Positions 1 through 64,000 of a DNA stretch of 64,000 bases are shown piece after piece. Position 1 is the stretch's first letter; every line of letters starts with the position of its first letter. The notes under the pieces are model-generated. The model worked only from the letters and a program-made list of their open reading frames with translations, was not told where the DNA came from and did not search any database. The stretch covers positions 9,951 through 73,950 of the forward strand of contig DATHPP010000425.1 of the NCBI GenBank assembly GCA_035483795.1, written 5' to 3'. Position numbers and translations under genes: made by a program. Origin of the DNA: Tepidisphaeraceae bacterium. Lineage in GTDB: Bacteria; Planctomycetota; Phycisphaerae; Tepidisphaerales; Tepidisphaeraceae.

Positions 1-1044
1 CAGCACCGGACAGGCCGGCAAGCCGTTCTGAGCCCGGTCGAAATTGGCGTCCAGCAGCACCGTCAGCGCCGTCGGACCCATCGGCGACCCCTCCGGCCCC
101 CGCGGAAAGAGAAACTTGCGGCTGTCTTGAGACAGGATCACCGCCGCGACGCCAAAAATATTCGCGGCCTCTTGGGCGAGCTTGCCGTCCTGCTCGATCC
201 CTATGACCTCTTTGAATCCCGCCAGCAATGCCGTCTTGAGGTTGCGCCCTTTGCCGCAGCCGGTTTCGATGAAGGTGTCGGCCAGGAGGGATGAAAGCTC
301 GCGGTCGAAGCGCAGGCGCGCATCTACACTGCGCCATTTGCCCCCTTTGGACCAGTCGATTTCCGCCCAGCCGTCCTCGCCCTCGAACAGCGGGATGCCT
401 ACATCGCGGGCGAACTGCGCCGCCGATTTGCGGTTGTGCAGCGAGATGGGATGCTTGCGGTGCGTCTCCCACCAGGCCGGGCCGTGATCCTCGTGGTAGA
501 CCAGGCGGCGTGAGATGCCGCCGCGATCGGGGGCGTGACTGTCGCGCTCGATCAGCTTGGTCAGACAGGCGTCGAAGGCTTCGGCGGCGATCAGGAAATC
601 CGGCACCTCGCGATGGACTCTGCGCCACCAGTGCGGCCGGAAGGCGATCAAGTCCGTGCCTGCGGTCGGATCGTCGAAAGCGAACACATAGGACGGGGGG
701 ACGTTGCTGGCGTCGACGACGTTGATCCGCCCGGAATAACAGGCGTCGTTCTTGCCCTCCGCCATCGTCTGGCGCACCGCTTCGTAGGCGTCGGGAACCA
801 GGCAGGCGTCGCAGTTGGTCCAGACAACGATCGTTTCCTCGGGTTCGCCCCAGCAGCCATAATCGAAGATGTCTTTCAGGTAGGGAACGCGGCGGGCATC
901 GTCGCCGAAGGCGCGCCGTGGCGCGATCGGCTTGAGCGTCACCCGTTCTTCGTTGCCCCAGGTCTTGACCGCGTTGTCGTTGCGGCGCCGCTCATCGTCG
1001 CTCTTGGGGGAGTGCTCATGGAAGATGTGAACGATTCGTTCCAC
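1..1044 (-). CDS. glycosyltransferase-like / SAM-methyltransferase-like fusion protein, C-terminus beyond left edge
   Basis: Not in the ORF track because it has no stop inside the window. My translation from GTG at 1044 stays open to position 1: VERIVHIFHEH...IVVWTNCDACLVPDAYEAV..., then ...ADTFIETGCGKGRNLKTALLAGFKEVIGIEQD (glycine-rich SAM motif I). The start abuts the stop of the upstream gene at 1047. Confidence 0.5.
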   Translation of the reverse strand, partial: MERIVHIFHEHSPKSDDERRRNDNAVKTWGNEERVTLKPIAPRRAFGDDARRVPYLKDIFDYGCWGEPEETIVVWTNCDACLVPDAYEAVRQTMAEGKNDACYSGRINVVDASNVPPSYVFAFDDPTAGTDLIAFRPHWWRRVHREVPDFLIAAEAFDACLTKLIERDSHAPDRGGISRRLVYHEDHGPAWWETHRKHPISLHNRKSAAQFARDVGIPLFEGEDGWAEIDWSKGGKWRSVDARLRFDRELSSLLADTFIETGCGKGRNLKTALLAGFKEVIGIEQDGKLAQEAANIFGVAAVILSQDSRKFLFPRGPEGSPMGPTALTVLLDANFDRAQNGLPACPVL

Positions 1045-1046
1045 GG

Positions 1047-2330
1047 CTATTCGTTCCATACATCGACCCCGTACTGCTGGCGCAACAACTCGATCGCCCG
1101 CTCGCCGTGGAAGCCGAAGGTCAGCCGGCGATCCTCCGGCCAGGGGTGCGGCGGCGGCTGATGACACTCGAAGCTGAACCGCGCCGCCACCGTCACCGGG
1201 GCAAAGCGAATTCCCGCCGCCTCCATCGTGGTACGGCAGAACACGCAACTGAACCAGTCCTCGCAGTGCTCAGCCGGCGGGACCGGCGTGTCGGGATGCT
1301 CCATGCGCCCGTAGCCGAGTTTCGCTGTCTCCTGAAGGAACCTGCGGCTGCGCAGGGAGAAGCCGCCGTTACCGACGATCCATTGATCCTGCCAGTGCCA
1401 CGGACTGCCGACGTAATCGTAGTCGAGGAACGCCCGGCTCCAGGTCGAGGGATTCCGCGCGAAGCCGTCGCTCTGCACGATCAGGCAGTGCGGCGCGTCG
1501 ATGAAGCGGTGCAGCTCCTCGAGAACGAAGCGGGAATAGTCGTAGACGCTGGCGAACGGCTCGATCTTCACATAGGCGGCATCGACGGGCAGCGCCTTCG
1601 GGCGCCGCGGGGCAAGGAACATCACCTTATCGACCTGGCAGTGCCGCAGGGTGCGATTGACCGCGGCGCAGCCCTGCTCGGGATGATTGGTGTCGATGCA
1701 AACCAGCGTGACCCCGCTCAGGTCGGCCTTGGGGCTGTCCCATCCGCCGGGCCGCAGTTCATCGGGATCGCGCAGGATTCCCGCCGGCCGCTCGCCCAAA
1801 TCGACCCCCAGCGTCAAGAGGGCGCGGCGCAGGCTGGAATAGTCGTAGATGATCTGCTCGTAGGTGAGCAGGAGCCAGGGTAGGGGAGGAGGGGGAGAAG
1901 GGGAGAGGGGACGAGGGGAGGATGGGGACTCGACAAATTCGCTGATTCGGCGCAGGGCCGAGGCGAGGTTGGCCAGTCCCTCCGATTTGTCCTGAACGTA
2001 CTGGCGGCGCAACTGCGACTGCACCGTCGATTCGCCTGACCGCAGAAGCACCAATAGCGCGACGGCGTATCCCGCCGCTTCCAGCTCGCCACGCAGCACG
2101 GGTAAATCCGGCCAGCCGCGCTGGTCGCCCACGCCGTAGGGCAGGCTGCGCTTAACGACGATCTGCCGGCCCATCTCCGAGAGCGGAACATCATGGCGCG
2201 GGTCGCCGGTGTTCCACGACTGCCAGCCAGCCGCTTCCAGGAGACGGTTCAAGAGCGTCGAGCCGCTGCCCTCGGGACAGACGATCAGCAGTGCCCGTTT
2301 AGTTGCGCCCGCAAAATGTTCTGTATCCAT
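1047..2330 (-). CDS. two-domain protein: P-loop sulfotransferase-like N-terminus plus DUF5672-like C-terminus
   Basis: The N-terminus LLIVCPEGSGSTLLNRL resembles a PAPS-binding loop. The C-terminus has IVGNGGFSLRSRRF, which I recall as typical of DUF5672 glycan-enzyme-like proteins. The two halves are joined by SPSSPRPLSPSPPPPLP, encoded by a G-run repeat (1877-1928). Confidence 0.55.
   Translation of the reverse strand: MDTEHFAGATKRALLIVCPEGSGSTLLNRLLEAAGWQSWNTGDPRHDVPLSEMGRQIVVKRSLPYGVGDQRGWPDLPVLRGELEAAGYAVALLVLLRSGESTVQSQLRRQYVQDKSEGLANLASALRRISEFVESPSSPRPLSPSPPPPLPWLLLTYEQIIYDYSSLRRALLTLGVDLGERPAGILRDPDELRPGGWDSPKADLSGVTLVCIDTNHPEQGCAAVNRTLRHCQVDKVMFLAPRRPKALPVDAAYVKIEPFASVYDYSRFVLEELHRFIDAPHCLIVQSDGFARNPSTWSRAFLDYDYVGSPWHWQDQWIVGNGGFSLRSRRFLQETAKLGYGRMEHPDTPVPPAEHCEDWFSCVFCRTTMEAAGIRFAPVTVAARFSFECHQPPPHPWPEDRRLTFGFHGERAIELLRQQYGVDVWNE
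1877..1928. repeat. G-run element (family A) lying in frame inside a CDS
   Basis: Plus strand reads gggtaggggaggagggggagaaggggagaggggacgaggggaggatgggg. Related copies are at 17911, 18954, 27001, 36108, 54644 and 55349. Confidence 0.7.
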
Positions 2331-3358
2331 GCGAATCCGCCGGGTTGGGCGGCTTCCTCGTAGGTCAGTCTCTCGATCCAGTGCGGGTATCTTCGCGAGG
2401 CGCGGAGCGGGTCATCCAGCACCAGCGCGATGGTGGGGACCTGCGTCACCCGGCCCAGGTGCAGGATGCCGTTGTCGCTGGCGACCAGAACCCCCCCAGA
2501 CTCCGTCGCGCGCTCGAACAAACCCAGCAGATCATACATCCGCGGGGCCCGGAACGAGCCCAGGTCGAGCCACAGCAGCGCGGGGAACTGTTTCTGGAGA
2601 AAGGCAAATAGGGCCTCACCGCGGGCGAATCCGGCGGGCCGGCCGGCGCTGCGGAAGTGGGTGCAATTGAACAGGGCCAGGGGAAGGGGAGACGCGGGGG
2701 CGTATTTTTCCACGATCTGCCGCTCCTCGGGATCGCGGCATTCGTGTACGTCCAGCGGCAAGGTGTCGATGAACGACAGCGGGCAGCCGGTCCGGTCCCA
2801 TTGCACGGTGATGAAATCGCGCAGGTCGCGGCGGTCCCAGGCGTTGGTGGTGATCCGCACCTCGTCGAAGCGGCCGAACTCGCCCTCGACGGCGCGGTGG
2901 AAAAGCGGCATCGGGCCGCCGGTCCAGTCGCAGACGACTTGCTTCATCCACGCGAAGCGCTCGCACATCTGCACATAAGGCTCATCCACCAGCAGCGTGA
3001 TGCGGCGGTGGGCCTGTTCGGTGAGCCAGCGAAATGCGGGGATCAGCGTCAGCAGGTCGCCGGCCCGCCCGGGCTGGAGAATCGCAGTCTTGACCGTGGC
3101 AACCTCTTCGCCGCAGCAGCCTTTGCTCCCCGGTGGAGATGGGGCAGGCGGCGCCGGCCAGCTCCAGGAATCTTCGCCGGTGTCCTCGAGCGCTCGGGCG
3201 GCCGCGTCGTATTTGCCCTTGGGGCATTGGCCGCTTTGGGCGTGGATCGTCAGATCGATGCCATCGACCGTGCAGGCGCAGGCTCCGAAGCAGGGGCGCT
3301 GGGCGAATGGGCAGGTGTGGCAGAGGGACAGGCGATCGTCTTCGGTCTGGGACTTCAT
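2285..3358 (-). CDS. GT9 (heptosyltransferase)-like glycosyltransferase with Cys-rich N-terminus
   Basis: KTAILQPGRAGDLLTLIPAFRWL matches the N-terminal signature of family 9 glycosyltransferases. The N-terminus is cysteine-rich (CHTCPF..CFGACAC..CPKG). The gene overlaps the next one by 46 nt, so the start of the downstream gene is uncertain. Confidence 0.6.
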   Translation of the reverse strand: MKSQTEDDRLSLCHTCPFAQRPCFGACACTVDGIDLTIHAQSGQCPKGKYDAAARALEDTGEDSWSWPAPPAPSPPGSKGCCGEEVATVKTAILQPGRAGDLLTLIPAFRWLTEQAHRRITLLVDEPYVQMCERFAWMKQVVCDWTGGPMPLFHRAVEGEFGRFDEVRITTNAWDRRDLRDFITVQWDRTGCPLSFIDTLPLDVHECRDPEERQIVEKYAPASPLPLALFNCTHFRSAGRPAGFARGEALFAFLQKQFPALLWLDLGSFRAPRMYDLLGLFERATESGGVLVASDNGILHLGRVTQVPTIALVLDDPLRASRRYPHWIERLTYEEAAQPGGFAWIQNILRAQLNGHC

Positions 3359-3364
3359 CGCGTA

Positions 3365-4156
3365 CTAGGCGTCCGTCACCACGAATTTACCGCCGAAGAA
3401 GCCGCCGGGCGGAATCGAGAAGCCGCCAAAACCGCCGAAGTTGTCGTTGGGTCCGGTCGGCGGATTATTGGAGACAGCGACGATCGAACCGCCGCAGGGC
3501 AGGGGAGGCCCCAAGGTCATGTAAGGAATGAACGGGGCACCGCTGCCGCCGTAATCTTCGCCAGCGACGATCGCGCCCTGACCGTTGCCGTTGAGCACAG
3601 GAGGAATCCCAATGAGCGGCGCGGCCGGGTTGGTCAGATAGACGATCAGACCGGTGAATCCATCAAAGTCGGGCGATGGCGGAACGATCACCAGCTCAAA
3701 GTGGAGCACTGAGCAGTGGAACTGGAGCACGCCGGAGCATCCGAGCCCGACCCATTGGTCCGATGAAGCCGGGATGTCCAAACCGTAGTAACAAGCGACG
3801 GTGGTGCCGAAGCTGCGATATTGTGCCCGCAGGGTGAGCGTGAAGGTGCCGTTGACGGGTACGGAATTGAAGCGGTAGGAGAAAAGACCGCCGAAGACCG
3901 TCCAGCAGGTTCCCAAGGCTGCGGCAATGTTGACATTGCTGATGGTCAGCGTCTTGGTTGTCTTGTAGCTCCCGGTGCTGCCCGAGCCGCCGATCGAGGG
4001 ACAGTTGCAACAGCAGGGGCACGGTGAGTTGGACGGCGGCAGCGGGCCGGGCGTGAAGGGATAATCGCCCAGCCCCGGATTGCCAGGCACCGTCGCGCCC
4101 AGATAGAGCGCGCCTTTGCTGCCGAACAACCAGCCATCTGCGCCGAACAGGGCCAT
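3365..4156 (-). CDS. hypothetical Gly/Pro-rich protein with CPCCCNCP cluster (probable virion/tail protein)
   Basis: 263-aa ORF in operon orientation, distal to the tail genes, with a beta-rich composition. No motif recognised. Confidence 0.5.
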   Translation of the reverse strand: MALFGADGWLFGSKGALYLGATVPGNPGLGDYPFTPGPLPPSNSPCPCCCNCPSIGGSGSTGSYKTTKTLTISNVNIAAALGTCWTVFGGLFSYRFNSVPVNGTFTLTLRAQYRSFGTTVACYYGLDIPASSDQWVGLGCSGVLQFHCSVLHFELVIVPPSPDFDGFTGLIVYLTNPAAPLIGIPPVLNGNGQGAIVAGEDYGGSGAPFIPYMTLGPPLPCGGSIVAVSNNPPTGPNDNFGGFGGFSIPPGGFFGGKFVVTDA

Positions 4157-4207
4157 GGGAGAGAAGAAGACACGGGGACGGGGAGACGCGGGGACGCGGA
4201 GAAGGGA
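4157..4207. repeat. octamer-array element (family B) at a gene junction
   Basis: gggagagaagaagacacggggacggggagacgcggggacgcggagaaggg fills the gap between the stop at 4208 and the start at 4156. It is built from NNGACRCG-type units. Confidence 0.65.
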
Positions 4208-4960
4208 TCATGAGGATGGCGGGACGCAGGATCCGACATCAATGACCTCGTTCGTAATCAGCAGGTGGGGTTTGAACATATTGGCTTGGGAATCCGGGTA
4301 ATACAGCCCGCGCGTCCCCAGGCCGGCGTCGCTGACATGGCCGGGAAAGCGCCAATCGACCGGCACGTTGTCGGCGATTTTCACCCCGTCAAGCGCCGTG
4401 ATGGTGTAGGTGAGGGTGGCCGCCACCGGCGGAAGGCTGGTTCCGCGCGAGCCCATGGGATTGCTCAAGGTCACTGGCACGCCCAGCCAGAGCTGCTGGC
4501 TTTCGCAGATCACCAGCGGGCGGACGGCGAGCGAGGAGCTGGAGCTGGTCTGCCCCGCCAGGTATCCCCAGACGAAGCGGGTGCCGTTGACGTTGAGATC
4601 ATGGCCCATGGGGGCGAAATCGTTCTCGTTGATGTTGGCGATCCAGCAGTCGTCGCTGGTGTTGACGTCCTGAAACAGGTTCTCCAGCTTCATGTCCTGC
4701 GCCGGATCGATGCCGTTGCCGTTGTTGAGCGTTTGCTGTCGGCCCCCGTAAAATCCCCGTCCGCAGCCGGCGCTGGAGGTGATGCGGGCGACGGTCGGAT
4801 TGAAGACATCCGATGAGACCGAGCGCGCTTGCCGCTGTTGCATGATGCGGATGCGCTGTCCGTCGTTGACCACGCCGTCGCCGGAGATGGTCGAGACGGT
4901 CTGGCGCAGATCGCGCAACCACTGGATATCCGCGGCGGTGAGATAGTAGCGGTCGGGCAT
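4208..4960 (-). CDS. hypothetical tail-module protein
   Basis: 250-aa ORF in operon orientation, downstream of the tape-measure and distal-tail positions. No motif recognised. Confidence 0.5.
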   Translation of the reverse strand: MPDRYYLTAADIQWLRDLRQTVSTISGDGVVNDGQRIRIMQQRQARSVSSDVFNPTVARITSSAGCGRGFYGGRQQTLNNGNGIDPAQDMKLENLFQDVNTSDDCWIANINENDFAPMGHDLNVNGTRFVWGYLAGQTSSSSSLAVRPLVICESQQLWLGVPVTLSNPMGSRGTSLPPVAATLTYTITALDGVKIADNVPVDWRFPGHVSDAGLGTRGLYYPDSQANMFKPHLLITNEVIDVGSCVPPSS

Positions 4961-4993
4961 GGGGCGTTAGAATGTGGCCGTTCGGAGTTTGGA

Positions 4994-5203
4994 ATGAAGA
5001 AATGCTCGTTGCCGGCTTTGGAAACTCCATGCGCGCATTGCGGAGGTAAGGGATGGTATTGGCCGGAGGACCGCGATAAGGCGCTGCGTTGCGAGGCTTG
5101 CGGGGGCGCGGGGTATATTCCTACCGGCGATGGCGAGCGAATCCTTGACTTAATGCGCCATTCAGTCCGGGCATGGGTTGAGGATATCCCCCCGGCCGGT
5201 TGA
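4994..5203 (+). CDS. small DnaJ-type zinc-finger protein (2x CxxCxGxG)
   Basis: The internal ATG at 4994 of track ORF 4829..5203 gives MKKCSLPALETPCAHCGGKGWYWPEDRDKALRCEACGGAGYIP, which contains two CxxCxGxG motifs. Confidence 0.5.
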   Translation: MKKCSLPALETPCAHCGGKGWYWPEDRDKALRCEACGGAGYIPTGDGERILDLMRHSVRAWVEDIPPAG

Positions 5204-5382
5204 CATACTTCAAGCGATGCGCAGCTTTACGGCGCTGTCTGCCCCGTCGCACGCTCACTTCCGAATACGCGCGATTCCCAAAGGCGCTACTGTGTTTGAA
5301 GTATGGGAACCATCACACCGGCAGCTTTAACGACCAACGACCCGAGTTTCGCCAAGCGTCGTTGATCGAGCAAAATGGCAAA

Positions 5383-5631
5383 ATGGATCGCCAAAATAAA
5401 ACTCGTGCCCTCCCGGCATATACAGAACTTGACGTACTCAGGCGACACGCCGCAAGGGCGGCCGTTGCCGCGGCCGAACTGCTGAAAGATACGGATGGCG
5501 AACCGAATCCGGTGGTTCTTGAGATTGGATCGGAGAGGCTCAAGAGAATCGAAGCGGCGGCGGAAAAACTCCGCGACGAGAGCGTACTTTCCTGGCTTGC
5601 CGCAATGAAAGTGTCCCGTGACGCGGATTGA
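5383..5631 (+). CDS. hypothetical small protein
   Basis: The C-terminal part of track ORF 5200..5631 from ATG 5383 (MDRQNKTRALPAYTELDVLRRH...) lies in a stretch that looks lower in GC. The start is uncertain. Confidence 0.3.
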   Translation: MDRQNKTRALPAYTELDVLRRHAARAAVAAAELLKDTDGEPNPVVLEIGSERLKRIEAAAEKLRDESVLSWLAAMKVSRDAD

Positions 5632-5634
5632 ATC

Positions 5635-5907
5635 TCATTGCTTTTCGTGGGGCGTGAGATGCTCGGTCAACATCGCGTAGTATCCGATCCAAGTCGCGAA
5701 TAGGTCCAACGTCGCGATTGGGTTCCCACGCATGTCCGCCTTCCGCTCTGCCTCAATTTGCTTCGCGCACCGCGCGAGCCTTCGGGCCTCCAAAAGTTCC
5801 GTAGCGAGATCCCTTACCGCATTATCAACGCCATCGCCGCAGTCTCCCGAAAATCCGACCTTGGCGTATCGTTCCAGGTCTTCGTTATTTATCACGTCGC
5901 ACATCAC
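5635..5907 (-). CDS. hypothetical small protein
   Basis: 90-aa ORF in operon orientation, 4 nt downstream of the preceding gene. Confidence 0.4.
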   Translation of the reverse strand: MMCDVINNEDLERYAKVGFSGDCGDGVDNAVRDLATELLEARRLARCAKQIEAERKADMRGNPIATLDLFATWIGYYAMLTEHLTPHEKQ

Positions 5908-5910
5908 ACA

Positions 5911-6966
5911 TCATAACAGATTCGCATACGGGATCGGCTTCAAGCGCCGCCAGTGTCCGACATAAATCTGGCCGGTAGGGACCGATGGAGCCTGGAGCGT
6001 TTCCCAGAAGAAGTCCGGCCCTTCCACCATCGGCGTCGGATTGGCGACGGGAGTAGCGAGCTGGTGCCCGACCTTGAAGCTGGCGGTATCCAACGGGAGT
6101 CCCGTCTTGTCGAGATAAACGATCGCTTCCGTGACTCTGGTCGGCGGCTGCTCGCCCACGTAATAAAACGGGGCCATCTGCGGGGTGGGGGCCTCTGTGT
6201 CGGGCGTCATCGATTGTGCGGGCGTCGATGGTTGGAACCAACCGACCGAGCCCTTGTTGATTTCCCGAACGTCCCAGGCATCGCTCAATCCATCCGGTCC
6301 GGTAGCGCTGAACGTGGGTCGGATTTCAAAGGTCCATCTGACTTTCACGAAATACGCCTGTAGCGAGTATTCGCCGATCGGCACGATGTTTTTAACCCGC
6401 GCCTGTCCGGGCTGCACCGCCGCGTTCATCACCTTGCCCTTGATCACGAAGTTGTCTTTATTCATCGTCCCCATCAGCCGGGTTGCCGCCGCCGGATCGT
6501 AAAACGGCTGGTAGCGCGTGTAGACGAGGTTCATCGTCGGCAGATCGGTCTGCGCCGGCGGATCGTAAGGTTGTCCTGCCGCGGTCTGCACCGGCGTACC
6601 CTGGATGGTGTGGCTGAAATCGACGCTCTGAAGCGCCGGCTCCCAAGCCATCATGGGCGGCTGACTCAGAGGATCGGCGCTGGCTGGCGCTTCGCCGCCA
6701 TCAGGGACGCCGTATTCAGCGTGAACCCGGTAGACGGAGTAGAGGGATTTGTCGGCGCTGATGCTCAGACAGCGCAGGGTCGAGGAGAGATTGTGGGGTG
6801 CGTTGTAATCCACCGCGAACTGCGCCGAGCAGGCCGCGATCGCGTCCACCTCGTCGACGGCGTAGGCCACGTCGAACTCGCGGTGGGCGGTCCACTTGAG
6901 CAGGTCGACGTTGAAGTTGAGCCGCTGGTTTTCCCAGCGCTCGCTGGCTTGGGCGATGGTGGACAT
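5911..6966 (-). CDS. hypothetical tail protein (distal-tail position)
   Basis: 351-aa ORF immediately downstream of the tape-measure-like gene. The call rests on position only. Confidence 0.55.
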   Translation of the reverse strand: MSTIAQASERWENQRLNFNVDLLKWTAHREFDVAYAVDEVDAIAACSAQFAVDYNAPHNLSSTLRCLSISADKSLYSVYRVHAEYGVPDGGEAPASADPLSQPPMMAWEPALQSVDFSHTIQGTPVQTAAGQPYDPPAQTDLPTMNLVYTRYQPFYDPAAATRLMGTMNKDNFVIKGKVMNAAVQPGQARVKNIVPIGEYSLQAYFVKVRWTFEIRPTFSATGPDGLSDAWDVREINKGSVGWFQPSTPAQSMTPDTEAPTPQMAPFYYVGEQPPTRVTEAIVYLDKTGLPLDTASFKVGHQLATPVANPTPMVEGPDFFWETLQAPSVPTGQIYVGHWRRLKPIPYANLL

Positions 6967-6976
6967 GGGAGTTGAG

Positions 6977-8593
6977 TCAAAGACCGGCTGGAGCCATTGC
7001 GTCTTTGAGGAATTGACGGGCCATTTCGATCAGATGCTGGAGGTGGGTATTGGAGGCGTTCTGGGCGTCGAGCTGCTTTTGCCAGATGGCGCGTGCCGTC
7101 TGTTCCGCCTGCCGGGCATTGGCGGCAAACGCTTCCCGCCCTGCATCCTGGCCGAATTTCAATTCCGGCGACTGGGCAAATGGTGAGCTGAACGGCCCGA
7201 ATTCCGGCATGCCGGCCCGCGCGATCGCGGCCTTTTCGACGCCGACCGTCGCATCCCGCGCCGCCTCGATTTGCTTGCGTTCATCAGCGGTGAGGTCCTG
7301 GCCCTCGCGGAGCAGCTTGTTGAACTCCTCGCGTTTTTCGTTGAACTTCTCGTGAATCTCCAGGATCGTCGCCGCCTTCTTGGCCTGATTGCTGCCCAAC
7401 TCCGCTTCCTCGTGCAACATTTCCAGGCCGGCTGACATCACGGCTCGTCGGCGCTCCTCGCGCTCATCCTGAATCTGGTTCTGGTGTTCGATCGTGGCTC
7501 GGTGATCGGCTTCTGTTTTCTGCGCATCAATGGCCTTCTGGGTTTGATCGTGCTGCCGATAAGCGCGCTCCCTTTCGGCGGCATCGTTGAGGGGAGGCTG
7601 GCCCGCGTCCTTTCGCTTCTGGGCCTCGTCGCGGATGCGATTCAGATCGTCATTGAGCTTCAAGTCGGCGCGGCGTTTTTCTTCCTCGTATTGATTATCG
7701 CGCAGCACCTGCTCGGCCTCGAAACTTTCGTTCAACCCGTGCAGTTCTTCGGCGTCAGCTTCGGCGGCAAGACGCCTCAGCTTTATTTCATGCTCGGCGT
7801 CGTCGGACTCCAATCGCTCGTTGTGCGCGGCGTTGCGGTCGCGCTCCTCACGGCGAAATTTATCGTGGATGTTCTCTATCTCAATCTGCGCAGCCTTGGT
7901 GGTATCCTCGATCGCGGAATCCTTCTGGGCGATGACCCCTTTCTCCAACTCGGTCGGATTGAAGTGGTGTTTCTTGTATTCTTCAAGTTCCTTCCGCAGG
8001 TCCGCGATGCGATCGGCTGCCGCCCGCGCCGCGTTTCCGACCGCCGCCCCCTCCGCGCTCATACCCGGTCGTTGCTGAGCCCGCGCCTCCGCCAGTTCAT
8101 TCAGGGCCGATCGCTGCTCGTGATAGGCGCGGGTGGTTTCTTCCAGCTTCTCGTGCAGATATTTCAGGGTGCCGGCGTCCGAGCGGGCGCGGTCGATCAC
8201 CTTGTCTGAAGCGCCGGCCTCTTTGAGTTGTTCTGCGTGCAAGTCTTTGTAAGCATCGACGACCCGATCGAGGGCACCGACCAGCGGGTCGATTGACGAC
8301 ACCACATCAAGCATGCCTTGAACCTTGGCCTTGTGCAGGTCTTCGGCATCCGTCGCCTCCGAGACTCTTTCCGTGTAGGCCCGCATCCCCTCTGCCGCTC
8401 GATTCAACCCTTCGGCCAAAAGGGCGACCACAATCCCGGCACCGCCGAGCTTCAAGCCATGCTCCAGCAGGCGCGCTCCTCCACGGCTTTCGTGGATAAA
8501 GTTTTCCAGCTTTTCCTTTGCCGACTTATAAGCCTCGGCAGTCATGTCCTTTGCGCGGAGCCAGAAAGTGATTTGTTCGGTGCGCTCGGCCAT
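6977..8593 (-). CDS. tape-measure-like coiled-coil protein
   Basis: 538 aa, extremely E/K/A/R-rich and helical (…KELEEYKKHHFNPTELEKG…). It has a hydrophobic segment GGAGIVVALLAEGL near the N-terminus and sits downstream of the tube/chaperone genes. Confidence 0.55.
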   Translation of the reverse strand: MAERTEQITFWLRAKDMTAEAYKSAKEKLENFIHESRGGARLLEHGLKLGGAGIVVALLAEGLNRAAEGMRAYTERVSEATDAEDLHKAKVQGMLDVVSSIDPLVGALDRVVDAYKDLHAEQLKEAGASDKVIDRARSDAGTLKYLHEKLEETTRAYHEQRSALNELAEARAQQRPGMSAEGAAVGNAARAAADRIADLRKELEEYKKHHFNPTELEKGVIAQKDSAIEDTTKAAQIEIENIHDKFRREERDRNAAHNERLESDDAEHEIKLRRLAAEADAEELHGLNESFEAEQVLRDNQYEEEKRRADLKLNDDLNRIRDEAQKRKDAGQPPLNDAAERERAYRQHDQTQKAIDAQKTEADHRATIEHQNQIQDEREERRRAVMSAGLEMLHEEAELGSNQAKKAATILEIHEKFNEKREEFNKLLREGQDLTADERKQIEAARDATVGVEKAAIARAGMPEFGPFSSPFAQSPELKFGQDAGREAFAANARQAEQTARAIWQKQLDAQNASNTHLQHLIEMARQFLKDAMAPAGL

Positions 8594-8666
8594 GGGGAGA
8601 TTCGTAAAGGGGTTGCGTGGTCGCTAGGGTATCGCGGTACGGGGGAACATTTCGGGAGTCCCGCCC

Positions 8667-9596
8667 ATGAAAACGTCAATCGCGGTTCTGCTGGTCCTGT
8701 TGTGTGCCGCCGGTCCACAGCCGACGCGCCCGGCCTGGGACGGGAAAACCTGGCAGCTTGGCTGGGCCCACGGCACGGCGCAGCAGGTGGCGGATCAGAT
8801 CAACGGCGACGTTCTGCGTCTGGGTCGCCGCTGCGCCGAAGCGCGCTCGAGCATCGCCGATGAACGGGTGCGCTTGGGCAAACTGCACGATGCCCGGTTG
8901 GCCACGCTGCACGCCACAGACGCGGCGGGCAAGATCGCCCAGATCGCCGACCTCACACAGCGCCTCAACCAGGCGCGGGCCGATCACGATTCAGCCGCGG
9001 CCATCGCCCTCAGCTCGCAACTGAATCACGACCGCCAGGACCTGGCCGGGATGGAGACGGCGGCCATCGCCGGCGACGATTCCCTCAACCGTTCGCAGGC
9101 GCTCTTGCGCGATCAGGAGGTCCAGCTTGCGGCGCTGGCGAATTCATTGTCCGATGCCCGAGCGTGGCGCGGGCAGATGCTCGATGCCATGCGGAACTCA
9201 TTTCAACTCGCCTGGCCGCTGCACAAGGGCGACGTCGGACTTCTGGGGCCGACCAAAAGCACCGATCCGCTGCGCGATCTGGTCCGAAAGACGCACGGGG
9301 CGCGGGTGTCCGCGATGATCTTCGACAACACCCGCCTGGCCTACGCCACCGAATGGCGCGAACAGACCGAGGAGCACGAATCGATCACCACCAACAAGGT
9401 GGTGCAGCATCCCTTCCTGGTCCAGCCCGACGGCGCGATGCCCGAGGCGGATACCGTCGTGGAGATTGCCGTGCTCGATGAAGACCCGCCCGCCGCCACG
9501 GCGATCGGCCAGGCGGTCGAATTGGCGGTGATCGCGCCGCGGCCGGATCACCCGTTCAGCCAGTTGATGAAGGCGATCGACGACGGGATCAAGTAG
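8667..9596 (+). CDS. secreted coiled-coil protein (signal peptide, possible lipobox)
   Basis: MKTSIAVLLVLLCAAGPQP is a signal peptide. The gene runs opposite to the structural operon and has a GGGAG element upstream of the ATG. Confidence 0.6.
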   Translation: MKTSIAVLLVLLCAAGPQPTRPAWDGKTWQLGWAHGTAQQVADQINGDVLRLGRRCAEARSSIADERVRLGKLHDARLATLHATDAAGKIAQIADLTQRLNQARADHDSAAAIALSSQLNHDRQDLAGMETAAIAGDDSLNRSQALLRDQEVQLAALANSLSDARAWRGQMLDAMRNSFQLAWPLHKGDVGLLGPTKSTDPLRDLVRKTHGARVSAMIFDNTRLAYATEWREQTEEHESITTNKVVQHPFLVQPDGAMPEADTVVEIAVLDEDPPAATAIGQAVELAVIAPRPDHPFSQLMKAIDDGIK

Positions 9597-9723
9597 GAGA
9601 CGCGAAGTCCCCGAGCCGCCGAGCGCCAGTTCTTCCCTGCCTTTTGTTGGCCGAGTCGTAAGCCTCGCCGGTTTCGTCCTTTGCGCGGAGCTTAAACGTG
9701 ATCTGTTCGGTGCGGTCGGCCAT
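9589..9723 (-). pseudogene. truncated duplicate of the tape-measure 5' end
   Basis: My translation is MADRTEQITFKLRAKDETGEAYDSANKRQGRTG..., compared with the tape-measure N-terminus MAERTEQITFWLRAKDMTAEAYKSAKEK. The DNA at 9651-9725 aligns base-for-base with 8521-8595 at roughly 80 percent identity. Confidence 0.6.
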
Positions 9724-9914
9724 GGTCTTTACTATTTGCTGTTTGACTTGCCCGGCTCACCAAGGGCATGATGGCTTCCGCTGTCCAAAAAACGTGATTC
9801 CCCCCGCGTCACAAACGGAATCACCACGAAACGCATCCGCCTCAGCGCCAAACTCGCCTCGCGCGTTATTTGGACAGCCGCTGTGTGCGGATGCTTGCGC
9901 TACGGAGAGCAAAC

Positions 9915-10118
9915 ATGAAACGCCTTTTTGAATTGATCGTCTGCCTGGCGATCGTCGCAGTGATGGTCGTCATCGCCGAGCGCCGCTACGCGAGGCCGAC
10001 GATTCCCGAGGTCCCCGACAACCTCGCCCGCTCAATGGACTCGCTCCGGGCCGAAGTCGGACCGCATACTTACCGCGGGCAGGTTTTGCCACAGCAGTCG
10101 CCCCAGCCCCAGCACTAG
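9915..10118 (+). CDS. small membrane protein (pilin-like hydrophobic N-terminus)
   Basis: ATG 9915, preceded by GGAGAG, gives MKRLFELIVCLAIVAVMVVIAERRY.... Confidence 0.5.
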   Translation: MKRLFELIVCLAIVAVMVVIAERRYARPTIPEVPDNLARSMDSLRAEVGPHTYRGQVLPQQSPQPQH

Positions 10119-10127
10119 GAGATCACC

Positions 10128-11354
10128 ATGAACGCAGGACGCACATCGAACTCACTCGCACGACGCGGTTTTTCCTTCACCGAGATTCTGTTCGCCATCA
10201 TGATCCTGGGCATCGGCTTCATTCTGGTGGCTTCCATGTTCCCGGTGGCCATCAAACAGGCAGATACCAGCAAGTCAGAGACGGTCGGCGCTCAACTCGC
10301 CCGCACCGGCGTCTCGTTCGTTCAGCAGATGGGGAGCACGAGCTTCTACCAGATTTCGCCCACGGCCGTTCCTGCTGGCGACAAGCTCTGCGTTCTGCGG
10401 CCGACCGTGCAATTTCCCGGCACTCATCTTTTCACGGATCAGGACTTGTATAACGCCATCAAGCCCGGCAGCGCTGTTGATCCAACGAACGCATTGCCGC
10501 CCTACACGGTGCCGGGAACTTACATCGTGCCTGGTGAGGTGTGGGACTTCATGCCGATCAGCCCAACCGGATTCGGCGCTGAGCCGGTCGCGGCGGTGGC
10601 TTCCGGCAGTGGTTCCGTGCCCACCAGCACGAATCTGAGTGCGCTGCTATGCTCGATGATTTCTGAGAACATGGTGCAGACCGCCGACCCGAAATACGGG
10701 TGGGTGGCATTCTACAAGCGCGACATGATCGAAACGGTGATTGCCCCGCCCGGCGGCGCCATCACGCGATCGCTGGCTTACGCGCCGTCTGCTCAGATCA
10801 TCGTTGTTGCCGTTGCCGACCGCAACGCCACGTCCTACACCACTTCCATCAACCCCAGCGGAACGCCGGCCCTTGATGTGCCCGCCGTTCCCTCATCGCC
10901 CACGCCGCCTGCGGTTGTCACTCAGCCGCCATCCCTGCAAGCGTCCCGATCCGCACCCGGTTCCCCGGCCACGATCATCCCGCCCGATGCGAATAGCCTG
11001 GACGCCACCATTAGCTTCTCCGATCCAATTCAGAACCAGCGGGCCGACGAAGGCGCGTTTGTCATTGTCGCGGCCGACGCCCAGGGGACGATGCCGCTGA
11101 GCAGCCCGTTTCATGGATTGCTGAATGGGCGAATCTACCGGCTTGGGGCATTCGACGCAGGATCGTCGCAGTGGAAGTTCGCGCCGGGGTACGGGCCATC
11201 AACCTCCGACATCACGGCGATGGCCGGCCACAACAGATTTTCCGTCTACCTGATCGGCCGAGGGCTCAACCCGGACGGCTCAACGCCGGTCTATTCGGGG
11301 CTGGCGCAGGACGTGGCCGCCTACAGCACGTTCGTTTCCTGTCCGATCAATTGA
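10128..11354 (+). CDS. prepilin-type N-terminal cleavage/methylation domain protein
   Basis: RRGFSFTEILFAIMILGIGFILVA is a class III signal with the G/F cleavage site and Glu at +5. An AGGAG Shine-Dalgarno sits upstream. The remainder of the protein is S/T/P-rich. Confidence 0.75.
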   Translation: MNAGRTSNSLARRGFSFTEILFAIMILGIGFILVASMFPVAIKQADTSKSETVGAQLARTGVSFVQQMGSTSFYQISPTAVPAGDKLCVLRPTVQFPGTHLFTDQDLYNAIKPGSAVDPTNALPPYTVPGTYIVPGEVWDFMPISPTGFGAEPVAAVASGSGSVPTSTNLSALLCSMISENMVQTADPKYGWVAFYKRDMIETVIAPPGGAITRSLAYAPSAQIIVVAVADRNATSYTTSINPSGTPALDVPAVPSSPTPPAVVTQPPSLQASRSAPGSPATIIPPDANSLDATISFSDPIQNQRADEGAFVIVAADAQGTMPLSSPFHGLLNGRIYRLGAFDAGSSQWKFAPGYGPSTSDITAMAGHNRFSVYLIGRGLNPDGSTPVYSGLAQDVAAYSTFVSCPIN

Positions 11355-11359
11355 AGCGG

Positions 11360-11992
11360 TCATCGTCCCGCTTTGAGCCGGTCGATCTGCGATTCGATGT
11401 TCTTGGACAAACTCCCCTGCAACTCGGTCTGAATGGACTCGATGCGCGAGGGATTGTTGGCCAATACGCCGATCGCCGTCGGGCCGTACAACTCGCGGAT
11501 GGGCAGGGCGGGGCGCTTCTGCACCAGCGCCTTGCGCTTGCCCTTGACCATTTGCAATCCGGCGCCCGGTTTGCGCTTGAAGACGCCCTGATGTCCTTCG
11601 CGCTGCTGACTGCCGCGCAGGGGCATGGTGGCGATGAAGGCCCCGCGGATCAACTGACTTCCCCCGCCCTTGCGCACCGACACCCTCACGCCCTGCCGCG
11701 TCTGCACGGGATGGTATTCCCCCATGGGCACTTCGTCGTGCGAGACGTTGATGCTGCCGGCGAGCACTTGCGGCGTCGAACGGTGCAGTCTCAGCGCCCG
11801 CAATGCCGCCTTCTGGCTGATGTTCAATTCCTCGGTGATGGTTTTCTTCAAGAGGGTGCGGCCGTGCTCCAGCGTCTTGTTGATCGCCCCCGACAGAGCG
11901 CGGCGGGCGCCGTTGGGGATCGAGGAGAGCATCTTCTTGACGCGGGCCTCCTCAACCGGATCGATCACCAGCTCGAAATGGATATCGGGCAT
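11360..11992 (-). CDS. minor tail / tail-completion protein, gpZ-like (tentative)
   Basis: The layout recalls lambda gpZ: ...ALSGAINKTLEHGRTLLKK...VSVRKGGGSQLIRGAFIATMP...HQGVFKRK...PIRELYGP.... This comes from memory of the family, not from a search. Confidence 0.45.
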   Translation of the reverse strand: MPDIHFELVIDPVEEARVKKMLSSIPNGARRALSGAINKTLEHGRTLLKKTITEELNISQKAALRALRLHRSTPQVLAGSINVSHDEVPMGEYHPVQTRQGVRVSVRKGGGSQLIRGAFIATMPLRGSQQREGHQGVFKRKPGAGLQMVKGKRKALVQKRPALPIRELYGPTAIGVLANNPSRIESIQTELQGSLSKNIESQIDRLKAGR

Positions 11993-11995
11993 AAT

Positions 11996-12799
11996 ATGCG
12001 TCCGATGAGTTCAACCCTCGCCAAGTCGCGCTACCGCGAAGCCCGCCAAGTGTGGACGATGGCGCAAGCGGTTGCAGCCTGGCAAGCGCATTTCCCGGCG
12101 ATCCGCCAGCGCGCGGCCGTGATGGGCCAAATTTCGCGCAATATCGATCAGTCGCTCGGATCGCAATGGCGCGAAGTGGATGTGGAAGCGTTCTTGGCCG
12201 AATTTGATCCCTCACGCTCTTATTCGCGAAAGTGGTGGGAACAGAAACTCGGCAGCGCGGGATTCGCACGCGAGATCGAGATCGACCACTACATGATCGT
12301 GCGCGAGGCCTTCGCCCACACGTTTTCCTTTACCATCCCCTCGACCGAAGCATTAAACGCGATCCGGTCATTCATCGGCGATGCGCCGGTCATCGAATAT
12401 TTCGCCGGTCGAGGCTATTGGGCTTATCTGCTCAACCGGGAGTTTGGCGTGCAGATCACCGCCACCGACCGCAATCAGGTCCAGGGTGAACACAGCTTTG
12501 ACTGCTCGGGTGGCGGAAGCTTCATGCCCGTCGATCCCCTGGACATCGGCGGAGCGCGCCTTCCCAATGGGTTTGTCGCCATGATCGCGTGGATTCCTTA
12601 TCTGAGCACGGCCGCCGATCGATTCCTCAAGCGCATGCAGCCGGGTGAAAAACTGATCCTGATCGGCGAATGGGGCGGTTGCTGCGCCGCCGATTCGACC
12701 TTCGACATTCTGGAAAAGCATTTCGAGCAGGTCAGTGAGTTCGCCGTCCCGCAGTTCTACGGCCTGCACGATCGCGGCTGTTTTCTGGAGCGGCGCTAG
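11996..12799 (+). CDS. class I methyltransferase-like protein (tentative)
   Basis: Only the part of track ORF 11171..12799 from ATG 11996 is credible; the upstream part is antisense to 11360..11992. VIEYFAGRGYWAYLL followed by ITATD resembles SAM motifs I/II. Confidence 0.45.
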   Translation: MRPMSSTLAKSRYREARQVWTMAQAVAAWQAHFPAIRQRAAVMGQISRNIDQSLGSQWREVDVEAFLAEFDPSRSYSRKWWEQKLGSAGFAREIEIDHYMIVREAFAHTFSFTIPSTEALNAIRSFIGDAPVIEYFAGRGYWAYLLNREFGVQITATDRNQVQGEHSFDCSGGGSFMPVDPLDIGGARLPNGFVAMIAWIPYLSTAADRFLKRMQPGEKLILIGEWGGCCAADSTFDILEKHFEQVSEFAVPQFYGLHDRGCFLERR

Positions 12800-13122
12800 A
12801 ACTCCTCCTCCTCCCCATCGATCTTCACCGGCGCGCCGCGGGCGAGCTTGTGCATCTGCTCCTGCTGTCTGACAAACTCGATCGCCTCAAGAAAAATAGC
12901 GGCCTGGTCGTACAGGCCGCCGGCCGCCGGATAGCGTCCGGCTTTGAAATCGGGCAGGAGGTTGAGGATCTCCCATACGTCCGGGGTGACGAAATCCAGC
13001 GGGCAAGCCGTCAATCGCTCGGCCTCGAAGCGCCGGCCTCCGCAGCGCGGGCAGACGCGCTCGCCGTTCTGATCGAAGCCGCTGGTGCCCTGGCCGCCGC
13101 ACTCCAGGCAGGGGATGTTCAA
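12796..13122 (-). CDS. DnaJ-type zinc-finger protein, probably the -1 frame extension of the chaperone-like gene
   Basis: CLECGGQGTS and CPRCGGRRF motifs are present. The track start is TTG. The same frame is open and Cys-rich upstream as far as the A9 run (see finding). Confidence 0.55.
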   Translation of the reverse strand: MNIPCLECGGQGTSGFDQNGERVCPRCGGRRFEAERLTACPLDFVTPDVWEILNLLPDFKAGRYPAAGGLYDQAAIFLEAIEFVRQQEQMHKLARGAPVKIDGEEEEF

Positions 13123-13610
13123 GCCGTCGGCGTCGCAGGTGGGTTTGAAGCACTTTCGCTTGGTGCGGCAGGGGGGATCGGTGAGGCAGAGTTTGCCCCA
13201 GCGGATTGCCGCTCCAATAGCAAGGCTTTTTTTTTGTCTACGTGCATCCTGATGGCGTTCTCCGTGCCCAGATCGAGCAGCTCGTACTTGTCCACCAGAT
13301 CGATGATGTCGTCGAAGTTCGGGATGCCGTTCTCGTCGCGCTTGAACTCGACCGGCTTGCCTTCGCGGTCGGTGAGGTTCTTCCAGCCCATGTAGATGAT
13401 GCCCAGGGCCTCGTCGAGCTTGGCCTCGGATTCTTCATTGCTCAGGCGCGCACTCTGGGAGCGCAGTTCTTCTTCCAGCTTCTGAATCCGCTTGGCCTCG
13501 CGGCGGGTGACGAAGCGGGCGAGAAACGTCGGGCGCGTTTCCTCGGGCTTGGCCTGGTCGGTAATCAGAACCACGGGGAAGGTTTCGGTGGGATCGCAGC
13601 TCAAAGGCAT
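13119..13610 (-). CDS. tail assembly chaperone-like protein (gpG position)
   Basis: 163-aa acidic protein between the tube-like gene and the tape-measure module. It contains GAC AAA AAA AAA GCC near its 3' end and has a low-complexity tail. Confidence 0.5.
   Translation of the reverse strand: MPLSCDPTETFPVVLITDQAKPEETRPTFLARFVTRREAKRIQKLEEELRSQSARLSNEESEAKLDEALGIIYMGWKNLTDREGKPVEFKRDENGIPNFDDIIDLVDKYELLDLGTENAIRMHVDKKKALLLERQSAGANSASPIPPAAPSESASNPPATPTA
13227..13235 (-). other. candidate -1 recoding site (A AAA AAA)
   Basis: A nine-A run on the coding strand. A -1 shift here enters the frame of 12796..13122. Confidence 0.4.
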
Positions 13611-13613
13611 AGG

Positions 13614-14327
13614 TCATTTTTCCTTACGGGGAATCCGACGCACGGGACCGTCTTCAATCTTGTGGCATCCGTTGCAAAGCCATCGCACGTCCAGGCGATG
13701 CTTGCGCGCGTAACCCTTGTGGTGATGGGCGGTGAGCCGTCGTCGTTTCCCGCAGCGTTGACAACGTTCCGGTTTTTGCAATCGTCCATCGCGCAGCGCA
13801 TTTGCGACGTGGTAACGGGCGGCGATTTTTCCCGCGTGGTGTTGTTTCTCGCGGGCATGGGCGGCTGCGAAAACCCGTTTGCCGCGGGCGGTTTCCCGGT
13901 ACTGCTTTTGGTACTCGATCAGCTCGTCGCGGTGCTGGCGATAATATCGATGCGCACGTTTTTTTATTCGCGACTTCACCTCCGGTCGCGATCGATATTC
14001 CGCACTTTCTGCTAAATAGCGCTCGCGGTAGCGCAGGTAACGGGCACGCTGTTGCGCAGCCACTTTCTCAGGATTTTCCAAACGGTAGCGCCGCACTGCC
14101 GCCAGTCGTTCCTTGCGATGACGCCGATAGTGTTCGCGGGACCGCTTTCGCAGTTCATCTCCCTTGGCGATCGTCCGAGCCTTCATGTAGGCGGATACGC
14201 ACTTCTTACACTTGGCTTGGCGACCATCTTTAGACCGCGCATTTTTGCTGAATGATGAAAGAAAAAGGTAACGGCGACATTTCTGACAGCGCTTTTTTGC
14301 CATCCCCGGACAATACCCGAATGGCAT
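13614..14327 (-). CDS. HNH endonuclease (free-standing, homing-type)
   Basis: The C-terminus CQRCGKRRRLTAHHHKGYARKHRLDVRWLCNGCHK is an HNH motif. The N-terminus is a zinc ribbon (CQKCRR...CKKC), and the middle has basic Y/R-rich repeats. The flanks look lower in GC. Confidence 0.75.
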   Translation of the reverse strand: MPFGYCPGMAKKRCQKCRRYLFLSSFSKNARSKDGRQAKCKKCVSAYMKARTIAKGDELRKRSREHYRRHRKERLAAVRRYRLENPEKVAAQQRARYLRYRERYLAESAEYRSRPEVKSRIKKRAHRYYRQHRDELIEYQKQYRETARGKRVFAAAHAREKQHHAGKIAARYHVANALRDGRLQKPERCQRCGKRRRLTAHHHKGYARKHRLDVRWLCNGCHKIEDGPVRRIPRKEK

Positions 14328-14348
14328 CGCGTTTACTATTACATTCTG

Positions 14349-15311
14349 CTAATTAAAAGTTAATGAATAGTCATCGTCTCCAGAAGTCCGGGTCGCAATA
14401 AACTCCAACGTGTCCGCCATCACGCCCTCGCGGTCCTCATCCTGCGGCGGGTTATTCAACTGCGCCTTGGGGGCGGAGAACTGGAGTTGGTTGCCCGCCG
14501 GGCCAGCGGTGAAGGCGAAGTTGTAGGTGGTCTGCGCGGTATGGGCCGCGAAAAAGTCCAGCGTCGAGAGCAGGTAGCTTTCCGGGGCAATACGGATTAG
14601 AGGCTCGCGATCGGTGACGATGCCGCCGCGGAATCCGGTGCCGACCGGGGTGGAAGCGCTATCGACGGCGGATTGGTCCTGTCTCAGATAGAGCTTATTT
14701 CCCGAATGAAACTCGAAATTGGGGAAGCGCATCGACTGGCCGCCCACCGTGACCGTCACTCCCGCGAAGCGCGGCGGAATCGTCGTCGGATAGGTAATGC
14801 CGCCGGGGATGGCCGTCGTCGAAGGGCTCTGCCAGACGCCGTCGAAAGTCCACTCGAAATAGATTGGGTTCCCCGCCTGCGCCCGGATGACGAAGTCGCC
14901 AGCGCAACCGGCCAGGAGCTTCAAGCGCCCGGCCTGGAACAAACCGATCGAGATGGTGTTGATCGGGCTGGCCGGGGTGGGGGTGAAGGGAGAGAAGGGG
15001 CTGCTGGTGCCGGGACCCAAACCGCAAGCCGGCAGAAGCAAGCTGGCCCAGGCCGGGGCGCCGGCAGTGGAGAAGAACTCGGTGCGGAACGTCGCCTTGC
15101 CGGCGCGGGCGCCGGGGATGGTGAGCAGCTTGGAAAGATACTGCTGTCCCTGGCGGACATTGGGCTTGATGTCCGGGGTGATCTTGGGATCGAAGACGGC
15201 GCTGAACAGTTGGCAGTCGGAGCTGCCGGGCGTGACGACGACGCCGGTCGTAGCCTCGAGTTTTGCGCCGAAAACTCGGTTGCGTACTAACAAGTTTGGG
15301 TCGAACGCCAT
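14349..15311 (-). CDS. major tail tube-like protein
   Basis: 320-aa beta-rich protein upstream of the chaperone-like gene, with a C-terminal acidic tail. The call rests on position and composition. Confidence 0.5.
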   Translation of the reverse strand: MAFDPNLLVRNRVFGAKLEATTGVVVTPGSSDCQLFSAVFDPKITPDIKPNVRQGQQYLSKLLTIPGARAGKATFRTEFFSTAGAPAWASLLLPACGLGPGTSSPFSPFTPTPASPINTISIGLFQAGRLKLLAGCAGDFVIRAQAGNPIYFEWTFDGVWQSPSTTAIPGGITYPTTIPPRFAGVTVTVGGQSMRFPNFEFHSGNKLYLRQDQSAVDSASTPVGTGFRGGIVTDREPLIRIAPESYLLSTLDFFAAHTAQTTYNFAFTAGPAGNQLQFSAPKAQLNNPPQDEDREGVMADTLEFIATRTSGDDDYSLTFN

Positions 15312-15363
15312 TTGGGTTTACCTCGGGTGAATTGTCGGGGGAGAGTCGAAGGGATTAGGATCG

Positions 15364-15645
15364 TTGCCCATGCAGTGGCCGATGCAGCCGTTTCAGATGC
15401 CGAGCTTTTTCGCGCCAGTGGGTGGCCCGCCAACTCCACCGACAGAAGAAGAAAAACTCGCGCGGCAAATCCGCATATGGCTCAAGTTCGAGCCGGGGAT
15501 GAAACTGCGACGCATCGCGCGGAACTCTTGGATTTACGGGCGCGCCGCTAAACCGCTGGAAATCGAGGAGGTCTTAGTGCAGTTGATCCGGGAGGGCGTC
15601 GTGGTCATGTCCAATGGCGGGTTCCGTCTGGTCGATGCGCGCTAA
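15364..15645 (+). CDS. hypothetical small protein
   Basis: 93 aa. It overlaps 15574..15876 convergently by 72 nt, so one of the two may be spurious. Confidence 0.3.
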   Translation: MPMQWPMQPFQMPSFFAPVGGPPTPPTEEEKLARQIRIWLKFEPGMKLRRIARNSWIYGRAAKPLEIEEVLVQLIREGVVVMSNGGFRLVDAR

Positions 15646-15876
15646 CGGAGCGGAGACGTTGACGGTCGGCGCTTCCATGGTACGGCCGTGGTCGATCGCC
15701 TTCTGTGGCGTCTCGAACTCGATCCGATGGCCATCCTCGGTGATCAGGTAATACAGCGGCGGGCGCGAAGGCGAGAAGCTGACCCACACGTCAAAGTGCA
15801 GATCGCTATGCACCGGCTGGCCCGGATGTTCACCACCTCGAGCGCCCGCGAAATCATGGAATTGTTTGAATGGCAT
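15574..15876 (-). CDS. hypothetical small protein
   Basis: 100 aa in operon orientation, directly downstream of the heptamer hairpin at 15884-15967. Confidence 0.35.
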   Translation of the reverse strand: MPFKQFHDFAGARGGEHPGQPVHSDLHFDVWVSFSPSRPPLYYLITEDGHRIEFETPQKAIDHGRTMEAPTVNVSAPLARIDQTEPAIGHDHDALPDQLH

Positions 15877-15883
15877 GATGTTT

Positions 15884-15967
15884 GGTCATTTGTCACTGGT
15901 CACTGGTCATTGGTCACTTGCCCGAGCCGCGCGGCAAAACAAATGACCAGTGGCAAATGACCAGTGA
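15884..15967. repeat. inverted heptamer-array element (family C), copy 1
   Basis: Five GTCAYTK units (GTCATTT GTCACTG GTCACTG GTCATTG GTCACTT), an 18-nt spacer, then the complementary units caaatgaccagtggcaaatgaccagtgac. Confidence 0.8.
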
Positions 15968-15978
15968 CGCCGGGCGCT

Positions 15979-17904
15979 TCACGCCCGGAAGCTGTACGGA
16001 TCGTTCCAGTTGGTTCGGTATTCGACGTAGACGCGCGTGATGACCCCTTCGTGCTCGCCCGCCTCGCGCTCGAACCACGACGGCGGCGCCGGCAGCGTAT
16101 TGGCCGCCAGACCGCCGCGGTGGGGATCGAGCTGGAGCGCCTTCTCGATGTCGGCGCGGACGATCAGGACCAGTTGATCGGCGGGGATGGGCGGTGAACC
16201 GCTCGGTCCTGGCTCGGGCTGGGCGCAGGTGGCGATGATCTCGAATTCCTGAATCCAGCATTGGATGTTGTTGCACTGGAGTTCGCGGTTCCACTGCGCT
16301 CCGCCGAGTTGCACGTCGGCGACGACGGTGATGCCGTCCGTCCCCACTTCACCCAAGCGATCGGGCTCGGTCGAATAGCAGTTGCACTGGTAGCCTTGCT
16401 CGACCGAGATGTCTCCGACGACCTGGAGGATGTTCTGGCGGATGCGCTCGATCAGGGGGAGATTGCCGCCCAGGAGTGTGGCGCCGGCGGTGACGATGCT
16501 GAACGAGTGCTGATGGAAGAACGAGCCGGTGGCGAATACGTCGTTGGCCTGGACCGTGAAGGTGCTGCTGCCGGCGGTGGTGGGCGTGCCGGAAATCGTC
16601 CCCGTCGAAGCATTCAGAGTGAGGCCGGCCGGAAGGCTCCCGGATGCGATGCTGAAATTCTGGCTGGTTCCCTGCGTCTTGGCGATCTGGAGGGCCTGAG
16701 AATAAACCTGGCCCACGACCGCACTGGCGACTGAGGCGGTGGTGATGTTGATCAGGTCAAACTCGACGACGCGGTATTTGAAACTTTCGTAACCATAGAG
16801 GACGTTGTTGACGGGATCGAAGGCGTGACCCGGCTCCAGTCCGGTGAAGGCGCTTTGCGAAGTTCCCGCATTGCTGCTGACCCAATCGGCGGCGTTGAGG
16901 TTCTGGCTGGCGTTGGCGCCGTTGAAACTGGAGGTCGCGCTGTTGGGAACGATAAACTCGACGATGCGGACGTTACTGGAGTCGCAAGCCCAGAGCCGGT
17001 TCGCCGTCGAATCGTAATTCAGATCGTCGGGACCGTTCAATCCGTTCTGCGTATAGGTGCTGCCGGCGTAGTGGGTGAAGTCGGCTTGCCCGAGCACGAA
17101 GGTCGCGTTCTCACCGTTGATGCCGCTGCCTGATCCGGGGGGCGCGCTAAAGCACAAGATACGGTTGTTGGCCGAATCGGAGACGAACACGCGGGCATTG
17201 ACCGGATCGTATGCGATCCCAAAGGGGCTGGTCATCCCCGCTTGTCCGTTGCCTGCGACCTTGGCGGTGAAACTCGATTGACCCAGGACGAACGAGGCGG
17301 CCGGGTTGCTGGCGCTGGAATCGTAGACGCCGTTGGCGACCGGGAAGCACATGACCCGGTTGTTGCCCGAGTCGCTCACAAACAATCTTCCGTTGACCGC
17401 GTCATAATCGATGTCGTCCGGTCCGGCCAGTCCGGTTTGGGTTGTGGCCGATCCGTTGTGAGTAAAGTCGGTCTGCCCGATGACAAAAACCGCTGCGGCA
17501 AAATCGGTCAGATTCCCCGGCCGGCAATCGAAACAGAGGACGCGACGGAGGCCGCTATCGCTGAGGAACAAGCGGGCGTTGGCGTTGTCATAGCAGAGAT
17601 TGCAAAAACGAAAAGTCTGTGACGTGGTCGCCCCGCTGCCGACGACGTTGAAATTGGCGGCGCCCAGCACGTGAATGGGAAGGATGGGCATCGTTCCCGG
17701 CACGCGATTGTTGTTGTCCAGTTGGAAAACCAGGACGCGGTTGTTTACGTCGTCCGCCACAAACAGGCGGTGCTGAACGGTATCGAGCGCGATGCTGGTG
17801 GTCTGATTGACTCCCTGCGAAGTGGTACTGCCGCTGGGCGAGTTCACGACGTTGGCCGTGAAGCTGGTCTGACCCAGGACGATGGAACAGTTCAGGATGG
17901 CCAT
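15979..17904 (-). CDS. NHL-repeat beta-propeller plus Ig-like domain protein with a distinct C-terminal domain (virion-displayed?)
   Basis: Repeated ...NRVLVF / NNRVMCF / NNRILCF motifs are NHL-type. SGSLPAGLTLNASTGTISGTPTTAGSSTFTVQA resembles a bacterial Ig-like domain. The last ~150 aa are unrelated to the rest. Confidence 0.7.
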   Translation of the reverse strand: MAILNCSIVLGQTSFTANVVNSPSGSTTSQGVNQTTSIALDTVQHRLFVADDVNNRVLVFQLDNNNRVPGTMPILPIHVLGAANFNVVGSGATTSQTFRFCNLCYDNANARLFLSDSGLRRVLCFDCRPGNLTDFAAAVFVIGQTDFTHNGSATTQTGLAGPDDIDYDAVNGRLFVSDSGNNRVMCFPVANGVYDSSASNPAASFVLGQSSFTAKVAGNGQAGMTSPFGIAYDPVNARVFVSDSANNRILCFSAPPGSGSGINGENATFVLGQADFTHYAGSTYTQNGLNGPDDLNYDSTANRLWACDSSNVRIVEFIVPNSATSSFNGANASQNLNAADWVSSNAGTSQSAFTGLEPGHAFDPVNNVLYGYESFKYRVVEFDLINITTASVASAVVGQVYSQALQIAKTQGTSQNFSIASGSLPAGLTLNASTGTISGTPTTAGSSTFTVQANDVFATGSFFHQHSFSIVTAGATLLGGNLPLIERIRQNILQVVGDISVEQGYQCNCYSTEPDRLGEVGTDGITVVADVQLGGAQWNRELQCNNIQCWIQEFEIIATCAQPEPGPSGSPPIPADQLVLIVRADIEKALQLDPHRGGLAANTLPAPPSWFEREAGEHEGVITRVYVEYRTNWNDPYSFRA

Positions 17905-17910
17905 GGTTCG

Positions 17911-18018
17911 AGGAGGAGGGGGTGAGGGGGGAGGAGGAGGGGGTGAGGGGGAGAAGGGGCGAGGGGGTGAAGGACAGAAGCTCTCCCCCTCGCCCCCTCA
18001 CCCACTCTCCCCCTCTCT
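17911..18018. repeat. family A G-run element, inverted pair (long hairpin) between two genes
   Basis: The G-rich arm is 17911-17970 and the C-rich arm tctccccctcgccccctcacccactctccccctctc is 17981-18018. The pair exactly fills the gap between the stop at 18019 and the start at 17904. Confidence 0.75.
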
Positions 18019-18945
18019 TCACGAATTTTGCCCGCTCCAGGCGTTGGCGGCGTTGAAGTCGGGGCTGATCCCGTTGGTGAAGACGATCTGCGTATCGCTG
18101 ACCGTCTTGAATCGTCCGTTGCGCAGGCTGGTCGAGGTGATGGTGAAGCTCTCCCCGCTCTGGCTCAGATCGAGCAGTCCGCCGTTGCGCAGGTTCAGTT
18201 GCGTGATGCAGGCCGCGCCGGCGTTGCGGTGCAGGCAGTGGATGGTGCCGCCGTCACAGGTTGCCGTGGGGACGAGGTAGGTGCCGCGGGTGAACAGGTC
18301 TCCAGCGAAACAGATCAGGGCCGTGACCGGGGTCGAGTTGACCAGAACCTGGCCGCCGTCGTTGACCACGTTGCTGTAGGTGACGCCCGAGCCCAGATTG
18401 CAGACGCCGCCGGTGACGTTGACGTTTCCGACCGTGGTGGTGTCGGTGTAGTTGTCGGTGGCGATGCCGATGCCGCCTGATCCGCCCAGGACGTTGATAT
18501 CGCAGGCGGCGTTGTTGGCGCGGATGCGGACGGTTTCCTTGCCGGTGTCGATGGCGCGGGGATTGGCCTGGAAGACGTTGACGATCGGCGACGTCGTCCC
18601 CAGATCGAGGTTGATGCGCTGGCAGCCGACTTGGGTAGAGCTACTGGCGGCGGCGGCGGGGAGGTTGATGCCGACTTGGTTGCCGTTGGTGACGTTGAGC
18701 TTGAGGGGCGTGCCGTTGCTTCCGAACAGGATGGTCCCCGGTGAGGAGGAGCCGAAGGTGCCGTAGATGGTCAAGGTGTTGAAGACGACCCCGCCACCGG
18801 TTTGATCGGAGCCGTTGATGGCGCTGACGGCGGTGGCATCGAAGATCAGATCGTCACCGTTGCCGGGCACGCCGGAGGGGGACCAGTTGCCCGAGGTGGC
18901 GAAGTTGAAATCGCCGATGGTGCCGGACCATGTTTTCTTAGCCAT
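18019..18945 (-). CDS. beta-helix protein with autotransporter-associated beta-strand-repeat style N-terminus (fibre/spike candidate)
   Basis: KTWSGTIGDFNFATSGNWSPSGVPGNGDDLIFDA followed by G/N/T/V-rich strands. This repeat style is common in the PVC group as far as I recall. Confidence 0.6.
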   Translation of the reverse strand: MAKKTWSGTIGDFNFATSGNWSPSGVPGNGDDLIFDATAVSAINGSDQTGGGVVFNTLTIYGTFGSSSPGTILFGSNGTPLKLNVTNGNQVGINLPAAAASSSTQVGCQRINLDLGTTSPIVNVFQANPRAIDTGKETVRIRANNAACDINVLGGSGGIGIATDNYTDTTTVGNVNVTGGVCNLGSGVTYSNVVNDGGQVLVNSTPVTALICFAGDLFTRGTYLVPTATCDGGTIHCLHRNAGAACITQLNLRNGGLLDLSQSGESFTITSTSLRNGRFKTVSDTQIVFTNGISPDFNAANAWSGQNS

Positions 18946-18953
18946 GATGGTTC

Positions 18954-18985
18954 AGGGGGGTGAGGGAGAGGGAGAGGGTGAGGCA
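18954..18985. repeat. family A G-run element
   Basis: ggggggtgagggagagggagagggtgaggcag lies between the stop at 19017 and the start at 18945. Confidence 0.6.
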
Positions 18986-19016
18986 GAGCAGCGGCCCCGA
19001 TAGCGCCCGGATCGCT

Positions 19017-19235
19017 TCAACGGTCGTTTGCTGATGGCGCTGAAATCAGGGCAAATCGTTCGCTGAACAGGGTTTGCCCGTCGCCCCGGTACAGATGAAC
19101 CGCGACCGGCTTTCCCGTCTCCCTGTCCACTTCGAGGCCGTTGAGGACGCGGTTTCCGGCGTAGCTCAGGATGCGATCATCGAATCGCCAGATGGGCGTG
19201 GGCAATCTGTCGGCAGGGATTTTTTTGTTTGACAC
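19017..19235 (-). CDS. hypothetical small protein
   Basis: 72-aa ORF in operon orientation. Confidence 0.4.
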   Translation of the reverse strand: MSNKKIPADRLPTPIWRFDDRILSYAGNRVLNGLEVDRETGKPVAVHLYRGDGQTLFSERFALISAPSANDR

Positions 19236-19375
19236 GGGCCGGGAGTTGTTAGAGTCGCGGGCGTTGATCGCTGGTTTCTAATCGCACAAGTACGATTCTC
19301 ACGCCGCTCCCGCGAGACGCCTTTCCGGCGATCAACACTCGCGCCGGGGCGGCATGCGCTTCGGAACTTCGGAAG

Positions 19376-20404
19376 ATGAAGAAGAAATGCTGCGTTTGCG
19401 GTGATTTTTTCACGGCATCGAAATTCACGCCGAACGTTCAAATTCTCTGCGCATCTCCGGAATGCAAATCCAAACATAAGCGGAAGCTTGCCGGCTCGGA
19501 GTCGAGGGGGAGCAAAAAGGCATGCGTGATATGCGGGCTGCAATTCAGTTGTTGGACCCGTCTTCAACTGGCATGCTCTTCAAAAAAATGCCAACGAAGT
19601 CTACAGGATTCTCGCCGAAGAAGCAGAACAGGGCTCATATTAGCGAACAGTAAATGCTCGATTTGCGGTCGGGACTTCAAGACGGCGTCCAAAAATCGCG
19701 TGACCTGCGGCGCCCTGCGGTGCCGGCGTCAATCCGCAATCCGAAGAAGCCGCCTTCTTTCCGGTTGGATTGCCAAAGAACGGCGCTGCGAATCTTGCGG
19801 ACGCAGTTTCCATCCTCGCCACCGCGCACATATTTGCTGTAGCAAAGTCTGCATGAATAAATGCCAAGCCCTTCGCGGTTATCTCTCCCGCGGGTGGCAT
19901 CCGATGATGATGCGGTGTCCGTTTTGCGCTAAAGAATTTATGCCGGACACCCGTCGCCGAGTGACGTGCGGCGCACTCGAATGCAAATCTGCTCTTTCAC
20001 GCCAGAGGGCAGGCGTTGAGAAACGAGGGAAAAAAGGAATCTGTCGTTTTTGTGGAAAGGATTTTCTCGCTAGAAATCGTCGGCAGATAACATGCGGTAA
20101 TACCCCCTGCCGGCGCAAACTTGACGCCAAGGCGCAGCTTTTCAATTGTTCGATCTGTGGAAGGGCGTTCTGGACATCGCGACATGACCGCATTACATGC
20201 GGCGACCCGAAATGTCAGAAAGAACACTGCCTAGCCCGGCATCGAAATAGAGACCCAATCATCCGGATGAAATTGACGCCGCAGGACTTGGAACGCCGGC
20301 GTCAAAAAGCGTATGACAAATATCACGCGAAACATGATAGAGCGAAGATGGACGAACTCCGACGAATGAAACTCATTTTGAAAGGAGCACTGACCAATGC
20401 CTGA
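19376..20404 (+). CDS. protein of seven tandem zinc-ribbon modules
   Basis: Seven modules of CxxC-(13-16 aa)-C-x4-C: CCVCG..CASPEC, CVICG..CSSKKC, CSICG..CGALRC, CESCG..CSKVC, CPFCA..CGALEC, CRFCG..CGNTPC, CSICG..CGDPKC. The gene sits in a plus-strand island that looks lower in GC. Confidence 0.7.
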   Translation: MKKKCCVCGDFFTASKFTPNVQILCASPECKSKHKRKLAGSESRGSKKACVICGLQFSCWTRLQLACSSKKCQRSLQDSRRRSRTGLILANSKCSICGRDFKTASKNRVTCGALRCRRQSAIRRSRLLSGWIAKERRCESCGRSFHPRHRAHICCSKVCMNKCQALRGYLSRGWHPMMMRCPFCAKEFMPDTRRRVTCGALECKSALSRQRAGVEKRGKKGICRFCGKDFLARNRRQITCGNTPCRRKLDAKAQLFNCSICGRAFWTSRHDRITCGDPKCQKEHCLARHRNRDPIIRMKLTPQDLERRRQKAYDKYHAKHDRAKMDELRRMKLILKGALTNA

Positions 20405-21023
20405 GACAAAACTGACGACGCGATCGGCTGGACTTCCGAGCTTGGATGATTTCCTCACCAAGTTCGACCGAATGACAAACGAGCAGATCGCCGGTCGAAT
20501 CACCGAGCTGCTCGGCATCGACCGCAATGTCGTTCTCGAAATCGCGGCCGGCATCAAAACGATCGAGCTACGCGACCCTAACTCCGAGGAACTTCAACGA
20601 GTGAAGGAGATGACGGGCCTCTTTGAATACTGCCGCCGCGTTGCATTCGACAATCTGTATCCGGACATCATCGTCCGCTTTCATGGTGAGATGCTCCGCT
20701 ACGTCGCCGCGCTCACTCGACCAGATCAGGAAAAGGTCTGCGCCAGCGAACGGATGCTCTACGTCGTCATCGAGAACGGCGAGACCAAGAAGACATGGGT
20801 TCCCACGATGAAGATGCGGACCCGCCACATCCGCCAGATTTTCAATGATCGCAAGATCAACGACGAAGGCGATCAAATCGCCTACGCCCGCGCGAAAATC
20901 CCCAACACCGGCAAGACAACCAAACCCTACGAAATCCTCAAAGGCGGGACGATCTGCCGGGTTGCAGCCCAAACGGACTGGAACAAATCCGATCTACTGA
21001 TGATTCTCGGGCGGATGAAATAG
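20397..21023 (+). CDS. hypothetical protein
   Basis: 208 aa. It overlaps the upstream gene by 8 nt (ATGCCTGA), which suggests the two are co-translated. Confidence 0.55.
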   Translation: MPETKLTTRSAGLPSLDDFLTKFDRMTNEQIAGRITELLGIDRNVVLEIAAGIKTIELRDPNSEELQRVKEMTGLFEYCRRVAFDNLYPDIIVRFHGEMLRYVAALTRPDQEKVCASERMLYVVIENGETKKTWVPTMKMRTRHIRQIFNDRKINDEGDQIAYARAKIPNTGKTTKPYEILKGGTICRVAAQTDWNKSDLLMILGRMK

Positions 21024-21359
21024 AAGCACGTCTTCGACCGCCATTTCGGCGTCCCTGTGAAGCAGCGAAAAGTGCTGCCGGAGGAATTCGTTTATTTCCT
21101 GAACGGCGAGCATCATCTTCAATGCCTGAAACGCCAACCGCGCAATCACCCACGCTTGCCTTTCGTCATTGGCACTTCGTGGCGCGGCTGGCAAAAATGC
21201 GCCAGCGCAAGCCGCAGTTTTCACCCTCTCAAAAAGCCAAGAGAATGCACGCCGTTCGCAGAATTGTTGTATCTCGCTTTCGGCTGCGATTCGGCATCCC
21301 ACGTTGAATGGTTGTTCGCAAACCCTTCGACGGTCATGGTCATTCGGGTGATACATCAT
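20994..21359 (-). CDS. hypothetical protein, coupled to the HTH gene
   Basis: The internal ATG at 21359 (MMYHPNDHDRRRV...) of track ORF 20994..21563 overlaps the stop of 21356..21553 as ATGA. Confidence 0.4.
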   Translation of the reverse strand: MMYHPNDHDRRRVCEQPFNVGCRIAAESEIQQFCERRAFSWLFERVKTAACAGAFLPAAPRSANDERQAWVIARLAFQALKMMLAVQEINEFLRQHFSLLHRDAEMAVEDVLLFHPPENHQ

Positions 21360-21553
21360 TTTCCAGATCGCTTGCCCTTCGGCCCGCGCGGGAGCCTCTT
21401 GAACTTGGCAAGCGACGAAGGATAGATCAGCCAGTCCCGCCCCACCTTCTGGGCCTTCAATCGCTTCTCGTCGATGAACTGGCGGACGCGATGCACCCCC
21501 ACGCCCAAGAGCTTCCCCGCCTCCGCCGTCGTCAATGAGGGTTTTTCGCCCAT
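21356..21553 (-). CDS. excisionase/MerR-type HTH DNA-binding protein with basic tail
   Basis: LTTAEAGKLLGVGVHRVRQFIDEKRLKAQKVGRDWLIYPSSLAKF is the classic excisionase-family HTH layout. The protein ends in the basic tail PRGPKGKRSGK. Confidence 0.7.
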   Translation of the reverse strand: MGEKPSLTTAEAGKLLGVGVHRVRQFIDEKRLKAQKVGRDWLIYPSSLAKFKRLPRGPKGKRSGK

Positions 21554-21612
21554 CGAGGCCCATTCTGACCCATGGGTGAGGAAATTGCCAGCCGTTTATA
21601 GTCGAAAGTATC

Positions 21613-21641
21613 CTTACCCGTGAGTAAGATACGGGCGTAAG
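21613..21641. promoter_or_regulatory. imperfect palindrome in a divergent intergenic region (operator candidate)
   Basis: CTTACCCGT-gagtaagat-ACGGGCGTAAG lies between the divergent genes 21356..21553 (-) and 21662..21847 (+). Confidence 0.3.
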
Positions 21642-21661
21642 CGAACAAAAGGAGCTTTCAA

Positions 21662-21847
21662 ATGACTGAAACCAATCGAATCACTGAACTGGATAACGCC
21701 CGCAAGCAAGCCGACGAAGCCAAAAGCCGCGTGGAAAACGCCCGCTACAGCCAGAGCCGCCGCGATGCCTGGGCGGATTACGAATTCTGGACGAGCAAGA
21801 CCGCGTTCCTCACCGCGATCGGCGTTCAGGGACAGACGCGAGCGTGA
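21662..21847 (+). CDS. hypothetical small helical protein
   Basis: AAGGAG sits 7 nt upstream of the ATG. 61 aa. Confidence 0.55.
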   Translation: MTETNRITELDNARKQADEAKSRVENARYSQSRRDAWADYEFWTSKTAFLTAIGVQGQTRA

Positions 21848-21849
21848 GC

Positions 21850-22668
21850 CTATGCCAGTTCATACGTCTTCACCGCCCCCGGCGCAATTCCCTCCTCCAT
21901 CAACGTCGGCACGTCCAAGCTGAAATCCGCGGGCTGGCCCTTCTTCGTCCAGGCGTCCAGCGCCACGTCGTTACGGTGATGGGCCACGATGCACAGGGTC
22001 TTGCCGGGATAGTTCGCGTGGATGTTCGTCATCTCGTCCAGAAACCGGCTCTTGAAATCGTTGAACGATTCGCCGCCGGGAATCTTCTCGTCCGGGTGCT
22101 CGATGAAATAGCGCAGCTTGGGCAAGACGCTCTTGGATTCCACCCCCTGGAAAATCCCCGCATTCAACGGCCGCAGCGCCTGCGTCGAATAGAGGATCGG
22201 CGCCCCGGTCGCTTGGGCGATTTCCCCTGCCGTTTCGCGGGCTCGCCCCAGATCGGAGCTGATGATCCCGTCCAGAGGCGTATCCGCAAGCTGCTGACCC
22301 ACGGCGATGGCCGCGGCTTTGCCCTTGGGCGAAAGCGGAACGTCCACCCAGCCGCGAATCTTGTCCCCGTCCTCGTTCAGTTGAGTATCGCCATGACGGA
22401 CGAAGACCAGCTTGGTGGGTTGCGAGGCAGGGGGGGTCACGGATTCCTCGTTGTGGAGAAGGGCCAATCCCCGCGAGGCTTCGACGGCACGCAGAGTCAC
22501 CGCCGGATCGCTGCGATCGACTAAAGTCCGGTCGCGCTCGAAGTCCGCGCGCCAGATGGAGACGGGGATCATCTCCTGCCTCTGCCGGGCATTCTCAGCC
22601 AGGACAGCGGAGACGGCCGCGGAAACGGCGATGGCGACCACATCGGGATCGAATGGGTTGGGCATCAT
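21850..22668 (-). CDS. histidine phosphatase superfamily protein (phosphoglycerate-mutase-like)
   Basis: LVFVRHGDTQLNEDGDKIRGWVDVPLSPKG contains the RHG motif, and GRARETA follows downstream. Confidence 0.8.
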   Translation of the reverse strand: MMPNPFDPDVVAIAVSAAVSAVLAENARQRQEMIPVSIWRADFERDRTLVDRSDPAVTLRAVEASRGLALLHNEESVTPPASQPTKLVFVRHGDTQLNEDGDKIRGWVDVPLSPKGKAAAIAVGQQLADTPLDGIISSDLGRARETAGEIAQATGAPILYSTQALRPLNAGIFQGVESKSVLPKLRYFIEHPDEKIPGGESFNDFKSRFLDEMTNIHANYPGKTLCIVAHHRNDVALDAWTKKGQPADFSLDVPTLMEEGIAPGAVKTYELA

Positions 22669-22679
22669 TGATTTCCAAA

Positions 22680-22737
22680 GGTGGCGGGAAGGTGGCGGGG
22701 AAGGTGGCGGAAGGTGGCGGAAGGTGGCGGAAGGTAG
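22680..22737. repeat. tandem decamer array (GGTGGCGGAA)n, about 5.5 copies
   Basis: ggtggcgggaa ggtggcggggaa ggtggcggaa ggtggcggaa ggtggcggaa ggtagcc fills the junction between the stop at 22741 and the start at 22668. Confidence 0.85.
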
Positions 22738-22740
22738 CCT

Positions 22741-23103
22741 TTATCCCATCGCTGCTTCGGCGTGAATCGTCCAGCCCCCCAGGTCCTGACTGATGATGGC
22801 GGTGATGCGGAAAGTCGTCGGGGTATCTTGAATCTGCCAGGGACCGACCAGCTTGTCGCCACGCTCCGGCCGGGTGGTCAATCCTCCGGCGGGACTTGCG
22901 GCGATGAACATGGAGACCATCTTCACCCGGTACTTCTGCCCCTCTTTGATGACCTCGGGCTGATGGCGATCGACGACCGGAGTGATGTTGATCGAAGGCT
23001 GTACGACTCCCCCGACCGGCTTGGGCGTGTAGACCCAGGGCTCGCCGAAATCCAGGAGCATGGCCGCAGCGTCGGCGCCGAGTGCTGTATCGAGGGAGCC
23101 CAT
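22741..23103 (-). CDS. head-tail joining protein-like (gpFII-like, tentative)
   Basis: 120 aa. Its size and pattern (…GEPWVY…GDKLVGPWQI…FRITAI…GGWTIHAE) recall head-tail connector proteins. Confidence 0.4.
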   Translation of the reverse strand: MGSLDTALGADAAAMLLDFGEPWVYTPKPVGGVVQPSINITPVVDRHQPEVIKEGQKYRVKMVSMFIAASPAGGLTTRPERGDKLVGPWQIQDTPTTFRITAIISQDLGGWTIHAEAAMG

Positions 23104-23173
23104 CAGTTAAAACTCGAAACTCGAATGACGAATGACGAAACCGGAGCGCTACACGTAGCGCTACACGACGCAT

Positions 23174-23716
23174 CTAACCGTGGTGCCGGAAAAGACTTAC
23201 GCCGCGGGCATTTAGCCAGGGGGTGAGCAGGTTCTCGAAGATGTTCCGCTCCAGCCGCCAGCGTTCCGGGCTGCGATTGCCGCCGGCCTTCACCCCGTCA
23301 AAGTCCGCCTCACCCTGCCAGTCGGCACCGAAGACCTCGATGCGCTTGCACCCGATGAACTCGGCATAGACACAGGCGGCGATGGCGGTGAAGACGCGCC
23401 ACTGCGGAACCCCGCCTGCCCCTTGGCAATGAGGATCGAGGCTCTCGAAGCTGGGGAGTACCCGCCAGGGCCAGGGCTTGTCGGTCTGTCTCAGATGCTC
23501 GATCGCGCCTTCGGTGGTCAACAGCTCGGGCATGCCGCGGACGTGGGCGCGTTCGGCTTCGATCAGCGGATAGTCTCCGGCGGCCCAGACATCGGCCGGG
23601 AAGAACGCGCTCGCGCGGTTGACGGCGATCACGATGACATCGGCGCCGAAGCCAATCGGGGACGTGGCAGATAGTGACGTACCGGGGCAGAGGATGGCGG
23701 CGGTGGGGGGGTTCAT
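23174..23716 (-). CDS. DUF115/MptE-like (Maf-type glycosyltransferase-like) protein, tentative
   Basis: AAILCPGTSL...DVIVIAVNRA...DVWAAGD and a later IEVFGADW follow the pattern I associate with DUF115 and sialyltransferase-like enzymes. Confidence 0.35.
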   Translation of the reverse strand: MNPPTAAILCPGTSLSATSPIGFGADVIVIAVNRASAFFPADVWAAGDYPLIEAERAHVRGMPELLTTEGAIEHLRQTDKPWPWRVLPSFESLDPHCQGAGGVPQWRVFTAIAACVYAEFIGCKRIEVFGADWQGEADFDGVKAGGNRSPERWRLERNIFENLLTPWLNARGVSLFRHHG

Positions 23717-24288
23717 GGTGCGAAGTAGTGGTAAACCGGCCCCTCCAGAAACACCTCGCTCTTGAGCAGCGGGCGCAATCGGTGCGAGTAATCCCGGTCC
23801 TCCCCGTGCGTCAAAGGCTTGAATCCCGTTGCGATGGCCAGCTCGGTCTTCACCGGGTTCAGATGATTCGGTGGCCGGAAGTAGGTCTTGCTCCCCGGAG
23901 GCCCGGTTTCAAACCAGCGCGAATACTGCATCGAATGAATGAATGTTTCGGGCTTGGCCGGCGCCGGTCGCACGAGAAGACCTTCCAGCCCCACCACATC
24001 GGGATTCTCCTGGAGCGCAGTCAGAATCCGCGGGCAATAGTCGTCGGTCACCAGGTCGTCGTCGTCGATGAACGAGCAGTAGGGGATCGACCATTCTTGC
24101 GGACCGCGGAGCAATTCGTTGCGCTTCTGGCCCACCGGTTTTTCCCCGGCGTCGGTGTGGATGAAGATCGATATCTCGGTGATCGAGCACTGCGCTGAGA
24201 GGCGGTCCATCAGGCGCTGGAGCTGCCCGACGCGATGGTTCAGATGGCAGATCAGGATCGCCAGGCGGGGCATGCGGGCATGCGCCAA
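23713..24288 (-). CDS. GT-A (family 2-like) glycosyltransferase
   Basis: RLAILICHLNHR...KRNELL...CSFIDDDDLVTDDY carries a DxD motif. It overlaps the next gene by 4 nt. Confidence 0.6.
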   Translation of the reverse strand: MAHARMPRLAILICHLNHRVGQLQRLMDRLSAQCSITEISIFIHTDAGEKPVGQKRNELLRGPQEWSIPYCSFIDDDDLVTDDYCPRILTALQENPDVVGLEGLLVRPAPAKPETFIHSMQYSRWFETGPPGSKTYFRPPNHLNPVKTELAIATGFKPLTHGEDRDYSHRLRPLLKSEVFLEGPVYHYFAP

Positions 24289-24291
24289 AAG

Positions 24292-24891
24292 TCAGAGGGG
24301 GAGACGGGGAGACACGGGGACACGGAGACAGCGTTTGTGTAGCGCCCGGCGCACCATGTCTTTGACGACCGAGGGGTGGACGCAGCCCGGCGGGGAAGGC
24401 AGGTGCAGCTTGCCGTAATCCGCCGCAACTTCGTCCGCGATTTCTTCGATCTGTTCGGCGATTTCAGCCTTTTCTTTTTCGGTCAAGGCCGCGCGTCCGA
24501 ACTGTTCCCCCCCGCGGTTGATCGCCTCGCGAATGCCCCGCGTGAAGGCGTCCAGCTCCTCGTAAGGACCGCCGCCGCGTGGGCCTGCGTTGCGGATTTC
24601 GGGTTCCAGCCCGGCGAAATAGTCGAGCGTCTGGCCGTTCCGGCACTGGCAGTCCTTGACGACGATCGTCCCCTGCGGCGGCGTTTGGAGCGTCATGTCG
24701 CGGGTGCATAACGGCTCGTCCCCATCGCGGAGTGAGTCGTCGATTTCCGGCGGCGATGGGACAACGCCCGGCGCCAGATCGCGCACCTCTCCCGTCCCCG
24801 CGCAGCGCTCGCACTTGCGCGTATGCAACAGCGTGATGGCGCCTTTACCTTGGCAGTCGGGACAGATCATGACTGATCCTTTCTCGCACAC
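24292..24891 (-). CDS. DnaJ-type zinc-finger protein
   Basis: CPDCQGKGAI and CERCAGTGEV motifs near the N-terminus, followed by an acidic helical C-terminal half. The last codons are encoded by an octamer-array repeat. Confidence 0.55.
   Translation of the reverse strand: MCEKGSVMICPDCQGKGAITLLHTRKCERCAGTGEVRDLAPGVVPSPPEIDDSLRDGDEPLCTRDMTLQTPPQGTIVVKDCQCRNGQTLDYFAGLEPEIRNAGPRGGGPYEELDAFTRGIREAINRGGEQFGRAALTEKEKAEIAEQIEEIADEVAADYGKLHLPSPPGCVHPSVVKDMVRRALHKRCLRVPVSPRLPL
24294..24330. repeat. octamer-array element (family B)
   Basis: gagggggagacggggagacacggggacacggagacag at the junction between the stop at 24292 and the start at 24288. Confidence 0.65.
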
Positions 24892-25135
24892 GTTTCATTG
24901 TCCACGGCGCGATCCCCCGTTCGCCCCCGTTGTGTTCGGCCGTCATCAGAATCCAGTGAATCCGCAGCGCCCCGATGGTCATCAAGAGGGAGGCGCGGAG
25001 CGCTTGCCGTCGTGAAATCGTTGACGGTCCCCAAGGCGTTGCGGCGCGAAGAAAACGGTAATGGCTGATCGCGAGTGCCGGCATCCGCAGGATGAAATCG
25101 GGCCAGCGCCGCGGCGTGAGTTTGAACGGCTTCAT
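24845..25135 (-). CDS. hypothetical protein
   Basis: The ATG at 25135 overlaps the upstream stop (25132) as ATGA, which supports translation. However, the 3' end overlaps the next ORF by 47 nt. Confidence 0.3.
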   Translation of the reverse strand: MKPFKLTPRRWPDFILRMPALAISHYRFLRAATPWGPSTISRRQALRASLLMTIGALRIHWILMTAEHNGGERGIAPWTMKRVRERISHDLSRLPR

Positions 25136-25365
25136 GCGTTCAGTATCTCCAGACAGGTGCGTACCGACACGTGCTCCTCGATCTGGCGCGGTTCGGTCAC
25201 GGCAAAGCCGGCCAGGCGGTAATCGTGCAGGCGGCTCGTCAGCGTGCGGAGGGAAATATCCAGGCTCCGCGCCGTCATCGTGCGATGGCCCTCCAGCGCC
25301 GCCAGACGATCGAGGATCGCCGCCCGTTCGATCTCGGCTAACGTGGGCTCGATCACGGCTGACAT
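25132..25365 (-). CDS. Fis-type HTH DNA-binding protein
   Basis: LAEIERAAILDRLAALEGHRTMTARSLDISLRTLTSRLHDYRL matches the HTH_8 (Fis / sigma-54 activator C-terminal) pattern. Confidence 0.6.
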   Translation of the reverse strand: MSAVIEPTLAEIERAAILDRLAALEGHRTMTARSLDISLRTLTSRLHDYRLAGFAVTEPRQIEEHVSVRTCLEILNA

Positions 25366-26141
25366 AGTGCCGCCTCGACGCAGCTCCTGAAAGTCAATTC
25401 GCTCGTGAGTCGCCGGTAGTTCGTCTCCCCATCCCCGTTCTGCATCGCCTCTTTCAACCGCTCCAGGGGATAAACATCGTAGGGATAAAAGTCGTGACAG
25501 AACTCCGACACCAGCGGCAGTTTCCAGCAGGAGAACAGCGTAAATCTCAGAGGTTCCAGCAGAAACAAATTATCTTGATGGAGGCACAATCCCACCCGTG
25601 AAGTCGCAAGCTGCTCGTCGCGTTCTTTGCCCCAGCAGGCGTTGCCGATGACGATCCCGGCGCGCTGGAGTTCCTGCACGATATGGTCGCGGCGGCCGTA
25701 GATGTAGGCTTGATGGGTGGCGTCGTATTGGAACGTGCTCGAGCGCTCGCCGCCCAGCCCCGCATGACCGCCCATGGGGACGTAGCGGACTCTGGGATTG
25801 TCCTTGAACTGTCCCGCCAGCCAGCGGTCGCTGATCCATACCTCGTCGAATTTCTCGGGGATGAAACCCGCCAGTCCGTTGATGGGCCGCTCCAGCATCC
25901 AGGCGATCATGCGGCAGCGCTTGACGCGCCGGGCCGCCGCCACTGCCAGCGCGTTTCCATTCGTCGGAGCCAGGACATAAACCGTCGGGTCCGGAGGGAA
26001 GTGATTGATCTCCGACATTTCGCAGCGGGGAAAGCCCGACAGGTCGATCAGCTTGTGGTAATCCGAATAGCTGTCATACGTCTTACCCTCGTCGTTGCGG
26101 AGTGTGACAAAGCGGATGTTCATCGGAGTCACTCCCCTCAT
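25353..26141 (-). CDS. hypothetical protein, possible GT-B C-terminal-like domain
   Basis: 262-aa ORF in operon orientation. It shows a weak resemblance (…LEPLRFTLFSCWKLPLVSE…) to CgeB-type transferases. Confidence 0.35.
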   Translation of the reverse strand: MRGVTPMNIRFVTLRNDEGKTYDSYSDYHKLIDLSGFPRCEMSEINHFPPDPTVYVLAPTNGNALAVAAARRVKRCRMIAWMLERPINGLAGFIPEKFDEVWISDRWLAGQFKDNPRVRYVPMGGHAGLGGERSSTFQYDATHQAYIYGRRDHIVQELQRAGIVIGNACWGKERDEQLATSRVGLCLHQDNLFLLEPLRFTLFSCWKLPLVSEFCHDFYPYDVYPLERLKEAMQNGDGETNYRRLTSELTFRSCVEAALCQP

Positions 26142-26467
26142 TTGCAGTGTGACAGCACGGACGCCGCTTGTTTCTGAGTCAGGACTTTGCGCTTGAACGC
26201 CTTGAGGGCTTCTTCATTCGTGTCGTAGAAGGACCGGGCCAGGAGCAGATTGTAAGCCTCTTTCTTGTGCTCCAGGGACAGCGGGCGACCGGCCATGTAC
26301 TCGGTATAAGCCTTGGCGATCAACTCCCACACATAGATTTCCCCATCGACGCCAAACAGGTCTTTTTTGAAATTGGCGATCACCTGCTCATCGGTGAATC
26401 CGTCCACTTCCGCGAGCTTGGCGTGGAATTGTTTGATGCGGTCTATTTGCGAAACGGTGAGGCTCAT
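26138..26467 (-). CDS. hypothetical protein
   Basis: The ATG at 26467 (MSLTVSQIDRIKQF...) overlaps the upstream stop as ATGA. Confidence 0.5.
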   Translation of the reverse strand: MSLTVSQIDRIKQFHAKLAEVDGFTDEQVIANFKKDLFGVDGEIYVWELIAKAYTEYMAGRPLSLEHKKEAYNLLLARSFYDTNEEALKAFKRKVLTQKQAASVLSHCK

Positions 26468-26997
26468 TGCTTCTCCGGCCAGCGCATCCACGGATGAAGA
26501 TAAGTCACGATCCCCTCTTTCACCATCTCGTCGATCGCCTTGTGGCAGCCGGCGCAGTAACGGTAGTCATCCACCAGCGCCATGGCGCCCGGGAGCATGC
26601 GCTTGGCCAGCCATTCACAGACGAAGCGGTAGGAGGAATACCAGTCGCAATCGAGATACACGAACGCGAACTTCACCTCAGGGTCGAACTCCGGCAGCGT
26701 CTTCTGGAACGTCCCTTTGACGCAGATGACGTTGTGATACTCGGCCAGGTGCTCGATCACATGATCGCTCCTGAACTGGCCCGGTGGATTGTCCTGATCC
26801 AGCCAGGGATCATAAGGGGCGTCATACGGCATGCCCTCGAAGGTGTCGAAGGCGTAGACCGTCCGTCCATAGCCAGCGAGCTGCACCGTCGAGCCGCCTT
26901 CAAACACGCCGAATTCCGCGATCGGTCCCGGCGGCACCTTGGGGATCATCTGCGAGAAATCCGCTGAGTGGGAAATGATCGGCGCGGGGGTGTACAT
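26464..26997 (-). CDS. TylF/macrocin-O-methyltransferase-like SAM methyltransferase
   Basis: IAEFGVFEGGSTVQLA...AFDTFEGMP...VYLDCDWY is the TylF-family pattern. Confidence 0.7.
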   Translation of the reverse strand: MYTPAPIISHSADFSQMIPKVPPGPIAEFGVFEGGSTVQLAGYGRTVYAFDTFEGMPYDAPYDPWLDQDNPPGQFRSDHVIEHLAEYHNVICVKGTFQKTLPEFDPEVKFAFVYLDCDWYSSYRFVCEWLAKRMLPGAMALVDDYRYCAGCHKAIDEMVKEGIVTYLHPWMRWPEKQ

Positions 26998-27000
26998 GGA

Positions 27001-27110
27001 GGAAAGAGAGAGGGGGAGTGGGTGAGGGGGAGAGGGGGGTGACGGGGGAAAGCCTAGCTTTGCTTTTCTCCCACTCGCCCACTCGCCCCCTCTCCCCCTC
27101 CTCCCGCCTC
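27001..27110. repeat. family A G-run element, inverted pair
   Basis: The G-rich arm is 27001-27048, the spacer is aagcctagctttgctttt, and the C-rich arm tctcccactcgcccactcgccccctctccccctcctcccgcc is 27067-27110. The C-rich arm overlaps the 3' end of 27054..27791. Confidence 0.75.
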
Positions 27111-27791
27111 CGGCCGCAACGGCTCAAACCCCTCGGGCAGCGCGACATCCGGCGGCGGGGGCAATTCCCGCTCGACTTTCCTGCCCAGGTTCTCCCACTG
27201 CCGCTGGAAGTGATAGGCGTAGGAGCCGATCCGCGCGAAGCGGCAGCCCTCGTTGAAGACCTTCACCTTGAAATCGGCGTCGTTGTCGTGCGGGAACGGG
27301 ATCTTGTCGGGCAGCCCGCCCTTCTCGAGAAACCAGCTTTTGCGGAAGGCCGAGGGGCTGTACCAGCCGAAAATGTCCAGCTCGATCGAGGACCGGCCGG
27401 CGTTGTCGACGGCGCAGAAGTGCTCGAAGCCGGGGCGATCGAAACTCGTGGCGGTGCGGCCGAAGTTGGCCCCGATGTTCGAGCCCGCCACCCCGATGGC
27501 GCCGCACTCGACCAGTCGCAGACAGAGCCAGTCGGCATCGTTGATGTGCCGGCGGATATTCTCGTCCCAGCCGGGGGCATAGACGATATCGGAGTTGTCC
27601 CAGAGGAGAATGTCGTACTTAGCGCGTTTGGCCAGCCAGTTCCATGCCGGATAAACATCATCGGGCGTGGTGCCCACGACGTAGAGCAACTGGTAGGGAC
27701 AGCAGGTATTGTCCGCCAGCATCTGGCGTTTGAGTTCCAGGCAGGCGTTGTTCTCCGGGCTGTCGTGATGGGGGAAGATCAGGGAGATCAT
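27054..27791 (-). CDS. GT-A-like glycosyltransferase (tentative)
   Basis: MISLIFPHHDSPENNACL...YDILLWDNSDIVYAPGWD has a DxD-like motif. The C-terminal EAGGGGEGASGRVGEKQS is encoded by the repeat. Confidence 0.5.
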   Translation of the reverse strand: MISLIFPHHDSPENNACLELKRQMLADNTCCPYQLLYVVGTTPDDVYPAWNWLAKRAKYDILLWDNSDIVYAPGWDENIRRHINDADWLCLRLVECGAIGVAGSNIGANFGRTATSFDRPGFEHFCAVDNAGRSSIELDIFGWYSPSAFRKSWFLEKGGLPDKIPFPHDNDADFKVKVFNEGCRFARIGSYAYHFQRQWENLGRKVERELPPPPDVALPEGFEPLRPEAGGGGEGASGRVGEKQS

Positions 27792-27817
27792 TGTAATAAT
27801 GGCGATAGGAGATCGGC

Positions 27818-28294
27818 ATGGTCACAACAGTTACAACGCGAAATCACATCCCGGGCGATTTGGTGGAAGACAAAACCGTGGAAGATCAAGAAGTACTGTT
27901 GGATGTCGATGACATCACGAACGTCCACTTCATCGCAAGCATGAGCGGTGCCTACTGGCTTTCGGAGATGCGCAACGGGCAGAAATATCTAATCGTGCCC
28001 GATGCCGACAATCACATTCTCCGGAAAGCGGTGCGAAAATTCATGTCCGATCTGATGATTATGGAGGCCGTCGCGCAAAAAGTTGGCTTCTACCACGTTC
28101 GCCAGGATGGCATACGATTCACCGGTTGCTTCTGGAGAAAAGACATTGAGCGCCATGACCAACCAAAGGAACTGCCAGCACTTCCGCAATCTGCCTTCGA
28201 TAAAATCAGAGACGTTGGGCTCGATGAGGCGTGGCCTGAAATCGAGCCACTCGTTGTCGGCTGGAGGGCCAAGCAACTTCCCGAACGCCCATGA
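27818..28294 (+). CDS. hypothetical protein (plus-strand insert)
   Basis: AGGAG upstream of ATG 27818. 158 aa, in a stretch that looks lower in GC. Confidence 0.5.
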   Translation: MVTTVTTRNHIPGDLVEDKTVEDQEVLLDVDDITNVHFIASMSGAYWLSEMRNGQKYLIVPDADNHILRKAVRKFMSDLMIMEAVAQKVGFYHVRQDGIRFTGCFWRKDIERHDQPKELPALPQSAFDKIRDVGLDEAWPEIEPLVVGWRAKQLPERP

Positions 28295-28296
28295 AC

Positions 28297-28755
28297 CTAC
28301 AGAATCAGCACTCCGATTCCGCAGCCCGTGTTCGGATCGTCGTGAATGAACTCGATCGTCTTGCCGGGATTCTCCTGTTTCAACTCGTTCCAGTGCTCCG
28401 CCGCGCCGTCGCACATGCGCAGGCCGCAGATGTCATGGAAGGCGATCAGCTTCGGGAGGAGCATCAGGGCGTTGCGGTAATCGCTTTCGATCGAGCGGTA
28501 GGAATGATCGGCGTCGATCCATACCAGATCGGCCTGGCTCACGGTCGAGTTCATGAACAGCCGGAAATTCACCGACTGGCTGTCGCCGATGAACAGGCGG
28601 ATGCCCTCACCTTTGCCGAAGCCTGGTGCGATTCCGGTAGGAGCGCGGAGGTCGGCGCCGAAGCATTCCCAGGCGAAGGTGTCGTGGAAGAACTGGATCA
28701 ATCCCCCGGTGGAGACGCCGATTTCCAGGTAGCGCTTGATCCCGCGGCCTTCCAC
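28297..28755 (-). CDS. class I SAM methyltransferase (Methyltransf_24-like); true N-terminus probably upstream
   Basis: IKRYLEIGVSTGG (motif I), then VWIDADHSY. The track start is a GTG only 9 aa before motif I. The frame stays open and looks coding up to the T7 run at 28906-28912. Confidence 0.6.
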   Translation of the reverse strand: MEGRGIKRYLEIGVSTGGLIQFFHDTFAWECFGADLRAPTGIAPGFGKGEGIRLFIGDSQSVNFRLFMNSTVSQADLVWIDADHSYRSIESDYRNALMLLPKLIAFHDICGLRMCDGAAEHWNELKQENPGKTIEFIHDDPNTGCGIGVLIL

Positions 28756-28883
28756 CCATTGGCAGAAGTTGGCCAGTTCAAGGGGATTCTGCTCGATGGT
28801 GTACGGTCCGGGGAAGGCCGGGTCGATCGCCGGGAGGATTCCGCGGGCGGTGATTTCGGAGAAGTAGTCCAGGATCGGCTCGA

Positions 28884-29483
28884 CTATGAAAGCCGGTTTC
28901 GTTCCAAAAAAACCCCGTAGGGACTGCGAAGTATCCTTCGTCGGGCGGTCTCCATCATCTTTGGGTCGCTATTGAACATCTCGTTGAAGTTGTCGCCTTC
29001 AACAGCTTCGGCAGCGTGCACGCAGACGACGAATCTTTCCCCTCCAGCAGCGGTTCCCCAGATGCTGTCGTAGTTCGCGCCATCGGCCAGGATGGATGTC
29101 GCCAGATCGCAGGCCAACTCGTCTCGGGCCAACTCCGACGCCGATGGGACATACATGCCGTTGCCGTTTTCGTAGAACGCCTGATCTGGAGCACCGGCGG
29201 CGCGGTGTTTGGCGATGCGATCCTTCAAGGTTTGGTCGCCCCATGCGCCCAGCCGCATGGTGCGCTCGGCCTGCTCATTAAGCCATATTCCACGGCGATT
29301 AAGCCATGTTGCACGGCGGACCAATTGAATCTGGAACAGAATGATGCCGAGGTATAAGAAATCACGCCAAGGCCACCATCCCTGCGGCCAAACGACGAGA
29401 TACACGGCGCACAGAAGCAATCCAGGCCATAGTGCGGGCTTTGGTTTCAGCGTGTAATGCAGTTTGGCAAGCGGTTCGCTCAT
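28884..29483 (-). CDS. membrane protein (two predicted TM segments) with soluble C-terminal domain
   Basis: ALWPGLLLCAVYLVVWP and FLYLGIILFQIQLV are hydrophobic stretches. The gene overlaps the upstream gene by 4 nt. Confidence 0.5.
   Translation of the reverse strand: MSEPLAKLHYTLKPKPALWPGLLLCAVYLVVWPQGWWPWRDFLYLGIILFQIQLVRRATWLNRRGIWLNEQAERTMRLGAWGDQTLKDRIAKHRAAGAPDQAFYENGNGMYVPSASELARDELACDLATSILADGANYDSIWGTAAGGERFVVCVHAAEAVEGDNFNEMFNSDPKMMETARRRILRSPYGVFLERNRLS
28906..28912 (-). other. T7 homopolymer at an ORF junction (candidate -1 site T TTT TTG, or an indel)
   Basis: On the coding strand GGG GTT TTT TTG GAA. A -1 shift joins 28884..29483 to the methyltransferase frame. Confidence 0.3.
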
Positions 29484-30085
29484 CGCCGATAAACAGCATA
29501 TCCGCAGTCGCTGGGCGGCTCGAAGAAGATTTCATCCGGCTCGCCCAGCACCTTCTGACATTCGGCGGCCACGGTTTCCTGGCAGGTGCGATGGCAGTAA
29601 TCGTGCACGATGACGGTGCCCCCCTTGGCCACCGGGAAATTCCGCAGCACGTGCTCGGTCGAGCCCCAGGTGTGCGGTCCGTCCTCCAGGAGCAGATCGA
29701 TCGGGCCGCCGGCGAAGCGCTCGATCGACGGGCCATCGAGGCTGAACAGATCGACGTTGATGAAGTCGATGAACTGGCGCAGCTCCGGCGGGATCATCTG
29801 GCCGGTATCGGCGTTGTTGTCGATGGAGAAGACTCGACCGAATTGGTTGTGCTGACAGCCCAGGGCCAGGTGCGAGGTCGAGCAGCCGAACAGACGGCCC
29901 ACTTCCACGATCACCTTGGGGCGCTTCTGCCGCACGGTGTTGTAGAGATAGACGCCCTCGTTCTCGAAACAGGAGCCGCAGGGCCAGTAGGACGGCACCG
30001 GGGAACCATCGCCCAGGTAGCCGCCAAGTCGATCGACCAGGCCGTCGAGCTTGAGTAATTCGCTGCGCGCTTCATCGGGCGTCAT
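29480..30085 (-). CDS. class I SAM methyltransferase (O-methyltransferase-like)
   Basis: KVIVEVGRLFGCSTSHLA (motif I), then VFSIDNN and LLLEDGPH. Confidence 0.6.
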   Translation of the reverse strand: MTPDEARSELLKLDGLVDRLGGYLGDGSPVPSYWPCGSCFENEGVYLYNTVRQKRPKVIVEVGRLFGCSTSHLALGCQHNQFGRVFSIDNNADTGQMIPPELRQFIDFINVDLFSLDGPSIERFAGGPIDLLLEDGPHTWGSTEHVLRNFPVAKGGTVIVHDYCHRTCQETVAAECQKVLGEPDEIFFEPPSDCGYAVYRR

Positions 30086-31176
30086 GATCGATCCCGGTAG
30101 CTTTCCATGAACGAGAGAATCTGTTTCATCCGCGCGTCCCAGGAATGATTGTGGTGCACGTGCCGGCAGCCGGCTTCGGCGATCTTCCGCCGCTCGTCAT
30201 CATGCTCCAGATAGTAGTCGATCTGCTGGCAGAGGTGATCGAAGTCATGCGGCTTCCACGTCGCCAGGTGCTCGCCGTCCGTGTATTCATCCTCCATCTT
30301 GGGCCAGACGTTGGAGATCATAAACGCGCCCGAGCCCATGCCGCGGAGAATGCGGTCGCTGCTGAAACCGGGCACGTCGTCAAAATGATTGTGATTCAAT
30401 GCAATTTTGCAGCTTCGATAGGCGGCCGCTTCTTCCTCTTCCAGGAGAAACGGATTGTCCGGACCCCACCCGGTGCCAAAGACAGCGAAGCGCTCGCCAT
30501 AGCGCTGCCTCAGATGGGCGACCATCATCTGCCGCTCGTGCGAGCGCGGGAAAACCGAGCCGTAATTTGTGCCGGCAAAGATCACCGGCGGAATCTCCGC
30601 CAGCGTCGGCATCACGTCTGGCACGCGCACGTGGTTCTGGTACGCCTGCTCGATCGCGGTCTTGCGCAGCCGGCGGTTGACCCGATCGCGCAGTTCGCCC
30701 TCCAGCCGCGGTCCATCAGGGCAGAAGGTGTCGGTCGAGAACCCGATATTCAAAAACTCGGCCGGATGGCCTTTGGCCCGAAGGTTCTCCACGTCGCGAA
30801 GGTTGGAGAAACAGTTCAGATCGACGTGACCGGCGACTTCCCATACCCACGTCCGCGTGTCGTTGCGCAGATCGCCGCACCACTGCATCACCCAGGCACC
30901 GGTCGAGCGTGCTTCATCCAAGAGCCGGCCGGGGAGAATCCCTTCGTCCTGTATCTGGCAGAAGACCAGATCGGGCTTGAAGGATCGCACCAGGCCGATA
31001 AACCCCTCGCGGATGGCCGGCCGATCGTTGTCGCGCAGGGGGAACCAGTTGAGTTCCTGGTAGTTCTCCCGCCCCCCCTGCCCGCCGCCCGACAGCTTCT
31101 CCAGGGCACGGCGCAGTCCCCACTGTGGGCTGGTGGGGGTGATGAGGGCGAAGTGGAGGACTTTCATTGGAAGCAA
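30082..31176 (-). CDS. CgeB-like GT-B glycosyltransferase
   Basis: FSSDRILRGMGSGAFMISNVWPKMEDEYTDGEHLATWKPHDFDHLCQQIDYYLEHDDERRKIAEAGCRHVHHNHSW matches the Glyco_trans_1_2/CgeB C-terminal pattern. Confidence 0.7.
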   Translation of the reverse strand: MLPMKVLHFALITPTSPQWGLRRALEKLSGGGQGGRENYQELNWFPLRDNDRPAIREGFIGLVRSFKPDLVFCQIQDEGILPGRLLDEARSTGAWVMQWCGDLRNDTRTWVWEVAGHVDLNCFSNLRDVENLRAKGHPAEFLNIGFSTDTFCPDGPRLEGELRDRVNRRLRKTAIEQAYQNHVRVPDVMPTLAEIPPVIFAGTNYGSVFPRSHERQMMVAHLRQRYGERFAVFGTGWGPDNPFLLEEEEAAAYRSCKIALNHNHFDDVPGFSSDRILRGMGSGAFMISNVWPKMEDEYTDGEHLATWKPHDFDHLCQQIDYYLEHDDERRKIAEAGCRHVHHNHSWDARMKQILSFMESYRDRS

Positions 31177-31178
31177 GA

Positions 31179-31817
31179 TCAGTGCGCGAAACGTTCAAAA
31201 GTAATCGCGCCAGTCGTATGAAAACGCAGGATGATGTAGATGATCGGGGCGAGTTTGGCCGGATCATCGAGCTGGCAATAGTCGGGCAGTCCGGCGCCGG
31301 AAAGTTCCAGGATCGCCAGGTCGCCGTCGCAGACGCACAATCGCGCCTTCACGCCAGCGGGCAAACAAAGCAATTCGGCCCAGCGCTCGGCCGTCATCTC
31401 TTTAACCAGATGAGGCGACAGGTTCATCATTTGCAGACTGACGCGGGTGATCGCTCGCTTGTTTACCCTCGGACCAAGGTCGTTCAGGAAATCCGTTCGG
31501 GCCGAAGAAGAATATTCCGCGTCCGGCTTCGCGCTGGCCAACACCGTCCGGATCGATTTCTCAAGCTCCGGGGCTTCCAGCACATACGCGATCGGGGTGT
31601 CCTCCAGCCGTTCTTCTTCATCCCACAGCGCCAGGGCGACGTAGCCGTTGGGCAGCAGATGGTTCTCGCGAAAACCAGCGTCACCGATCTCGGCGAGATT
31701 GCGCACGATCACGTTGCCCACGTTGAAACGAAATGCATTCGGGTCGTGGCGCAGGGCGCGATAACTCCCCCGCTTGTTGCACGGCTCGGTGATGGTGACG
31801 ATGAAGGTTTCAGCCAT
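31179..31817 (-). CDS. hypothetical protein
   Basis: ATG at 31817 (MAETFIVTITEP...). It overlaps the upstream stop by 8 nt. Confidence 0.5.
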   Translation of the reverse strand: MAETFIVTITEPCNKRGSYRALRHDPNAFRFNVGNVIVRNLAEIGDAGFRENHLLPNGYVALALWDEEERLEDTPIAYVLEAPELEKSIRTVLASAKPDAEYSSSARTDFLNDLGPRVNKRAITRVSLQMMNLSPHLVKEMTAERWAELLCLPAGVKARLCVCDGDLAILELSGAGLPDYCQLDDPAKLAPIIYIILRFHTTGAITFERFAH

Positions 31818-32424
31818 TGCGTTCCAAAAAGAACAGCGTCTCACTCTGATACTGCGTATTGGTGTCCCAGCTCTCCTCGCGGAAAGTACACCCTGCGGCA
31901 GTGAACAGGTCGGTGAGGTCTTCCCGCTTGAACCCGATGTCCGGTACGCCCATGCTCGGCCAGAAGACGATCTCGTGCGTCTGATCGGCGAACGGGGTGA
32001 AGATGATCAGCACCATCCGCCGGGTAAACGAATCCAGTGCGTTCTGGAGCACCTTGCGCCACTGCCGATTGTGCTCCAGGACGTGACGCATGAGGATGAA
32101 CTCGGGCTTGGGGTCCGGCCGGTAGAAGCGCAGGTCGGTCACCAGGTCGCTGAACTTGGTCTGTGTCCCGTCGATGCCCCGGTAGCTGGCGTGATGGACG
32201 TAGCGCTTGGCCCAACAGAGTCCGCAGCCCCAGTCTTCCAGGAGTCCCGGTTGATCGAGGAAGGGGACGGCGATGTCGTAGGTGACTTCCTCACCGATGA
32301 AACCCCCTGCGCCTCCACTCCCGATGGCCGCGTTCTGCGCCTGATAGAACTTCTGCCAGCGTCCCAGCATGCTCTGCGGGTCCAGAGTCCGGGGGTCGAC
32401 GTCGGTGCGGGTCATGGTCATCAT
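31810..32424 (-). CDS. class I SAM methyltransferase
   Basis: ATG 32424 is preceded by GAGGTG. LLEDWGCGLCW is motif I and FILMRHVLEH follows downstream. Confidence 0.6.
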   Translation of the reverse strand: MMTMTRTDVDPRTLDPQSMLGRWQKFYQAQNAAIGSGGAGGFIGEEVTYDIAVPFLDQPGLLEDWGCGLCWAKRYVHHASYRGIDGTQTKFSDLVTDLRFYRPDPKPEFILMRHVLEHNRQWRKVLQNALDSFTRRMVLIIFTPFADQTHEIVFWPSMGVPDIGFKREDLTDLFTAAGCTFREESWDTNTQYQSETLFFLERNG

Positions 32425-32426
32425 TT

Positions 32427-32627
32427 TCACCTCAGACTTTTGCGAAGCTGGTCGCGGGTCTTGCGCTCCCGATCGCACAGCGCTTGTTCGGCGACCCCCA
32501 AATCGACCGGTCCTCTGCGTCCGCCGTCATAGGTGTTCAGTTGAGCGGCGTAGTGCGCCTGCAACCAGACGAGATCGAGGAACAGCTCGCGCGGAATCTT
32601 GATGAGGACATGGACTTCGTCGCTCAT
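32427..32627 (-). CDS. hypothetical small protein
   Basis: 66-aa ORF in operon orientation. Confidence 0.4.
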   Translation of the reverse strand: MSDEVHVLIKIPRELFLDLVWLQAHYAAQLNTYDGGRRGPVDLGVAEQALCDRERKTRDQLRKSLR

Positions 32628-32636
32628 GCGATCACT

Positions 32637-32858
32637 TTACCATTTACTCCGCCGCGCATCGCTAATCAGATCGATGACGACGGAACCGACGACAAATAGC
32701 AGGGTAAAGAACAATCCGAGCGGCCCCAAGATGCTGGCGATCATCCAAAGCCGGCGGTCCCCGACGGTCCAATGGGTCTCACGCCACCATCCGAACGCAC
32801 GCATCACCAGATAAATGCAAGGGCAACAAACGAACCAAACAAGCAGGATCAACGTCAC
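32637..32858 (-). CDS. small membrane protein (2 TM)
   Basis: MTLILLVWFVCCPCIYLVMRAF and LWMIASILGPLGLFFTLLFVVGSVVI are hydrophobic stretches. Confidence 0.55.
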   Translation of the reverse strand: MTLILLVWFVCCPCIYLVMRAFGWWRETHWTVGDRRLWMIASILGPLGLFFTLLFVVGSVVIDLISDARRSKW

Positions 32859-33049
32859 GGGATTTCCATCGGGTATTTGATCGAATGCTTCCTGACGATC
32901 TCGTACAGATTGCCGAACCTGTCCACGATGCGCCGGTCCACGAGTTCTCCCTCCAAGAGCAGTACGGTGTAATCGCCTTCGCGAAACGCCTTCCTGATCT
33001 GATCGGGCCGCACGATCAAATTGCGTTCGATCTCGATCAGGGGCTTCAT
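32855..33049 (-). CDS. small protein, paralogue of 33475..33720
   Basis: ATG 33049 (MKPLIEIERNLIVRPDQIRKAFREGDYTVLLLEGE...). It shares the FR[ED]GDY motif with the other small ORF. Confidence 0.45.
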   Translation of the reverse strand: MKPLIEIERNLIVRPDQIRKAFREGDYTVLLLEGELVDRRIVDRFGNLYEIVRKHSIKYPMEIP

Positions 33050-33050
33050 T

Positions 33051-33470
33051 TCAGCCCTTACCATACCACACCGCCATAATGGTTGAGGCATTGGCGGCGC
33101 AGGGGCGGATGGCGCGAATCTCGTCCAGGACAGCATCGAAGCTCTTGCCCTCGCGCTTGGCCAGGCACAACGCGGAAATGTATGGGCTCCGGTTGCAGCC
33201 GCCGGCGCAGTGGATGAAGACCTTGTGACCGGCGGACAGGAGATAATCCAGCAGCGCACACGCCGCGTTGATGCGCGGTTGATCGCCCTGCGCCTGCTCG
33301 CTCAGGCCGGCCTTGCAGATCAAGAGGCCGAAGTCGCGCCCGGCCAGGTCGTTGATCTCGGCGGCCACGTTGAGGATGGCGGTGATGCCGGCGGCGTGCA
33401 ACTGGCCGACGTTCACTGCCATCGCGGGCGAGGAGTCGCCGATCCAAAGGTTGGGGCGGATTTGATTCAA
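33051..33470 (-). CDS. dual-specificity (Cys-based) protein phosphatase
   Basis: VFIHCAGGCNRSPYISA is the HCX5R(S/T) active-site loop. The start is TTG. Confidence 0.85.
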   Translation of the reverse strand: MNQIRPNLWIGDSSPAMAVNVGQLHAAGITAILNVAAEINDLAGRDFGLLICKAGLSEQAQGDQPRINAACALLDYLLSAGHKVFIHCAGGCNRSPYISALCLAKREGKSFDAVLDEIRAIRPCAANASTIMAVWYGKG

Positions 33471-33474
33471 GGGA

Positions 33475-33720
33475 TCACGGTTGTAAGACCCATTTCGTTT
33501 CGCGTCTCGCCTTCGACAGAAGGGACTTCATTTCCTCCAGCGATGACGGCGGATAGCTGATCGGTCGGCGCTCTTCTCCGAGCAGCACTTTCCATCCCCG
33601 CCCGAATTCGTCTGAGTAGACGAGCCCGACATAATCGCCGTCACGGAACAGCTTGTGAACATCGGTGTCGAGACGGTCGTCGAACTCGGCAACCCAAACA
33701 TCGTTCAGGATTTGATTCAA
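33475..33720 (-). CDS. small protein, paralogue of 32855..33049
   Basis: The TTG at 33720 overlaps the upstream stop (TTGA): (M)NQILNDVWVAEFDDRLDTDVHKLFRDGDYVGLVYSDE.... The gene is bracketed by a 21-bp perfect direct repeat. Confidence 0.45.
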   Translation of the reverse strand: MNQILNDVWVAEFDDRLDTDVHKLFRDGDYVGLVYSDEFGRGWKVLLGEERRPISYPPSSLEEMKSLLSKARRETKWVLQP

Positions 33721-34472
33721 GGGATCACTTCCAATTCGTACCACGGATGGCGCTTGAGCGAATCGGGCAGCGTGTCTTTGGCAAACGGCTCGACGTTCCA
33801 CCAGTCATAAACGCAAGGGTGAACGTCCTTTTTACGCTCGGGCCACTTACAGAAGATGTCTTCGATCCACCCCGGCCGCAGCTCGCTCTTGTGGCCGTGA
33901 CAACTCCACTTATATCTCATCAGCGCTTCGGGGACGGCGTAACCGAAGTGATAAATCCGTCCGTCAAGAATCTCCTGCGGCGCGCCGGGTCCGCAGCGAT
34001 CGGGGCGGAGCAATCGCGTCGGCGTCCACACGTCCCGGCAGCACCAGGCGAAAGAACGCCAGAAGTGAATCCAGGAGGGACCGCGGATGGGGAAGATAGC
34101 GGCGGGCGATTCGAGGGCGCGGGCGATGGCGCGGGCGAGGGCCTCGGTGTCCCACACTTCATCGCCATCGCACTGCACCACCAGGTCGGCGCCGGCTTCA
34201 CGGCACAGGTCATAACCCGCCTGGCGGTGCAATCCTTCGTGCGGGAAGTCGCCGCGGTGCCAGTCCAATTGGCCGGCAGAGCAGTAGGGGGGGTCGAAAC
34301 AGGCGCGAAGTTCTTCCTCGCTGTCGGGATTGGGCAGATCGCCGGCCTGGCCGTAGCTGGGCCGCGGGGCGTAGACGACGACGATGCGATCGACGCACGG
34401 GGCCAGAGCTTCAACGGCCTCGCGCAGATACGCTTTGCCGTAATGCAGGGGGAAAAAGCCGGCGACGTTCAT
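33717..34472 (-). CDS. GT-A (family 2-like) glycosyltransferase
   Basis: From ATG 34472: MNVAGFFPLHYGKAYLREAVEAL...DLVVQCDGDEVWD, which carries a DxD motif. Confidence 0.55.
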   Translation of the reverse strand: MNVAGFFPLHYGKAYLREAVEALAPCVDRIVVVYAPRPSYGQAGDLPNPDSEEELRACFDPPYCSAGQLDWHRGDFPHEGLHRQAGYDLCREAGADLVVQCDGDEVWDTEALARAIARALESPAAIFPIRGPSWIHFWRSFAWCCRDVWTPTRLLRPDRCGPGAPQEILDGRIYHFGYAVPEALMRYKWSCHGHKSELRPGWIEDIFCKWPERKKDVHPCVYDWWNVEPFAKDTLPDSLKRHPWYELEVIP

Positions 34473-34590
34473 CGACGTATCCGGTCCTTCCAAGTCCCGT
34501 CGTACCAGCCCCTTAATTTCCAGCCCCACATGACCATCAGCCCCATCGTCGTGAAGGTCGCGAGGATTTTCCAAAAAAGGATGTCGTTCA

Positions 34591-35232
34591 TCACGCTCGG
34601 TATTCCTTCCGCGGCATCTCCCCCAGCACGTGCGGCGCGATCAAGAGATACGGCTTGGCAACCGCGCCTCTGGGCTCACGATCGTACCGTCGCAGTCCGC
34701 TCTCGTGCAGATGGTGCGCCCGGATGCTCCAGCCTGGGCCGCACACTCCACCGTTCACGCCATCACCGGGATAAAAGTTGTCGAACAGCCACGCCAGGTG
34801 ATTGTCGCAGCCGGGGACGCCGGGGCGGAAGTTCAAATGCTGGAGGGGAATCTTGCACGGTCCGCGCCAGATCCAGGCATCGGTGCAGTCGATGGTCGGA
34901 TGGCCGTCCTTGCCGTACAGCTCGAAGTGCCGGCTGCCGTCCGAGTGCGTCTGCCATTCCCAGCGCGACAGGAGATACGCGGCGTCTGCGGGCACGTCTT
35001 GCGCCAGGGCGATCGTCTCATCGAAGTAGATGTCCGAGTTGGCAAAGACATTCACGTCATCCGGTCCGCTGCGCTGGTTGATCGAGTCGAAGATTTCCCC
35101 GAAGGTGGGGCGGCCGTCGATACCGTGCACTTCCAGGAGGGGGTTAGACTTGTTCCGGGCCAGGGCCTCCAGCAGCTCGTGATTGCGCTGGGGATCGGGG
35201 TCGGTGTAGAGATTGAGGTAGAGTGAGATCAT
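34591..35232 (-). CDS. glycosyltransferase-like protein (tentative)
   Basis: MISLYLNLYTDPDPQRNHELLEAL...VNVFANSDIYFDETI has a GT-A-like N-terminal layout with a DxD-like motif. Confidence 0.4.
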   Translation of the reverse strand: MISLYLNLYTDPDPQRNHELLEALARNKSNPLLEVHGIDGRPTFGEIFDSINQRSGPDDVNVFANSDIYFDETIALAQDVPADAAYLLSRWEWQTHSDGSRHFELYGKDGHPTIDCTDAWIWRGPCKIPLQHLNFRPGVPGCDNHLAWLFDNFYPGDGVNGGVCGPGWSIRAHHLHESGLRRYDREPRGAVAKPYLLIAPHVLGEMPRKEYRA

Positions 35233-35945
35233 TGCATGAACTCGATCATCAACAGCAGCCCCGCGCTGGCATGAATCCAGTCGGTCGATTCGATCGCTTC
35301 GACGGTGGTTCGTTCATCGATGCTCAGGTCCATTCCCGAAGTCGCCTGATGCAGTAAGCGCCGGCAGAGGCGCAGGGATCGGATGGCGCTTTTGCGCTGA
35401 GCGGGGATGGCGAGTTGGCGGATCAGTCCGCGGACGATGAGGCGTTCCCCGGCGCTGATCGGCGCTTCACCCTCGATCAGGGCCAGCACGTCCGCCAGCG
35501 AAGGAATCTGCGGGTTCTGCCCGATCCGGGCCAGCATCGGTGCGATGGCATTGGCCACCGCGGGATCGCGCCAGGCGCTCGGCAGGTCGTGATATTTCCG
35601 CGTGTGGTCGTAGACCAGGGGATTGTCGCCCGGTCCGGCCCATTCGTGGACGAGAATCAGCCCATCGCGCGCCCCCTGCCCCCGCTCCTGGCGGATTTCC
35701 GCGTAGAGCCACCAGGGCGTGTGCGTCAGATCGATGGTGCAGCGGATGCCCAGCTCGCGGTCGTTCTCGTAGAGCCAGACGGAATCGTTCCCGAGTCGGA
35801 TCGTCGTATCGCAGCGGCCGTCGGTGGTGAACAGGTGCAATCGCCCCTGATCGCGGTAGAGCAGAACGTCGTCGGCATTCGTCCCCCCGTGGGAATCGGC
35901 GCAGAAGATGGAGGTCAGCAGCCCAACAGCGATCCATGTTTTCAT
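35229..35945 (-). CDS. secreted hypothetical protein
   Basis: Signal peptide MKTWIAVGLLTSIFCADSHG. 4-nt overlaps on both sides. Confidence 0.55.
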   Translation of the reverse strand: MKTWIAVGLLTSIFCADSHGGTNADDVLLYRDQGRLHLFTTDGRCDTTIRLGNDSVWLYENDRELGIRCTIDLTHTPWWLYAEIRQERGQGARDGLILVHEWAGPGDNPLVYDHTRKYHDLPSAWRDPAVANAIAPMLARIGQNPQIPSLADVLALIEGEAPISAGERLIVRGLIRQLAIPAQRKSAIRSLRLCRRLLHQATSGMDLSIDERTTVEAIESTDWIHASAGLLLMIEFMQ

Positions 35946-36631
35946 GCCGCCAGCGGTTCACACCCCGGAAATCCTCCCGCCTTCCGCGCCAGAAACAGGG
36001 CCTGATCGTGTCCCCACCGCGCCGTCGCCTTGTGCATGTAAAGCGGCTGGGGCTGTCCCGTGCGCGAATAGTGCTCGTGCCGGATGGTCAGGTCCGGGCG
36101 CTGCCAGAGGAGAGGAGAAACGGGAGAGGGGGAGAGGGGGTGAGGGGGCGAGGGGGTGAGGGTGACATCGTGCAATTCCTCATCCGCGAAGTAATGGTTG
36201 TATCCCGGCCAGAACGCTCCAGCGCCGCGGTTGAATCTCAGGATGAACCCGCGGCTCAGCAGGGGCGAACCGCAGATGCGCTCAGAACCCGATTCGCCGG
36301 TGCACTGCATCACACCTAAAGCCCCGTGGCCAAAATGGGCGGTACACTCATGGGCAATCCGGCAGGCGGGCAGGTCCGGGGGATACATATCGTCGCCGGC
36401 ACAGCAGATCCACTGGAGGTCGAATTCCTCCTCCAAGAGGAAGCGGCACAGGGCGTTGGTCGCTTTGGGATAACCTTCGTAGGCACCCCAGAGGACGTAT
36501 TCGGCGCCGACCCGCTCCATGCCTTCATCGCGGAAGACAGCGCACTTCCAGCCCTTGTCCCGCCAGGCACAGAGGACGGGATCGCAGTCCGAGGCGGACT
36601 TGGCGCTGGGGAAAGCGACGAAGGGGGACAC
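35942..36631 (-). CDS. hypothetical protein with an in-frame G-run element insertion
   Basis: ...FADEELHDV[TLTPSPPHPLSPSPVSPL]LWQRPDLTIRHEHY.... The bracketed residues are encoded by repeat 36108-36166. AGDDMYP is a possible DxD motif. Confidence 0.5.
   Translation of the reverse strand: MSPFVAFPSAKSASDCDPVLCAWRDKGWKCAVFRDEGMERVGAEYVLWGAYEGYPKATNALCRFLLEEEFDLQWICCAGDDMYPPDLPACRIAHECTAHFGHGALGVMQCTGESGSERICGSPLLSRGFILRFNRGAGAFWPGYNHYFADEELHDVTLTPSPPHPLSPSPVSPLLWQRPDLTIRHEHYSRTGQPQPLYMHKATARWGHDQALFLARKAGGFPGCEPLAA
36108..36166. repeat. family A G-run element inside a CDS
   Basis: ggagaggagaaacgggagagggggagagggggtgagggggcgagggggtgagggtgac. Confidence 0.7.
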
Positions 36632-36796
36632 GATTTCTCTTGAAGGGCGATTCCGGCGCGGTTATCGTTCGCGCCCAGCGAGGCGCATCCATGTCCAAAT
36701 CTTCTAATTCCGTCTCTGGCCCCCGGCAGCGGTCGCAAGATGCGCCTCGCAGCCTTCCTGCGGTCCTGTCGGGGTCCGGCGACGGGGAGTGAAAAG

Positions 36797-37018
36797 ATGC
36801 TGAGATTGATATTCAACAGCCGAATATGGCCCGAGGAGAACTCCGGAGGCATTGTGACGACGTTCAAAACTTTCGATGTCGAACTGCCCGAGATCGAGAG
36901 ATTCCTTCGCAAAGTAGACGCCTACCCGCGGCCCGATGATTGCGCGATTGTTGGTATTGAACTCATCCGCACGCCCAAGGATGGGGACAATTCCGGAAAC
37001 TTTACGGAGCGCACATGA
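36797..37018 (+). CDS. hypothetical small protein
   Basis: ATG 36797 preceded by GGGGAG. Part of a plus-strand insert. Confidence 0.4.
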   Translation: MLRLIFNSRIWPEENSGGIVTTFKTFDVELPEIERFLRKVDAYPRPDDCAIVGIELIRTPKDGDNSGNFTERT

Positions 37019-37368
37019 ATGAGCCAATTGAGGGATTCACGGTCAGACAGCTCATCGACATCGCGAAAAAGGAGGAGCACAGAACGCAGTGGGGCGAATG
37101 GAAATTCGATCCTTCGCGCTTAACCTTGACTCACGAAGGGGAGGGGTACGAGATCGATCTTGAGCTAATTAATTCCAGCGCCGGGATTCTCGATTGGATC
37201 ATGCAGATAAACGCGAAGGATTGGGGCGATCCGCCGACGATTAAAAACCTGTTGGACGCTTTCGACAATCTTCTCCACCCGCAGGCGAACTATTGCAGCG
37301 GCGGATCGCATATGCGAGTGAACGCTGCCGTCGTTATTAGACGCAATTCGCAGAGGCTGAGCCGATGA
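37015..37368 (+). CDS. hypothetical protein
   Basis: 117 aa. It overlaps the upstream ORF by 4 nt and lies in a stretch that looks lower in GC. Confidence 0.5.
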   Translation: MNEPIEGFTVRQLIDIAKKEEHRTQWGEWKFDPSRLTLTHEGEGYEIDLELINSSAGILDWIMQINAKDWGDPPTIKNLLDAFDNLLHPQANYCSGGSHMRVNAAVVIRRNSQRLSR

Positions 37369-37402
37369 ACGAGAAACCGCCAAGCCGCAGAATTGAAACG
37401 GC

Positions 37403-38024
37403 TCAACTTCCGCGGTACTTCCGACTCGCTTGGAGATGTTCCACTACTGGCGGTCCCATCGACGGCTCGGCATCGAAGATACAGGTATAGGCGGAGGGCA
37501 ATTGCATCACGGCCAGGTGCGGATGTTCCTTGACCACGTTCTCCAGGGAGAGCTGGTCGTAATCATCGGGATGACTCTCGCATCTCTCCCGCCAGTCTTC
37601 CACCAGCTCGATCGACGCCTTCCCTCCTGAGAAATACAGCGTCCCGCTCAAGAGTTCCGTCCCGCCAAGCGGCGCGGGCCTGGCCTTCCAATGCGCCGCA
37701 AAGTCCGGCGCCGGCAGCGGTCCCAGATCGTGCCCCATCTGTTTGAGCGCTTCGCGCTGCGCCCAGATTTCAAACAGCTCGGGATATTTCCGGACCCGTG
37801 AATCGGCGTCGAGCCAGACGACTGGCCGACGGGGATGGGAAAACATCGTCAGCCCCAGGAACCACGCCTTCTGCTGCGTGTTGACCACCCAGCCGCCGCG
37901 ATCTCCCAGAGGCAGAACTTCATGCTCCAGCTCGAAGCGCGACAGCGTCTCGATCAGCCCCCCGGCATGGGCCTCGTACAGCGGCGTATAGAAGCTGACG
38001 TAAAGCGGATGCAACTTGTCTCCG
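37403..38024 (-). CDS. nucleotide-diphospho-sugar transferase-like protein
   Basis: Only the part from TTG 38024 is credible: (M)HPLYVSFYTPLYEAHAGGLIETL...PVVWLDADSRV...LSGTLYFSG.... The rest of track ORF 37403..38395 runs through a repeat and through another gene. Confidence 0.5.
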
Positions 38025-38026
38025 TG

Positions 38027-38055
38027 TCCCCGCGTCTTCGCGTCACCGCGTCTCA
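38027..38055. repeat. octamer-array element (family B), opposite orientation
   Basis: The reverse complement reads gagacgcg gtgacgcg aagacgcg gggacacg gagac. It lies at the junction between the stop at 38053 and the start at 38024. Confidence 0.65.
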
Positions 38056-38352
38056 AATTTTGACCCACTCGGCAAACCCGAACACGCTGGTCATGTCGCC
38101 GTTGACGCTGGCCTTGATGAGGACGTTGTTGTTGTGCTCCTCCCAGCTCTCGGCGTACTGCGTGATGTTCGCCGTGCTCTTGGGGATGTAGGCCCAGGTG
38201 TTGCCCCCATCGAGCGAGAAAAACCCGTCGGCGGTCGTGGAGTTGTTCCAGATGATGACGTGGTTGTACATCGCCGAGGAGGACGGCATTTTGATGAGCG
38301 TGACCGGGGTCGCGCCGTTGGAGCTGATGCCGATGGTGCCGCTTGAGTACAT
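38053..38352 (-). CDS. small Asp-box (BNR-type) beta protein, decoration-protein candidate
   Basis: From ATG 38352: MYSSGTIGISSNG...FFSLDGGNTWAYIP contains SxDxGxTW, an Asp-box. It follows the capsid and decoration genes. Confidence 0.5.
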   Translation of the reverse strand: MYSSGTIGISSNGATPVTLIKMPSSSAMYNHVIIWNNSTTADGFFSLDGGNTWAYIPKSTANITQYAESWEEHNNNVLIKASVNGDMTSVFGFAEWVKI

Positions 38353-38383
38353 GATAAATCTCGGGAGGAGGGGAGGAGGGAGA

Positions 38384-38464
38384 GTCACTTGTCACTTGTC
38401 ACTGGTCACTTGTTGGGCGCGCGCCCTCTGGCAAGTGACCAATGACAAATGACCCATGACCAAT
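38384..38464. repeat. inverted heptamer-array element (family C), copy 2
   Basis: GTCACTT GTCACTT GTCACTG GTCACTT, spacer ttgggcgcgcgccctctgg, then caagtgaccaatgacaaatgacccatgaccaa. Confidence 0.8.
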
Positions 38465-38466
38465 AA

Positions 38467-38826
38467 TCAGGCGTTGAGGATCAGGGCCGCCGTGGTGGCG
38501 GCGGAGTTGAACACGCCGTAGGACCGGCCGCAGCGGGTGTTGGTCCCCGAGGTGCCGGTAAGCCACAGATTGAACGGGTCCCAGTAGAGGATCTGCCCGT
38601 CCGTGAAGGCTTCGCCGACTCTTTTGGCGATGGGGGAGACGACGCGCTCGTCGCCGCCGCCGATGGCCAGCTCGCCCGAGGCCCCGATAGCGATCGAGGT
38701 AATGGCGATGCCGACAAAGCCGGTGGTGGGACCGGGGGAGAGGATCTGGAGCTGGCTGCTCGCGATCGCCACCCCGGTGTTGTTGGTGTAGGTGTAACGA
38801 TTGCCACGTTTGAATCCGACGATCAT
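38467..38826 (-). CDS. DUF2190-like head decoration protein
   Basis: From ATG 38826: MIVGFKRGNRYTYTNNTGVAIASSQ...GASGELAIGG...FTDGQILYWDP.... The size (~119 aa) and pattern recall the DUF2190 family. It lies immediately downstream of the capsid gene. Confidence 0.55.
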   Translation of the reverse strand: MIVGFKRGNRYTYTNNTGVAIASSQLQILSPGPTTGFVGIAITSIAIGASGELAIGGGDERVVSPIAKRVGEAFTDGQILYWDPFNLWLTGTSGTNTRCGRSYGVFNSAATTAALILNA

Positions 38827-38868
38827 GACTGTTTCTCGCTTTTTGTGTTTGAGGGAAAGAGGAGGGGA

Positions 38869-38939
38869 GTCACTGGTCACTTGTCATTGGTCACTTGGAA
38901 TGACCGCTGACCAATGACAAATGACAAGTGACAAATGAC
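38869..38939. repeat. inverted heptamer-array element (family C), copy 3
   Basis: GTCACTG GTCACTT GTCATTG GTCACTT, spacer ggaatgaccgct, then gaccaatgacaaatgacaagtgacaaatgac. Confidence 0.8.
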
Positions 38940-38943
38940 CGCT

Positions 38944-40737
38944 TTAATGCCCGGCGTTCTTGTAGACGCCGCGGAAGTCGATGGCCTTTCCGGCAACCGT
39001 ATGGCGCACCAGGTATTTCACGTCCTCGGTGTCGAAGTCGGTCTCCTGGCGGATGACGGGCTCGGGCTCGTCGGTCAGGAAGCTGAGTTCGATGGTGTTG
39101 ACCTGTCCGTCGCGGAAATCGGCCACCAGGAACCAGGCTTGCGTGTCGGCATCGTCCAGACGGACGCTCCCGACCACCTGGTAGCGGTTGTTGTAGGGGT
39201 TGAAATCGCCCACCGTCTGCGGCACCGCAGCCGACGACGACTGGCTGGCGATCAGGGTCCGGGAACCGATCAGTTCCTTGGTCTGCTCCTCGATCGAGGA
39301 GGGGACCAGGAGGAACTTGGGCTCCAATTCAAGGCGGGCCGCACCGGCCAGACCTTTCTGCTTCTTCATCGCCGTCGAGCCGATTTGAAGCTGGAGCACG
39401 CTGGGCACGCCGCCCGAACCGGCGGTGGTGAGGTTGCTGTGGGCGGCGGAGAAGATGGCGTTGCCGTCGGCCATGTTGGCGTTGCCGGTGATGACGGCGT
39501 AGGCCACGTCGTCTTCCTTACGGGCGGCGGAATTGGCCTGCGCCCTGGGAATTGCGCTAAAAGCATCCAAGTCGTCGTTAATGATGGCGTTGCGCGTTAA
39601 ACGGACACCAGCTTTGTACGTGACCAGCACGTAGGTCTCTTTCGAGTCCTGGAGCTGGACGTACTGCATTTCGCCGGCTTCGTTGGCCGCGACCATGTTC
39701 GGGGCTTCCGACAGGACAACCCGATTGATGTTCTTGAAGTCCGGGTTGAAGCGCTTCTCCGCCCAGGCGGGCCAGGTCCGCTTGGCGTCCAGATAGTTGA
39801 AGCGCAAACTTTTGTTGATCGCGTCGAGCGTGATGTTGCCGAAATCCGGGGTGGATTCCGCCAACGCCGCCATGCGCGGGAAGGCTTGCCGCATGCGGCG
39901 CGGGCCCAGGCAATCGGCCAGGCGGGTCTTGGAGTAGCCGTAGACCTCGGTGAATCCAAGGGACGCCAGGTAATGCCGGAACATGTCGAGCATGGACAGC
40001 TCGCGCAGTTCCTTGGCCCGATCGAGGATCTTGCCCTCGTATTTGATGATCTGCTCGGCCGCCAGTCCGGCGCGGAGCACGATGGCCTGCGGCATGGCGG
40101 CGCGCAGGCTGGCGAGGTTCTTGTCCTCGCCCACCTTCACGCTCAGGAGCGGCTTGGCCGACTCGTGCACGTAGCGCAGGATGGCCATCCGGGCCTGCTC
40201 GAAGGTGCCGTTTTCCGCGATCACCGTATTGGCATAGGCATCGGGAACGGCGTGCAGGGCGGCCAGTTTGCGGATGCGGGCCACTCTTTTTGCCTCGAAA
40301 TCCAATGCCGCGTTGTCGTTGTCGGCATCGTCCAGCTTGGCGGCGACACCGCCGGCCGCCGGCGCTTGCATGCGCTGGCCCTGGGGGAGTTTGGCGCCGG
40401 TGGCGGCGCCCAGTGCGGCGATCGCGGCCTCGGTGGCCAGCTTGATGATCTGCTCCTGGCTCATGCCGGTGGCGGGGACGGCCACGCCCTGGCCGGGCAA
40501 TGCGCCAGCGGCGCCGGAATCGCCGGAGTTGCCGGCGACGGAGGGCTGGCCGGGAACGGGCGGGCCGGCGTGCAGGCCGGTATCGCCGCCGTCGCCGTCC
40601 ATCATGCGCGCGAGCTTGGCGTCGATGTCGGCGCGTTTGTCGGCCGACAGGCCGTCGTAATAGGACTTGGCGTCATCATCTGAGGCATCGGCGTCGCAGC
40701 CGTTCGCCACGAGAAGTGACTTGAGATGGGGGTGCAT
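38944..40737 (-). CDS. major capsid protein (HK97-fold type) with long N-terminal scaffold-like region
   Basis: ATG 40737 is preceded by GAAGGAG. The C-terminal ~330 aa (…ITLDAINKSLRFNYLD…TYKAGVRLTRNAIINDD…FLLVPSSIEEQTKELI…) follow the major-capsid pattern. The N-terminus is acidic, Ala-rich and helical. The track start at 40842 lies inside a repeat. Confidence 0.7.
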   Translation of the reverse strand: MHPHLKSLLVANGCDADASDDDAKSYYDGLSADKRADIDAKLARMMDGDGGDTGLHAGPPVPGQPSVAGNSGDSGAAGALPGQGVAVPATGMSQEQIIKLATEAAIAALGAATGAKLPQGQRMQAPAAGGVAAKLDDADNDNAALDFEAKRVARIRKLAALHAVPDAYANTVIAENGTFEQARMAILRYVHESAKPLLSVKVGEDKNLASLRAAMPQAIVLRAGLAAEQIIKYEGKILDRAKELRELSMLDMFRHYLASLGFTEVYGYSKTRLADCLGPRRMRQAFPRMAALAESTPDFGNITLDAINKSLRFNYLDAKRTWPAWAEKRFNPDFKNINRVVLSEAPNMVAANEAGEMQYVQLQDSKETYVLVTYKAGVRLTRNAIINDDLDAFSAIPRAQANSAARKEDDVAYAVITGNANMADGNAIFSAAHSNLTTAGSGGVPSVLQLQIGSTAMKKQKGLAGAARLELEPKFLLVPSSIEEQTKELIGSRTLIASQSSSAAVPQTVGDFNPYNNRYQVVGSVRLDDADTQAWFLVADFRDGQVNTIELSFLTDEPEPVIRQETDFDTEDVKYLVRHTVAGKAIDFRGVYKNAGH

Positions 40738-40830
40738 ATGCACTCCTTCAAAAATGGAGAGGGAGAACGAACTGCGACCCGGCAACGCGCCGAGTCCATG
40801 CACCGCCGTTTTCAAGAGCTGGTGGGGGAG

Positions 40831-40949
40831 GTCACTCGTCATTGGTCACTGGTCATTTGTTTAGGGTTCCCATCCGCGATCAATCGCGGATGGGAGGCCC
40901 TTGGGCGCGCGGCCCTGGCAAGTGACCAGTGACAAGTGACAAATGACCA
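40831..40949. repeat. inverted heptamer-array element (family C), copy 4, with nested hairpin
   Basis: GTCACTC GTCATTG GTCACTG GTCATTT, an inner hairpin cccatccgcgatcaatcgcggatggg, the spacer gggcgcgcggccctgg shared with copy 2, then caagtgaccagtgacaagtgacaaatgaccag. Confidence 0.8.
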
Positions 40950-41199
40950 GGGGGTTAAAGCGTCGACCGGAGTTTCCTCCGATCGAGCGCTGAAAACGGC
41001 GGACGACTAACGCGCCCAAGCGTCCACCGTTCGTTTCACAAGGGAGCCAATTTAATTTACAGGAGGGATGGTCCCGGCCGGCTTCCACGGGCTCGTTATC
41101 ACCGGCAGAATCGTTTCGATTCCGGCTGCACTGCTGGCCATTTAAGGCCCGACTTGCGTTGCATTTACGGGCTTTCACCGTCAGAACCACCATGTCCTG

Positions 41200-42432
41200 T
41201 TATTTCCGCGGCGTGCTCTGCGCCTGCACGGGATCACCGGGCGAGGGCCAGATGCCGTTGGCGGCCATGGCGGTTTTACCCTTGGGCGTGGCCTCATACC
41301 CGGTCGATCTTCCGCCGTGGGCCATCACCCGTTTGGCATAGCCGTTGTCCGCCAGCCATTCACAGCCCGCCCGCATCGCTTCCAAGCGTCCGTTGAATCG
41401 CGAGGCCAGAGAGCCCATGGTCTGCATGCCGTGCTTGACGATGTGGCCCAGATAAGCCCCGCGGGTGTCGTGAGGAAAGACGGGCGCCTCAGGCGGCGCT
41501 GCGGGCCGGGGCGGTCGGCCGGCGTCGGAGCTTGGAGGATCAGGGGTGCCGGCGGGGATGGGGGCCTTGGCTTTGTCGGCGGGCTTGGGCTCCTGCCAGC
41601 CGGAGGAGTTGGGTGCGCCCGAGGGCGGCTGAGGGTCGTAGAGGACGGCTGAGGCACTGAGCAGGCCGCGGGGGTTACTCGCTGGTTTGCCCACGAAATC
41701 CAGAGCCTCAAGCCCAACGGGGCGGGCGGGATTAGAAAGTATTGCGCCCCAATTGTCTAAGATCGGTTCGACGGTGTACGGGAAAAAAGCGCTAAGCCCA
41801 ATTCCGGCCGCGTCCTCGTTGGCGAAATTCAGCAGGTAGCCGCGCACGTCGCCCATGCCCGGTACTGCACTCGCGTAATCGCCCAAAAACACGTCCCCTC
41901 TCCCCTGCGCCACCGGTTTGCCATCCTGCATCACCGTCGCGATCCTGCCATTCTTGATCCGTCCCACCATGGTCCCGGTGTCGTCCGCCACTTCCTGAAT
42001 CACGTTGCCTTCGGGGTCGGTGGAGGTCTTGACGTTGGGATGGCGGAACCGGCACTTGATCCCATCGGCGGAAGCGTTGACCAGGGCGACGATTTGCTCG
42101 ACGGTGGTTTTGTCGATGTCGAAGGGCTTGCCCAGGGCGATGCCTTCGGTGATGAGCGCGACGTTCTTGATGATCCCGTTGTCGAAATCGACGGAGACGC
42201 CGGAATCGGAATACGCAGTCGGAGCGCGGAGAGCGGCGAAGGGGCCTTTGAGCGCGGCGGCATTGGCGGCGGCCGCTGCGGGCTTGGCCTTTTTCTTGTT
42301 GTGCTTGCGGAACATCGAATACGCGATAGCCGCGGCCTGGGCCTGGTCCTTGGCGGTGCCATCTTTCAAGAGGATAGGGATTGCCCGAGCCACGAAGGAT
42401 TTCTCAGACTCTCCGGGATTTACGTCTGGCAC
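41200..42432 (-). CDS. prohead protease-like (HK97/S78-type, tentative), possibly with a scaffold region
   Basis: It lies upstream of the capsid gene. IKCRFRHP and GIGLSAFFPY resemble the His and Ser blocks of S78 proteases. The N-terminal ESEKSFVARAIPILLKDG...AAAIAYSMFRK motif is common at phage head-protein N-termini. Confidence 0.45.
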   Translation of the reverse strand: MPDVNPGESEKSFVARAIPILLKDGTAKDQAQAAAIAYSMFRKHNKKKAKPAAAAANAAALKGPFAALRAPTAYSDSGVSVDFDNGIIKNVALITEGIALGKPFDIDKTTVEQIVALVNASADGIKCRFRHPNVKTSTDPEGNVIQEVADDTGTMVGRIKNGRIATVMQDGKPVAQGRGDVFLGDYASAVPGMGDVRGYLLNFANEDAAGIGLSAFFPYTVEPILDNWGAILSNPARPVGLEALDFVGKPASNPRGLLSASAVLYDPQPPSGAPNSSGWQEPKPADKAKAPIPAGTPDPPSSDAGRPPRPAAPPEAPVFPHDTRGAYLGHIVKHGMQTMGSLASRFNGRLEAMRAGCEWLADNGYAKRVMAHGGRSTGYEATPKGKTAMAANGIWPSPGDPVQAQSTPRK

Positions 42433-42581
42433 AGCGAGTTTTCCTTGAAAAAGTTGTTAGAATGGCGGCGTCAGTCGCCAGGTTCACGATCCACAATTCA
42501 CGCCGTCCCTCGCCGCGAGAAGTCTTTCTGGCGATTGACCTCGCGCGGGGGCGGCGCTGCGCCGGACAGGAAGAAAACAAA

Positions 42582-43370
42582 TTGAAGCCCCTCATCAAAC
42601 TTGGCGATCATTTCGGGCGCTTGACCGTCGCGGAATCTCTCGGCTCCAAGCTCATGAACGGCAAACGGCGCAGTCTGTGGCGTTGCACTTGCGAATGCGG
42701 TGGAGAAGCGACGACCATCACGGCATCTCTGAGAAACGGAACAACGCGGAGTTGCGGATGCCTGCGTGGTTCAGCCCATTTCAAACGGGCGACGAATCAA
42801 AATGACGAGGTGCTTCCGACGAAGGATTTGCGCGGCAAGGTCTTCGGGCGACTTCGGGTCATGAAGTTCGATGGCTATCGAAGATTTAAAGGGGGCCAAA
42901 ATAGACCAAACGGCGCTTCGCGCGGAATGTGGCTCTGTCAATGCGAATGTGGAAACACCACGATTGTCGAAACGTCGTCGCTGACCACGGGGAACGCTAA
43001 AAGCTGCGGATGCCTCCAGCGCCATCGGGCTTCGGAAGCCAAAACGGGGACGATTCCCAAATCCCGCCTGCGTCTCGGCGAATCGGAAATGCGAAGAACC
43101 TTCCGAAACTGCCGTCGCACCGCCTTAAAGAAGGGCTTTGCATTCGAGTTGGACGTAGAAACGTTTCACCGGATCACACGGTCGAATTGTCATTACTGTG
43201 GCGCGGAACCCGCTGGCTTTAGTAAAACCGGAAGGGCTTTCGGACCTTACGTCCACAACGGCATCGATCGCGTGAACAATAATCTCGGCTATCTCATGTC
43301 CAATTGCGTCCGGCCAAACGTCACATGGATGTCTCCACTTTTCTACGCTGGGCGCGGGCCGTCACGATGA
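42582..43370 (+). CDS. HNH homing-endonuclease-like protein with disrupted C-terminal catalytic motif (possible pseudogene)
   Basis: From TTG 42582: KPLIKLGDHFGRLTV..., two LW(R/L)C(T/Q)CECGxxxxxxxxxLxxGxxxSCGC modules, then CHYCGAEP...NGIDRVNNNLGYLMSNCV. The expected CCxxCNxxK block is absent here. A typical tail, AKRHMDVSTFLRWARAV, continues in another frame. Confidence 0.5.
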   Translation: MKPLIKLGDHFGRLTVAESLGSKLMNGKRRSLWRCTCECGGEATTITASLRNGTTRSCGCLRGSAHFKRATNQNDEVLPTKDLRGKVFGRLRVMKFDGYRRFKGGQNRPNGASRGMWLCQCECGNTTIVETSSLTTGNAKSCGCLQRHRASEAKTGTIPKSRLRLGESEMRRTFRNCRRTALKKGFAFELDVETFHRITRSNCHYCGAEPAGFSKTGRAFGPYVHNGIDRVNNNLGYLMSNCVRPNVTWMSPLFYAGRGPSR

Positions 43371-43532
43371 ACATGGACCGTAAGCGGCACGAATGCCCCG
43401 GCCAACTTAGTCTATTCGAGCCTGTTGCGCAGTCGGTTCAGACCAGCAGCGCCGTCAATTCCTCGTCATCCTGATAGCGCCGGGCCAGCAGCGGATCGGC
43501 CTCGAAGCTGCGGGCGGACAGATCGAGCGGGC

Positions 43533-43997
43533 TCAGACCAGCAACAGCAGCTCGTCCTCGCGTTTGAGTCGGGCGATGCGGTCCTCGAAGGAAGTGTCAC
43601 CGTGCAGAGCCAGCGCCATTCTCAATCGTGCCGAGCGCCCGAAGGTCCGGGCTCCAGTGATCTGGACCGAGCGTCCGCCGAAGTTGAAGCGCAAGAGCGA
43701 AGGCGTGGCATCGGCGAAATGATCCTGCCGGGGCGATTGCGAACTGGCGGCGGCGCGGAGGGTGAAGGCCAGACGCCCGAGGATGCCGGTATCGTTCTGC
43801 TCGGGCTCCTCGTACCAGCCACCCAGCGCTCCCCCGCCAGCTTGAGGGCGAATTACCGGGACGATGACGGTGACGGTGCCGACGCTGCCGGTGGCGCTGA
43901 CGCCGCTGACGACGACGGTGACATTGCCGCCGACGGAATAGCTGAGGGCGTATTCGCCGAAATACCCGCCGCCGAATGATTCGCTGCCGAAGGCCAT
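43533..43997 (-). CDS. hypothetical protein
   Basis: 154-aa ORF in operon orientation with a Gly/Val/Ser-rich N-terminus. Confidence 0.45.
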   Translation of the reverse strand: MAFGSESFGGGYFGEYALSYSVGGNVTVVVSGVSATGSVGTVTVIVPVIRPQAGGGALGGWYEEPEQNDTGILGRLAFTLRAAASSQSPRQDHFADATPSLLRFNFGGRSVQITGARTFGRSARLRMALALHGDTSFEDRIARLKREDELLLLV

Positions 43998-44000
43998 TGC

Positions 44001-44318
44001 TCAGTAGCAGCTTTCAAAACGCGCGATCGGCGGACAGCGGCATTCACCGTCGCGACCGACTTGGCAACCCTCCAGATGGCGCTCGACGACGAGGAAGAAT
44101 CCTTCGTCCTCATGCGCTCCCTCCAGCATCTCGGCCCCCAGCGCTTTCAGCTCAGATTGGATACGATTCAATTCGCGGTCTTTGGCGTGCAGCCGCATGA
44201 AGCCGCTTTGGCAGATGTCTTTGGCTTCCCCGGCCAGCCCGCGAATTCGCTCTGCCGCCGTCCCTTCGTGCTTTTCCGGAACGTATTTCAGAGAGCTTTC
44301 CCCCGTCCGAAAATCCAT
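44001..44318 (-). CDS. hypothetical protein
   Basis: 105-aa ORF in operon orientation. Confidence 0.4.
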   Translation of the reverse strand: MDFRTGESSLKYVPEKHEGTAAERIRGLAGEAKDICQSGFMRLHAKDRELNRIQSELKALGAEMLEGAHEDEGFFLVVERHLEGCQVGRDGECRCPPIARFESCY

Positions 44319-44677
44319 CTTGCCACGGCGATCAGGCTCACTTTGAACGCCGCCCAGCGCGTTGGCTCAAGTGTGTAGGTGTTCTGGGCCTTGATCGATT
44401 CATGGGCGACAATGAAATTGTGCAGCAGTTGTTTGAGATTCTTCGGCCCGTCCGGCGTGTCGATCCAGGTATATTCGGGGACCGGCGTCGAGGTGCCATC
44501 GGGATGCAAGTTGACCGCATAGACACCAGCGCGGTGATAGCTCGAATAGGCCGCCGATGATGATGACATGCCGAAGCTCGCGCATTGAACGTCGTAGGGG
44601 CCGCTGCTCGTCCACTGAACGTCATAGGGGCGGCTACTCGCCATCGCAACGTCGTAGGGGCGGCTCGAAACCATCAC
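44288..44677 (-). CDS. hypothetical protein with 3x SSRPYDV tandem repeat and YTLEPTRWA motif
   Basis: The N-terminus is encoded by three ~30-nt tandem units (44586-44675). The C-terminal AQNTYTLEPTRWAAFK matches KQSYTLEPTRWARFK in 58583..59245. Confidence 0.5.
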   Translation of the reverse strand: MMVSSRPYDVAMASSRPYDVQWTSSGPYDVQCASFGMSSSSAAYSSYHRAGVYAVNLHPDGTSTPVPEYTWIDTPDGPKNLKQLLHNFIVAHESIKAQNTYTLEPTRWAAFKVSLIAVARWIFGRGKAL

Positions 44678-45297
44678 GCCTTCCGGGTAAGAGTCGCGAT
44701 CGTATCCATCGCTGCCCCTTTGTAATTCGCCAACGCGAACTGCTGGTAGTCCTGGTTCCGCACGATCAGGTCCGGGCGCATCGAGTAGCCCCAGGTCGCA
44801 TCGAAGTCGCAGTTGAACCCACCGGGAAGGACTTCGGCGTCGCTATGCGGGGCGTTGGCCCGGCGCCATTCGCGGTTCAAATAAAAATACCAGAATTCAC
44901 TCAGGGGGGGCCACTGATGGGTTGGGTCTCCATAGGCGCGTTCACTGCACCAGTGCGGGGTGATGATCTGGCACTTGCCGCCGGGGACGAGAATCCGGTA
45001 CAGCTCGTTGACGAAGCCGCAGCGCTGCATCGCCGTCAGGTGCTCCAGAAAATGACTGGCATGCGCTTCGGCGACCGAGGCGTCTTTCCACGGCCAGGGG
45101 ATGATCGTCAGATCGACCACTTGATCCACGCCGACGAAGGGATGGCGATCGCATCCGGTGAAGCCCTCGCGCTTGTGGGGACCGCAGCCGAAGTCCAATT
45201 TGAGCAGCGGCGCAGCGGCGACGGCGGGAATCGCGGGCGCAATCGGCGGCGCAATACTTGGCGCAATCGGGGCCGGGCGGCGTTTGGATTTCACCAC
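44674..45297 (-). CDS. class I SAM methyltransferase
   Basis: LKLDFGCGPHKREGF (motif I), SHFLEHL and LVPGG. Confidence 0.7.
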   Translation of the reverse strand: MVKSKRRPAPIAPSIAPPIAPAIPAVAAAPLLKLDFGCGPHKREGFTGCDRHPFVGVDQVVDLTIIPWPWKDASVAEAHASHFLEHLTAMQRCGFVNELYRILVPGGKCQIITPHWCSERAYGDPTHQWPPLSEFWYFYLNREWRRANAPHSDAEVLPGGFNCDFDATWGYSMRPDLIVRNQDYQQFALANYKGAAMDTIATLTRKA

Positions 45298-46049
45298 ATC
45301 ATGTCCGTGTTGGAATCAAAATGCCCGACGAGAACGCCGCAATCGACGGCGCATCTATACCCGTACTTCCGCGCTTCCCCCCAGAACGCCAGATCCTGGG
45401 TTCCGACACCTTCCTTGCTCGCCAGCGTTTTGAACCACGGCCTGCGGAGACGAGCGTCTTTGAACATGGGCAAGCGCCAGAGCGCGAATCCCATCGATAA
45501 TCCGCAGCACTCGACCAGCTCGCCGGGGCGAGGCGGCTGGGGCCGGAAGTTCACCACCGGATCGTTCACGTCGCCCCAAATGTGCGGAGTCCCGACGCCG
45601 CCCGGCAGTCCGCCCCCTTCCCCCTTACACCAGTACAACCCGGAGATCGCCGCCAGTTCGGGATGCTCCTCCATCCGCGCCACCAGCTTCAAAACCCCAT
45701 CTGACGGCGGGGCGTTATCGTGCTCCATCGTCAAGAGGTATTCCCACTGGCTCAGTTCCGGATGGGCCAGGATGTCTTCGATGGCCTTGGAATACGCCTG
45801 TCCGACTTCCTCTCCCAGCGCCAGGTGTCGATGCACGCCCTGATTCGGGGGAAAGATGAGGGAGCAGTGGGAGAGGTACACCCGTGAAGGAATCGATTCG
45901 GCCGCCGGGATGATGACCGCGATTCGCTGTTTCTTCCACGTCCCTCCGCGCAGGACACGCTGGGTCGAGGCCGCCAGATCGCCGTTGTGACGGCCGGCCT
46001 GGGCGGGGTCGATGGCATCGATGACGGCGTTTTGCAGGCGGGGTTTCAT
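45291..46049 (-). CDS. GT-A (family 2-like) glycosyltransferase
   Basis: RIAVIIPAAES..., LLTMEHDN and GTQDLAFWGEARKYGYRCAVDCGVLVGH follow the GT2-like layout. Confidence 0.6.
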   Translation of the reverse strand: MKPRLQNAVIDAIDPAQAGRHNGDLAASTQRVLRGGTWKKQRIAVIIPAAESIPSRVYLSHCSLIFPPNQGVHRHLALGEEVGQAYSKAIEDILAHPELSQWEYLLTMEHDNAPPSDGVLKLVARMEEHPELAAISGLYWCKGEGGGLPGGVGTPHIWGDVNDPVVNFRPQPPRPGELVECCGLSMGFALWRLPMFKDARLRRPWFKTLASKEGVGTQDLAFWGEARKYGYRCAVDCGVLVGHFDSNTDMMW

Positions 46050-47203
46050 CAGGGATGGGTGATGAGGAAGATCGTCGCGGTGCCTTTGGGTCCTCCGACT
46101 TTGACCATTCCGAACGACCGATTCGGCCGCGTGCGGTACAGTTCCCAGCGCGTTTCCGGGGCATACATATGCTGGGCGAGGGCGAGACCCTGTGACATGA
46201 TGGCCAAGGGATCAGCCAGGCCCGGCTGACCCGGATAGCCCACAGACCCAGAAAATCCGTAAAGACGATGATCCGAGATCAGACCCAGAAACGGCGACGA
46301 CACTCCGTCATCATCGGACCCGATGAACTGATATACCGCGTTGATCGCAGCTTTTCCCGCATTCTGCGGCGATCCTACGTTGGCTTGACTTTTGGATATG
46401 CCGAACGGCTGTAGCTGGCCGCCGCCCTGGACATCGTTACCGCTGACCGGGCCGAGTTGGCCATCGACGAGGATCACTTGCCACGAATTGTTGTAGCCGC
46501 CCGATCCCGACGTAGAGAACGGCATGTAAAGACCACAGATCAGATGCCACTGGCCATCGTTGACTACTTGGCAGCTTTGCACTCCAAACGGAATAGCGCC
46601 GCCCTCGTTGTTGTCAAACATCGTGGCCGCAGCGTTGGCGGTGTTGACGCCGGAACCATCATAAATCTGCATGATAACGCCCATCGTGTGGCCGGGATAA
46701 CCGGAGTTGTCGTTGCGATCGAAGGAATAGATATATGTGTCATGCGGCGTGTCACCAGCGGTGAAGGTGAGCGCTGAGTCGCTGGTGCGTATCCAAGCCG
46801 TCGCCATGTAGGCTTGGCCAAGCACGACGGTATCGGGGATTCCTCCGAAATCCACCGGGTCAACTGAGGTCGCAGATTGATAAGCGTAGGGCCGCGACTG
46901 AGATTGGCCAGAGAATATCCCCGCCATCCCCGCAGGATTGGGAATGCCAAACCAACACGTTCCCATCTGAGGATCGCCGGCGTGAAGCGTGTTCACACTC
47001 GGTGTCATGTGCAGGCCATAAGGTCCGTAGTCCATCGCACACGGAGCCTTGGCCGCGTTGGACATCGGCTCCCAGATCGGCCACCAAGCGTACAGATTTT
47101 TCGCCTGGAAGCTGTCCTGATTTATGCCGACAAACTCGTCGCGGGAAGGGCGCTGATCCATCCCCTCTGAGAGGCCGACGAACTTTTTCATCAGCGGCGT
47201 CAT
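46049..47203 (-). CDS. LamG/concanavalin-A-like lectin-fold protein
   Basis: From ATG 47203 (MTPLMKKF...). …VVNDGQWHLICGLY…WQVILVDGQL… is typical of Laminin_G_3-type jelly rolls. The track N-terminus (to 47572) overlaps another gene and was rejected. Confidence 0.55.
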   Translation of the reverse strand: MTPLMKKFVGLSEGMDQRPSRDEFVGINQDSFQAKNLYAWWPIWEPMSNAAKAPCAMDYGPYGLHMTPSVNTLHAGDPQMGTCWFGIPNPAGMAGIFSGQSQSRPYAYQSATSVDPVDFGGIPDTVVLGQAYMATAWIRTSDSALTFTAGDTPHDTYIYSFDRNDNSGYPGHTMGVIMQIYDGSGVNTANAAATMFDNNEGGAIPFGVQSCQVVNDGQWHLICGLYMPFSTSGSGGYNNSWQVILVDGQLGPVSGNDVQGGGQLQPFGISKSQANVGSPQNAGKAAINAVYQFIGSDDDGVSSPFLGLISDHRLYGFSGSVGYPGQPGLADPLAIMSQGLALAQHMYAPETRWELYRTRPNRSFGMVKVGGPKGTATIFLITHP

Positions 47204-47207
47204 GTGG

Positions 47208-47594
47208 TTACTGGTTGATGATCGCGGTCGTGACTTCCTGAGTCTGAACCTGTACCGTCCACGTCGCAACTGACCCGCCACCGGACAACACTTGTACGGC
47301 GTACTGCCCTGTCTCAAGCCGAAGACTGACCTGCTGCAAACCGCCTGACTGGCGTGGCAATCCCAGAGGTTGAAGCGGCTGCGTATCGAAGGTGTTTCCG
47401 CCGTCTGTCGAGCGATAAGCGAAGACTTGCGGTCCGGCCGAAACGTTGGTGGGGAACTGAACGATGATCGGGATCTTGATCTGCCACGCCTGCGTGATGT
47501 TGACGGTGAATGTGAAGGACGAAGATTGCCCGATGCCGATGCCGGCTTGAATCGTCGCGGTCCAGGTTTCAACAGGTGTTGCGACGGTGCTCAT
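47208..47594 (-). CDS. small beta-sandwich protein with Asp-box
   Basis: FAYRSTDGGNTFDTQP is an SxDxGxT[WF] Asp-box. 128 aa. It overlaps the upstream glycosyltransferase by 4 nt. Confidence 0.55.
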   Translation of the reverse strand: MSTVATPVETWTATIQAGIGIGQSSSFTFTVNITQAWQIKIPIIVQFPTNVSAGPQVFAYRSTDGGNTFDTQPLQPLGLPRQSGGLQQVSLRLETGQYAVQVLSGGGSVATWTVQVQTQEVTTAIINQ

Positions 47595-48268
47595 CTATAC
47601 CCCACTGCCATCTCTGGCTCTTGAAGTTCCACCACATCCGGGTCGTAGTCGGCCAGCGATAGCGCCCGCATTTGCAGGTGATGGCACTCGACGCGCATGG
47701 CGCAGACGGCCTTGATCTTCAGTTTCTTCAGACGCAGGAAAAACGAGTGGTCTTCACCGTAGCCGGAAATACGGGAGAACGGCTGCTCTTTCAATTCATC
47801 CTCGATTCGCTCGAACACGCTCCGCTTGACCCACAGACACCCGGCCCCGGCGGAATCGACCTCCAGGACCTCGACCGACTCATCCCATGCCCCAACCGGA
47901 TGAAGCCCTTCGCCCTGCAATCGGAAAACCACCGGAGAGTGCGGCGGGTCTTTGTACTGGTAGACGGCGGTGACGACTTCCGCCCCGGTGCGATCCGCCA
48001 CGTTGAGCAGCCGGTAAGCGATGTCCGGGTCGAAAGCATGGTCCGTGTCAAGCATCAGCAGCCAATCGCCCCGCATGTTGTCGGCCATGATGTTGCGGGC
48101 AACGTCGTGGATGCTCACACGCGGCGGTCGCGGGTAGTGGATGCACTCACCGGGCAGGCAGAGGTATTGCGCGTTCCACTGGATCAGGTCGGCAAAGGAA
48201 TCGACGAACGGGGAGAGAACGGCAGGCGTTCCGCCCATTCTTGCCACCGTGCCGATGTATTTGTTCAT
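47591..48268 (-). CDS. GT-A (family 2-like) glycosyltransferase
   Basis: From ATG 48268 (MNKYIGTVARMGG...). WLLMLDTDHAF is a DxD-type motif and GYGEDHSFFLRLKK follows. The start overlaps the upstream stop as TGATG. Confidence 0.65.
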   Translation of the reverse strand: MNKYIGTVARMGGTPAVLSPFVDSFADLIQWNAQYLCLPGECIHYPRPPRVSIHDVARNIMADNMRGDWLLMLDTDHAFDPDIAYRLLNVADRTGAEVVTAVYQYKDPPHSPVVFRLQGEGLHPVGAWDESVEVLEVDSAGAGCLWVKRSVFERIEDELKEQPFSRISGYGEDHSFFLRLKKLKIKAVCAMRVECHHLQMRALSLADYDPDVVELQEPEMAVGYR

Positions 48269-49458
48269 CAGGAGCACGCGACTTCCTCCATCACTTCCGC
48301 CCACTGCTCGTACTGGTCCACGATCCGCTCCCAATCGAACTTCGCGCGAGCCCATTCCATCATGGGTCCGCGTATCTGTTCTTGCAGCGACAGATCGCTC
48401 GTCAGCCTGCGGATTTCATGGACGTACTGAGCCATCACCAGCGGCTCGTTGGCGGGATCGCCGTTGATGAAGATGCCGTGCCGCACGTTGTCAGCCAGCG
48501 CCCAGAGCGGATTGGTGATGGGGATTGCCCCGCACGCCTGGGCAGACATGCAGGTAATGCAGGATGTCTCGGTAAACGTCGTCGGATAGACCCAAAGCCC
48601 CGCCGACAGGAACTCGCGGTCGAGCTGCGTCTGCCCGATTCGCCCCAGCCACGTCACGCCCGGCTGTTCCAGTCCCGGCCCGCATTCGGCTTCGACGTTC
48701 TGCCAGTATTTGCCCTGGTCGTCTATCTCGACTGGCGGCTTTGTCCTGTCGCCGCACGCCCTACGGACGGCCCAATACTTTTTCTTGCACTTCTTGATGT
48801 TGTCCCATCCGTAGGCAACGGTGAGGGACAGTCGCGGCTCGAACTCGCGGGCACGCCGGAAGATTTTCAGGAGGGACGGGAGGCCGCGGTCGGGGCTGCT
48901 AGAGTAGATGAGTTTGAAGGGGTCACGTCCTATCTGTTTGATCCCCTCGATTCTCTCGACGTTGATCCCATTGCTCGACAGGTGAATCTTGCCTTCAAGC
49001 GTCGGCGACCTCTGTACCAAATACTCCGCCTGCGCCTTGCACAATGCGAGACATCGATCCAGCTTCGTAATCCGTTCGGCTGAAATGCCCTGCGGATTGT
49101 CCTTCCATCCGCTCGCGAAAAACTGATCTGGATAGCACACATCCTGACAGACAAGCCACGTCGTCTGCTCGGGATGGTCCACGGGGAAGTTATCCAGTGC
49201 AGACGGGCAACGTGACAAAACCCACACGCCGGGAGCGGCAAAGTCGGCGGCTTCAAGCGGAAGCCAGCGGGCGTTGCCGTCGTATTCGGGGCAGTTGTCG
49301 CGGAGCGGGGCGTAGACCGTGACGACGTGCCCGCGAGCGGCAAGACGACGGGCCATCTCGACAACCGAAGTCTCAGAGCCGCCTATCCCCGGATTCTCCG
49401 GGCTGCGGTGGTCCCACTTCTCAAAGTGGATCGGGCAGTAGAAATAAAAGGTGCGCAT
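48268..49458 (-). CDS. GT4-type (GT-B) glycosyltransferase
   Basis: From ATG 49458: MRTFYFYCPIHFEKW...GIGGSETSVVEMARRLAARGHVVTVY, and C-terminal TFTETSCITCMSAQACGAIPIT. The start overlaps the fibre gene's stop codon. Confidence 0.75.
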   Translation of the reverse strand: MRTFYFYCPIHFEKWDHRSPENPGIGGSETSVVEMARRLAARGHVVTVYAPLRDNCPEYDGNARWLPLEAADFAAPGVWVLSRCPSALDNFPVDHPEQTTWLVCQDVCYPDQFFASGWKDNPQGISAERITKLDRCLALCKAQAEYLVQRSPTLEGKIHLSSNGINVERIEGIKQIGRDPFKLIYSSSPDRGLPSLLKIFRRAREFEPRLSLTVAYGWDNIKKCKKKYWAVRRACGDRTKPPVEIDDQGKYWQNVEAECGPGLEQPGVTWLGRIGQTQLDREFLSAGLWVYPTTFTETSCITCMSAQACGAIPITNPLWALADNVRHGIFINGDPANEPLVMAQYVHEIRRLTSDLSLQEQIRGPMMEWARAKFDWERIVDQYEQWAEVMEEVACS

Positions 49459-52400
49459 CAGACGCGGTTGTTGGCGAATTCCAGCCAGGTCTTGAACAGG
49501 CTCCCGGCGGTGCTGATCTGAGAGAAGGCGATGGCGCCGTTGGCTTGGCCGGCGTTGTTCAGGTACGTCGAAGCGGGCGAGTAGGTGGCGCTGAACGAAC
49601 CGTGGCCCGGCGAAGGTGCCATAGTGGCGGCGCTGCCCTGTCCCATCCGGCCAAGAGAAGACGCGAGCGAATTGGTGAAGCCGACGTAAGTCAACTGGCC
49701 GCTGAGCGTGAGGTTCGAGGCGTTGACCGACAGGGTGAAGGTTCTCCCGGCCGCGCCGCTGGTGCTGGCAGATGAACTGCTCGACGACGTGCTCGACGCC
49801 ATGTTGACGCCGATCCAGTAATCGCCCGGTGAAAGGGAAGATGCGAAGGCGAGAGGCACGATCTTGTTGGAGGCCCAAGCCGTCGTCGCCATCCAGGTTC
49901 CGGTCAACGAGAAGGAAGACGTGGCGCCGGTCGCCCCAGTGGTGCTGCTGGAGTTGCTGATGCTGCTGGTCCATGATCCGTAGCCGGGCGCCCAGGTGGT
50001 GATGGTCGTCGCCGCGTTGATCGTCGTCATCGTGTTGCTGGTCAACGATGGGAAAGAGACGGTCGCGGCGGCGCTGGAGCTGATGCTGATGGTGCTGTTG
50101 GTGACGTTGAAGGCGTAGGTGTGACCCTCATAGGTAACGAAGGAATTCCGCGTCGAGGCGAAGGTCCACAGTTCATCGGTGAAGCCGCCCGAGCCCCGGC
50201 TGAACAGGTACAGGTCCACCAGGTTGGAGTTGGTGAAAGAGTAGGAGGCGTTGGCGTTGAAGCTGCTCGCCCCGCCGTTGCTGAACGTGACCGTGTTCGC
50301 CGCCGAGGTGCTAGTCAGGCTGGCGCTGGCGATGACGTTGACGACGTTGAAACTGAGGTAATTGTCGAGGCGGAAGGGCTGGAGGAACATCGTCCCCAAA
50401 CCGCCGCTGGTCGTCGCCGAGCCGACATTGAATTCGTAAGGCTCGAAATACGAATTGGTGTAAGCGGGGACGCCGATGGAGATGGTGCTGGCATTGACGC
50501 TGATGGAGACCAGACCCGTGCCGGAGAGTGATGAAGTCTGCGGGACGGAGACGACCCAGCCGGAATTCGAGGCCGCGATCGAGCATGCCCCGCTCCCGGC
50601 CATGGAAATACTTCGGGCATCATAGCTTCCCGATGAAGTTCCGAAGGTGTTCGAGGAAGCGTAGACGCTGCCGGTTTGATTCGTCTGCGAGGCGGCCGAG
50701 ATCGTCACCGACTGGCCGTTCTGGCTGAGCGTGACGTTGTTCCCGCCCGCCAGAATCGCGGTGCCGCTGGAGATGAGGGCATAGCCAGCGCCGGCTGAGG
50801 TCGAGTTCCCGGCCAGGCTCAGGTCAACGCAGTTCTGGGTTTGCACCGTCTGCGTGAAGGCCGACACGGTGACGGAATTCCCGTTCTGCGAAAGCGTGAC
50901 ATTGTTCCCACCAGCCAGGACAAGCGTACCGCTGGAGACCAGAACGTAACCGGCCCCGGCTGAGGTCGAGTTTCCCGAGAGCGTGACATCGACGCAATTC
51001 TGTGTCTGCACCGTCTGCGTGAAGGCCGAGACCGTGACCGCGTTGCCGTTCTGGCTCAGGGTGACGTTGTTGCCACCGGCCAGGGTCATCGTGCCCGAGG
51101 AGATCAGGACATAACCAGCTCCTGCGGAGGTCGAGTTGCCGGCGAGCGTGGCATCGACACAGTTCTGGGTCTGCACGCTCTGCGAAGCGGTTGCGGTGAT
51201 GGTCGAGCCGTTGAGGCCGAAGCTGACGTTGTTGGAGTTGGAGAAGACGACGCTGCCGAGATTGCCACTATTAGCGCCCGCTGAGAAATTCACCGGAGCG
51301 GCAGCGGCGTTGGCACCGGAGATGGTGACCGACTGGCCGTTTTGCGAGAGCGTGATGTTGTTGCCGCCCGCCAGGATCGCCGTGCCGCTGGAAATCAGGA
51401 TGTAACCGGCGCCGGCGGAAGTCGAGTTGCCCGACAAACTCAAGTCCACGCAATTCTGCGTCTGCACCGTTTGCGTCGGCGCGGAGATGATCCAGCCGGA
51501 GTTGGTCGCCGCGACACTGACCGCGCCGCTGCCGGCGATGCTGATCGACCGCGCATCATACGTCCCCGAGGTGCTGCTGAACGTGTTGCTGGAAGCGTAG
51601 AGGTTGCCGGTCTGATTAGTCTGGGCGACCGCGTTGGCAGCCGAGACCGTGACCGAATTCCCGTTCTGGCTGAGCGTGATATTGTTTCCACCGGCCAGGA
51701 CCATCGTGCCACTGGAAATCAGGACATAGCCAGCCCCGGCCGAGGTGGAGTTGCCCGACAGCGTCACATCGACGCAATTCTGGGTCTGGACCGTCTGACT
51801 GGCGGCCGAGACGGTGACCGCGTTGCCGTTCTGGCTTAGGGTGACGTTGTTACCGCCCGCCAGCGTCATCGTGCCCGAGGAAATCAGGGCATAGCCGGCC
51901 CCGGCCGAGGTCGAGTTGCCCGCGAGGGTGGCATCGACACAGTTCTGGGTTTGAACAGTCTGCGCCGGCGCGGAAATCACCCACCCGGAATTCGAGGCCG
52001 CCACCGAGACTGCGCCACTGCCCGCGATGGAAATGCTCCGGGCGTCGTAGGTGCCCGAAGAAGTGCCGAAGGTATTGCTCGAAGCATAGACGTTGCCCGA
52101 TTGATTGCTCTGGGCGGCGAAGCTGGCGGTCGCGGTAATCGTCGAGCCGCTGAGTCCGAAACTGACGTTGTTTGAGTTGGAGAAGGTGACCGCCGAGAGA
52201 TTGTTCGAGGTCGCGCCGGCTGACAGGTTGATATTGCTGATCGTGGCGGCATTCGACTGCATTGCCGTCGTCAGATAAGGCCCCGGCGATTGATAGTTGG
52301 TCGCGACGGTCGCCGTCAGCGTTGAGCCAGTCAGCCCGAAGGAGACGCCGTTGGAATTCGAGAACGTAAGAGCCGACAGGTTATTGGAAGTCGCGCCCGC

Positions 52401-52970
52401 CGAAATGTTGACGTTGGAGATCGTCGCCGCGTTCGACTGCATCGCCGTCGTCAGATAGGGCGGCAGATTTACACTGACCCCGCTGGTATTGACGGTGATC
52501 GAGCCGCCGGTGATCGCGCCGTTCACCCCCGCGTAGTTGCTGGAATTCTGCGACAGGTCCGCCGTGGTCAGGTAGGGCGGCAGGTTGACCGACACACCCG
52601 AGGTGTTCACCGTGATCGAGCCGCCGGTGATCGCGCCGTTCGTCCCGGCAAACGCCGTTTCGATGTCGGTGATCGTCTTGACGGTGATGGTCGCGGCGAT
52701 CTGATCGCCCACCACAATCGAGCGGGCCGAGGTTCCTTCCTGGGTTCGGACGATGGTCAGCGTGTCGGTCGAGACGTTGGTGACGCGGACGATCTCGGCA
52801 TTGCTGGCCATCGGGATCGAGCCGGTCGGCCAGACGGTGGCATTGAACGGCACCGGGGGGAAAAGGCTGCCGCCACCGGCCGAAACGACCAGGGTGGTGC
52901 CGCTGGACGCCGGCGCGGGCGCAGTGGCAACCAAGGTATACGCGAGGTTCTTGTGTTGATCGAAGGGCAT
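49458..52970 (-). CDS. tail fibre / adhesin with modular internal repeats
   Basis: The N-terminus ...PPVPFNATVWPTGSIPMASNAEIVRVTNVSTDTLTIVRTQEGTSARSIVVGDQIA is a motif I recognise from phage minor-tail and fibre proteins. It is followed by 7 copies of a ~54-aa unit QTVQTQNCVDxxLxGNSTSAGAGYxLISSGTxxLAGGNNxTLSQNGxxVTxSA and three other repeated modules. Confidence 0.75.
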   Translation of the reverse strand: MPFDQHKNLAYTLVATAPAPASSGTTLVVSAGGGSLFPPVPFNATVWPTGSIPMASNAEIVRVTNVSTDTLTIVRTQEGTSARSIVVGDQIAATITVKTITDIETAFAGTNGAITGGSITVNTSGVSVNLPPYLTTADLSQNSSNYAGVNGAITGGSITVNTSGVSVNLPPYLTTAMQSNAATISNVNISAGATSNNLSALTFSNSNGVSFGLTGSTLTATVATNYQSPGPYLTTAMQSNAATISNINLSAGATSNNLSAVTFSNSNNVSFGLSGSTITATASFAAQSNQSGNVYASSNTFGTSSGTYDARSISIAGSGAVSVAASNSGWVISAPAQTVQTQNCVDATLAGNSTSAGAGYALISSGTMTLAGGNNVTLSQNGNAVTVSAASQTVQTQNCVDVTLSGNSTSAGAGYVLISSGTMVLAGGNNITLSQNGNSVTVSAANAVAQTNQTGNLYASSNTFSSTSGTYDARSISIAGSGAVSVAATNSGWIISAPTQTVQTQNCVDLSLSGNSTSAGAGYILISSGTAILAGGNNITLSQNGQSVTISGANAAAAPVNFSAGANSGNLGSVVFSNSNNVSFGLNGSTITATASQSVQTQNCVDATLAGNSTSAGAGYVLISSGTMTLAGGNNVTLSQNGNAVTVSAFTQTVQTQNCVDVTLSGNSTSAGAGYVLVSSGTLVLAGGNNVTLSQNGNSVTVSAFTQTVQTQNCVDLSLAGNSTSAGAGYALISSGTAILAGGNNVTLSQNGQSVTISAASQTNQTGSVYASSNTFGTSSGSYDARSISMAGSGACSIAASNSGWVVSVPQTSSLSGTGLVSISVNASTISIGVPAYTNSYFEPYEFNVGSATTSGGLGTMFLQPFRLDNYLSFNVVNVIASASLTSTSAANTVTFSNGGASSFNANASYSFTNSNLVDLYLFSRGSGGFTDELWTFASTRNSFVTYEGHTYAFNVTNSTISISSSAAATVSFPSLTSNTMTTINAATTITTWAPGYGSWTSSISNSSSTTGATGATSSFSLTGTWMATTAWASNKIVPLAFASSLSPGDYWIGVNMASSTSSSSSSASTSGAAGRTFTLSVNASNLTLSGQLTYVGFTNSLASSLGRMGQGSAATMAPSPGHGSFSATYSPASTYLNNAGQANGAIAFSQISTAGSLFKTWLEFANNRV

Positions 52971-52986
52971 CGCTCAAAGGTGAAAG

Positions 52987-53397
52987 TCAGTTGATGACCA
53001 CCATTGCACTCGCGCCGGCCGGGGGAAGCTGCACGGTGAAATTGGCGGCGCTGACGGCAAAGTCGCTGCCGAAGTTGATGACCGCAATCGCGTTGTTGGA
53101 GCGGGTGGCGTTGTAGATCAAGGCCCCTCGCGCTGTGAACGTCGCCATCGTCCACACGGGATTGTTCCAGCTCAGATAAGCCGAATCGCCTGACAATCCC
53201 GCCGCGTAACCCGAAAGCGCCATCCCCCCAGCCGTGTAGCCGCTGCCGACCACTTCACCGGCTGAGGTGTAAGCCGTCGTCGTCTTGTCCAGGTTCGCGC
53301 TTGAGGTGTACAGCGCGATCATGTACTGATCGCCCGGCTGGTGCAGCCCGGCCTGGAAATCCTGCTTGGCCTGATCGGTGAACGCGTGGGTGATCAT
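52987..53397 (-). CDS. hypothetical virion protein
   Basis: 136-aa beta-rich protein (…YMIALYTSSANLDKTTTAYTSAGEVVGSGYTAGG…) between the portal and the fibre. Confidence 0.5.
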   Translation of the reverse strand: MITHAFTDQAKQDFQAGLHQPGDQYMIALYTSSANLDKTTTAYTSAGEVVGSGYTAGGMALSGYAAGLSGDSAYLSWNNPVWTMATFTARGALIYNATRSNNAIAVINFGSDFAVSAANFTVQLPPAGASAMVVIN

Positions 53398-53792
53398 TCA
53401 TCGCCGTCGTCGTTGTCGCTGCCGCCGATCTGGAGATCGATTTTAATTTGGTGCCCATTGTTCTCCACCTTATATGGGCCGTCACTAAACCGGTGTCCGC
53501 CCACGATGACATCGCCGCAGCTCACGTAATAGCCGTAGACGTTCTCCGGGGGCTGGGGCGAGGTGGAGCGGAAAATCTGCTGCGGATAAACGATCGCCGG
53601 CTCTCCCTCGTTTTGCACTTCGCGCCAGCGGGCGGGGTCGAGCGGAATCGGCGAGTAGCCCAGGAAATTCGGTTGGGTGAAGAAATTCTCCTCGAAGTCC
53701 GGACGCACGTCGTTGCCGAACAGGCGCAGGACCAGGTCGTTGCGGGCGGTGAGTCCGCGCAGACAGAGCACGATTGCAGCGCGGGTGAGCAT
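53394..53792 (-). CDS. hypothetical virion protein
   Basis: 132 aa, directly downstream of the portal. It overlaps the next gene by 4 nt. Confidence 0.5.
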   Translation of the reverse strand: MLTRAAIVLCLRGLTARNDLVLRLFGNDVRPDFEENFFTQPNFLGYSPIPLDPARWREVQNEGEPAIVYPQQIFRSTSPQPPENVYGYYVSCGDVIVGGHRFSDGPYKVENNGHQIKIDLQIGGSDNDDGDE

Positions 53793-53795
53793 CGA

Positions 53796-56700
53796 TTACT
53801 TTTCCCCGCCGGACGCCTCATCAGGCGGATTCGGCTCCACGGTAGGTTCGGGAGGCGCCGGGGGGGGCGAGGCGGGAAGAATGGGCGTTGGGTTCTGGGT
53901 AGTGATCTCGTCGCGGAATCCGGTGACCGTTCCATCGGCATCGCGGATGAAATGACGGGTCATTCCCGACGTCTCGTCTTTCACTTCCGAAGTCAATCCA
54001 TCGGCATCGCGGACGATCGTATGAATCCCCGGAGCGCGAGGCGGCACGGTGACGTTGACGATCGGCGCTTCCACATTCACCTGCGCGGGAGGTGCCGGCG
54101 GCGGAAGGACCGGGGCGGCCACGTTGACGATCGGCGCTTCGACGGTGATCTGCGGCGGCTCGGGTGGCTCGGGTGGATCGGGGAGCTGAATGATCGGAGC
54201 GAGATTCACCACCGGCGCTTCCAGATACACATCGGGCGCAGCTGACGGCGGCGGGGCGTGCAGATGAATGACCGGCGGCTGCACTGTCACCTGCGGCGCG
54301 GCAGACGGCTCGACGTTGATGATCGGCGACTCGACCGTCACCTGGGGCGATGCCTGCGGCGCGGAGGGGGCGGCGTGATAGTGCATTACAGGAGCAGGTT
54401 GTGGGGGAAGGTCCACATTGACGATCGGGGACACGTTCACCGGGGACTGCACCGTGAATTGCGGCGGCAGGGGGGGCAGGGGAGTCGGCAGGGGGGGCTG
54501 CGGGGGAAATTCCACGTTGATGATCGGTGACACGTTCACCTGCGCCGGAGCTGGCGCTTGCACGGCCAATCCGGCGGCGGCTCTGAGCGATGCCAGGTCG
54601 ATCTGCGGCGCTTGATGAATGTGAATGGCGGGAAGCTCCGGCCGCTCTCCCCCTCGCCCCCTCTCCCTTTCGCCCGCTCTCCTCACCAAACGGCGCTCTT
54701 CGGCGCTCATGCTGGTCGTCTGCCCGAACGGGCCGTAAGGATCGCTGTCGGGATAGAACCGGCTTTCCAGATCGATCTGTCCCGGCTGCGGGCCTGGGGG
54801 AAACGTCTTGGCCGTGTTCGGCACGCCGATATTTTCGGTCAGCGTCCTGGCGATCCATTTGTCGCAGACGTAGCTGGGATCGAAAATGAAATTGAACATC
54901 GTGCAGCGTGAACCATTGGCGAACGAGCAGGTGGCGCAGCTCGACACTTCATCGGGCGATTGGCGGTAATTCGGCACCGAGGGCGGGGGAACCTGCGGAA
55001 GCGGCCACGGTCCGCCGGCCACTTCATCGCGGGCCTGGCGATCGGCTGCCGATTGCACGTCGACCCCCCCTGCGGGACTGCCGCGCTGCTGCTGGAGGAT
55101 GAAATCGCTGACGCCTTCCACCGTGCCCCCCCCGCCCGGCGCCGCACTGGCCGCGATGCGACCGCCCGCCTTGGCTGGCGTTTTGCCGTTCTTGCCCTTC
55201 CCATTGCCGTCCTGTCCTGAGCTTGTCGAAGGGTTGCCATTTCCGCCCGGAGGCTTGGGCGCGGGGGCCGCCGGCATGGCCACGTGCACGTGCACGCCCT
55301 GTCCACTTCCCCCTCCCGGCTTTGGCGCCGGTGTCGCCGCGGCTCCGTTTCCTCCGCCTCCCCCTCCCCCACTCTCCCCCTCTCCCCCTCCTCCTCCCGC
55401 CGGCACCGCCGGTTCCTCCACTCCGCCACCGATGACTTTCCCAGCTTTGTTGGTGACCGGATCGCCGGTGATCGTCCCGCCCGTCGGCGTCTGCACCGGC
55501 AGGAGCGGCTGGGTGTAATTCTTCTGCACCGGCAGACCGCCCTGTTGGAACATCGCTGACAGATCAAGCAGGTTGGCGCTGACGGCGTCGACCGTCCCCT
55601 GGCGATTCTCGATGGCCGCTTTGACCAATTCGCGGACGTTGTTCCGCTCGTCGTCGTTCTCCGGCAGCGTGAGTCCGCGGTTTTCGGCCAGGTTCTTCTC
55701 CTCGGCCAGCTTCTCGATGACGTGCGAATAGCGCCCGCCGCGCAACGCGACGATCTCCTCGCGGGTGATCAGGCGGTTCTTGAGCAGGATGACGAAGGCG
55801 TTGGCTTCCTTCTCGGGATCGATCCACGACTGACTGGGCGGGAGATAATCCGCTTCGACATAGCGAAAACGATCGGCGAGGAACTCGTCGGTTGAGAATC
55901 CCTCGATCCCGTCCAGCCGGCCTTCCATCACCGCCCAGTTGAAAAACAGTTCGTAGGCGGGCCGGACCATGGCGTCGATGAATAGTTGCTGCTCGGGCTC
56001 CTGTTCCTTGCGATCTTCCAGCATGTCCTGGCGGGCGGCGGAGTAGTTGGAGTCGTTGCGCCGCGCGATCTGGCCGTAGCTCTGGCCCAAAGCCGCGCCG
56101 ATGCCGCGCACGGTCGTCTCCATGAACGGGTTGTATTGATTGCCCGGCGATTGCGGCACCAGGCTCTGGACCTTCTCACCCGGTACGGTTCGCGCGACCA
56201 TGCCGGGGACGAAGTCGATTTCGTTCATCCCACTGGGCGTCTGGCCGCTGCCGTTGGTGGGCGGACCGAATGAGGTGGCGGGGCCGATGTTGTTGCCGGG
56301 CATCGGTTGCTCGATGATTAATCCGATGCAGCTTTCCATTTCCATGCGCCAGATCGAGGCCGTCTGAACGCGGGAGATATCGCGCATGTCGGCCATCACC
56401 GGGGACAGACCGGTCACGCCGCGGGTCTGCAAAACTCTTTCCTGATCGAAATAGTGAAACATCCGCTGCCGGGGAACGCGCTCGGAAAAGAATGCGTGCC
56501 GATATAAAACGTCGTTGGGGTTACGGGTGTAAATGTGGTATGCGAGCGGCGCCCCGTTCTCGTCCACTTCCACCCCGCCTCTGACTTCCCGTCCGGCATA
56601 GCTGAGAATGCGCAGGTCGAACTGTTCCGCCTCGAAGGCTTGCAAGCGCAGACCGACCGGTTGATTGCGATCGATGATCCCCTCGTTGAGCAAACCGGGG

Positions 56701-57239
56701 AACTTGTAGGACCACATCCACAGGTGCTCGCCGGCGATGAACTTGTCGGCCGCGGCCAGTCTTTGCATCTGGTTGAAGCTCTTGCGCCGCTCGATGTCGC
56801 AGTGCAGACACCAGCGGTGCCACAAGCGGGCCACCACCAGATTCAATTGCGTCAGCGGTTTGCCCTTGGGGTCTTTGGCGTGGGGGATGACTTGAATGCC
56901 CTTGCCGACGACGTTGCGGACGAAGGATTTCTTCGCCGACCGCGCCAGCCAGGAATCGCGATCGAGCTGCCGCGCCCGCCCGATCATCACCGGGGAATCG
57001 GGGATGTTGGCTAAATCTGCCGAGGCGTTGTTGGCCCGCCAGTCGGTGTTGCGGCGTCCGGTATCGGCGGCGGCGTGGATGGAGAGGGCGGCCTGTCCCT
57101 CGCGCATCCTTTTCTTGGTCGCCTGGAGGGCCATCACCTCGACCTGGGCGCGGAGCCGGCGGGCCTGCTTCTCGGCGGGCAGCTCCATCTCCGGCGCGGT
57201 GGCGCGGTTGATCGGGCGGTAGGGATTGCGGCGGGGCAT
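53796..57239 (-). CDS. portal protein (lambda gpB family) with ~600-aa C-terminal extension
   Basis: From ATG 57239 (MPRRNPYRPINR...). RRNTDWRANNASADLANIPDSPVMIGRARQLDRDSWLARS and VRGIGAALGQSYGQIARRNDSNYSAARQDMLE parallel conserved lambda gpB blocks. The C-terminal half is Gly-rich and Pro-rich, with 8 or so PI[VI]NV repeats. Confidence 0.85.
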   Translation of the reverse strand: MPRRNPYRPINRATAPEMELPAEKQARRLRAQVEVMALQATKKRMREGQAALSIHAAADTGRRNTDWRANNASADLANIPDSPVMIGRARQLDRDSWLARSAKKSFVRNVVGKGIQVIPHAKDPKGKPLTQLNLVVARLWHRWCLHCDIERRKSFNQMQRLAAADKFIAGEHLWMWSYKFPGLLNEGIIDRNQPVGLRLQAFEAEQFDLRILSYAGREVRGGVEVDENGAPLAYHIYTRNPNDVLYRHAFFSERVPRQRMFHYFDQERVLQTRGVTGLSPVMADMRDISRVQTASIWRMEMESCIGLIIEQPMPGNNIGPATSFGPPTNGSGQTPSGMNEIDFVPGMVARTVPGEKVQSLVPQSPGNQYNPFMETTVRGIGAALGQSYGQIARRNDSNYSAARQDMLEDRKEQEPEQQLFIDAMVRPAYELFFNWAVMEGRLDGIEGFSTDEFLADRFRYVEADYLPPSQSWIDPEKEANAFVILLKNRLITREEIVALRGGRYSHVIEKLAEEKNLAENRGLTLPENDDERNNVRELVKAAIENRQGTVDAVSANLLDLSAMFQQGGLPVQKNYTQPLLPVQTPTGGTITGDPVTNKAGKVIGGGVEEPAVPAGGGGGEGESGGGGGGGNGAAATPAPKPGGGSGQGVHVHVAMPAAPAPKPPGGNGNPSTSSGQDGNGKGKNGKTPAKAGGRIAASAAPGGGGTVEGVSDFILQQQRGSPAGGVDVQSAADRQARDEVAGGPWPLPQVPPPSVPNYRQSPDEVSSCATCSFANGSRCTMFNFIFDPSYVCDKWIARTLTENIGVPNTAKTFPPGPQPGQIDLESRFYPDSDPYGPFGQTTSMSAEERRLVRRAGERERGRGGERPELPAIHIHQAPQIDLASLRAAAGLAVQAPAPAQVNVSPIINVEFPPQPPLPTPLPPLPPQFTVQSPVNVSPIVNVDLPPQPAPVMHYHAAPSAPQASPQVTVESPIINVEPSAAPQVTVQPPVIHLHAPPPSAAPDVYLEAPVVNLAPIIQLPDPPEPPEPPQITVEAPIVNVAAPVLPPPAPPAQVNVEAPIVNVTVPPRAPGIHTIVRDADGLTSEVKDETSGMTRHFIRDADGTVTGFRDEITTQNPTPILPASPPPAPPEPTVEPNPPDEASGGEK
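54644..54695. repeat. family A element (C-rich on plus strand) inside the portal CDS
   Basis: gctctccccctcgccccctctccctttcgcccgctctcctcac encodes ...GERERGRGGER... in the portal extension. Confidence 0.65.
55349..55410. repeat. family A element (C-rich on plus strand) inside the portal CDS
   Basis: cctccgcctccccctcccccactctccccctctccccctcctcctcccgcc encodes GGGGGEGESGGGGGGG. Confidence 0.65.
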
Positions 57240-57426
57240 TACAATGGAGACCGATGAAATTTCTTCACGCGATGATGACGTCGATGGCGCGGGCCGTCTG
57301 TCTGCTTTCGCTCGGGGTCTTGGCAGCAAAGGGAGATGCGCATACGACGCCGATGGGGAAGGAGGTCCTTCTGCTCGCGATCGCGTTGACTGCGGGAATC
57401 GGATGGATGGAGAGGCCGAGAAAAGA

Positions 57427-57789
57427 TTAGCGGAGGGCGGCGAGTTGCTGATGACCGCCAAGGGGCTGCCCGACCTCGGTGCGCGAGTTGCTGAGATTTT
57501 CGTGCAGGATGACGAGCATCTTTTCCACGTCGTCGATCAGTTCCCTTTGCTCGCGGATCAAACGGGCCAGCGGCGCACGGCCTTCCGGTCGGATCGGCGA
57601 GGGATCGACGCCCTTTTGGCCTTCGCCGAACATGATCCCGCGCCAAGTGTCATGCACACCGCGAGCCTGGGAAGCCACGTGCATAAGTTGCTGGTTGTTC
57701 TCGAAAAGCATCTGGGCGACGTCATCAAGATTGAGGCCGTCCGGCTTGGCGGGTTGAAGTTGTCCGGCGAGTTGTTCAACGCGGTTCAT
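57427..57789 (-). CDS. hypothetical protein upstream of the portal
   Basis: 120-aa helical ORF in operon orientation. Confidence 0.5.
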   Translation of the reverse strand: MNRVEQLAGQLQPAKPDGLNLDDVAQMLFENNQQLMHVASQARGVHDTWRGIMFGEGQKGVDPSPIRPEGRAPLARLIREQRELIDDVEKMLVILHENLSNSRTEVGQPLGGHQQLAALR

Positions 57790-57935
57790 GGGAAAATCCT
57801 TTGCCGTTTTCAGCGGCGGTTAGAATGCTGGTCGATGCCAAGATTGGGATTGAAAAAACTTCGCGCGAAGTGGATCAGCCGGGATTTCTCACACCTGCCG
57901 CGCCAGCAACAGGAGCGCATCCGCAGGGCGATCCG

Positions 57936-58154
57936 TCATGGAAGGGGAGTCGTCGTTTCAAACCGGTAGACGACCGTGAACATTGCGCAACTGCCTTCGA
58001 TCGGACGCGCCTCGATCGACTGAATGCGCCAGTGGGGCGGACACTTGGGAATCCACGTCTGGCTGTTGATCTTCTCCACTTCCGTCTGCCAGTAGCGCAG
58101 GATTTCCGGCTGGGCTGTCGAGGGGCCGACGTTCTGGCCTTTGTGGATGACCAA
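57936..58154 (-). CDS. hypothetical small protein
   Basis: 72-aa ORF in operon orientation. Confidence 0.35.
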   Translation of the reverse strand: MVIHKGQNVGPSTAQPEILRYWQTEVEKINSQTWIPKCPPHWRIQSIEARPIEGSCAMFTVVYRFETTTPLP

Positions 58155-58271
58155 CGGGAGTTCACAGGTTCCGTTTGATGTCTACACCATCGTTGCTGGC
58201 GGCGAAGTCGATCGGCGGCAGCGCGATGGCGGCAGCGGCGGCGGCGAACAGTTTGCAGAAGGCGCGGCGGG

Positions 58272-58574
58272 TCATGATTTCCTCATCGGTCGATCCGTTC
58301 CCTCTCGAATCACCACGTTTTCCGGCGCAGGGGGCAGAGGCGGCAGCGGCAGCGGCATCGTTTGGACGTGACTTTCGCCGTGTACCCGTTCCCACCTTTG
58401 ATGTCGATCAGGATCAAGCGGCGGTTCAACGTCAAATCTGTCGATGAATTCCGCGATCGCCGATTCGTCACCCTCCAGCGTCACACTATGCACGATGCTC
58501 AGAATTCGCCCGTCGTCATGGCGGAAGGTCTCGTTCAGCTTGATCTTCTTTTTCTTCCAGCTCATGCGGGCCAT
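58272..58574 (-). CDS. hypothetical small protein
   Basis: 100 aa (MARMSWKKKKIKLNETFRHDDG...). Its stop overlaps an ATG (ATGA at 58272-58275) that opens a 37-codon ORF with a twin-arginine-like N-terminus. Confidence 0.4.
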   Translation of the reverse strand: MARMSWKKKKIKLNETFRHDDGRILSIVHSVTLEGDESAIAEFIDRFDVEPPLDPDRHQRWERVHGESHVQTMPLPLPPLPPAPENVVIREGTDRPMRKS

Positions 58575-58582
58575 CGGGTTCC

Positions 58583-59245
58583 TTACGTCAGTTGCATTTT
58601 CAGATGCTCGCTCTGTTGCTTCTGCCAGCGCCTATATCGAAGCTGCGCCCGGAACAAGATCAACCAAGCGACCATTAATGCTGTGAGGGCGGGAATCCGG
58701 TATTGATTCTGGCTCGCCCACGCATATCCCATGTGAAATCGGAGCGCGTTCATGACGACGACAACCGACCAAAACATCGTGGAAGCGGGCCACAGTCGGG
58801 GCTGGCCATTCGGCAATGGGCCGAAATAGAACCGTCCCTTGAACCTCGCCCAGCGCGTGGGCTCCAGGGTGTAGCTCTGTTTGTGGCGGCCGAACCCCTC
58901 GATCTGGGCAGCGATGGAATTGATCGCGTGCAAATCCTGTGGCCTCAGACTGTCGAATGGGACGCCCAGCGCAGGCTTGTAGAACGCTTCCATGCCGGTC
59001 GAGAACGTCCCCAGATCATCGGTGACGACGGCGGCGGGCGCGGGATCGGGATGGAAGTCGCGGAGCGGCATATTCCGGTCCAGCGAGATTGCAGAATCCC
59101 AGATCAACTGATCGAACCGGGCGTCCACCGCGTTCTTCGCCTCAAGGGGCAACCTGTCAAAAAACCGCAATGCCTGCTCATCCGACGCTGCGGGATTGCA
59201 GCCGAACGCCACCAGCGCCGATTTGAACAGTGGATGCACGGTCAC
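58583..59245 (-). CDS. hypothetical protein with C-terminal membrane segments
   Basis: It carries the YTLEPTRWARFK motif shared with 44288..44677. The C-terminus has STMFWSVVVVMNALRF and IPALTALMVAWLILF. Confidence 0.5.
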   Translation of the reverse strand: MTVHPLFKSALVAFGCNPAASDEQALRFFDRLPLEAKNAVDARFDQLIWDSAISLDRNMPLRDFHPDPAPAAVVTDDLGTFSTGMEAFYKPALGVPFDSLRPQDLHAINSIAAQIEGFGRHKQSYTLEPTRWARFKGRFYFGPLPNGQPRLWPASTMFWSVVVVMNALRFHMGYAWASQNQYRIPALTALMVAWLILFRAQLRYRRWQKQQSEHLKMQLT

Positions 59246-59248
59246 ATT

Positions 59249-59632
59249 CTACTGCGCAATCCGCTTGCGCTTGCCGAAAAGATACCAGTCGCCGGTTTGG
59301 CGGTTCCGCTTCCAGCCCAGCGCTTTCAGGAGCGCCATGCCGCCGTCTTTCGAGCCCGTCCCCGTCTTCAAAATTCCGTAGCCGTCGAGCAGGCTTTTCA
59401 TCATGAAGCTGGCGATCCCCATGCGGCGGTAAATCTTGGGGACGTAGATGTCGATCACCTCGCAGACAGCTTGCCGATAGGAGTTGCTTCCGAGACGAAC
59501 CCAGACGCTTCCGACCGGGGCATCGCAGTTGACCGCGAAACAGGTTTGTAGAAGGACGCCGTTGCCGACCCAAGCCATCTCCAGACGCAGCGACTCAGGC
59601 TTCCACTTCTCCAGTTCCTTCGGCTTCGGCAT
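59249..59632 (-). CDS. GNAT-family N-acetyltransferase
   Basis: VCEVIDIYVPKIYRRMGIASFMMKSLLDGYG is the acetyl-CoA-binding motif A (R-x-x-G-x-A). Confidence 0.7.
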   Translation of the reverse strand: MPKPKELEKWKPESLRLEMAWVGNGVLLQTCFAVNCDAPVGSVWVRLGSNSYRQAVCEVIDIYVPKIYRRMGIASFMMKSLLDGYGILKTGTGSKDGGMALLKALGWKRNRQTGDWYLFGKRKRIAQ

Positions 59633-59635
59633 TCG

Positions 59636-59860
59636 TCACTCCGGCAGCCGGTTATTGGCCGCCTGGAACATCCCGTTCTGCTCCCTCCACACCATGGCCC
59701 TTAATTGATCCATCCGGGTAATCAACTGGAGGATATTGATCTTGGTCACCTGGCGATGCCCCTGATCGGTCCCGATGGTGTAGGAGGCGATCCCCGAGGT
59801 GATGTAGTTCTGGTAGGCGGTTTCCAGAAGCGCTAGTTCAGTGGAGGGGTCGAGGGACAT
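59636..59860 (-). CDS. gpW-like head-tail joining protein (tentative)
   Basis: 74 aa. ELALLETAYQNYITSGIASYTIGTDQGHRQVTKINILQLITRMDQLRAMV follows the gpW family pattern. Confidence 0.45.
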   Translation of the reverse strand: MSLDPSTELALLETAYQNYITSGIASYTIGTDQGHRQVTKINILQLITRMDQLRAMVWREQNGMFQAANNRLPE

Positions 59861-59865
59861 AGTCT

Positions 59866-61245
59866 TTACTCAGGTTGAGACTGCGCGTGTCGGATGCGCT
59901 TCTGGGCGATCTTGAAGTAGGCGAGTTCTCTTTCGATGCCGATGAACTTCATCCCTTCCAACACTGCCGCTTTTCCGGTCGAGCCCGAGCCCATGAAGCA
60001 GTCGAGCACCGTGCCGCCGGGCGGGGTGATGAGGCGGATGAGCCAGCGCATCAAGTCGGTGTTTTTGACCGTGGGGTGATGATTCGCTCGTGGCGGGATT
60101 TCTTTTCGCTCGCTGCCGTCGGGTCGATGCGTGTTCGTGTTCATCCCGTAGGGCTGGCCGTCGTCGCGTCGGACGTGTTTCTTCGGGGCGTCTTCCAATC
60201 CCTCGTTGCGGTCGCGCCGGCTGGCTTTGGCGCAGTAGAAGAAACGGGAAGCGCCACCGGAGTCGCCGTGTCGGTTCTGTGAATTCTCGACGCCGCCCAA
60301 GCCATTGCCGAAAACCTCGTTCAAATAGTTCGGCCCGCGTGGCGCTTGCACTCCAGCCGATCGCGTGACGCCGCTCTGCTCATTCAGCAGCCTCACCGGG
60401 CAGTCGGGGTGACAGTCGCCGTTACAGGAGGGATGATGGGATAAAACGAGGTTCGCCGGCCAGCGACCTTTGTCCATGCCGTTCAGGTACGGCGCGAGCG
60501 ACGCCGGCCCATTCTCGAATTGCCCGTAAGCATGCCGCCCCTTGTTCTGGTCATGGCACAGGCGTTGCGCTGCTGCTGCTGCTGCTGCTGCTTTATCTCC
60601 GTTGGAGGCGAATCCGATCCTCGTCCCGTCGATATTCAGCGCCCCCGTTCCGTGCTTCAAGACGTTCCTGGCTACCGTCGATTCACTCAGGGGCTTACGA
60701 CAGAGCCACCAGTCTTCCACGGCGGGTTTGAGGGCGGTGCCGAAGCCGTCATATTGCTTCGCGGCATCGGTGGCGGGCGCGGTAATCGGCGGATGCGATT
60801 GTTCTTTGCCCGGCTTGTCTCCGACCCAAATCGTTTTTCCGTCCTGATTCGGCCTCGCGTGCGGATTCTCTCTGATGAATTTCCGCTTCGCGCCGGCTTC
60901 GCGGTCGATCGCTTTCCCCACGGACAAACTTTTCGGGAAGCCCGTACCAAAGATGTGCGCAATTCTTTCGCGTACCTCAAACCCCGCGTCTTCAATCGCC
61001 ATCCCCGTCCAGTGGCTCGTCCGCGGGATCGCCCACACCAGGGCATGACCGCCGGGCTTGAGCACCCGTAAGCATTCTTTCATCACTTCGGTCAGGAAGG
61101 CGATGAAGGCTTCACGGGGGCCTAAGTCATCCCAAGCCTTCCCCATGAACGAAATTCCCGCCGGCGGATCAGTCACGATGGCATCGACGCTGTCGGCGGC
61201 CAGCGTGCGTAGCACCTCCAGGCAATCGCCGCGGAACAGGCGCAC
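59866..61245 (-). CDS. site-specific DNA methyltransferase (N4/N6 type, beta-class motif order), orphan
   Basis: DAIVTDPPAGISFMGKAWD is motif IV and VLDCFMGSGSTGKAAVLEG is motif I near the C-terminus. The likely start is GTG 61245 (RLFRGDCLEVL). The track start at 61380 overlaps the terminase and a repeat. No restriction partner is visible. Confidence 0.8.
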   Translation of the reverse strand: MRLFRGDCLEVLRTLAADSVDAIVTDPPAGISFMGKAWDDLGPREAFIAFLTEVMKECLRVLKPGGHALVWAIPRTSHWTGMAIEDAGFEVRERIAHIFGTGFPKSLSVGKAIDREAGAKRKFIRENPHARPNQDGKTIWVGDKPGKEQSHPPITAPATDAAKQYDGFGTALKPAVEDWWLCRKPLSESTVARNVLKHGTGALNIDGTRIGFASNGDKAAAAAAAAQRLCHDQNKGRHAYGQFENGPASLAPYLNGMDKGRWPANLVLSHHPSCNGDCHPDCPVRLLNEQSGVTRSAGVQAPRGPNYLNEVFGNGLGGVENSQNRHGDSGGASRFFYCAKASRRDRNEGLEDAPKKHVRRDDGQPYGMNTNTHRPDGSERKEIPPRANHHPTVKNTDLMRWLIRLITPPGGTVLDCFMGSGSTGKAAVLEGMKFIGIERELAYFKIAQKRIRHAQSQPE

Positions 61246-61250
61246 GGTCT

Positions 61251-61305
61251 TGCCCTCGCCCCCTCTCCGCGTCCCCGTGTCGCCGCGTCTTCGCGTCTCT
61301 TTCAC
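61251..61305. repeat. octamer-array element (family B) with a family A-like end
   Basis: The reverse complement reads gagacgcg aagacgcg gcgacacg gggacgcg gagagggggcgaggg. It lies between the terminase stop (61307) and the methyltransferase start. Confidence 0.65.
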
Positions 61306-61306
61306 C

Positions 61307-63296
61307 TCAGCGCGGCCTGGGCCTAATCGGCGGGCGGGAATGCACCCAGTCAAATTTCTGTTTCTCCGGCTTGGGGTCATTGGCGACTTGGATGGGACGG
61401 GGCTCGGGATTGCCGGCCCCCAGATCGAAGGCGGCGGCGCACTGGAGGACTTCCGTGTCCCACATATGGTTCGCTGAGCCGCTGGTGACCTTCACCCACA
61501 GCTCTTTCCCCGTTTTCCGCTCGAGAACCTTGTGTTCCGACGCCATCTGGCTGATGTAGTCCTCGTCGATCCCCGAATTCACCGCCCATTTGCCCAGATC
61601 GGGATCGTGAATCAGCCGGTACAGCAGGTCTTTCGCCTTCTCGGTGTCGATGTTGAACAGGACGATGTCGTGGTTCTTCTGGTGACTCTTGCCCAGCAGC
61701 GTTGCCAGCGTCGTTGACGAGCCCTTGGTCGGCCGGATGCGCAGGCGATCGGATTGAGCGAATTGATAGACCTCCGACCAGCGCGGGCCGCCCGAGTCGA
61801 TGAAAAGCACCTGCGGCGCGATGCCGTTCGGCCCGATTTGCCCCCCTGTCGCCCCCGCCCCCCCTGAAACGGAGGCGTTTTGGGCGTTTTGGACGAGATT
61901 TTGGCCGTTCTCGAGGGGAAAAACCTTGTTCAGACACCGCTGCCGCAGCTCCTCGAAAGAGTTGGCGATGCCGTGCTCGATCAGTTGGCTCCGGAACTCA
62001 TAGCCCCAGGCCCGGACAACGTAGGGGAACCATCCATCTCGGGCAGTCGTCCCTTGCGTATCGGCACTGGCGACCAGCGCTCGAGCCCAGGCGGGAACGA
62101 TGCCCGGCGGCGGGGCATTGAACGACTTTTCGCGGATGAAAGAGGGCGCTGTCTTGGCAACCTGCAACTCGAAGGGCTCGGCGAGCCACGAATTGCGGAA
62201 GTTCATCGTCTTGGCGGGGTCATGTTCGCAGCGAATGAACTCCGCGACGGCATCGGCGAAGCTGGGCCACGGTGAATACAGGCAGGAGATGTGGAACCCG
62301 ACGCGCTTCGAGCGCGGGCGCTCTCCGATCAGCTTTCCCTCCAGCGTGACCGACTGACCCTCGCTGACCCACAGACCCTTGAGGAGCATGGCGGGTTTCC
62401 GCGAGTCCTCGATCCGCGCCTTGCACTTGCTGCACTCGTACCAGGCCAGCTTGTTGACCTGGATCTCATCGGCCAGACGTACCTTGTCGGGGATGTCCAG
62501 CTTGGGCCACTTGACCTGCGTGAAAACCAGCCGCTGAAACGTCCCGCAGAAGGGGCACGGAACTTCAAAATGGCGCCTGTCGCCGCTCGCTTCGTAGGAT
62601 TTCCAGATCGCCCCTTCGCGATTGGTGGGGCTGGAGACTTTGAAGATGCGCTTGCGGTGCTGGTAGGTGAGCGTGCGCTGATAGGCCAGCGAGATCGGAT
62701 CGGCTTCGCGCCCTGAGAAGGCGATGAACTTGTCCACCTCGTCAAAGAAACACGTAGCGTATTTGGCGTGCGGCGAGAGTGGACGGCGAGCCGGCCCAGC
62801 CGCCGAACAACGTCATCGAATCCAGGACGATCGTGTGAGTTTTGGTGTCCCACTTCCGGCTGCTCATGTGGCGCTTCAGCGCCGGGGAGCTTTCCAGGAG
62901 CGGCTTGATCTTTTCAGCGAAGACCTCCTTACAGGCTTGCTCGACGGGAAGGACCAGCAGCGCCGGGCCGGGGTCCTGATCGATGCAGAAGCCGATGACG
63001 TTGTGAAGCGCCAGGCTGACGCCGATCTGCGTGGCCTTGACGACGGTGATTTCTTCGATGCCCTCCTCGACCGCGGCGTCCATGATGCCGGCGAGATAGG
63101 GCGTTCTGTCATTGTTGAACGGGCCGGGCTCGGGACTGGTGCCGGGGGCGAGAACGCGATGGACGGCCGACCATTGGCTGGGGGTGAGCCGATCGGGCCA
63201 GCTCCAGGCGCGCTGCTCGGATTCGGACCAGTGCGCTTCCGCTGCCTCTGACTGCGGCGACGGATCAGGGACGGGTGAGACAGACGGCTCAATCAC
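61307..63296 (-). CDS. terminase large subunit (lambda GpA family), reading frame broken by +1 at 62741-62747
   Basis: Track ORFs 62742..63296 (…TPYLAGIMDA…VVKATQIGVSLAL…PGPALLVLPVEQ…IRYVFL*) and 61307..62737 ((V)DKFIAFSGREADP…FEVPCPFCGTFQRLVFTQVKW…) are the two halves of one GpA-type protein. Joined, they read IRYVFLDEVDKF, a Walker B motif. Confidence 0.85.
62741..62747 (-). other. CTT TGA C at the terminase frame junction (prfB-type +1 site, or a 1-nt insertion)
   Basis: The coding strand reads GTG TTT CTT TGA CGA GGT GGA C. Shifting +1 on CTT-T gives ...V F L D E V D.... Confidence 0.4.
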
Positions 63297-63298
63297 GA

Positions 63299-63327
63299 TT
63301 GCCGGACACTGCGCATGTCGCTAGAGT
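63299..63327 (+). promoter_or_regulatory. sigma70-like promoter candidate (TTGCCG-17-TAGAGT) giving a leaderless or near-leaderless HTH mRNA
   Basis: -35 at 63299-63304, a 17-nt spacer and -10 at 63322-63327, with the start codon 7-10 nt downstream. It contains the conserved motif GTCGCTAGAGTATTG. Confidence 0.4.
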
Positions 63328-63333
63328 ATTGGC

Positions 63334-63582
63334 GTGATGGGCGCGACGCCGCTTGACAAGATGCTGACCGTCTCGGAAGTCGCCAGGGAATTGGATCGTT
63401 CCGTCGCCCGCGTGCGCCAGTTCATCGACTCGGGCGAGCTTCCCGCCCGGAAGGTGAATCCCCGCCTGTATCTGATCGATCCCGCCGATCTGGCCCGCTT
63501 CCGCAAACGCAAGCGCCCACCGGGCTGGAAGAAGGGCCGCAAGCGCGGGAAAGCCAGGGCGAAAACCCGACCGCGTTTATAG
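63334..63582 (+). CDS. excisionase/MerR-type HTH DNA-binding protein with basic tail
   Basis: MLTVSEVARELDRSVARVRQFIDSGELPARKVNPRLYLIDPADLARF followed by RKRKRPPGWKKGRKRGKARAKTR. It is a paralogue-like match to 21356..21553 and is divergent from the terminase gene. Confidence 0.7.
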   Translation: MMGATPLDKMLTVSEVARELDRSVARVRQFIDSGELPARKVNPRLYLIDPADLARFRKRKRPPGWKKGRKRGKARAKTRPRL

Positions 63583-63649
63583 CCGTCACAACCGCCGCAA
63601 CTCCCGTTACTTAGACGCTGAACAATTCTTCTCCGCAGGCGCTTTTCCG

Positions 63650-63678
63650 TTGAAATACCCTACGCACGTCGCTATAGT
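63650..63678 (+). promoter_or_regulatory. sigma70-like promoter candidate (TTGAAA-17-TATAGT)
   Basis: -35 at 63650-63655, a 17-nt spacer and -10 at 63673-63678. It contains GTCGCTATAGTATTG, the same motif as at 63317. Confidence 0.45.
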
Positions 63679-63705
63679 ATTGATGTCAGAAGAAAGGAAA
63701 CCAAA

Positions 63706-63915
63706 ATGACAACGCAAATCGAGAAGTTCGCGGCAGAGGCAGCCGAATACAAAATTGGCGACAACGTTGAGATTCGCACCGGCGAACATGCGGGCGTGAA
63801 AGGTTCGATTTCGTCGGAGCCGAGAGGGTATCGCAACCAATTCTTGAACGTGTCGAAGGACGGCGTTTACGTCGCTTGCTTCCACGTCTCCGATCTGATT
63901 CGAGTCGACGCCTGA
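63706..63915 (+). CDS. small KOW-motif-like protein
   Basis: GAAAGGAAA upstream of the ATG. YKIGDNVEIRTGEHAGVKGSI resembles a KOW motif. Confidence 0.5.
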   Translation: MTTQIEKFAAEAAEYKIGDNVEIRTGEHAGVKGSISSEPRGYRNQFLNVSKDGVYVACFHVSDLIRVDA

Positions 63916-63945
63916 TTCAAAACACGAAAGGAAAAAGGTGCTTTG

Positions 63946-64000
63946 ATGCCCCTCACAATTAACGTCGGGCTTTCGCGTAAAGCCTCCGAAGATTATCAGT
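63946..64000 (+). CDS. start of a further rightward gene (truncated by the window edge)
   Basis: ATG 63946 follows GAAAGGAAAAAGG and gives MPLTINVGLSRKASEDYQ.... Confidence 0.3.
   Translation, partial: MPLTINVGLSRKASEDYQ

Follow-up and report, generated by a model that had tools for sequence, protein, structure and literature searches.

Glycosyltransferase and methyltransferase islands within a late operon from an uncultured lambda-like siphophage: candidate cassettes for virion glycosylation

Introduction

Glycosyltransferase and methyltransferase genes embedded among structural genes are known, in smaller versions, from a few phages. The cluster O mycobacteriophage Corndog carries genes for an O-methyltransferase, two glycosyltransferases, and a GlcNAc-transferase between its portal and protease genes; these enzymes are expressed during infection, are missing from virions, and are suspected of modifying the capsid (PMC4351075). 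The capsid and tail-tube subunits of mycobacteriophages are described as glycosylated (Freeman et al., 2023, as cited in a passage of PMC12619734). In cyanomyoviruses, 13 glycosyltransferases were reported for S-SCSM2R (PMC12801897). The uncultured podovirus MW202524.1 (Manatee Spring; 42.6 kb) has, after its capsid gene, four products annotated or named as glycosyltransferases and two methyltransferases, and a GT4(-MT)-GT2 arrangement occurs in approximately 35 IMG/VR contigs. We found no published analysis of MW202524.1 or of these contigs, which are unannotated or automatically annotated metagenomic genomes. Soluble glycosyltransferases and a methyltransferase domain encoded by giant viruses (chlorovirus PBCV-1 A064R and the Mimivirus fibril glycans) decorate structural proteins with methylated glycans inside the cytoplasm, without host secretory machinery. 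Bacterial O-glycosylation loci for serine-rich-repeat adhesins and flagellins encode GtfA/B enzymes of family GT4 with an extending GT-A enzyme, and Maf.

In this work, we analyzed a stretch of 64 kb (hereafter the window) and 16 kb of its flanks from the 121-kb contig of an uncultured lambda-like siphophage; the contig was binned with Tepidisphaeraceae, and the host is probably a member of Planctomycetota. As in Corndog, glycosyltransferase and O-methyltransferase genes lie inside a siphophage structural operon, the portal-protease junction is occupied (here by island B), and structural proteins are the presumed targets. Corndog has four such genes, compared with at least 10-13 over four junctions in the present phage, and the host belongs to a different phylum. 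The present cassette brings its own Ser/Thr-rich fibre and small proteins instead of relying on C-terminal tails of capsid and tail tube. A tblastn search with the GT4, GT-A, and Glyco_trans_1_2 proteins against 50,697 phage records gave no mycobacteriophage match.

MW202524.1 and the IMG/VR contigs resemble the present phage in gene order, with homologues of its GT4, GT-A ("has synthase"), and methyltransferase directly behind the head genes, and share the three-gene unit of GT4, GT2, and a small Ser/Thr-rich protein. They differ in carrying two to six such genes rather than four islands, on unrelated backbones with different portal families. Large cyanomyoviruses (S-SCSM2R, S-SCSM1, and P-SSM2) are likewise tailed phages with comparable or larger glycosyltransferase numbers, up to 13 (PMC12801897). 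In contrast, these T4-like myoviruses have genomes above 190 kb with nucleotide-sugar and LPS/KDO synthesis genes alongside, and their glycosyltransferases are read as host cell wall modifiers and do not lie scattered among head and tail genes. The likeness to giant viruses is an analogy of logic only, since those infect eukaryotes and their enzymes are unrelated. The adhesin and flagellin loci also place a Ser/Thr-rich repeat protein beside a GT4 and a GT-A of the cytoplasm, which would start and lengthen O-glycans ahead of export or assembly, but no specific similarity and no accessory Sec system were found.

Results

Backbone and organization of the late operon

The window holds a single late (morphogenesis) operon of 63.5 kb whose backbone is of lambda type (GpA terminase, gpW, portal, capsid-protease fusion, decoration protein, gpZ, and tail tube). 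The backbone accounts for 19.8 kb and approximately 43 kb of additional DNA is inserted at gene junctions; the same backbone spans about 12-20 kb in compact relatives with 44-57% capsid identity. The original prediction of a lambda-type late operon with same-strand glycosyltransferase and methyltransferase genes among head, fibre, and tail genes held. Its call for a check of whether relatives share the island was also answered: the islands are missing from compact relatives with 48-57% capsid identity, so the enrichment is a genuine peculiarity of the present phage, whose virion-assembly operon reaches about three times the usual size through islands of sugar- and methyl-adding enzymes.

Most called ORFs (71/81) are on the minus strand. 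Among 64 same-strand junctions, 13 have a 4-nt overlap, three have a 1-nt overlap, and 48 have a gap of at most 20 nt. The expected common orientation applies to most of the listed ORFs, but not to 11996-12799, which is on the plus strand. Six blocks of plus-strand ORFs break the operon, so co-expression from a single transcript is not assured. No paralogy was found among the window proteins. The backbone features and the operon end, with related phage loci numbered L, are as follows:

61307..63296 (-), large terminase of lambda GpA type, first gene of the operon (phrog_15, E 6e-41 and 9.7e-86; PF05876 and PF20454 in the ENA gene table)
59636-59869 (-), gpW-like gene inside island A (65% identical homologue in L031)
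53796..57461 (-), portal of lambda gpB type (phrog_21, E 5.5e-87)
38467..42432 (-), head gene block (PF25209, PF09956; phrog_4523 E 3e-96 and phrog_122 E 5e-9; 56-61% identity to L031), including a 410-aa gene in the scaffold/protease position
38944-40842 (-), capsid-protease fusion in the head block
38467-38826 (-), decoration protein in the head block
22741..23716 (-), backbone pair of a 180-aa protein (23174-23716) and a 120-aa protein (orthologues in L031, L032, L071, L078, L090, L091, and L097)
5911..18945 (-), tail region (tblastn to L031, L032, and L097; PF18906 and PF06763 on orthologues), including 538-aa and 351-aa tail proteins
18019-18945 (-), 308-aa Ser/Thr/Asn-rich protein of the tail region
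15979-17904 (-), 641-aa protein in the gpU position with an NHL and Ig N-terminal extension (NHL and He_PIG domains)
14349-15311 (-), tail tube
11360-11992 (-), gpZ-like protein
8667-11354 and 11996-12799 (+), ORFs breaking into the tail region
1..4960 (-), operon end with 250-aa and 263-aa low-charge proteins, an ORFan (2285-3358), a DUF5672 protein, and the last gene (L029 gene table)
1059 to -209 (-), last gene, 422 aa, with a SAM-motif-like C terminus seen by eye

The terminase consists of two ORFs (62742-63296 and 61307-62737) separated by a 1-nt frameshift within the Walker B motif, as read from the junction sequence. The portal has a Gly-rich insertion and a C-terminal 310-aa Pro-rich repeat extension, both absent from relatives; only residues 96-682 and 831-912 can be aligned with the 754-aa portal of L031. 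Neither the capsid nor the tail tube protein carries an additional Ser/Thr-rich C-terminal tail when set beside its counterparts in relatives. Three plus-strand morons in the operon (8667-9596, 9915-10118, and 10128-11354) encode exported or membrane proteins.

Gene content of the islands

The islands and their genes include the following:

57427..61380 (-), island A in the terminase-portal interval, with a DNA methyltransferase, a GNAT protein, and four unknown ORFs
59866-61380 (-), N6/N4 DNA methyltransferase of island A (PF01555, E 6e-32)
23713..35945 (-), island C of 12.2 kb, with glycosyltransferases, methyltransferases, a DSPc phosphatase, and others
30082-31167 (-), glycosyltransferase, solid (Glyco_trans_1_2, E 5.9e-29)
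23713-24273 (-), weak GT2-like protein with a FIDDDD motif (GT2 E 0.0023, under cutoff)
27054-27791 (-), weak GT2-like protein (GT2 E 0.09)
26464-26997 (-), TylF-like O-methyltransferase, passing the Pfam threshold (E 8.9e-16)
29480-30085 (-), Methyltransf_24 protein, passing the Pfam threshold (E 9.8e-11)
28297-28755 (-), Methyltransf_24 protein just under the cutoff (24.7 versus 26.3 bits)
31810-32424 (-), Methyltransf_23-like protein just under the cutoff (25.9 versus 27 bits)
33717-34574, 34591-35232, and 25353-26123 (-), unsupported glycosyltransferase candidates of island C
32637-32858 (-), protein with two transmembrane segments
27818-28294 (+), ORF of the opposite strand in island C
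1047-2330 (-), DUF5672 protein of the operon end (PF18922, E 2.2e-19, 70 bits); the domain is real and its function as a glycosyltransferase is putative

Island C also carries a small HTH protein. Its genes have no homologues in the relatives L031 and L032, and matches elsewhere are scattered and weak (L093 and L095 for 34591-35232; L077 for pieces of the TylF-like and Glyco_trans_1_2 genes). Searches of IMG/VR and JGI metagenome contigs gave no close relative of the Glyco_trans_1_2 gene. Many island ORFs are ORFans or have no assigned function.

At least 11 glycosyltransferase-like ORFs had been proposed. The coordinates were right, and five of these are solid, two weak, and one a DUF5672 protein. 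The remaining three (33717-34574, the N-terminal part of 1-1044, and 2285-3358, which matches itself alone among 5.8e9 proteins) are without support. The four weaker candidates (23174-23716, 25353-26141, 34591-35232, and 35942-36631) gained no HMM support. Genomic context supports three of them: 23174-23716 adjoins a cytidylyltransferase gene in a Planctomycetales prophage, and 35942-36631 and 34591-35232 neighbour members of the GT-A family on further viral contigs. Two of the three, 23174-23716 and 35942-36631, belong to the backbone.

For the at least seven SAM-methyltransferases proposed, two passed Pfam thresholds and three came near them. In the C-terminal part of 1-1044, the ETGCGKG motif was seen only by eye (Pfam E 0.27), and 11996-12799, outside the operon orientation, has no match. 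Three accessory enzymes were borne out, namely a Cys-based phosphatase (DSPc at 33051-33470, CX5R motif CAGGCNRS), a histidine phosphatase in island D (His_Phos_1 at 21850-22668 (-), PF00300, E 2.7e-31), and a GNAT acetyltransferase (59249-59632, PF00583, E 8e-5), the last beyond the range that the original prediction covered. No sulfotransferase or P-loop domain was found, although a sulfotransferase-like one had been suggested. More than 20 sugar and methyl enzymes had been counted; the supported total is approximately 10-13, and HMM or profile searches back roughly half of the listed ORFs. No membrane segments were predicted in the glycosyltransferases and methyltransferases, and the window contains no gene for nucleotide-sugar biosynthesis, flippase, polymerase, or lipid-carrier transferase.

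A GT4-GT2 cassette beside a Ser/Thr-rich fibre

A strictly conserved enzyme pair adjoins a fibre gene:

49458..52970 (-), 1170-aa fibre-like protein with a tail-fibre-type N-terminal domain followed by 55-aa tandem repeats (165 bp in the DNA)
48268..49458 (-), GT4-family glycosyltransferase of GT-B fold, first cassette gene (PF13439, Glyco_transf_4, E 1.6e-10)
47591..48277 (-), GT2-family glycosyltransferase of GT-A fold, second cassette gene (PF00535, Glycos_transf_2, E 1.4e-6, over the Pfam cutoff)
47208..47594 (-), 128-aa Ser/Thr-rich low-charge protein, third cassette member (21.9% Ser+Thr, 7% charged)
46049..47203 (-), 384-aa LamG/concanavalin-A-like jelly-roll protein (AF2 pLDDT 66, pTM 0.77)

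The fibre shares a single nucleotide with the GT4 ORF (position 49458, last base of the former and first of the latter). Its N-terminal 109 residues are 35-64% identical to annotated phage tail fibre proteins, and its composition (30.5% Ser+Thr, 9.4% Asn, 3.6% charged, and 35 NxS/T sequons) makes it a candidate glycan acceptor. The GT4 protein has 632 homologues, many of them fused to a SAM methyltransferase; the JGI name is "protein O-GlcNAc transferase," and the sole PDB matches of the family profile are GlgM and BshA (E about 1e-5). GT4 and GT2 are strictly adjacent in 35 of 35 other phage loci, with GT2 homologues 36-72% identical immediately behind GT4. The 128-aa protein, a possible acceptor or virion protein, has homologues in seven loci (75% identical in L033), and in 18 of 24 loci the gene behind GT2 is a small Ser/Thr-rich ORF of similar composition (S/T enrichment p = 3e-4). 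The pair is often located behind the portal gene, as in L033 and L038; in another contig, the cassette lies close to genes for a tape measure and a LamG protein. That an enzyme plus a Ser/Thr-rich protein is kept over 35-75% sequence identity implies, at the level of sequence comparison, selection on this make-up. The structural model of the 384-aa protein matches LamG, CBM, and pentraxin structures in the PDB (Foldseek E about 4e-6) and, best in BFVD, a virion structural protein of S-PM2 (E 3e-9); we regard it as a putative lectin-like virion protein.

A second cassette and a core glycosyltransferase

44674..46049 (-), second cassette of a GT-A-like and a SAM-methyltransferase-like gene
45291-46049 (-), GT-A-like glycosyltransferase, 252 aa, solid (hhalign to the GT2-cassette family, 93-95% probability, E 3e-7 to 6e-8)
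44674-45297 (-), probable class I SAM-methyltransferase, 207 aa (Methyltransf_11 E 0.007; LDFGCG motif; MW202524 homologue annotated as methyltransferase)
37403..38014 (-), core GT-A glycosyltransferase, Nucleotid_trans-like, directly after the decoration gene; solid at family level
35942..36631 (-), core 229-aa protein and GT-A neighbour (adjoins GT-A homologues in L032, L076, L080-L082, and L091)

By itself, 45291-46049 matches Pfam GT2 at E 0.085 only; the adjacent pair is shared with MW202524, where the genes are annotated "has synthase" and "methyltransferase." Similarly, the own match of 37403-38014 to Nucleotid_trans is E 0.02, and 11 of 22 members of its family (A5) match PF03407 (best 1.1e-7) with an invariant LDAD motif. 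Orthologues occupy the same position in L031, L032, L071, and L078, which places this gene, judging from its sequence relatives, in the clade core. The 229-aa protein has no match in Pfam or the PDB. The 180-aa backbone protein, with the motif CPGPSL...GVNRA, may be a CMP-sugar-dependent transferase; its gene adjoins a PF02348 (CTP_transf_3) cytidylyltransferase in a Planctomycetales prophage (L097). HMMs gave it no support, the AF2 model was unusable, and this "GPSL" family showed no sequence-level match to Maf or CstII.

Discussion

We consider it somewhat probable (about 55%) that the late operon has been enlarged by several independent virion-glycosylation cassettes that coat the particle with methylated glycans, the virion and above all its fibre being the most plausible target. 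The cassettes would comprise the fibre-GT4-GT2-small Ser/Thr-rich protein-LamG block after the portal gene; the GT-A and methyltransferase pair; the clade-core GT-A after the decoration gene with its 229-aa and 180-aa partners; and the 12-kb island with Glyco_trans_1_2, TylF/Methyltransf_24-type methyltransferases, and the DSP phosphatase. A large share of the accessory genes would be soluble glycosyltransferases and SAM-dependent (sugar-type) O-methyltransferases. These enzymes would be produced late in the cytoplasm alongside the structural proteins and, using host nucleotide sugars and SAM, would place glycans onto Ser/Thr (possibly Asn) residues in virion proteins, either ahead of assembly or in its course, after which methyltransferases would cap the sugars. 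The foremost acceptor candidates would be the 1170-aa fibre, rich in Ser, Thr, and Asn, and the small Ser/Thr-rich proteins.

Virion glycosylation is favoured by the overlap of fibre and GT4 genes, the invariant GT4-GT2 adjacency, the recurrent small Ser/Thr-rich ORF, a LamG partner resembling virion structural proteins, the clade-wide GT-A after the decoration gene, and enzymes that have no membrane segments and no flippase, polymerase, or lipid-carrier transferase beside them. It is weakened by the lack of nucleotide-sugar biosynthesis genes in the window, by the roughly half of listed ORFs without statistical support, by the six plus-strand blocks, by capsid and tail tube proteins with no added Ser/Thr-rich tails, and by the absence of mycobacteriophage matches to the GT4, core GT-A, and Glyco_trans_1_2 proteins. 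Soluble glycosyltransferases can also use lipid-linked or DNA substrates. A doubtful alternative is that the islands are heterogeneous morons, gained independently for unrelated roles (anti-defence, metabolism, and regulation), many perhaps inactive passengers, with no coordinated virion-glycan function. The lack of paralogy, the occurrence of cassettes separately in different phages, the many ORFan or unknown ORFs, and the mixture of DNA methyltransferase, GNAT, HTH proteins, and phosphatases agree with this, as does the frameshifted terminase, which could mark a decaying element. However, at least 10 sugar and methyl enzymes in 43 kb represent a strong functional bias, packing stays tight (48/64 junctions within 20 nt), and the conserved enzyme and Ser/Thr-rich protein composition implies selection.

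Remodelling of the host envelope, in which LPS, EPS, or surface glycans would be altered in infection or lysogeny (seroconversion, superinfection exclusion, or altered adsorption), is unlikely given that the cassettes sit in the late structural operon rather than a lysogeny module and are physically coupled with fibre, LamG, and small Ser/Thr-rich genes in many phages. Peripheral soluble GT4 and GT2 enzymes of the WaaG type do use lipid-linked acceptors at the inner membrane, homologues go by the name "glycosyltransferase involved in cell wall biosynthesis" at JGI and NCBI, and the exported or membrane morons would fit such a role; yet no polyprenyl-phosphate transferase, flippase, polymerase, ligase, or transporter was found, and the enzymes have no membrane segment. 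This is nevertheless the usual interpretation of cyanomyovirus glycosyltransferases, such as the 13 of S-SCSM2R (PMC12801897). Hypermodification of phage DNA, with modified bases glycosylated and the DNA or attached sugars methylated for evading restriction, is very unlikely. The glucosyl-hmC of T4 and related systems show that modified phage bases can be glycosylated, island A encodes an N6/N4 DNA methyltransferase, and approximately 41 kb of the contig lies outside the inspected region; in the window and flanks, though, no hydroxymethylase, thymidylate-synthase-like, or base-kinase gene was found. TylF and Methyltransf_24 are families of O-methyltransferases for small molecules or sugars, the enzymes have head, fibre, and tail genes as neighbours instead of replication genes, and the coupling to Ser/Thr-rich proteins would be left unexplained. 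Phage glycosyltransferases that decorate DNA are described as widespread (Pyle et al., 2024, as cited in a passage of PMC12619734).

Virion glycosylation as favoured here is narrower than the original prediction. Instead of one complete pathway, we found at least three to four cassettes, each conserved on its own and present independently of the others in further phages, with no nucleotide-sugar, flippase, or polymerase genes and no paralogy. The possible sulfation of the glycan lost its basis, as no sulfotransferase was found, and the view that no system of this scale had been described does not stand beside S-SCSM2R with 13 glycosyltransferases, Corndog, and MW202524; compared with the smaller versions known from a few phages, the present one is larger. 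If virion glycosylation is correct, the phage would produce a glycan-coated particle, and shielding, stability, or adhesion could be served.

Organization of the Late Operon

The window has a G+C content of 60–65%, and 71 of its 81 called ORFs lie on the minus strand. Genes on the same strand are closely packed: 13 overlaps of 4 nt and three of 1 nt occur among the 64 junctions, and 48 of the 64 gaps are at most 20 nt. The operon starts at the terminase gene, upstream of which are small opposite-strand genes (HTH_17, HNH, and DUF3846), and ends 209 nt past the left edge of the window, where opposite-strand early-type genes follow (CsrA, IstB-like, and DUF5131). These two ends give an operon length of 63.5 kb. 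The possibility that 1-49458 is host chromosome beside a prophage was rejected, since genes of the phage backbone occur all along this stretch and the operon has phage-like flanks on either side.

The window lies on a contig of 121,573 bp, labeled as Tepidisphaeraceae bacterium (Planctomycetota). The region is also covered by two shorter ENA contigs, both of which stop in the repetitive parts of the fibre and portal genes. When 38 kb of the window was compared with INPHARED by megablast, no match was obtained, such that no nucleotide-level relative was found among 50,697 phage records.

Six blocks of plus-strand ORFs are present within this minus-strand operon (8667-11354, 11996-12799, 19376-21023, 27818-28294, 36740-37368, and 42462-43370). 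In the first block, the product of 8667-9596 has a signal-peptide-like N terminus, and those of 9915-10118 and 10128-11354 have hydrophobic segments. These blocks look like morons and are possibly expressed independently, e.g., during lysogeny. Terminator and promoter scans of the window returned the same counts as in shuffled sequences.

Backbone Genes and Size of the Expansion

Backbone genes were called from PHROG and Pfam matches, with the gene order read from 63.3 kb downward on the minus strand. A lambda-like order is present: GpA-type large terminase (PF05876 and PF20454), gpW, gpB-type portal (PF05136 in the orthologues from the related loci L031, L032, and L097), protease/scaffold, capsid, and gpD-like decoration protein (PF09956). 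A 410-aa gene occupies the scaffold/protease position ahead of the capsid-protease fusion (PF25209, phrog_4523). The PHROG matches of the head genes are phrog_15, phrog_21, phrog_4523, and phrog_122, and these genes are syntenic with those of L031 and L032. Below the head genes are a gpZ-like gene with a weak match (E = 1e-4) and stronger matches in its orthologues, a Phage_tube_2 tail tube gene whose orthologue carries PF18906, and a gene for a gpU-position protein. No tape measure was identified in the window, and the 538-aa ORF 6977-8593 is a candidate by position only.

The large terminase is encoded by two ORFs (62742-63296 and 61307-62737) separated by one extra T in a T-run (62737-62745), and the break falls within the Walker B motif (RYVFL*/DEVDKF). 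An independent ENA assembly also shows this split into 184 and 476 aa, which may reflect true inactivation by mutation, programmed frameshifting, or a read error common to both assemblies. The portal (53796-57461) has a Gly-rich low-complexity insertion at approximately aa 683-830, compared with portals of 656-754 aa in the relatives. Its C terminus is also extended, by 310 Pro-rich aa with "PIVNV"-type repeats, and an ENA contig stops inside this region. In the 641-aa product of 15979-17904, only residues 483-640 match a 155-162-aa gene that the relatives have between gpZ and the tail tube (gpU/tail-terminator position); the N-terminal 480 aa consist of NHL repeats and a He_PIG Ig domain, which is an unusual extension for this position. 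Small proteins starting with zinc-ribbon-like CxxC...CxxC motifs are encoded by 12796-13122, 13614-14327, 24292-24870, and 19376-20404, with weak DnaJ_CXXCXGXG and Stc1 matches; among these, 12796-13122 is a backbone gene kept in the relatives.

Capsid homologues at 55-61% identity were found in metagenomes only, and more distant ones in Planctomycetales bacterium ZRK34 and Phycisphaerae MAGs. This occurrence supports a predicted Planctomycetota host. The ZRK34 locus (L097) is a prophage because it resides in a complete genome. No close relative of the terminase was found in GTDB genomes.

The same genes are arranged compactly in L031, L032, L097, and the IMG/VR contig L071, and the span from terminase to gpZ is ~10.5-12 kb in L031, L032, and L097, the relatives in which the locus includes both of these genes. 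Window genes with orthologues in these four loci total 19.8 kb, and the other ~43 kb makes up insertions in the following places:

Accessory gene blocks in the minus-strand operon (window coordinates)
Island A: at the terminase/portal junction
Island B: 42.5-53.8 kb, at the portal/scaffold junction
Island C: 23.7-35.9 kb, among core genes after the decoration gene
Island D: ahead of the tail genes
Possible further insertion: 1-5 kb, at the operon end

The central impression behind the original prediction, that of a morphogenesis operon packed with extra genes, is therefore real. An all-against-all phmmer comparison of the window proteins revealed no paralogy among glycosyltransferases (GTs) or methyltransferases (MTs), which indicates that the expansion did not occur by duplication.

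Glycosyltransferases, Methyltransferases, and Other Enzymes

The enzymes examined in the minus-strand operon are as follows:

Glycosyltransferase and methyltransferase genes and candidates (window coordinates)
30082-31167: Glyco_trans_1_2 GT, solid (E = 5.9e-29)
48268-49458: GT4, solid (E = 1.6e-10)
47591-48277: GT2, solid (E = 1.4e-6)
45291-46049: GT of 252 aa, solid; linked to the family of the cassette GT2 by profile-profile comparison (probability 93-95%, E = 3e-7 to 6e-8)
37403-38014: GT-A of the Nucleotid_trans type, solid via its family (11 of 22 members match PF03407, best 1.1e-7)
1047-2330: genuine DUF5672 domain; candidate only for a GT role
23713-24273: weakly GT2-like (E = 0.002), FIDDDD motif
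27054-27791: weakly GT2-like (E = 0.09)
26464-26997: TylF-like MT, above the Pfam threshold
29480-30085: Methyltransf_24 MT, above the Pfam threshold
28297-28755 and 31810-32424: MT-like, each 1-2 bits under the Pfam threshold
44674-45297: MT-like of 207 aa, probable (E = 0.007, LDFGCG motif, homologues annotated as methyltransferase)

Roughly 10-13 sugar- or methyl-transferring enzymes are supported rather than the more than 20 that had been proposed, and HMM or profile evidence backs about half of the ORFs originally listed. The product of 37403-38014 matches PF03407 at E = 0.02 on its own, and the LDAD motif is invariant in an alignment of 22 homologues; it can be assigned to the GT-A Nucleotid_trans (PF03407) family. 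No support as GT was obtained for 2285-3358, 33717-34574, or the N-terminal region of the operon's final gene, and 2285-3358 is an ORFan among 5.8 billion proteins. For 11996-12799, taken earlier for a methyltransferase, we found no match, and this ORF is on the opposite strand. The predicted DSPc phosphatase (with a CX5R motif) and histidine phosphatase were confirmed, and the GNAT acetyltransferase is real but located at 59249-59632, outside the range proposed for it. The expected sulfotransferase was not found: none of the gene tables contains a Sulfotransfer Pfam match, and PAPS-binding 5'-PSB/P-loop (Walker A) motifs are absent from every called protein of the window.

Other searches were also negative. 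NCBIfam gave nothing over noise for ten GT/MT ORFs, and phmmer against PDB sequences gave nothing for 2285-3358, 33717-34574, and 46049-47203. Pfam searches with homologues of the 180-, 229-, and 213-aa families and profile searches with the 180- and 229-aa families against PDB sequences were likewise empty. In hhalign comparisons of all window ORFs with our own GT2, GT4, and Nucleotid_trans profiles and with Escherichia coli WaaC/F/Q/U (GT9), WaaJ/O (GT8), and WaaG/B (GT4), only 45291-46049 was linked; these negatives mean little because the test is insensitive, with the bona fide GT4 itself missing WaaG/B. Motifs seen by eye, which are leads only, include a GT9-like pattern in 2285-3358, a "QCDGDE" DxD in 33717-34574, and "NSDIYFD" in 34591-35232. 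Given these motifs and the insensitivity of the methods, several of the unsupported ORFs may have GT-A or GT-B folds after all.

In L031, L032, L071, and L078, the core GT-A gene (37403-38014) has the capsid and decoration genes ahead of it. In other viral contigs, its homologues have homologues of 35942-36631 (six loci) or 34591-35232 as neighbors, in one of the latter cases together with a DUF5672 homologue, and TylF-like and Glyco_trans_1_2-like genes are found near it in L077. No close relative of the Glyco_trans_1_2 gene itself (30082-31167) was found in IMG/VR and JGI metagenome contigs.

In the ZRK34 prophage (CP050848.1), an orthologue of 23174-23716 is located beside a PF02348 (CTP_transf_3) cytidylyltransferase gene, between the decoration gene and gpZ (L097 13007-14259). 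This neighbor hints that the 180-aa "CPGPSL" protein encoded by 23174-23716 may be a CMP-sugar-dependent transferase, and the gene pair suggests possible CMP-sugar chemistry (nonulosonic acid or KDO type) in this phage clade. We take the "CPGPSL" motif to resemble Maf or CstII; Pfam searches with homologues and a profile search gave no sequence-level support for this likeness. A single-sequence AF2 model of 23174-23716 was discarded (pLDDT 42.7).

Island B and Its Portable Cassettes

In island B, the portal gene is followed by two small ORFs and the genes for a 1170-aa fibre-like protein, GT4, GT2, a 128-aa protein, a 384-aa protein, and the pair of 252-aa GT-A and 207-aa MT-like protein. The N-terminal 109 residues of the fibre-like protein are 35-45% identical to the annotated tail fibre N-terminal domain of Burkholderia, Ralstonia, and Pantoea phages and 64% identical to a "tail fiber" of an uncultured phage. 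The rest consists of 55-aa tandem repeats, and the protein is rich in Ser+Thr (30.5%) and Asn (9.4%), poor in charged residues (3.6%), and contains 35 NxS/T sequons. The fibre and GT4 genes overlap by 1 nt, the end of the former being the start of the latter. Directly after GT2 is the gene for the Ser/Thr-rich, low-charge 128-aa protein (47208-47594). An N-[IL]-T sequon ("TVNIT") is found in six of seven homologues of this protein and "NVS" in most; these conserved sequons are possible glycosylation sites or merely structural residues. The 384-aa protein was modeled with AlphaFold (pLDDT 66, pTM 0.77); the model matches LamG/concanavalin-A-like jelly rolls, and its best match among viral models is a Synechococcus phage virion structural protein.

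We found 632 GT4 homologues at E ≤ 1e-10. A GT2 homologue follows the GT4 homologue in each of the 35 further loci examined, of which 34 are IMG/VR contigs and one is a JGI contig, and a 115-155-aa Ser/Thr-rich, low-charge protein is encoded by the next ORF in 18 of the 24 loci in which this ORF is readable, often overlapping the GT2 stop codon. The Ser/Thr enrichment relative to other ORFs has p = 3e-4, with loci that are not independent. These small proteins form three sequence clusters, among which profile comparison gave no link. In L033 (cassette identity 60-75%; Phage_portal_3 portal) and L038 (phrog_12082 portal), the cassette likewise follows closely on the portal gene, and in another contig it stands between a tape measure gene and the gene for a LamG-containing 1122-aa protein. 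The 252-/207-aa pair is found again, with its gene order kept, in MW202524, an uncultured podovirus of 42.6 kb; directly after its major capsid gene, this phage encodes four products whose annotation or name refers to glycosyltransferases, and two methyltransferases. Most GT4 homologues are ~540-aa fusions with a C-terminal SAM-methyltransferase domain (PF13489/PF08241); the window GT4 has no such domain, and a separate MT-like gene is located 3 kb downstream.

No published description of the GT4-GT2 cassette was found. We tentatively propose that GT4(-methyltransferase)-GT2-small Ser/Thr-rich protein may constitute an undescribed, widely mobile, self-contained cassette beside portal/fibre genes of many unrelated environmental phages, and that the window phage might use at least three to four such "enzyme plus acceptor" modules to build a virion glycan coat more elaborate than any inferred so far for tailed phages.

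Proposed Virion Glycosylation and Alternative Explanations

The glyco-gene feature of this operon is real, and its predicted role is glycosylation of the virion, with a probability of about 0.55. The enzymes are interleaved with structural genes and packed tightly against them, and the best-conserved cassette is associated with Ser/Thr-rich and lectin-like virion-type proteins. Virion proteins would be O- (perhaps N-) glycosylated late, in the cytoplasm, from host nucleotide sugars, with the 1170-aa fibre as the probable main acceptor, and TylF/Methyltransf_24-type enzymes would then O-methylate the attached sugars. Rather than the one complete pathway first envisaged, the data favor several independent modification modules.

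Modification of the host envelope has been the published interpretation for a cyanomyovirus with 13 glycosyltransferases (read as cell-wall modification; PMC12801897), whose GT genes are outside the structural operon, whereas those of the window are inside. For the window phage, we consider this function unlikely. Its GTs and MTs are soluble, without a hydrophobic segment, and genes for lipid-carrier, flippase, polymerase, export, and nucleotide-sugar synthesis functions were not found in the window. The gene tables have no Pfam match to flippase, Wzy, or GtrA/B families, such that the membrane components of seroconversion, as in gtrABC/O-antigen modification (a bactoprenol-linked transferase or flippase, or a polytopic acyl- or glucosyl-transferase), were not found. 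That the enzymes are a set of morons without functional connection is rather doubtful. Glycosylation of DNA is considered very improbable. No gene for synthesis of hydroxymethyl-pyrimidine or another modified base was found in the part of the contig covered, which is the window and 16 kb of its flanks.

The nearest described system to this putative virion glycosylation locus is that of the Cluster O mycobacteriophage Corndog, in which genes for one O-methyltransferase, one GlcNAc-transferase, and two glycosyltransferases lie between those for the portal and the protease; the transferase/methyltransferase products are made during infection and are absent from particles (PMC4351075). Glycans are reported on capsid and tail tube subunits of mycobacteriophages (Freeman et al., 2023). 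Corndog/Che8-type systems have GT genes, with or without an O-methyltransferase gene, inside the virion structural operon; this is also seen here, as in the window GT4, GT2, GT-A, Glyco_trans_1_2, TylF, and Methyltransf_24 sit among portal, capsid, and tail genes. The window locus would work like these systems but is not related to them in sequence; with GT4, GT-A, and Glyco_trans_1_2 as tblastn queries, the phage collection of 50,697 records gave no actinobacteriophage match. The claim that nothing of this scale had been described fails by number, given the 13 glycosyltransferases of the cyanomyovirus (PMC12801897), and holds for glyco-genes placed within the morphogenesis operon of a lambda-like phage. 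The literature search returned no description of such islands in Planctomycetota phages.

To our knowledge, experimental proof of virion glycosylation by phage-encoded enzymes is confined to mycobacteriophages, in which this modification alters antibody recognition. The points of interest here are the ~2 to 1 excess of accessory genes over the backbone, an explicit candidate acceptor, and portable cassettes across uncultured phages. The cassette of GT4, GT2, and Ser/Thr-rich protein is small and portable and could serve glyco-engineering of phage particles, and it provides an annotation rule for hundreds of virome glycosyltransferases labeled "cell wall biosynthesis." These patterns suggest that virion glycosylation extends well past Actinobacteria, to Planctomycetota phages and many uncultured lineages, and that this strategy is modular, horizontally mobile, and scalable until accessory glyco-genes exceed the structural backbone two to one.

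Follow-up and report, generated by a model that had tools for sequence, protein, structure and literature searches.

An A9 slippery run and a probable programmed −1 frameshift of the G/GT type in a not yet annotated family of tail assembly chaperones

The locus considered here raises the question of how a reading frame that stays open for more than a hundred codons before offering its first possible start codon might come to be translated. On the minus strand of the 64 kb stretch of DNA analysed (hereafter, the window), a 163-aa ORF at 13119..13610, whose assignment as gene G with a tail-assembly-chaperone-like N domain is based on the ORF list, its translation, its relatives and an AF2 model, is followed by a second ORF annotated as a 108-aa product starting at a TTG (ORF B, 13122..12796). 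The latter lies in the −1 frame relative to G, (13610−13122) mod 3 being equal to 2; this frame is open from 13434 down to 12796, and neither ATG, GTG nor TTG occurs in its 104 open codons upstream of 13122. Furthermore, a search of the window sequence found no Shine–Dalgarno-like sequence before the TTG.

A way out of the 0 frame is offered by a run of nine A residues (13235..13227, minus strand), read in G as GAC AAA AAA AAA GCC and containing the in-phase slippery heptamer A_AAA_AAA at 13233..13227. A −1 slip at this heptamer, whereby the A at position 13227 is decoded a second time, now opening the codon AGC (Ser), yields upon translation a 271-aa GT fusion in which ...VDKKK is continued by SLAIGAAIRWGKLCLTDPPCRTKRKCFKPTCDADGLNIPCLECGGQG..., the predicted junction peptide being ...HVDKKKSLAIGAAIR. 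If no slip occurs, the 0 frame continues for 35 codons as a low-complexity Ser/Ala/Pro tail (ALLLERQSAGANSASPIPPAAPSESASNPPATPTA). The portion specific to the fusion, or T part, comprises 143 codons plus the stop (12796..13227, minus strand), as defined by its translation, the fusion alignment and an AF2 model; the start-less stretch that separates the slip site from the TTG of ORF B (13123..13226, minus strand) holds the motif SLAIGAAIRWGKLC together with C142, C148 and C154, so that three of the eight conserved cysteines are coded upstream of any start codon. It is only by prolonging G at its C-terminus, within the 271-aa GT, that the T part can be translated. These features had in large part been recognized by the first-pass annotation, and the position and codons of the A run, the openness of the −1 frame and its lack of start codons, the read-through into ORF B (identical in the two translations), the low complexity of the 0-frame tail and the presence, upstream of the TTG, of cysteines that are also conserved among relatives are all borne out.

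The A9 is the sole run of at least nine identical bases in the window. Dinucleotide shuffles, however, produced on average 0.18 such runs per window and at least one in 11 cases out of 100, so that a lone A9 is not very improbable; what makes it significant is where it lies and the fact that relatives keep it, rather than the run as such.

An exhaustive library search of representatives yielded 519 relatives of the fusion, most of which cover G residues 1–130; when a word index of proteins was queried with the fusion, nothing but the 163-aa protein of the window itself was recovered. The relatives comprise N-only and C-only proteins, a pair whose first residues are those of the junction (P0003 and P0134) and two single-ORF fusions (P0035 and P0094), and these last four align through the segment 13123..13226. 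Related viral and MAG loci were then gathered with a six-sequence alignment of the C domain, and HMMs of the N and C domains were run on 84 loci. The C-domain ORF was found immediately behind the N-domain ORF in the −1 frame in 82 of 83 loci and in the +1 frame in none, counts that overstate the number of independent events since many of the loci are close kin of one another; L001, being identical to the window, does not constitute independent evidence. The −1 arrangement is likewise seen in L002, L085, L087 and L088, the exceptions being L003, a true in-frame fusion devoid of a slippery site, and L086, which carries A10.

The conservation of the frame extends to the protein that it encodes. 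The motif that follows the slip, whose family form is K-[IL]-R-[LV]-A-x-x-[IL]-[RQ]-[YF]-G-x-[IL]-C, is among the best-conserved stretches of the fusion and, together with C142, C148 and C154, is kept in 41–43 of 44 dereplicated fusions. In the relatives the distance between slip site and C domain is nearly constant (31–36 codons), the length of the 0-frame tail ranging from 0 to 64 codons, and in many of them a TAA stands just before the run, the −1 frame opening exactly at the slip site.

At the homologous position, 60 of the 61 distinct overlaps examined in relatives have an in-phase heptamer, which is A-rich in 56 and of the form G_GGA_AAN in four others. The heptamers of the 61 overlaps are A_AAA_AAA (44), A_AAA_AAC (12), G_GGA_AAA/G (4) and C_CCC_CCA (1), and an in-phase T_TTT_TTT is present in L085. 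The AAAAAAC sites are in phase 0 in 12 cases out of 12 and in phases 1 or 2 in none. A run of exactly A9 characterizes 22 of 55 distinct family sites, and is also found in the closest sampled relatives of the N domain (L002, L087 and L088; 42–48% identity). The A run and the −1 frame, whose conservation in relatives the first-pass annotation had indicated as a point to be checked, both recur at the related loci.

Downstream of the slip site, a stem-loop representing a candidate frameshift stimulator is predicted at 13156..13223 (minus strand), beginning 4 nt past the heptamer. Its 70-nt fold has an MFE of −29.1 kcal/mol and a z of −3.8, compared with +0.9 and +0.75 for control segments, the z being weaker (−1.83) when 97 nt of the window site are folded. 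For the family as a whole the mean z of the downstream structure is −1.26, as opposed to −0.67 and −0.21 for the controls, and it varies with the run, being −0.18 with A9, −2.41 with A8 and −1.77 with A6–7. A GGAGG or GAGGA is found immediately 5′ of the slip site in many relatives, where it overlaps conserved Glu/Asp codons and is inseparable from the coding constraint; the window has only an AGGA, 13 nt upstream of the slip site.

Taken together, the −1 arrangement, the in-phase heptamers, the conservation of the junction, the synteny and the link to PHROG 313 discussed below speak for the G/GT-like −1 frameshift already proposed in the first-pass annotation. As judged from comparative sequence analysis, the locus very probably represents programmed −1 frameshifting of the G/GT type within a family of tail assembly chaperones, an event of a known kind in a family that has not yet been annotated. 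According to this scheme, the majority of the ribosomes would follow the 0 frame to the stop at 13119 and produce the 163-aa G, in which a folded N domain is followed by a disordered Ser/Ala/Pro tail. A few ribosomes would slip back by 1 nt at the A_AAA_AAA of 13233..13227, probably helped by the stem-loop located 4 nt downstream, and would read the −1 frame to 12796, producing the 271-aa GT with its 143 extra residues. By analogy with lambda, coating of the tape measure protein would fall to the G part common to both products and recruitment of the tube protein to the T part, the frequency of the slip setting a fixed G:GT ratio. The anatomy of the locus, the conserved −1 arrangement, the phase-locked heptamers, the conservation of the protein across the junction and the synteny are shown by the sequences; from these we infer that the slip does take place and with what frequency, the binding of zinc and the partner of each half.

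The alternative that best withstands scrutiny is that GT arises mainly by transcriptional slippage, the RNA polymerase stuttering at A9 to yield A10 transcripts from which the 271-aa fusion would be obtained by ordinary translation. Runs of nine A or T residues cause the RNA polymerase of bacteria to slip with high efficiency, as exemplified by the A9/T9 of Thermus thermophilus dnaX (PMC5009743), and the A9 sites of the family are on average devoid of the downstream structure that the shorter runs possess and occur in all three codon phases, as expected where phase is irrelevant. On the other hand, the A6C, GGGAAAA/G, T7 and C7 sites of the same family cannot depend on slippage of the polymerase and are strictly phase-locked, which indicates that ribosomal −1 frameshifting is the mechanism shared by the family. 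In addition, the stem-loop of the window is strong and of a kind typical of ribosomal frameshifting, and the A8 transcripts that a stuttering polymerase would also generate would open the +1 frame for ~115 codons, a wasteful by-product. As the main source of GT, transcriptional slippage therefore appears unlikely. The two routes are nevertheless compatible with each other, and slippage of the RNA polymerase at A9, with formation of A10 transcripts, may add to the ribosomal route and contribute the same GT protein.

A more far-reaching reading, to be regarded as tentative and rather doubtful, would have two recoding mechanisms operating at one junction and, in addition, a zinc-dependent T domain recruiting the tube protein, a type undescribed for tail chaperones. 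In such a reading the lineages with a stem-loop and short, phase-locked heptamers would use the ribosomal route and those with a bare A9 and no structure would rely largely on slippage of the RNA polymerase; if this were true, the family would preserve a record of evolution having changed over between translational and transcriptional recoding at one and the same homologous position.

Returning to the programmed ribosomal frameshift as the preferred explanation, the A run itself could be an artefact, the real genome having A10 (or A7) and a single 271-aa gene expressed without any recoding. The concern about homopolymer length voiced in the first-pass annotation is well taken: the existence of L086 (P0094), which is fused in frame by virtue of its A10, and of L003 (P0035), a genuine in-frame fusion, means that the fused form is viable, or at least that it is assembled. 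Yet three contigs of the gene index code for the exact 163-aa product that results from the A9 frame, and one of these, an ENA contig of 60.5 kb, shares with the window 20.5 kb of identical sequence. Moreover, the 82 loci in which the −1 relationship is kept stem from many different metagenome assemblies, and independent errors would differ in direction; the shift also persists in relatives that have no long homopolymer at the site. A miscounted homopolymer can hence be considered a very remote eventuality. Finally, the view that G and ORF B are two independent genes, the latter yielding a zinc-ribbon protein of 108 aa when translated alone from the TTG at 13122, with an A run that is merely incidental, follows the annotation given by the gene callers and the many C-only database entries of 82–117 aa, but these entries are gene-calling artefacts, since callers begin at the first available start codon, and it is rendered most improbable by the conservation of the −1-frame protein for ~35 codons upstream of the TTG (including three cysteines and the best-conserved motif), by the start-less 104 codons and the lack of a Shine–Dalgarno-like sequence, and by the many relatives in which a TAA before the run makes the −1 frame open precisely where the slip would occur.

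The genes surrounding the locus point to the same function. The window belongs to the morphogenesis module of a lambda-like siphophage, and codes also for a terminase of the gpA type, a portal of the lambda family, a capsid protein, a protein resembling gpZ/Neck1 and a tail protein. A tail tube (major tail)-like protein of 320 aa is encoded at 14349..15311 (minus strand; phrog_290 tail, E 3.4e-10, and BLAST synteny), and a 538-aa, charged and helical protein encoded at 6977..8593 (minus strand) is called tape-measure-like from its position only, family searches having given no match for it; it is 29% identical to a 540-aa protein encoded directly after G/T in L002, and a gene of 512 aa occupies the tape-measure-like position in L087. 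In the relatives, BLAST places a tube homologue 0–400 nt upstream of G in nearly all loci, and an ORF of tape-measure size (~500–540 aa) and a p351 homologue are found downstream of G/T. The order tube–G/T–tape-measure-like is the same in the window, where it is interrupted by an HNH endonuclease gene (13614..14327, minus strand; phrog_2340 endonuclease, E 6e-29), which sits between the tube gene and G and is absent from this place in the relatives, and by inserted or rearranged genes that put ~4 kb between G/T and the tape-measure-like gene. The earlier claim that G/T lies between the tube-like gene and the tape measure thus holds as a direct order for the relatives, and for the window only if the HNH gene and the ~4 kb that intervene are allowed for. 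Unlike in the relatives, the gpZ-like gene of the window is downstream of GT. As to the host, an alignment of the N domain had no match in GTDB genomes, with no sign of common prophages in sequenced species, and the sole genome match, a 5.3-kb contig of a Phycisphaerae MAG, offers a weak clue.

The attribution of the G part to the tail assembly chaperones comes from its family. Of 46 members of the N family, 8 match phrog_313, annotated as "Tail assembly chaperone" (best E 1.7e-5), and 4 match phrog_8233, annotated as "tail assembly chaperone" (best E 1e-3); the N domain of the window has no direct match to the PHROG chaperone profiles at E ≤ 0.01, so that its link to these two families is only transitive. 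Neither half of the window protein was matched in Pfam, and a tblastn search of 50,697 GenBank phage records was likewise without a match. The AF2 model of G has a pLDDT of 92.8. Sequence searches of the PDB and Foldseek searches of the PDB with both AF2 models gave nothing significant; with the N-domain model, Foldseek searches of BFVD returned weak hits (E ~0.01–0.1), several of whose targets are labelled tail assembly chaperone.

The T part contains the conserved junction motif, the eight conserved cysteines and, towards its C-terminus, a helical region, and its AF2 model, which is metal-free, is of moderate confidence (pLDDT 70). In the fusion alignment C168, C171, C187 and C190 are invariant or nearly so, and delimit a zinc-ribbon-like core CLECGGQG...CPRCGGRR at 13042..13110 (minus strand). 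This core contains two repeats of the CxxCxGxG type, CLECGGQG being a full match and CPRCGGRR a partial one, and the family consensus is CPxCGG...CPxCGGRG. The eight cysteines are probably grouped into a pair of Zn(Cys)4 sites, the CxxCxGxG...CxxCxGxx ribbon being one of them.

As for the kinship of this domain, the first-pass annotation had spoken of a DnaJ-type zinc finger. What stands of this proposal is the pair of CxxCxGxG-like repeats; the profile matches are all below threshold. The T part of the window does not match PF00684 (DnaJ_CXXCXGXG), which is matched by 3 of 18 relatives below threshold (best E 0.0066), and its score with Anti-TRAP (PF15777) is 14.2 bits (E 0.044) against a cut-off of 32 bits; profile matches in the PDB to Anti-TRAP and DnaJ have E values from 0.04 to 2. 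No annotated PHROG matches the T domain, and phrog_9961, of unknown function, does so only weakly. Furthermore, the cysteine-rich domain of DnaJ has four repeats and the T part two, four further conserved cysteines of the T part lie outside the motif that it has in common with DnaJ (PF00684) and Anti-TRAP, and nothing indicates a J-domain or co-chaperone context.

What is gained by recognizing this locus as G/GT? Gene callers split it into two hypothetical proteins of 163 and 108 aa and the same mis-annotation affects hundreds of relatives, most of the 519 library matches being N-only or C-only fragments. The assignment corrects the annotation and marks the tube and tape-measure genes in uncultivated phages that have no relative among GenBank phages, and it defines a new type of T domain with eight conserved cysteines. 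The diversity of the sites found at one position (A9, A8, A6C, GGGAAAA/G, T7 and C7, some accompanied by a stem-loop and others not) represents a natural test set for the prediction of frameshifting, and renders the family suited to asking when slippage of the RNA polymerase replaces that of the ribosome. The mechanism being a textbook one, the finding is useful rather than surprising.

The system with which the locus is most naturally compared is that of lambda, where the T protein is not known to resemble the 143-residue T part with eight conserved cysteines encoded in the window. The resemblance to lambda gpG/gpGT resides in the pair of overlapping ORFs placed between the tube and tape measure genes (in direct order in the relatives), in the −1 position and lack of a start codon of the downstream ORF and in the formation of a short and a C-terminally extended product that share the N domain; in addition, some relatives carry heptamers of the lambda type, G_GGA_AAG or G_GGA_AAA. 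Unlike in lambda, the slippery site is here an A_AAA_AAA inside an A9, the 0 frame extends beyond the slip by a tail of low complexity, 35 codons long, and the window protein has no detectable similarity to lambda G/T or to any Phage_TAC family of Pfam. The G/GT mechanism of lambda and the conserved frameshift in the tail genes of dsDNA phages (Levin, Hendrix and Casjens 1993; Xu, Hendrix and Duda 2004, 2013, 2014) are summarized in PMC5009743.

A second term of comparison is dnaX, which in E. coli (A_AAA_AAG, ribosomal) and in Thermus thermophilus has, like the present locus, an A run in lysine codons serving for recoding and gives rise to two proteins that share their N-terminus. A point that tells against the frameshift reading is that A_AAA_AAA shifts less readily in E. 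coli than A_AAA_AAG does (PMC5009743). Unlike in dnaX, where the shifted product is the shorter one, the shift would here lengthen the protein.

The 0-frame of the minus-strand ORF encoding the putative chaperone G (13610..13119, 163 aa) reads GAC AAA AAA AAA GCC close to its 3′ end, and the A run in question (13235..13227) is the sole homopolymer of at least nine bases in the 64-kb window, whose G+C content is 61%. Since runs of at least nine bases, expected by chance 0.18 times per window, occurred at least once in 11 of 100 dinucleotide shuffles, the A9 run is by itself unremarkable; it is its placement that is remarkable. The single fully canonical in-phase heptamer is A_AAA_AAA (13233..13227); upon a −1 slip on it, A 13227 is decoded a second time and opens the codon AGC. 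The −1 frame is open from 13434 onward and the ORF listing gives no ATG, GTG or TTG in it upstream of 13122, the TTG start of the downstream minus-strand ORF (13122..12796, 108 aa); conceptual translation of the slip product yields a 271-aa fusion, GT, with the junction ...RMHVDKKK|SLAIGAAIRWGKLCLTDPPCRTKRKCFKPTCDADGLNIPCLECGGQG... The A9 run, the frames and the junction described in the first-pass annotation were rechecked by ORF list and translation and are all right. According to the gene index, the identical 163-aa protein is encoded on three contigs; the one inspected (60.5 kb) shares 20.5 kb of identical sequence with the window and is thus non-independent evidence, yet it speaks against a one-off assembly slip.

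A word-indexed protein search returned the window's own protein as its sole match; an exhaustive search with GT as query yielded 519 relatives, the majority of which align to residues 1–130 (the N domain) and a smaller subset to residues ~165–260 (the C domain). Two proteins (P0003 and P0134) start at the junction, i.e., residue 126, and two others (P0035 and P0094) contain both halves within one ORF. A Lys-rich [DE]-K-K-K occupies the same position in all N-type proteins, and the Ser/Ala/Pro tail that comes after it differs in length among them. No member of the family turned up by tblastn in 50,697 GenBank phage records; a search with the C-domain alignment retrieved 80 IMG/VR loci and one Phycisphaerae MAG contig (L084).

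When HMMs of the two domains were run on all stop-to-stop ORFs of the related loci, 82 of 83 loci had the C domain in the −1 frame, directly following the N-domain ORF, and no locus had it in the +1 frame. Heptamers were counted over 61 distinct overlap sequences: A_AAA_AAA within A7–A9 runs is in phase in 44, A_AAA_AAC in 12, G_GGA_AAA or G_GGA_AAG in four and C_CCC_CCA in one, no heptamer being found in one (L081). Furthermore, the AAAAAAC heptamers lie in phase 0 in 12/12 cases and in phase 1 or 2 in none, and one locus (L085) has T_TTT_TTT in phase, two codons 5′ of the lysines. The nearest sampled N-domain relatives (L002, L087 and L088; 42–48% identity) share the A9 run, which falls in two codon phases among them. 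Two loci depart from this arrangement: L003 is a true in-frame fusion without slippery sequence (CAG CGG AAA TCG GTC AAG, 2736..2774), and in L086 an A10 run (694..703) brings the N and C halves in frame; either this variant is genuine or the 1.5-kb contig contains a homopolymer error.

The distance from slip site to C domain is near-constant (31–36 codons), and the 0-frame tail past the slip ranges from 0 to 64 codons across the related loci. In the conceptual-fusion alignment, the post-slip residues K-[IL]-R-[LV]-A-x-x-[IL]-[RQ]-[YF]-G-x-[IL]-C rank with the most conserved positions of the whole protein. Eight cysteines are conserved (C142, C148, C154, C168, C171, C187, C190 and C203), the first three of which are encoded upstream of TTG 13122 and are therefore translatable through the shift only.

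In bacteria, RNA polymerase slips efficiently on stretches of nine A (PMC5009743); polymerase slippage at the A9 of the window phage would generate A10 transcripts and hence the same GT protein, and may add to ribosomal frameshifting, though it is unlikely to be the main source of the fusion. That the canonical heptamers are varied and all phase-locked at one homologous position points to ribosomal −1 frameshifting as the mechanism common to the family. A stem-loop is predicted 4 nt 3′ of the window heptamer (z −3.8 vs +0.9 and +0.75 for control segments), a longer 97-nt fold having z −1.83. Downstream structure in the family exceeds controls (mean z −1.26 vs −0.67 and −0.21) and varies with site type, averaging −0.18 at A9, −2.41 at A8 and −1.77 at A6–7 sites, a variation that is only a lead, the loci not being phylogenetically independent. 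In one clade (L044–L054 and related loci, e.g., L044 5889..5899) a 0-frame stop directly follows the A8 site (GAA AAA AAA TGA), so that the G product ends exactly at the slip site; here a strong stem-loop comes next, with z between −1.1 and −3.0 (and down to −4.1 in related clades).

As to the identity of the two halves, the N domain has a confident predicted fold (pLDDT 92.8) with no significant neighbour in the PDB and weak neighbours in BFVD (E 0.01–0.1), several of which are labelled tail assembly chaperone. The window protein itself matches no chaperone family; phrog_313 and phrog_8233, both "tail assembly chaperone", are matched by 8/46 and 4/46 family members, respectively. Chaperone membership by homology is thus transitive and modest; by architecture it is strong. 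The T part was modelled with moderate confidence (pLDDT 70) and gave no fold match. The two CxxCxGxG-type repeats that led to its initial description as a DnaJ-type zinc finger are indeed present; matches to DnaJ_CXXCXGXG and Anti-TRAP are sub-threshold only, so that "DnaJ-type" denotes resemblance of motif and not family membership. The extension is Cys-rich and probably binds zinc.

The window spans a morphogenesis region of a phage, with transcription mainly from the minus strand, and includes a gpA-type large terminase (62737..61307), a lambda-family portal (57461..53796), a capsid gene (40842..38944), a tube-like 320-aa tail protein (15311..14349; phrog_290), an HNH endonuclease (14327..13614; phrog_2340, E 6e-29), the G/GT pair (13610..12796), a gpZ/Neck1-like tail completion protein (11992..11360; phrog_27, E 3e-27) and a charged, tape-measure-like 538-aa protein matching no family (8593..6977), all on that strand. 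A DNA methylase (59866..61380) adjoins the terminase gene, and several glycosyltransferase-like, methyltransferase-like and histidine-phosphatase genes lie between head and tail modules (21850..31176; 48268..49974, minus strand).

The order tube, G/GT, tape-measure-like gene is retained, with interruptions. The HNH gene separates the tube gene from G; its slot is empty or occupied by a small unrelated gene in the relatives, and insertion of a free-standing homing endonuclease into the tail module is the probable explanation. The window has another HNH-like gene at 19376..20404 (plus strand). Between GT and the tape-measure-like gene are found an opposite-strand 267-aa gene, the gpZ-like gene and further opposite-strand genes. 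The gpZ-like gene, downstream of GT here vs ~1.5 kb upstream of the tube gene in relatives, is displaced, indicating that the tail module of the window phage was rearranged. Approximately 90 nt at 9630..9723 (minus strand), from an ATG, repeat with ~80% identity the 5′ end of the 538-aa gene (8500..8593, minus strand), the 44-aa ORF therein starting MADRTEQITFKLRAKDETGEAY... where the full gene has MAERTEQITFWLRAKDMTAEAY...; a 309-aa plus-strand gene (8667..9596) sits between the two, and the duplication suggests cassette insertion at the tape-measure 5′ end. An opposite-strand 408-aa protein (10128..11354, plus strand) without Pfam match has a prepilin-type N-terminus (FSFTEILFAIMILGIGFIL) and may be a phage-borne pseudopilin; L087 has near its tail genes an opposite-strand protein (14384..15283, minus strand) weakly matching N_methyl (PF07963). 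The prepilin-type feature is a possible clue to a host belonging to Planctomycetota or a related phylum.

The relatives' order is gpZ-like, tail-terminator-like (~155 aa), tube homologue, N/C pair, a ~500–540-aa gene and a homologue of the window's 351-aa protein. The L087 gene between the gpZ-like and tube genes matches phrog_4204, tail terminator (E 7.7e-4). A 641-aa window protein (15979..17904, minus strand) combines NHL repeats with a He_PIG Ig domain, and a segment of it has BLAST matches in relatives ~1.0–1.4 kb upstream of G, where the ~155-aa gene is located; the protein is a possible tail terminator with a large N-terminal decoration.

The −1 arrangement, the phase-locked heptamers and the post-slip protein conservation support the G/GT-like frameshift first proposed from sequence alone and place the locus, so far unannotated, as a new member of a well-known class, the frameshifted tail assembly chaperones. 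The mechanism is textbook; the family, both large and mis-annotated, lends itself to studies of frameshift sites. The relatives' gene order is that of lambda Z-U-V-G/GT-H and, by analogy with lambda (PMC5009743), G would coat the tape measure and T would recruit the tube protein, with the slip frequency setting the G:GT ratio.
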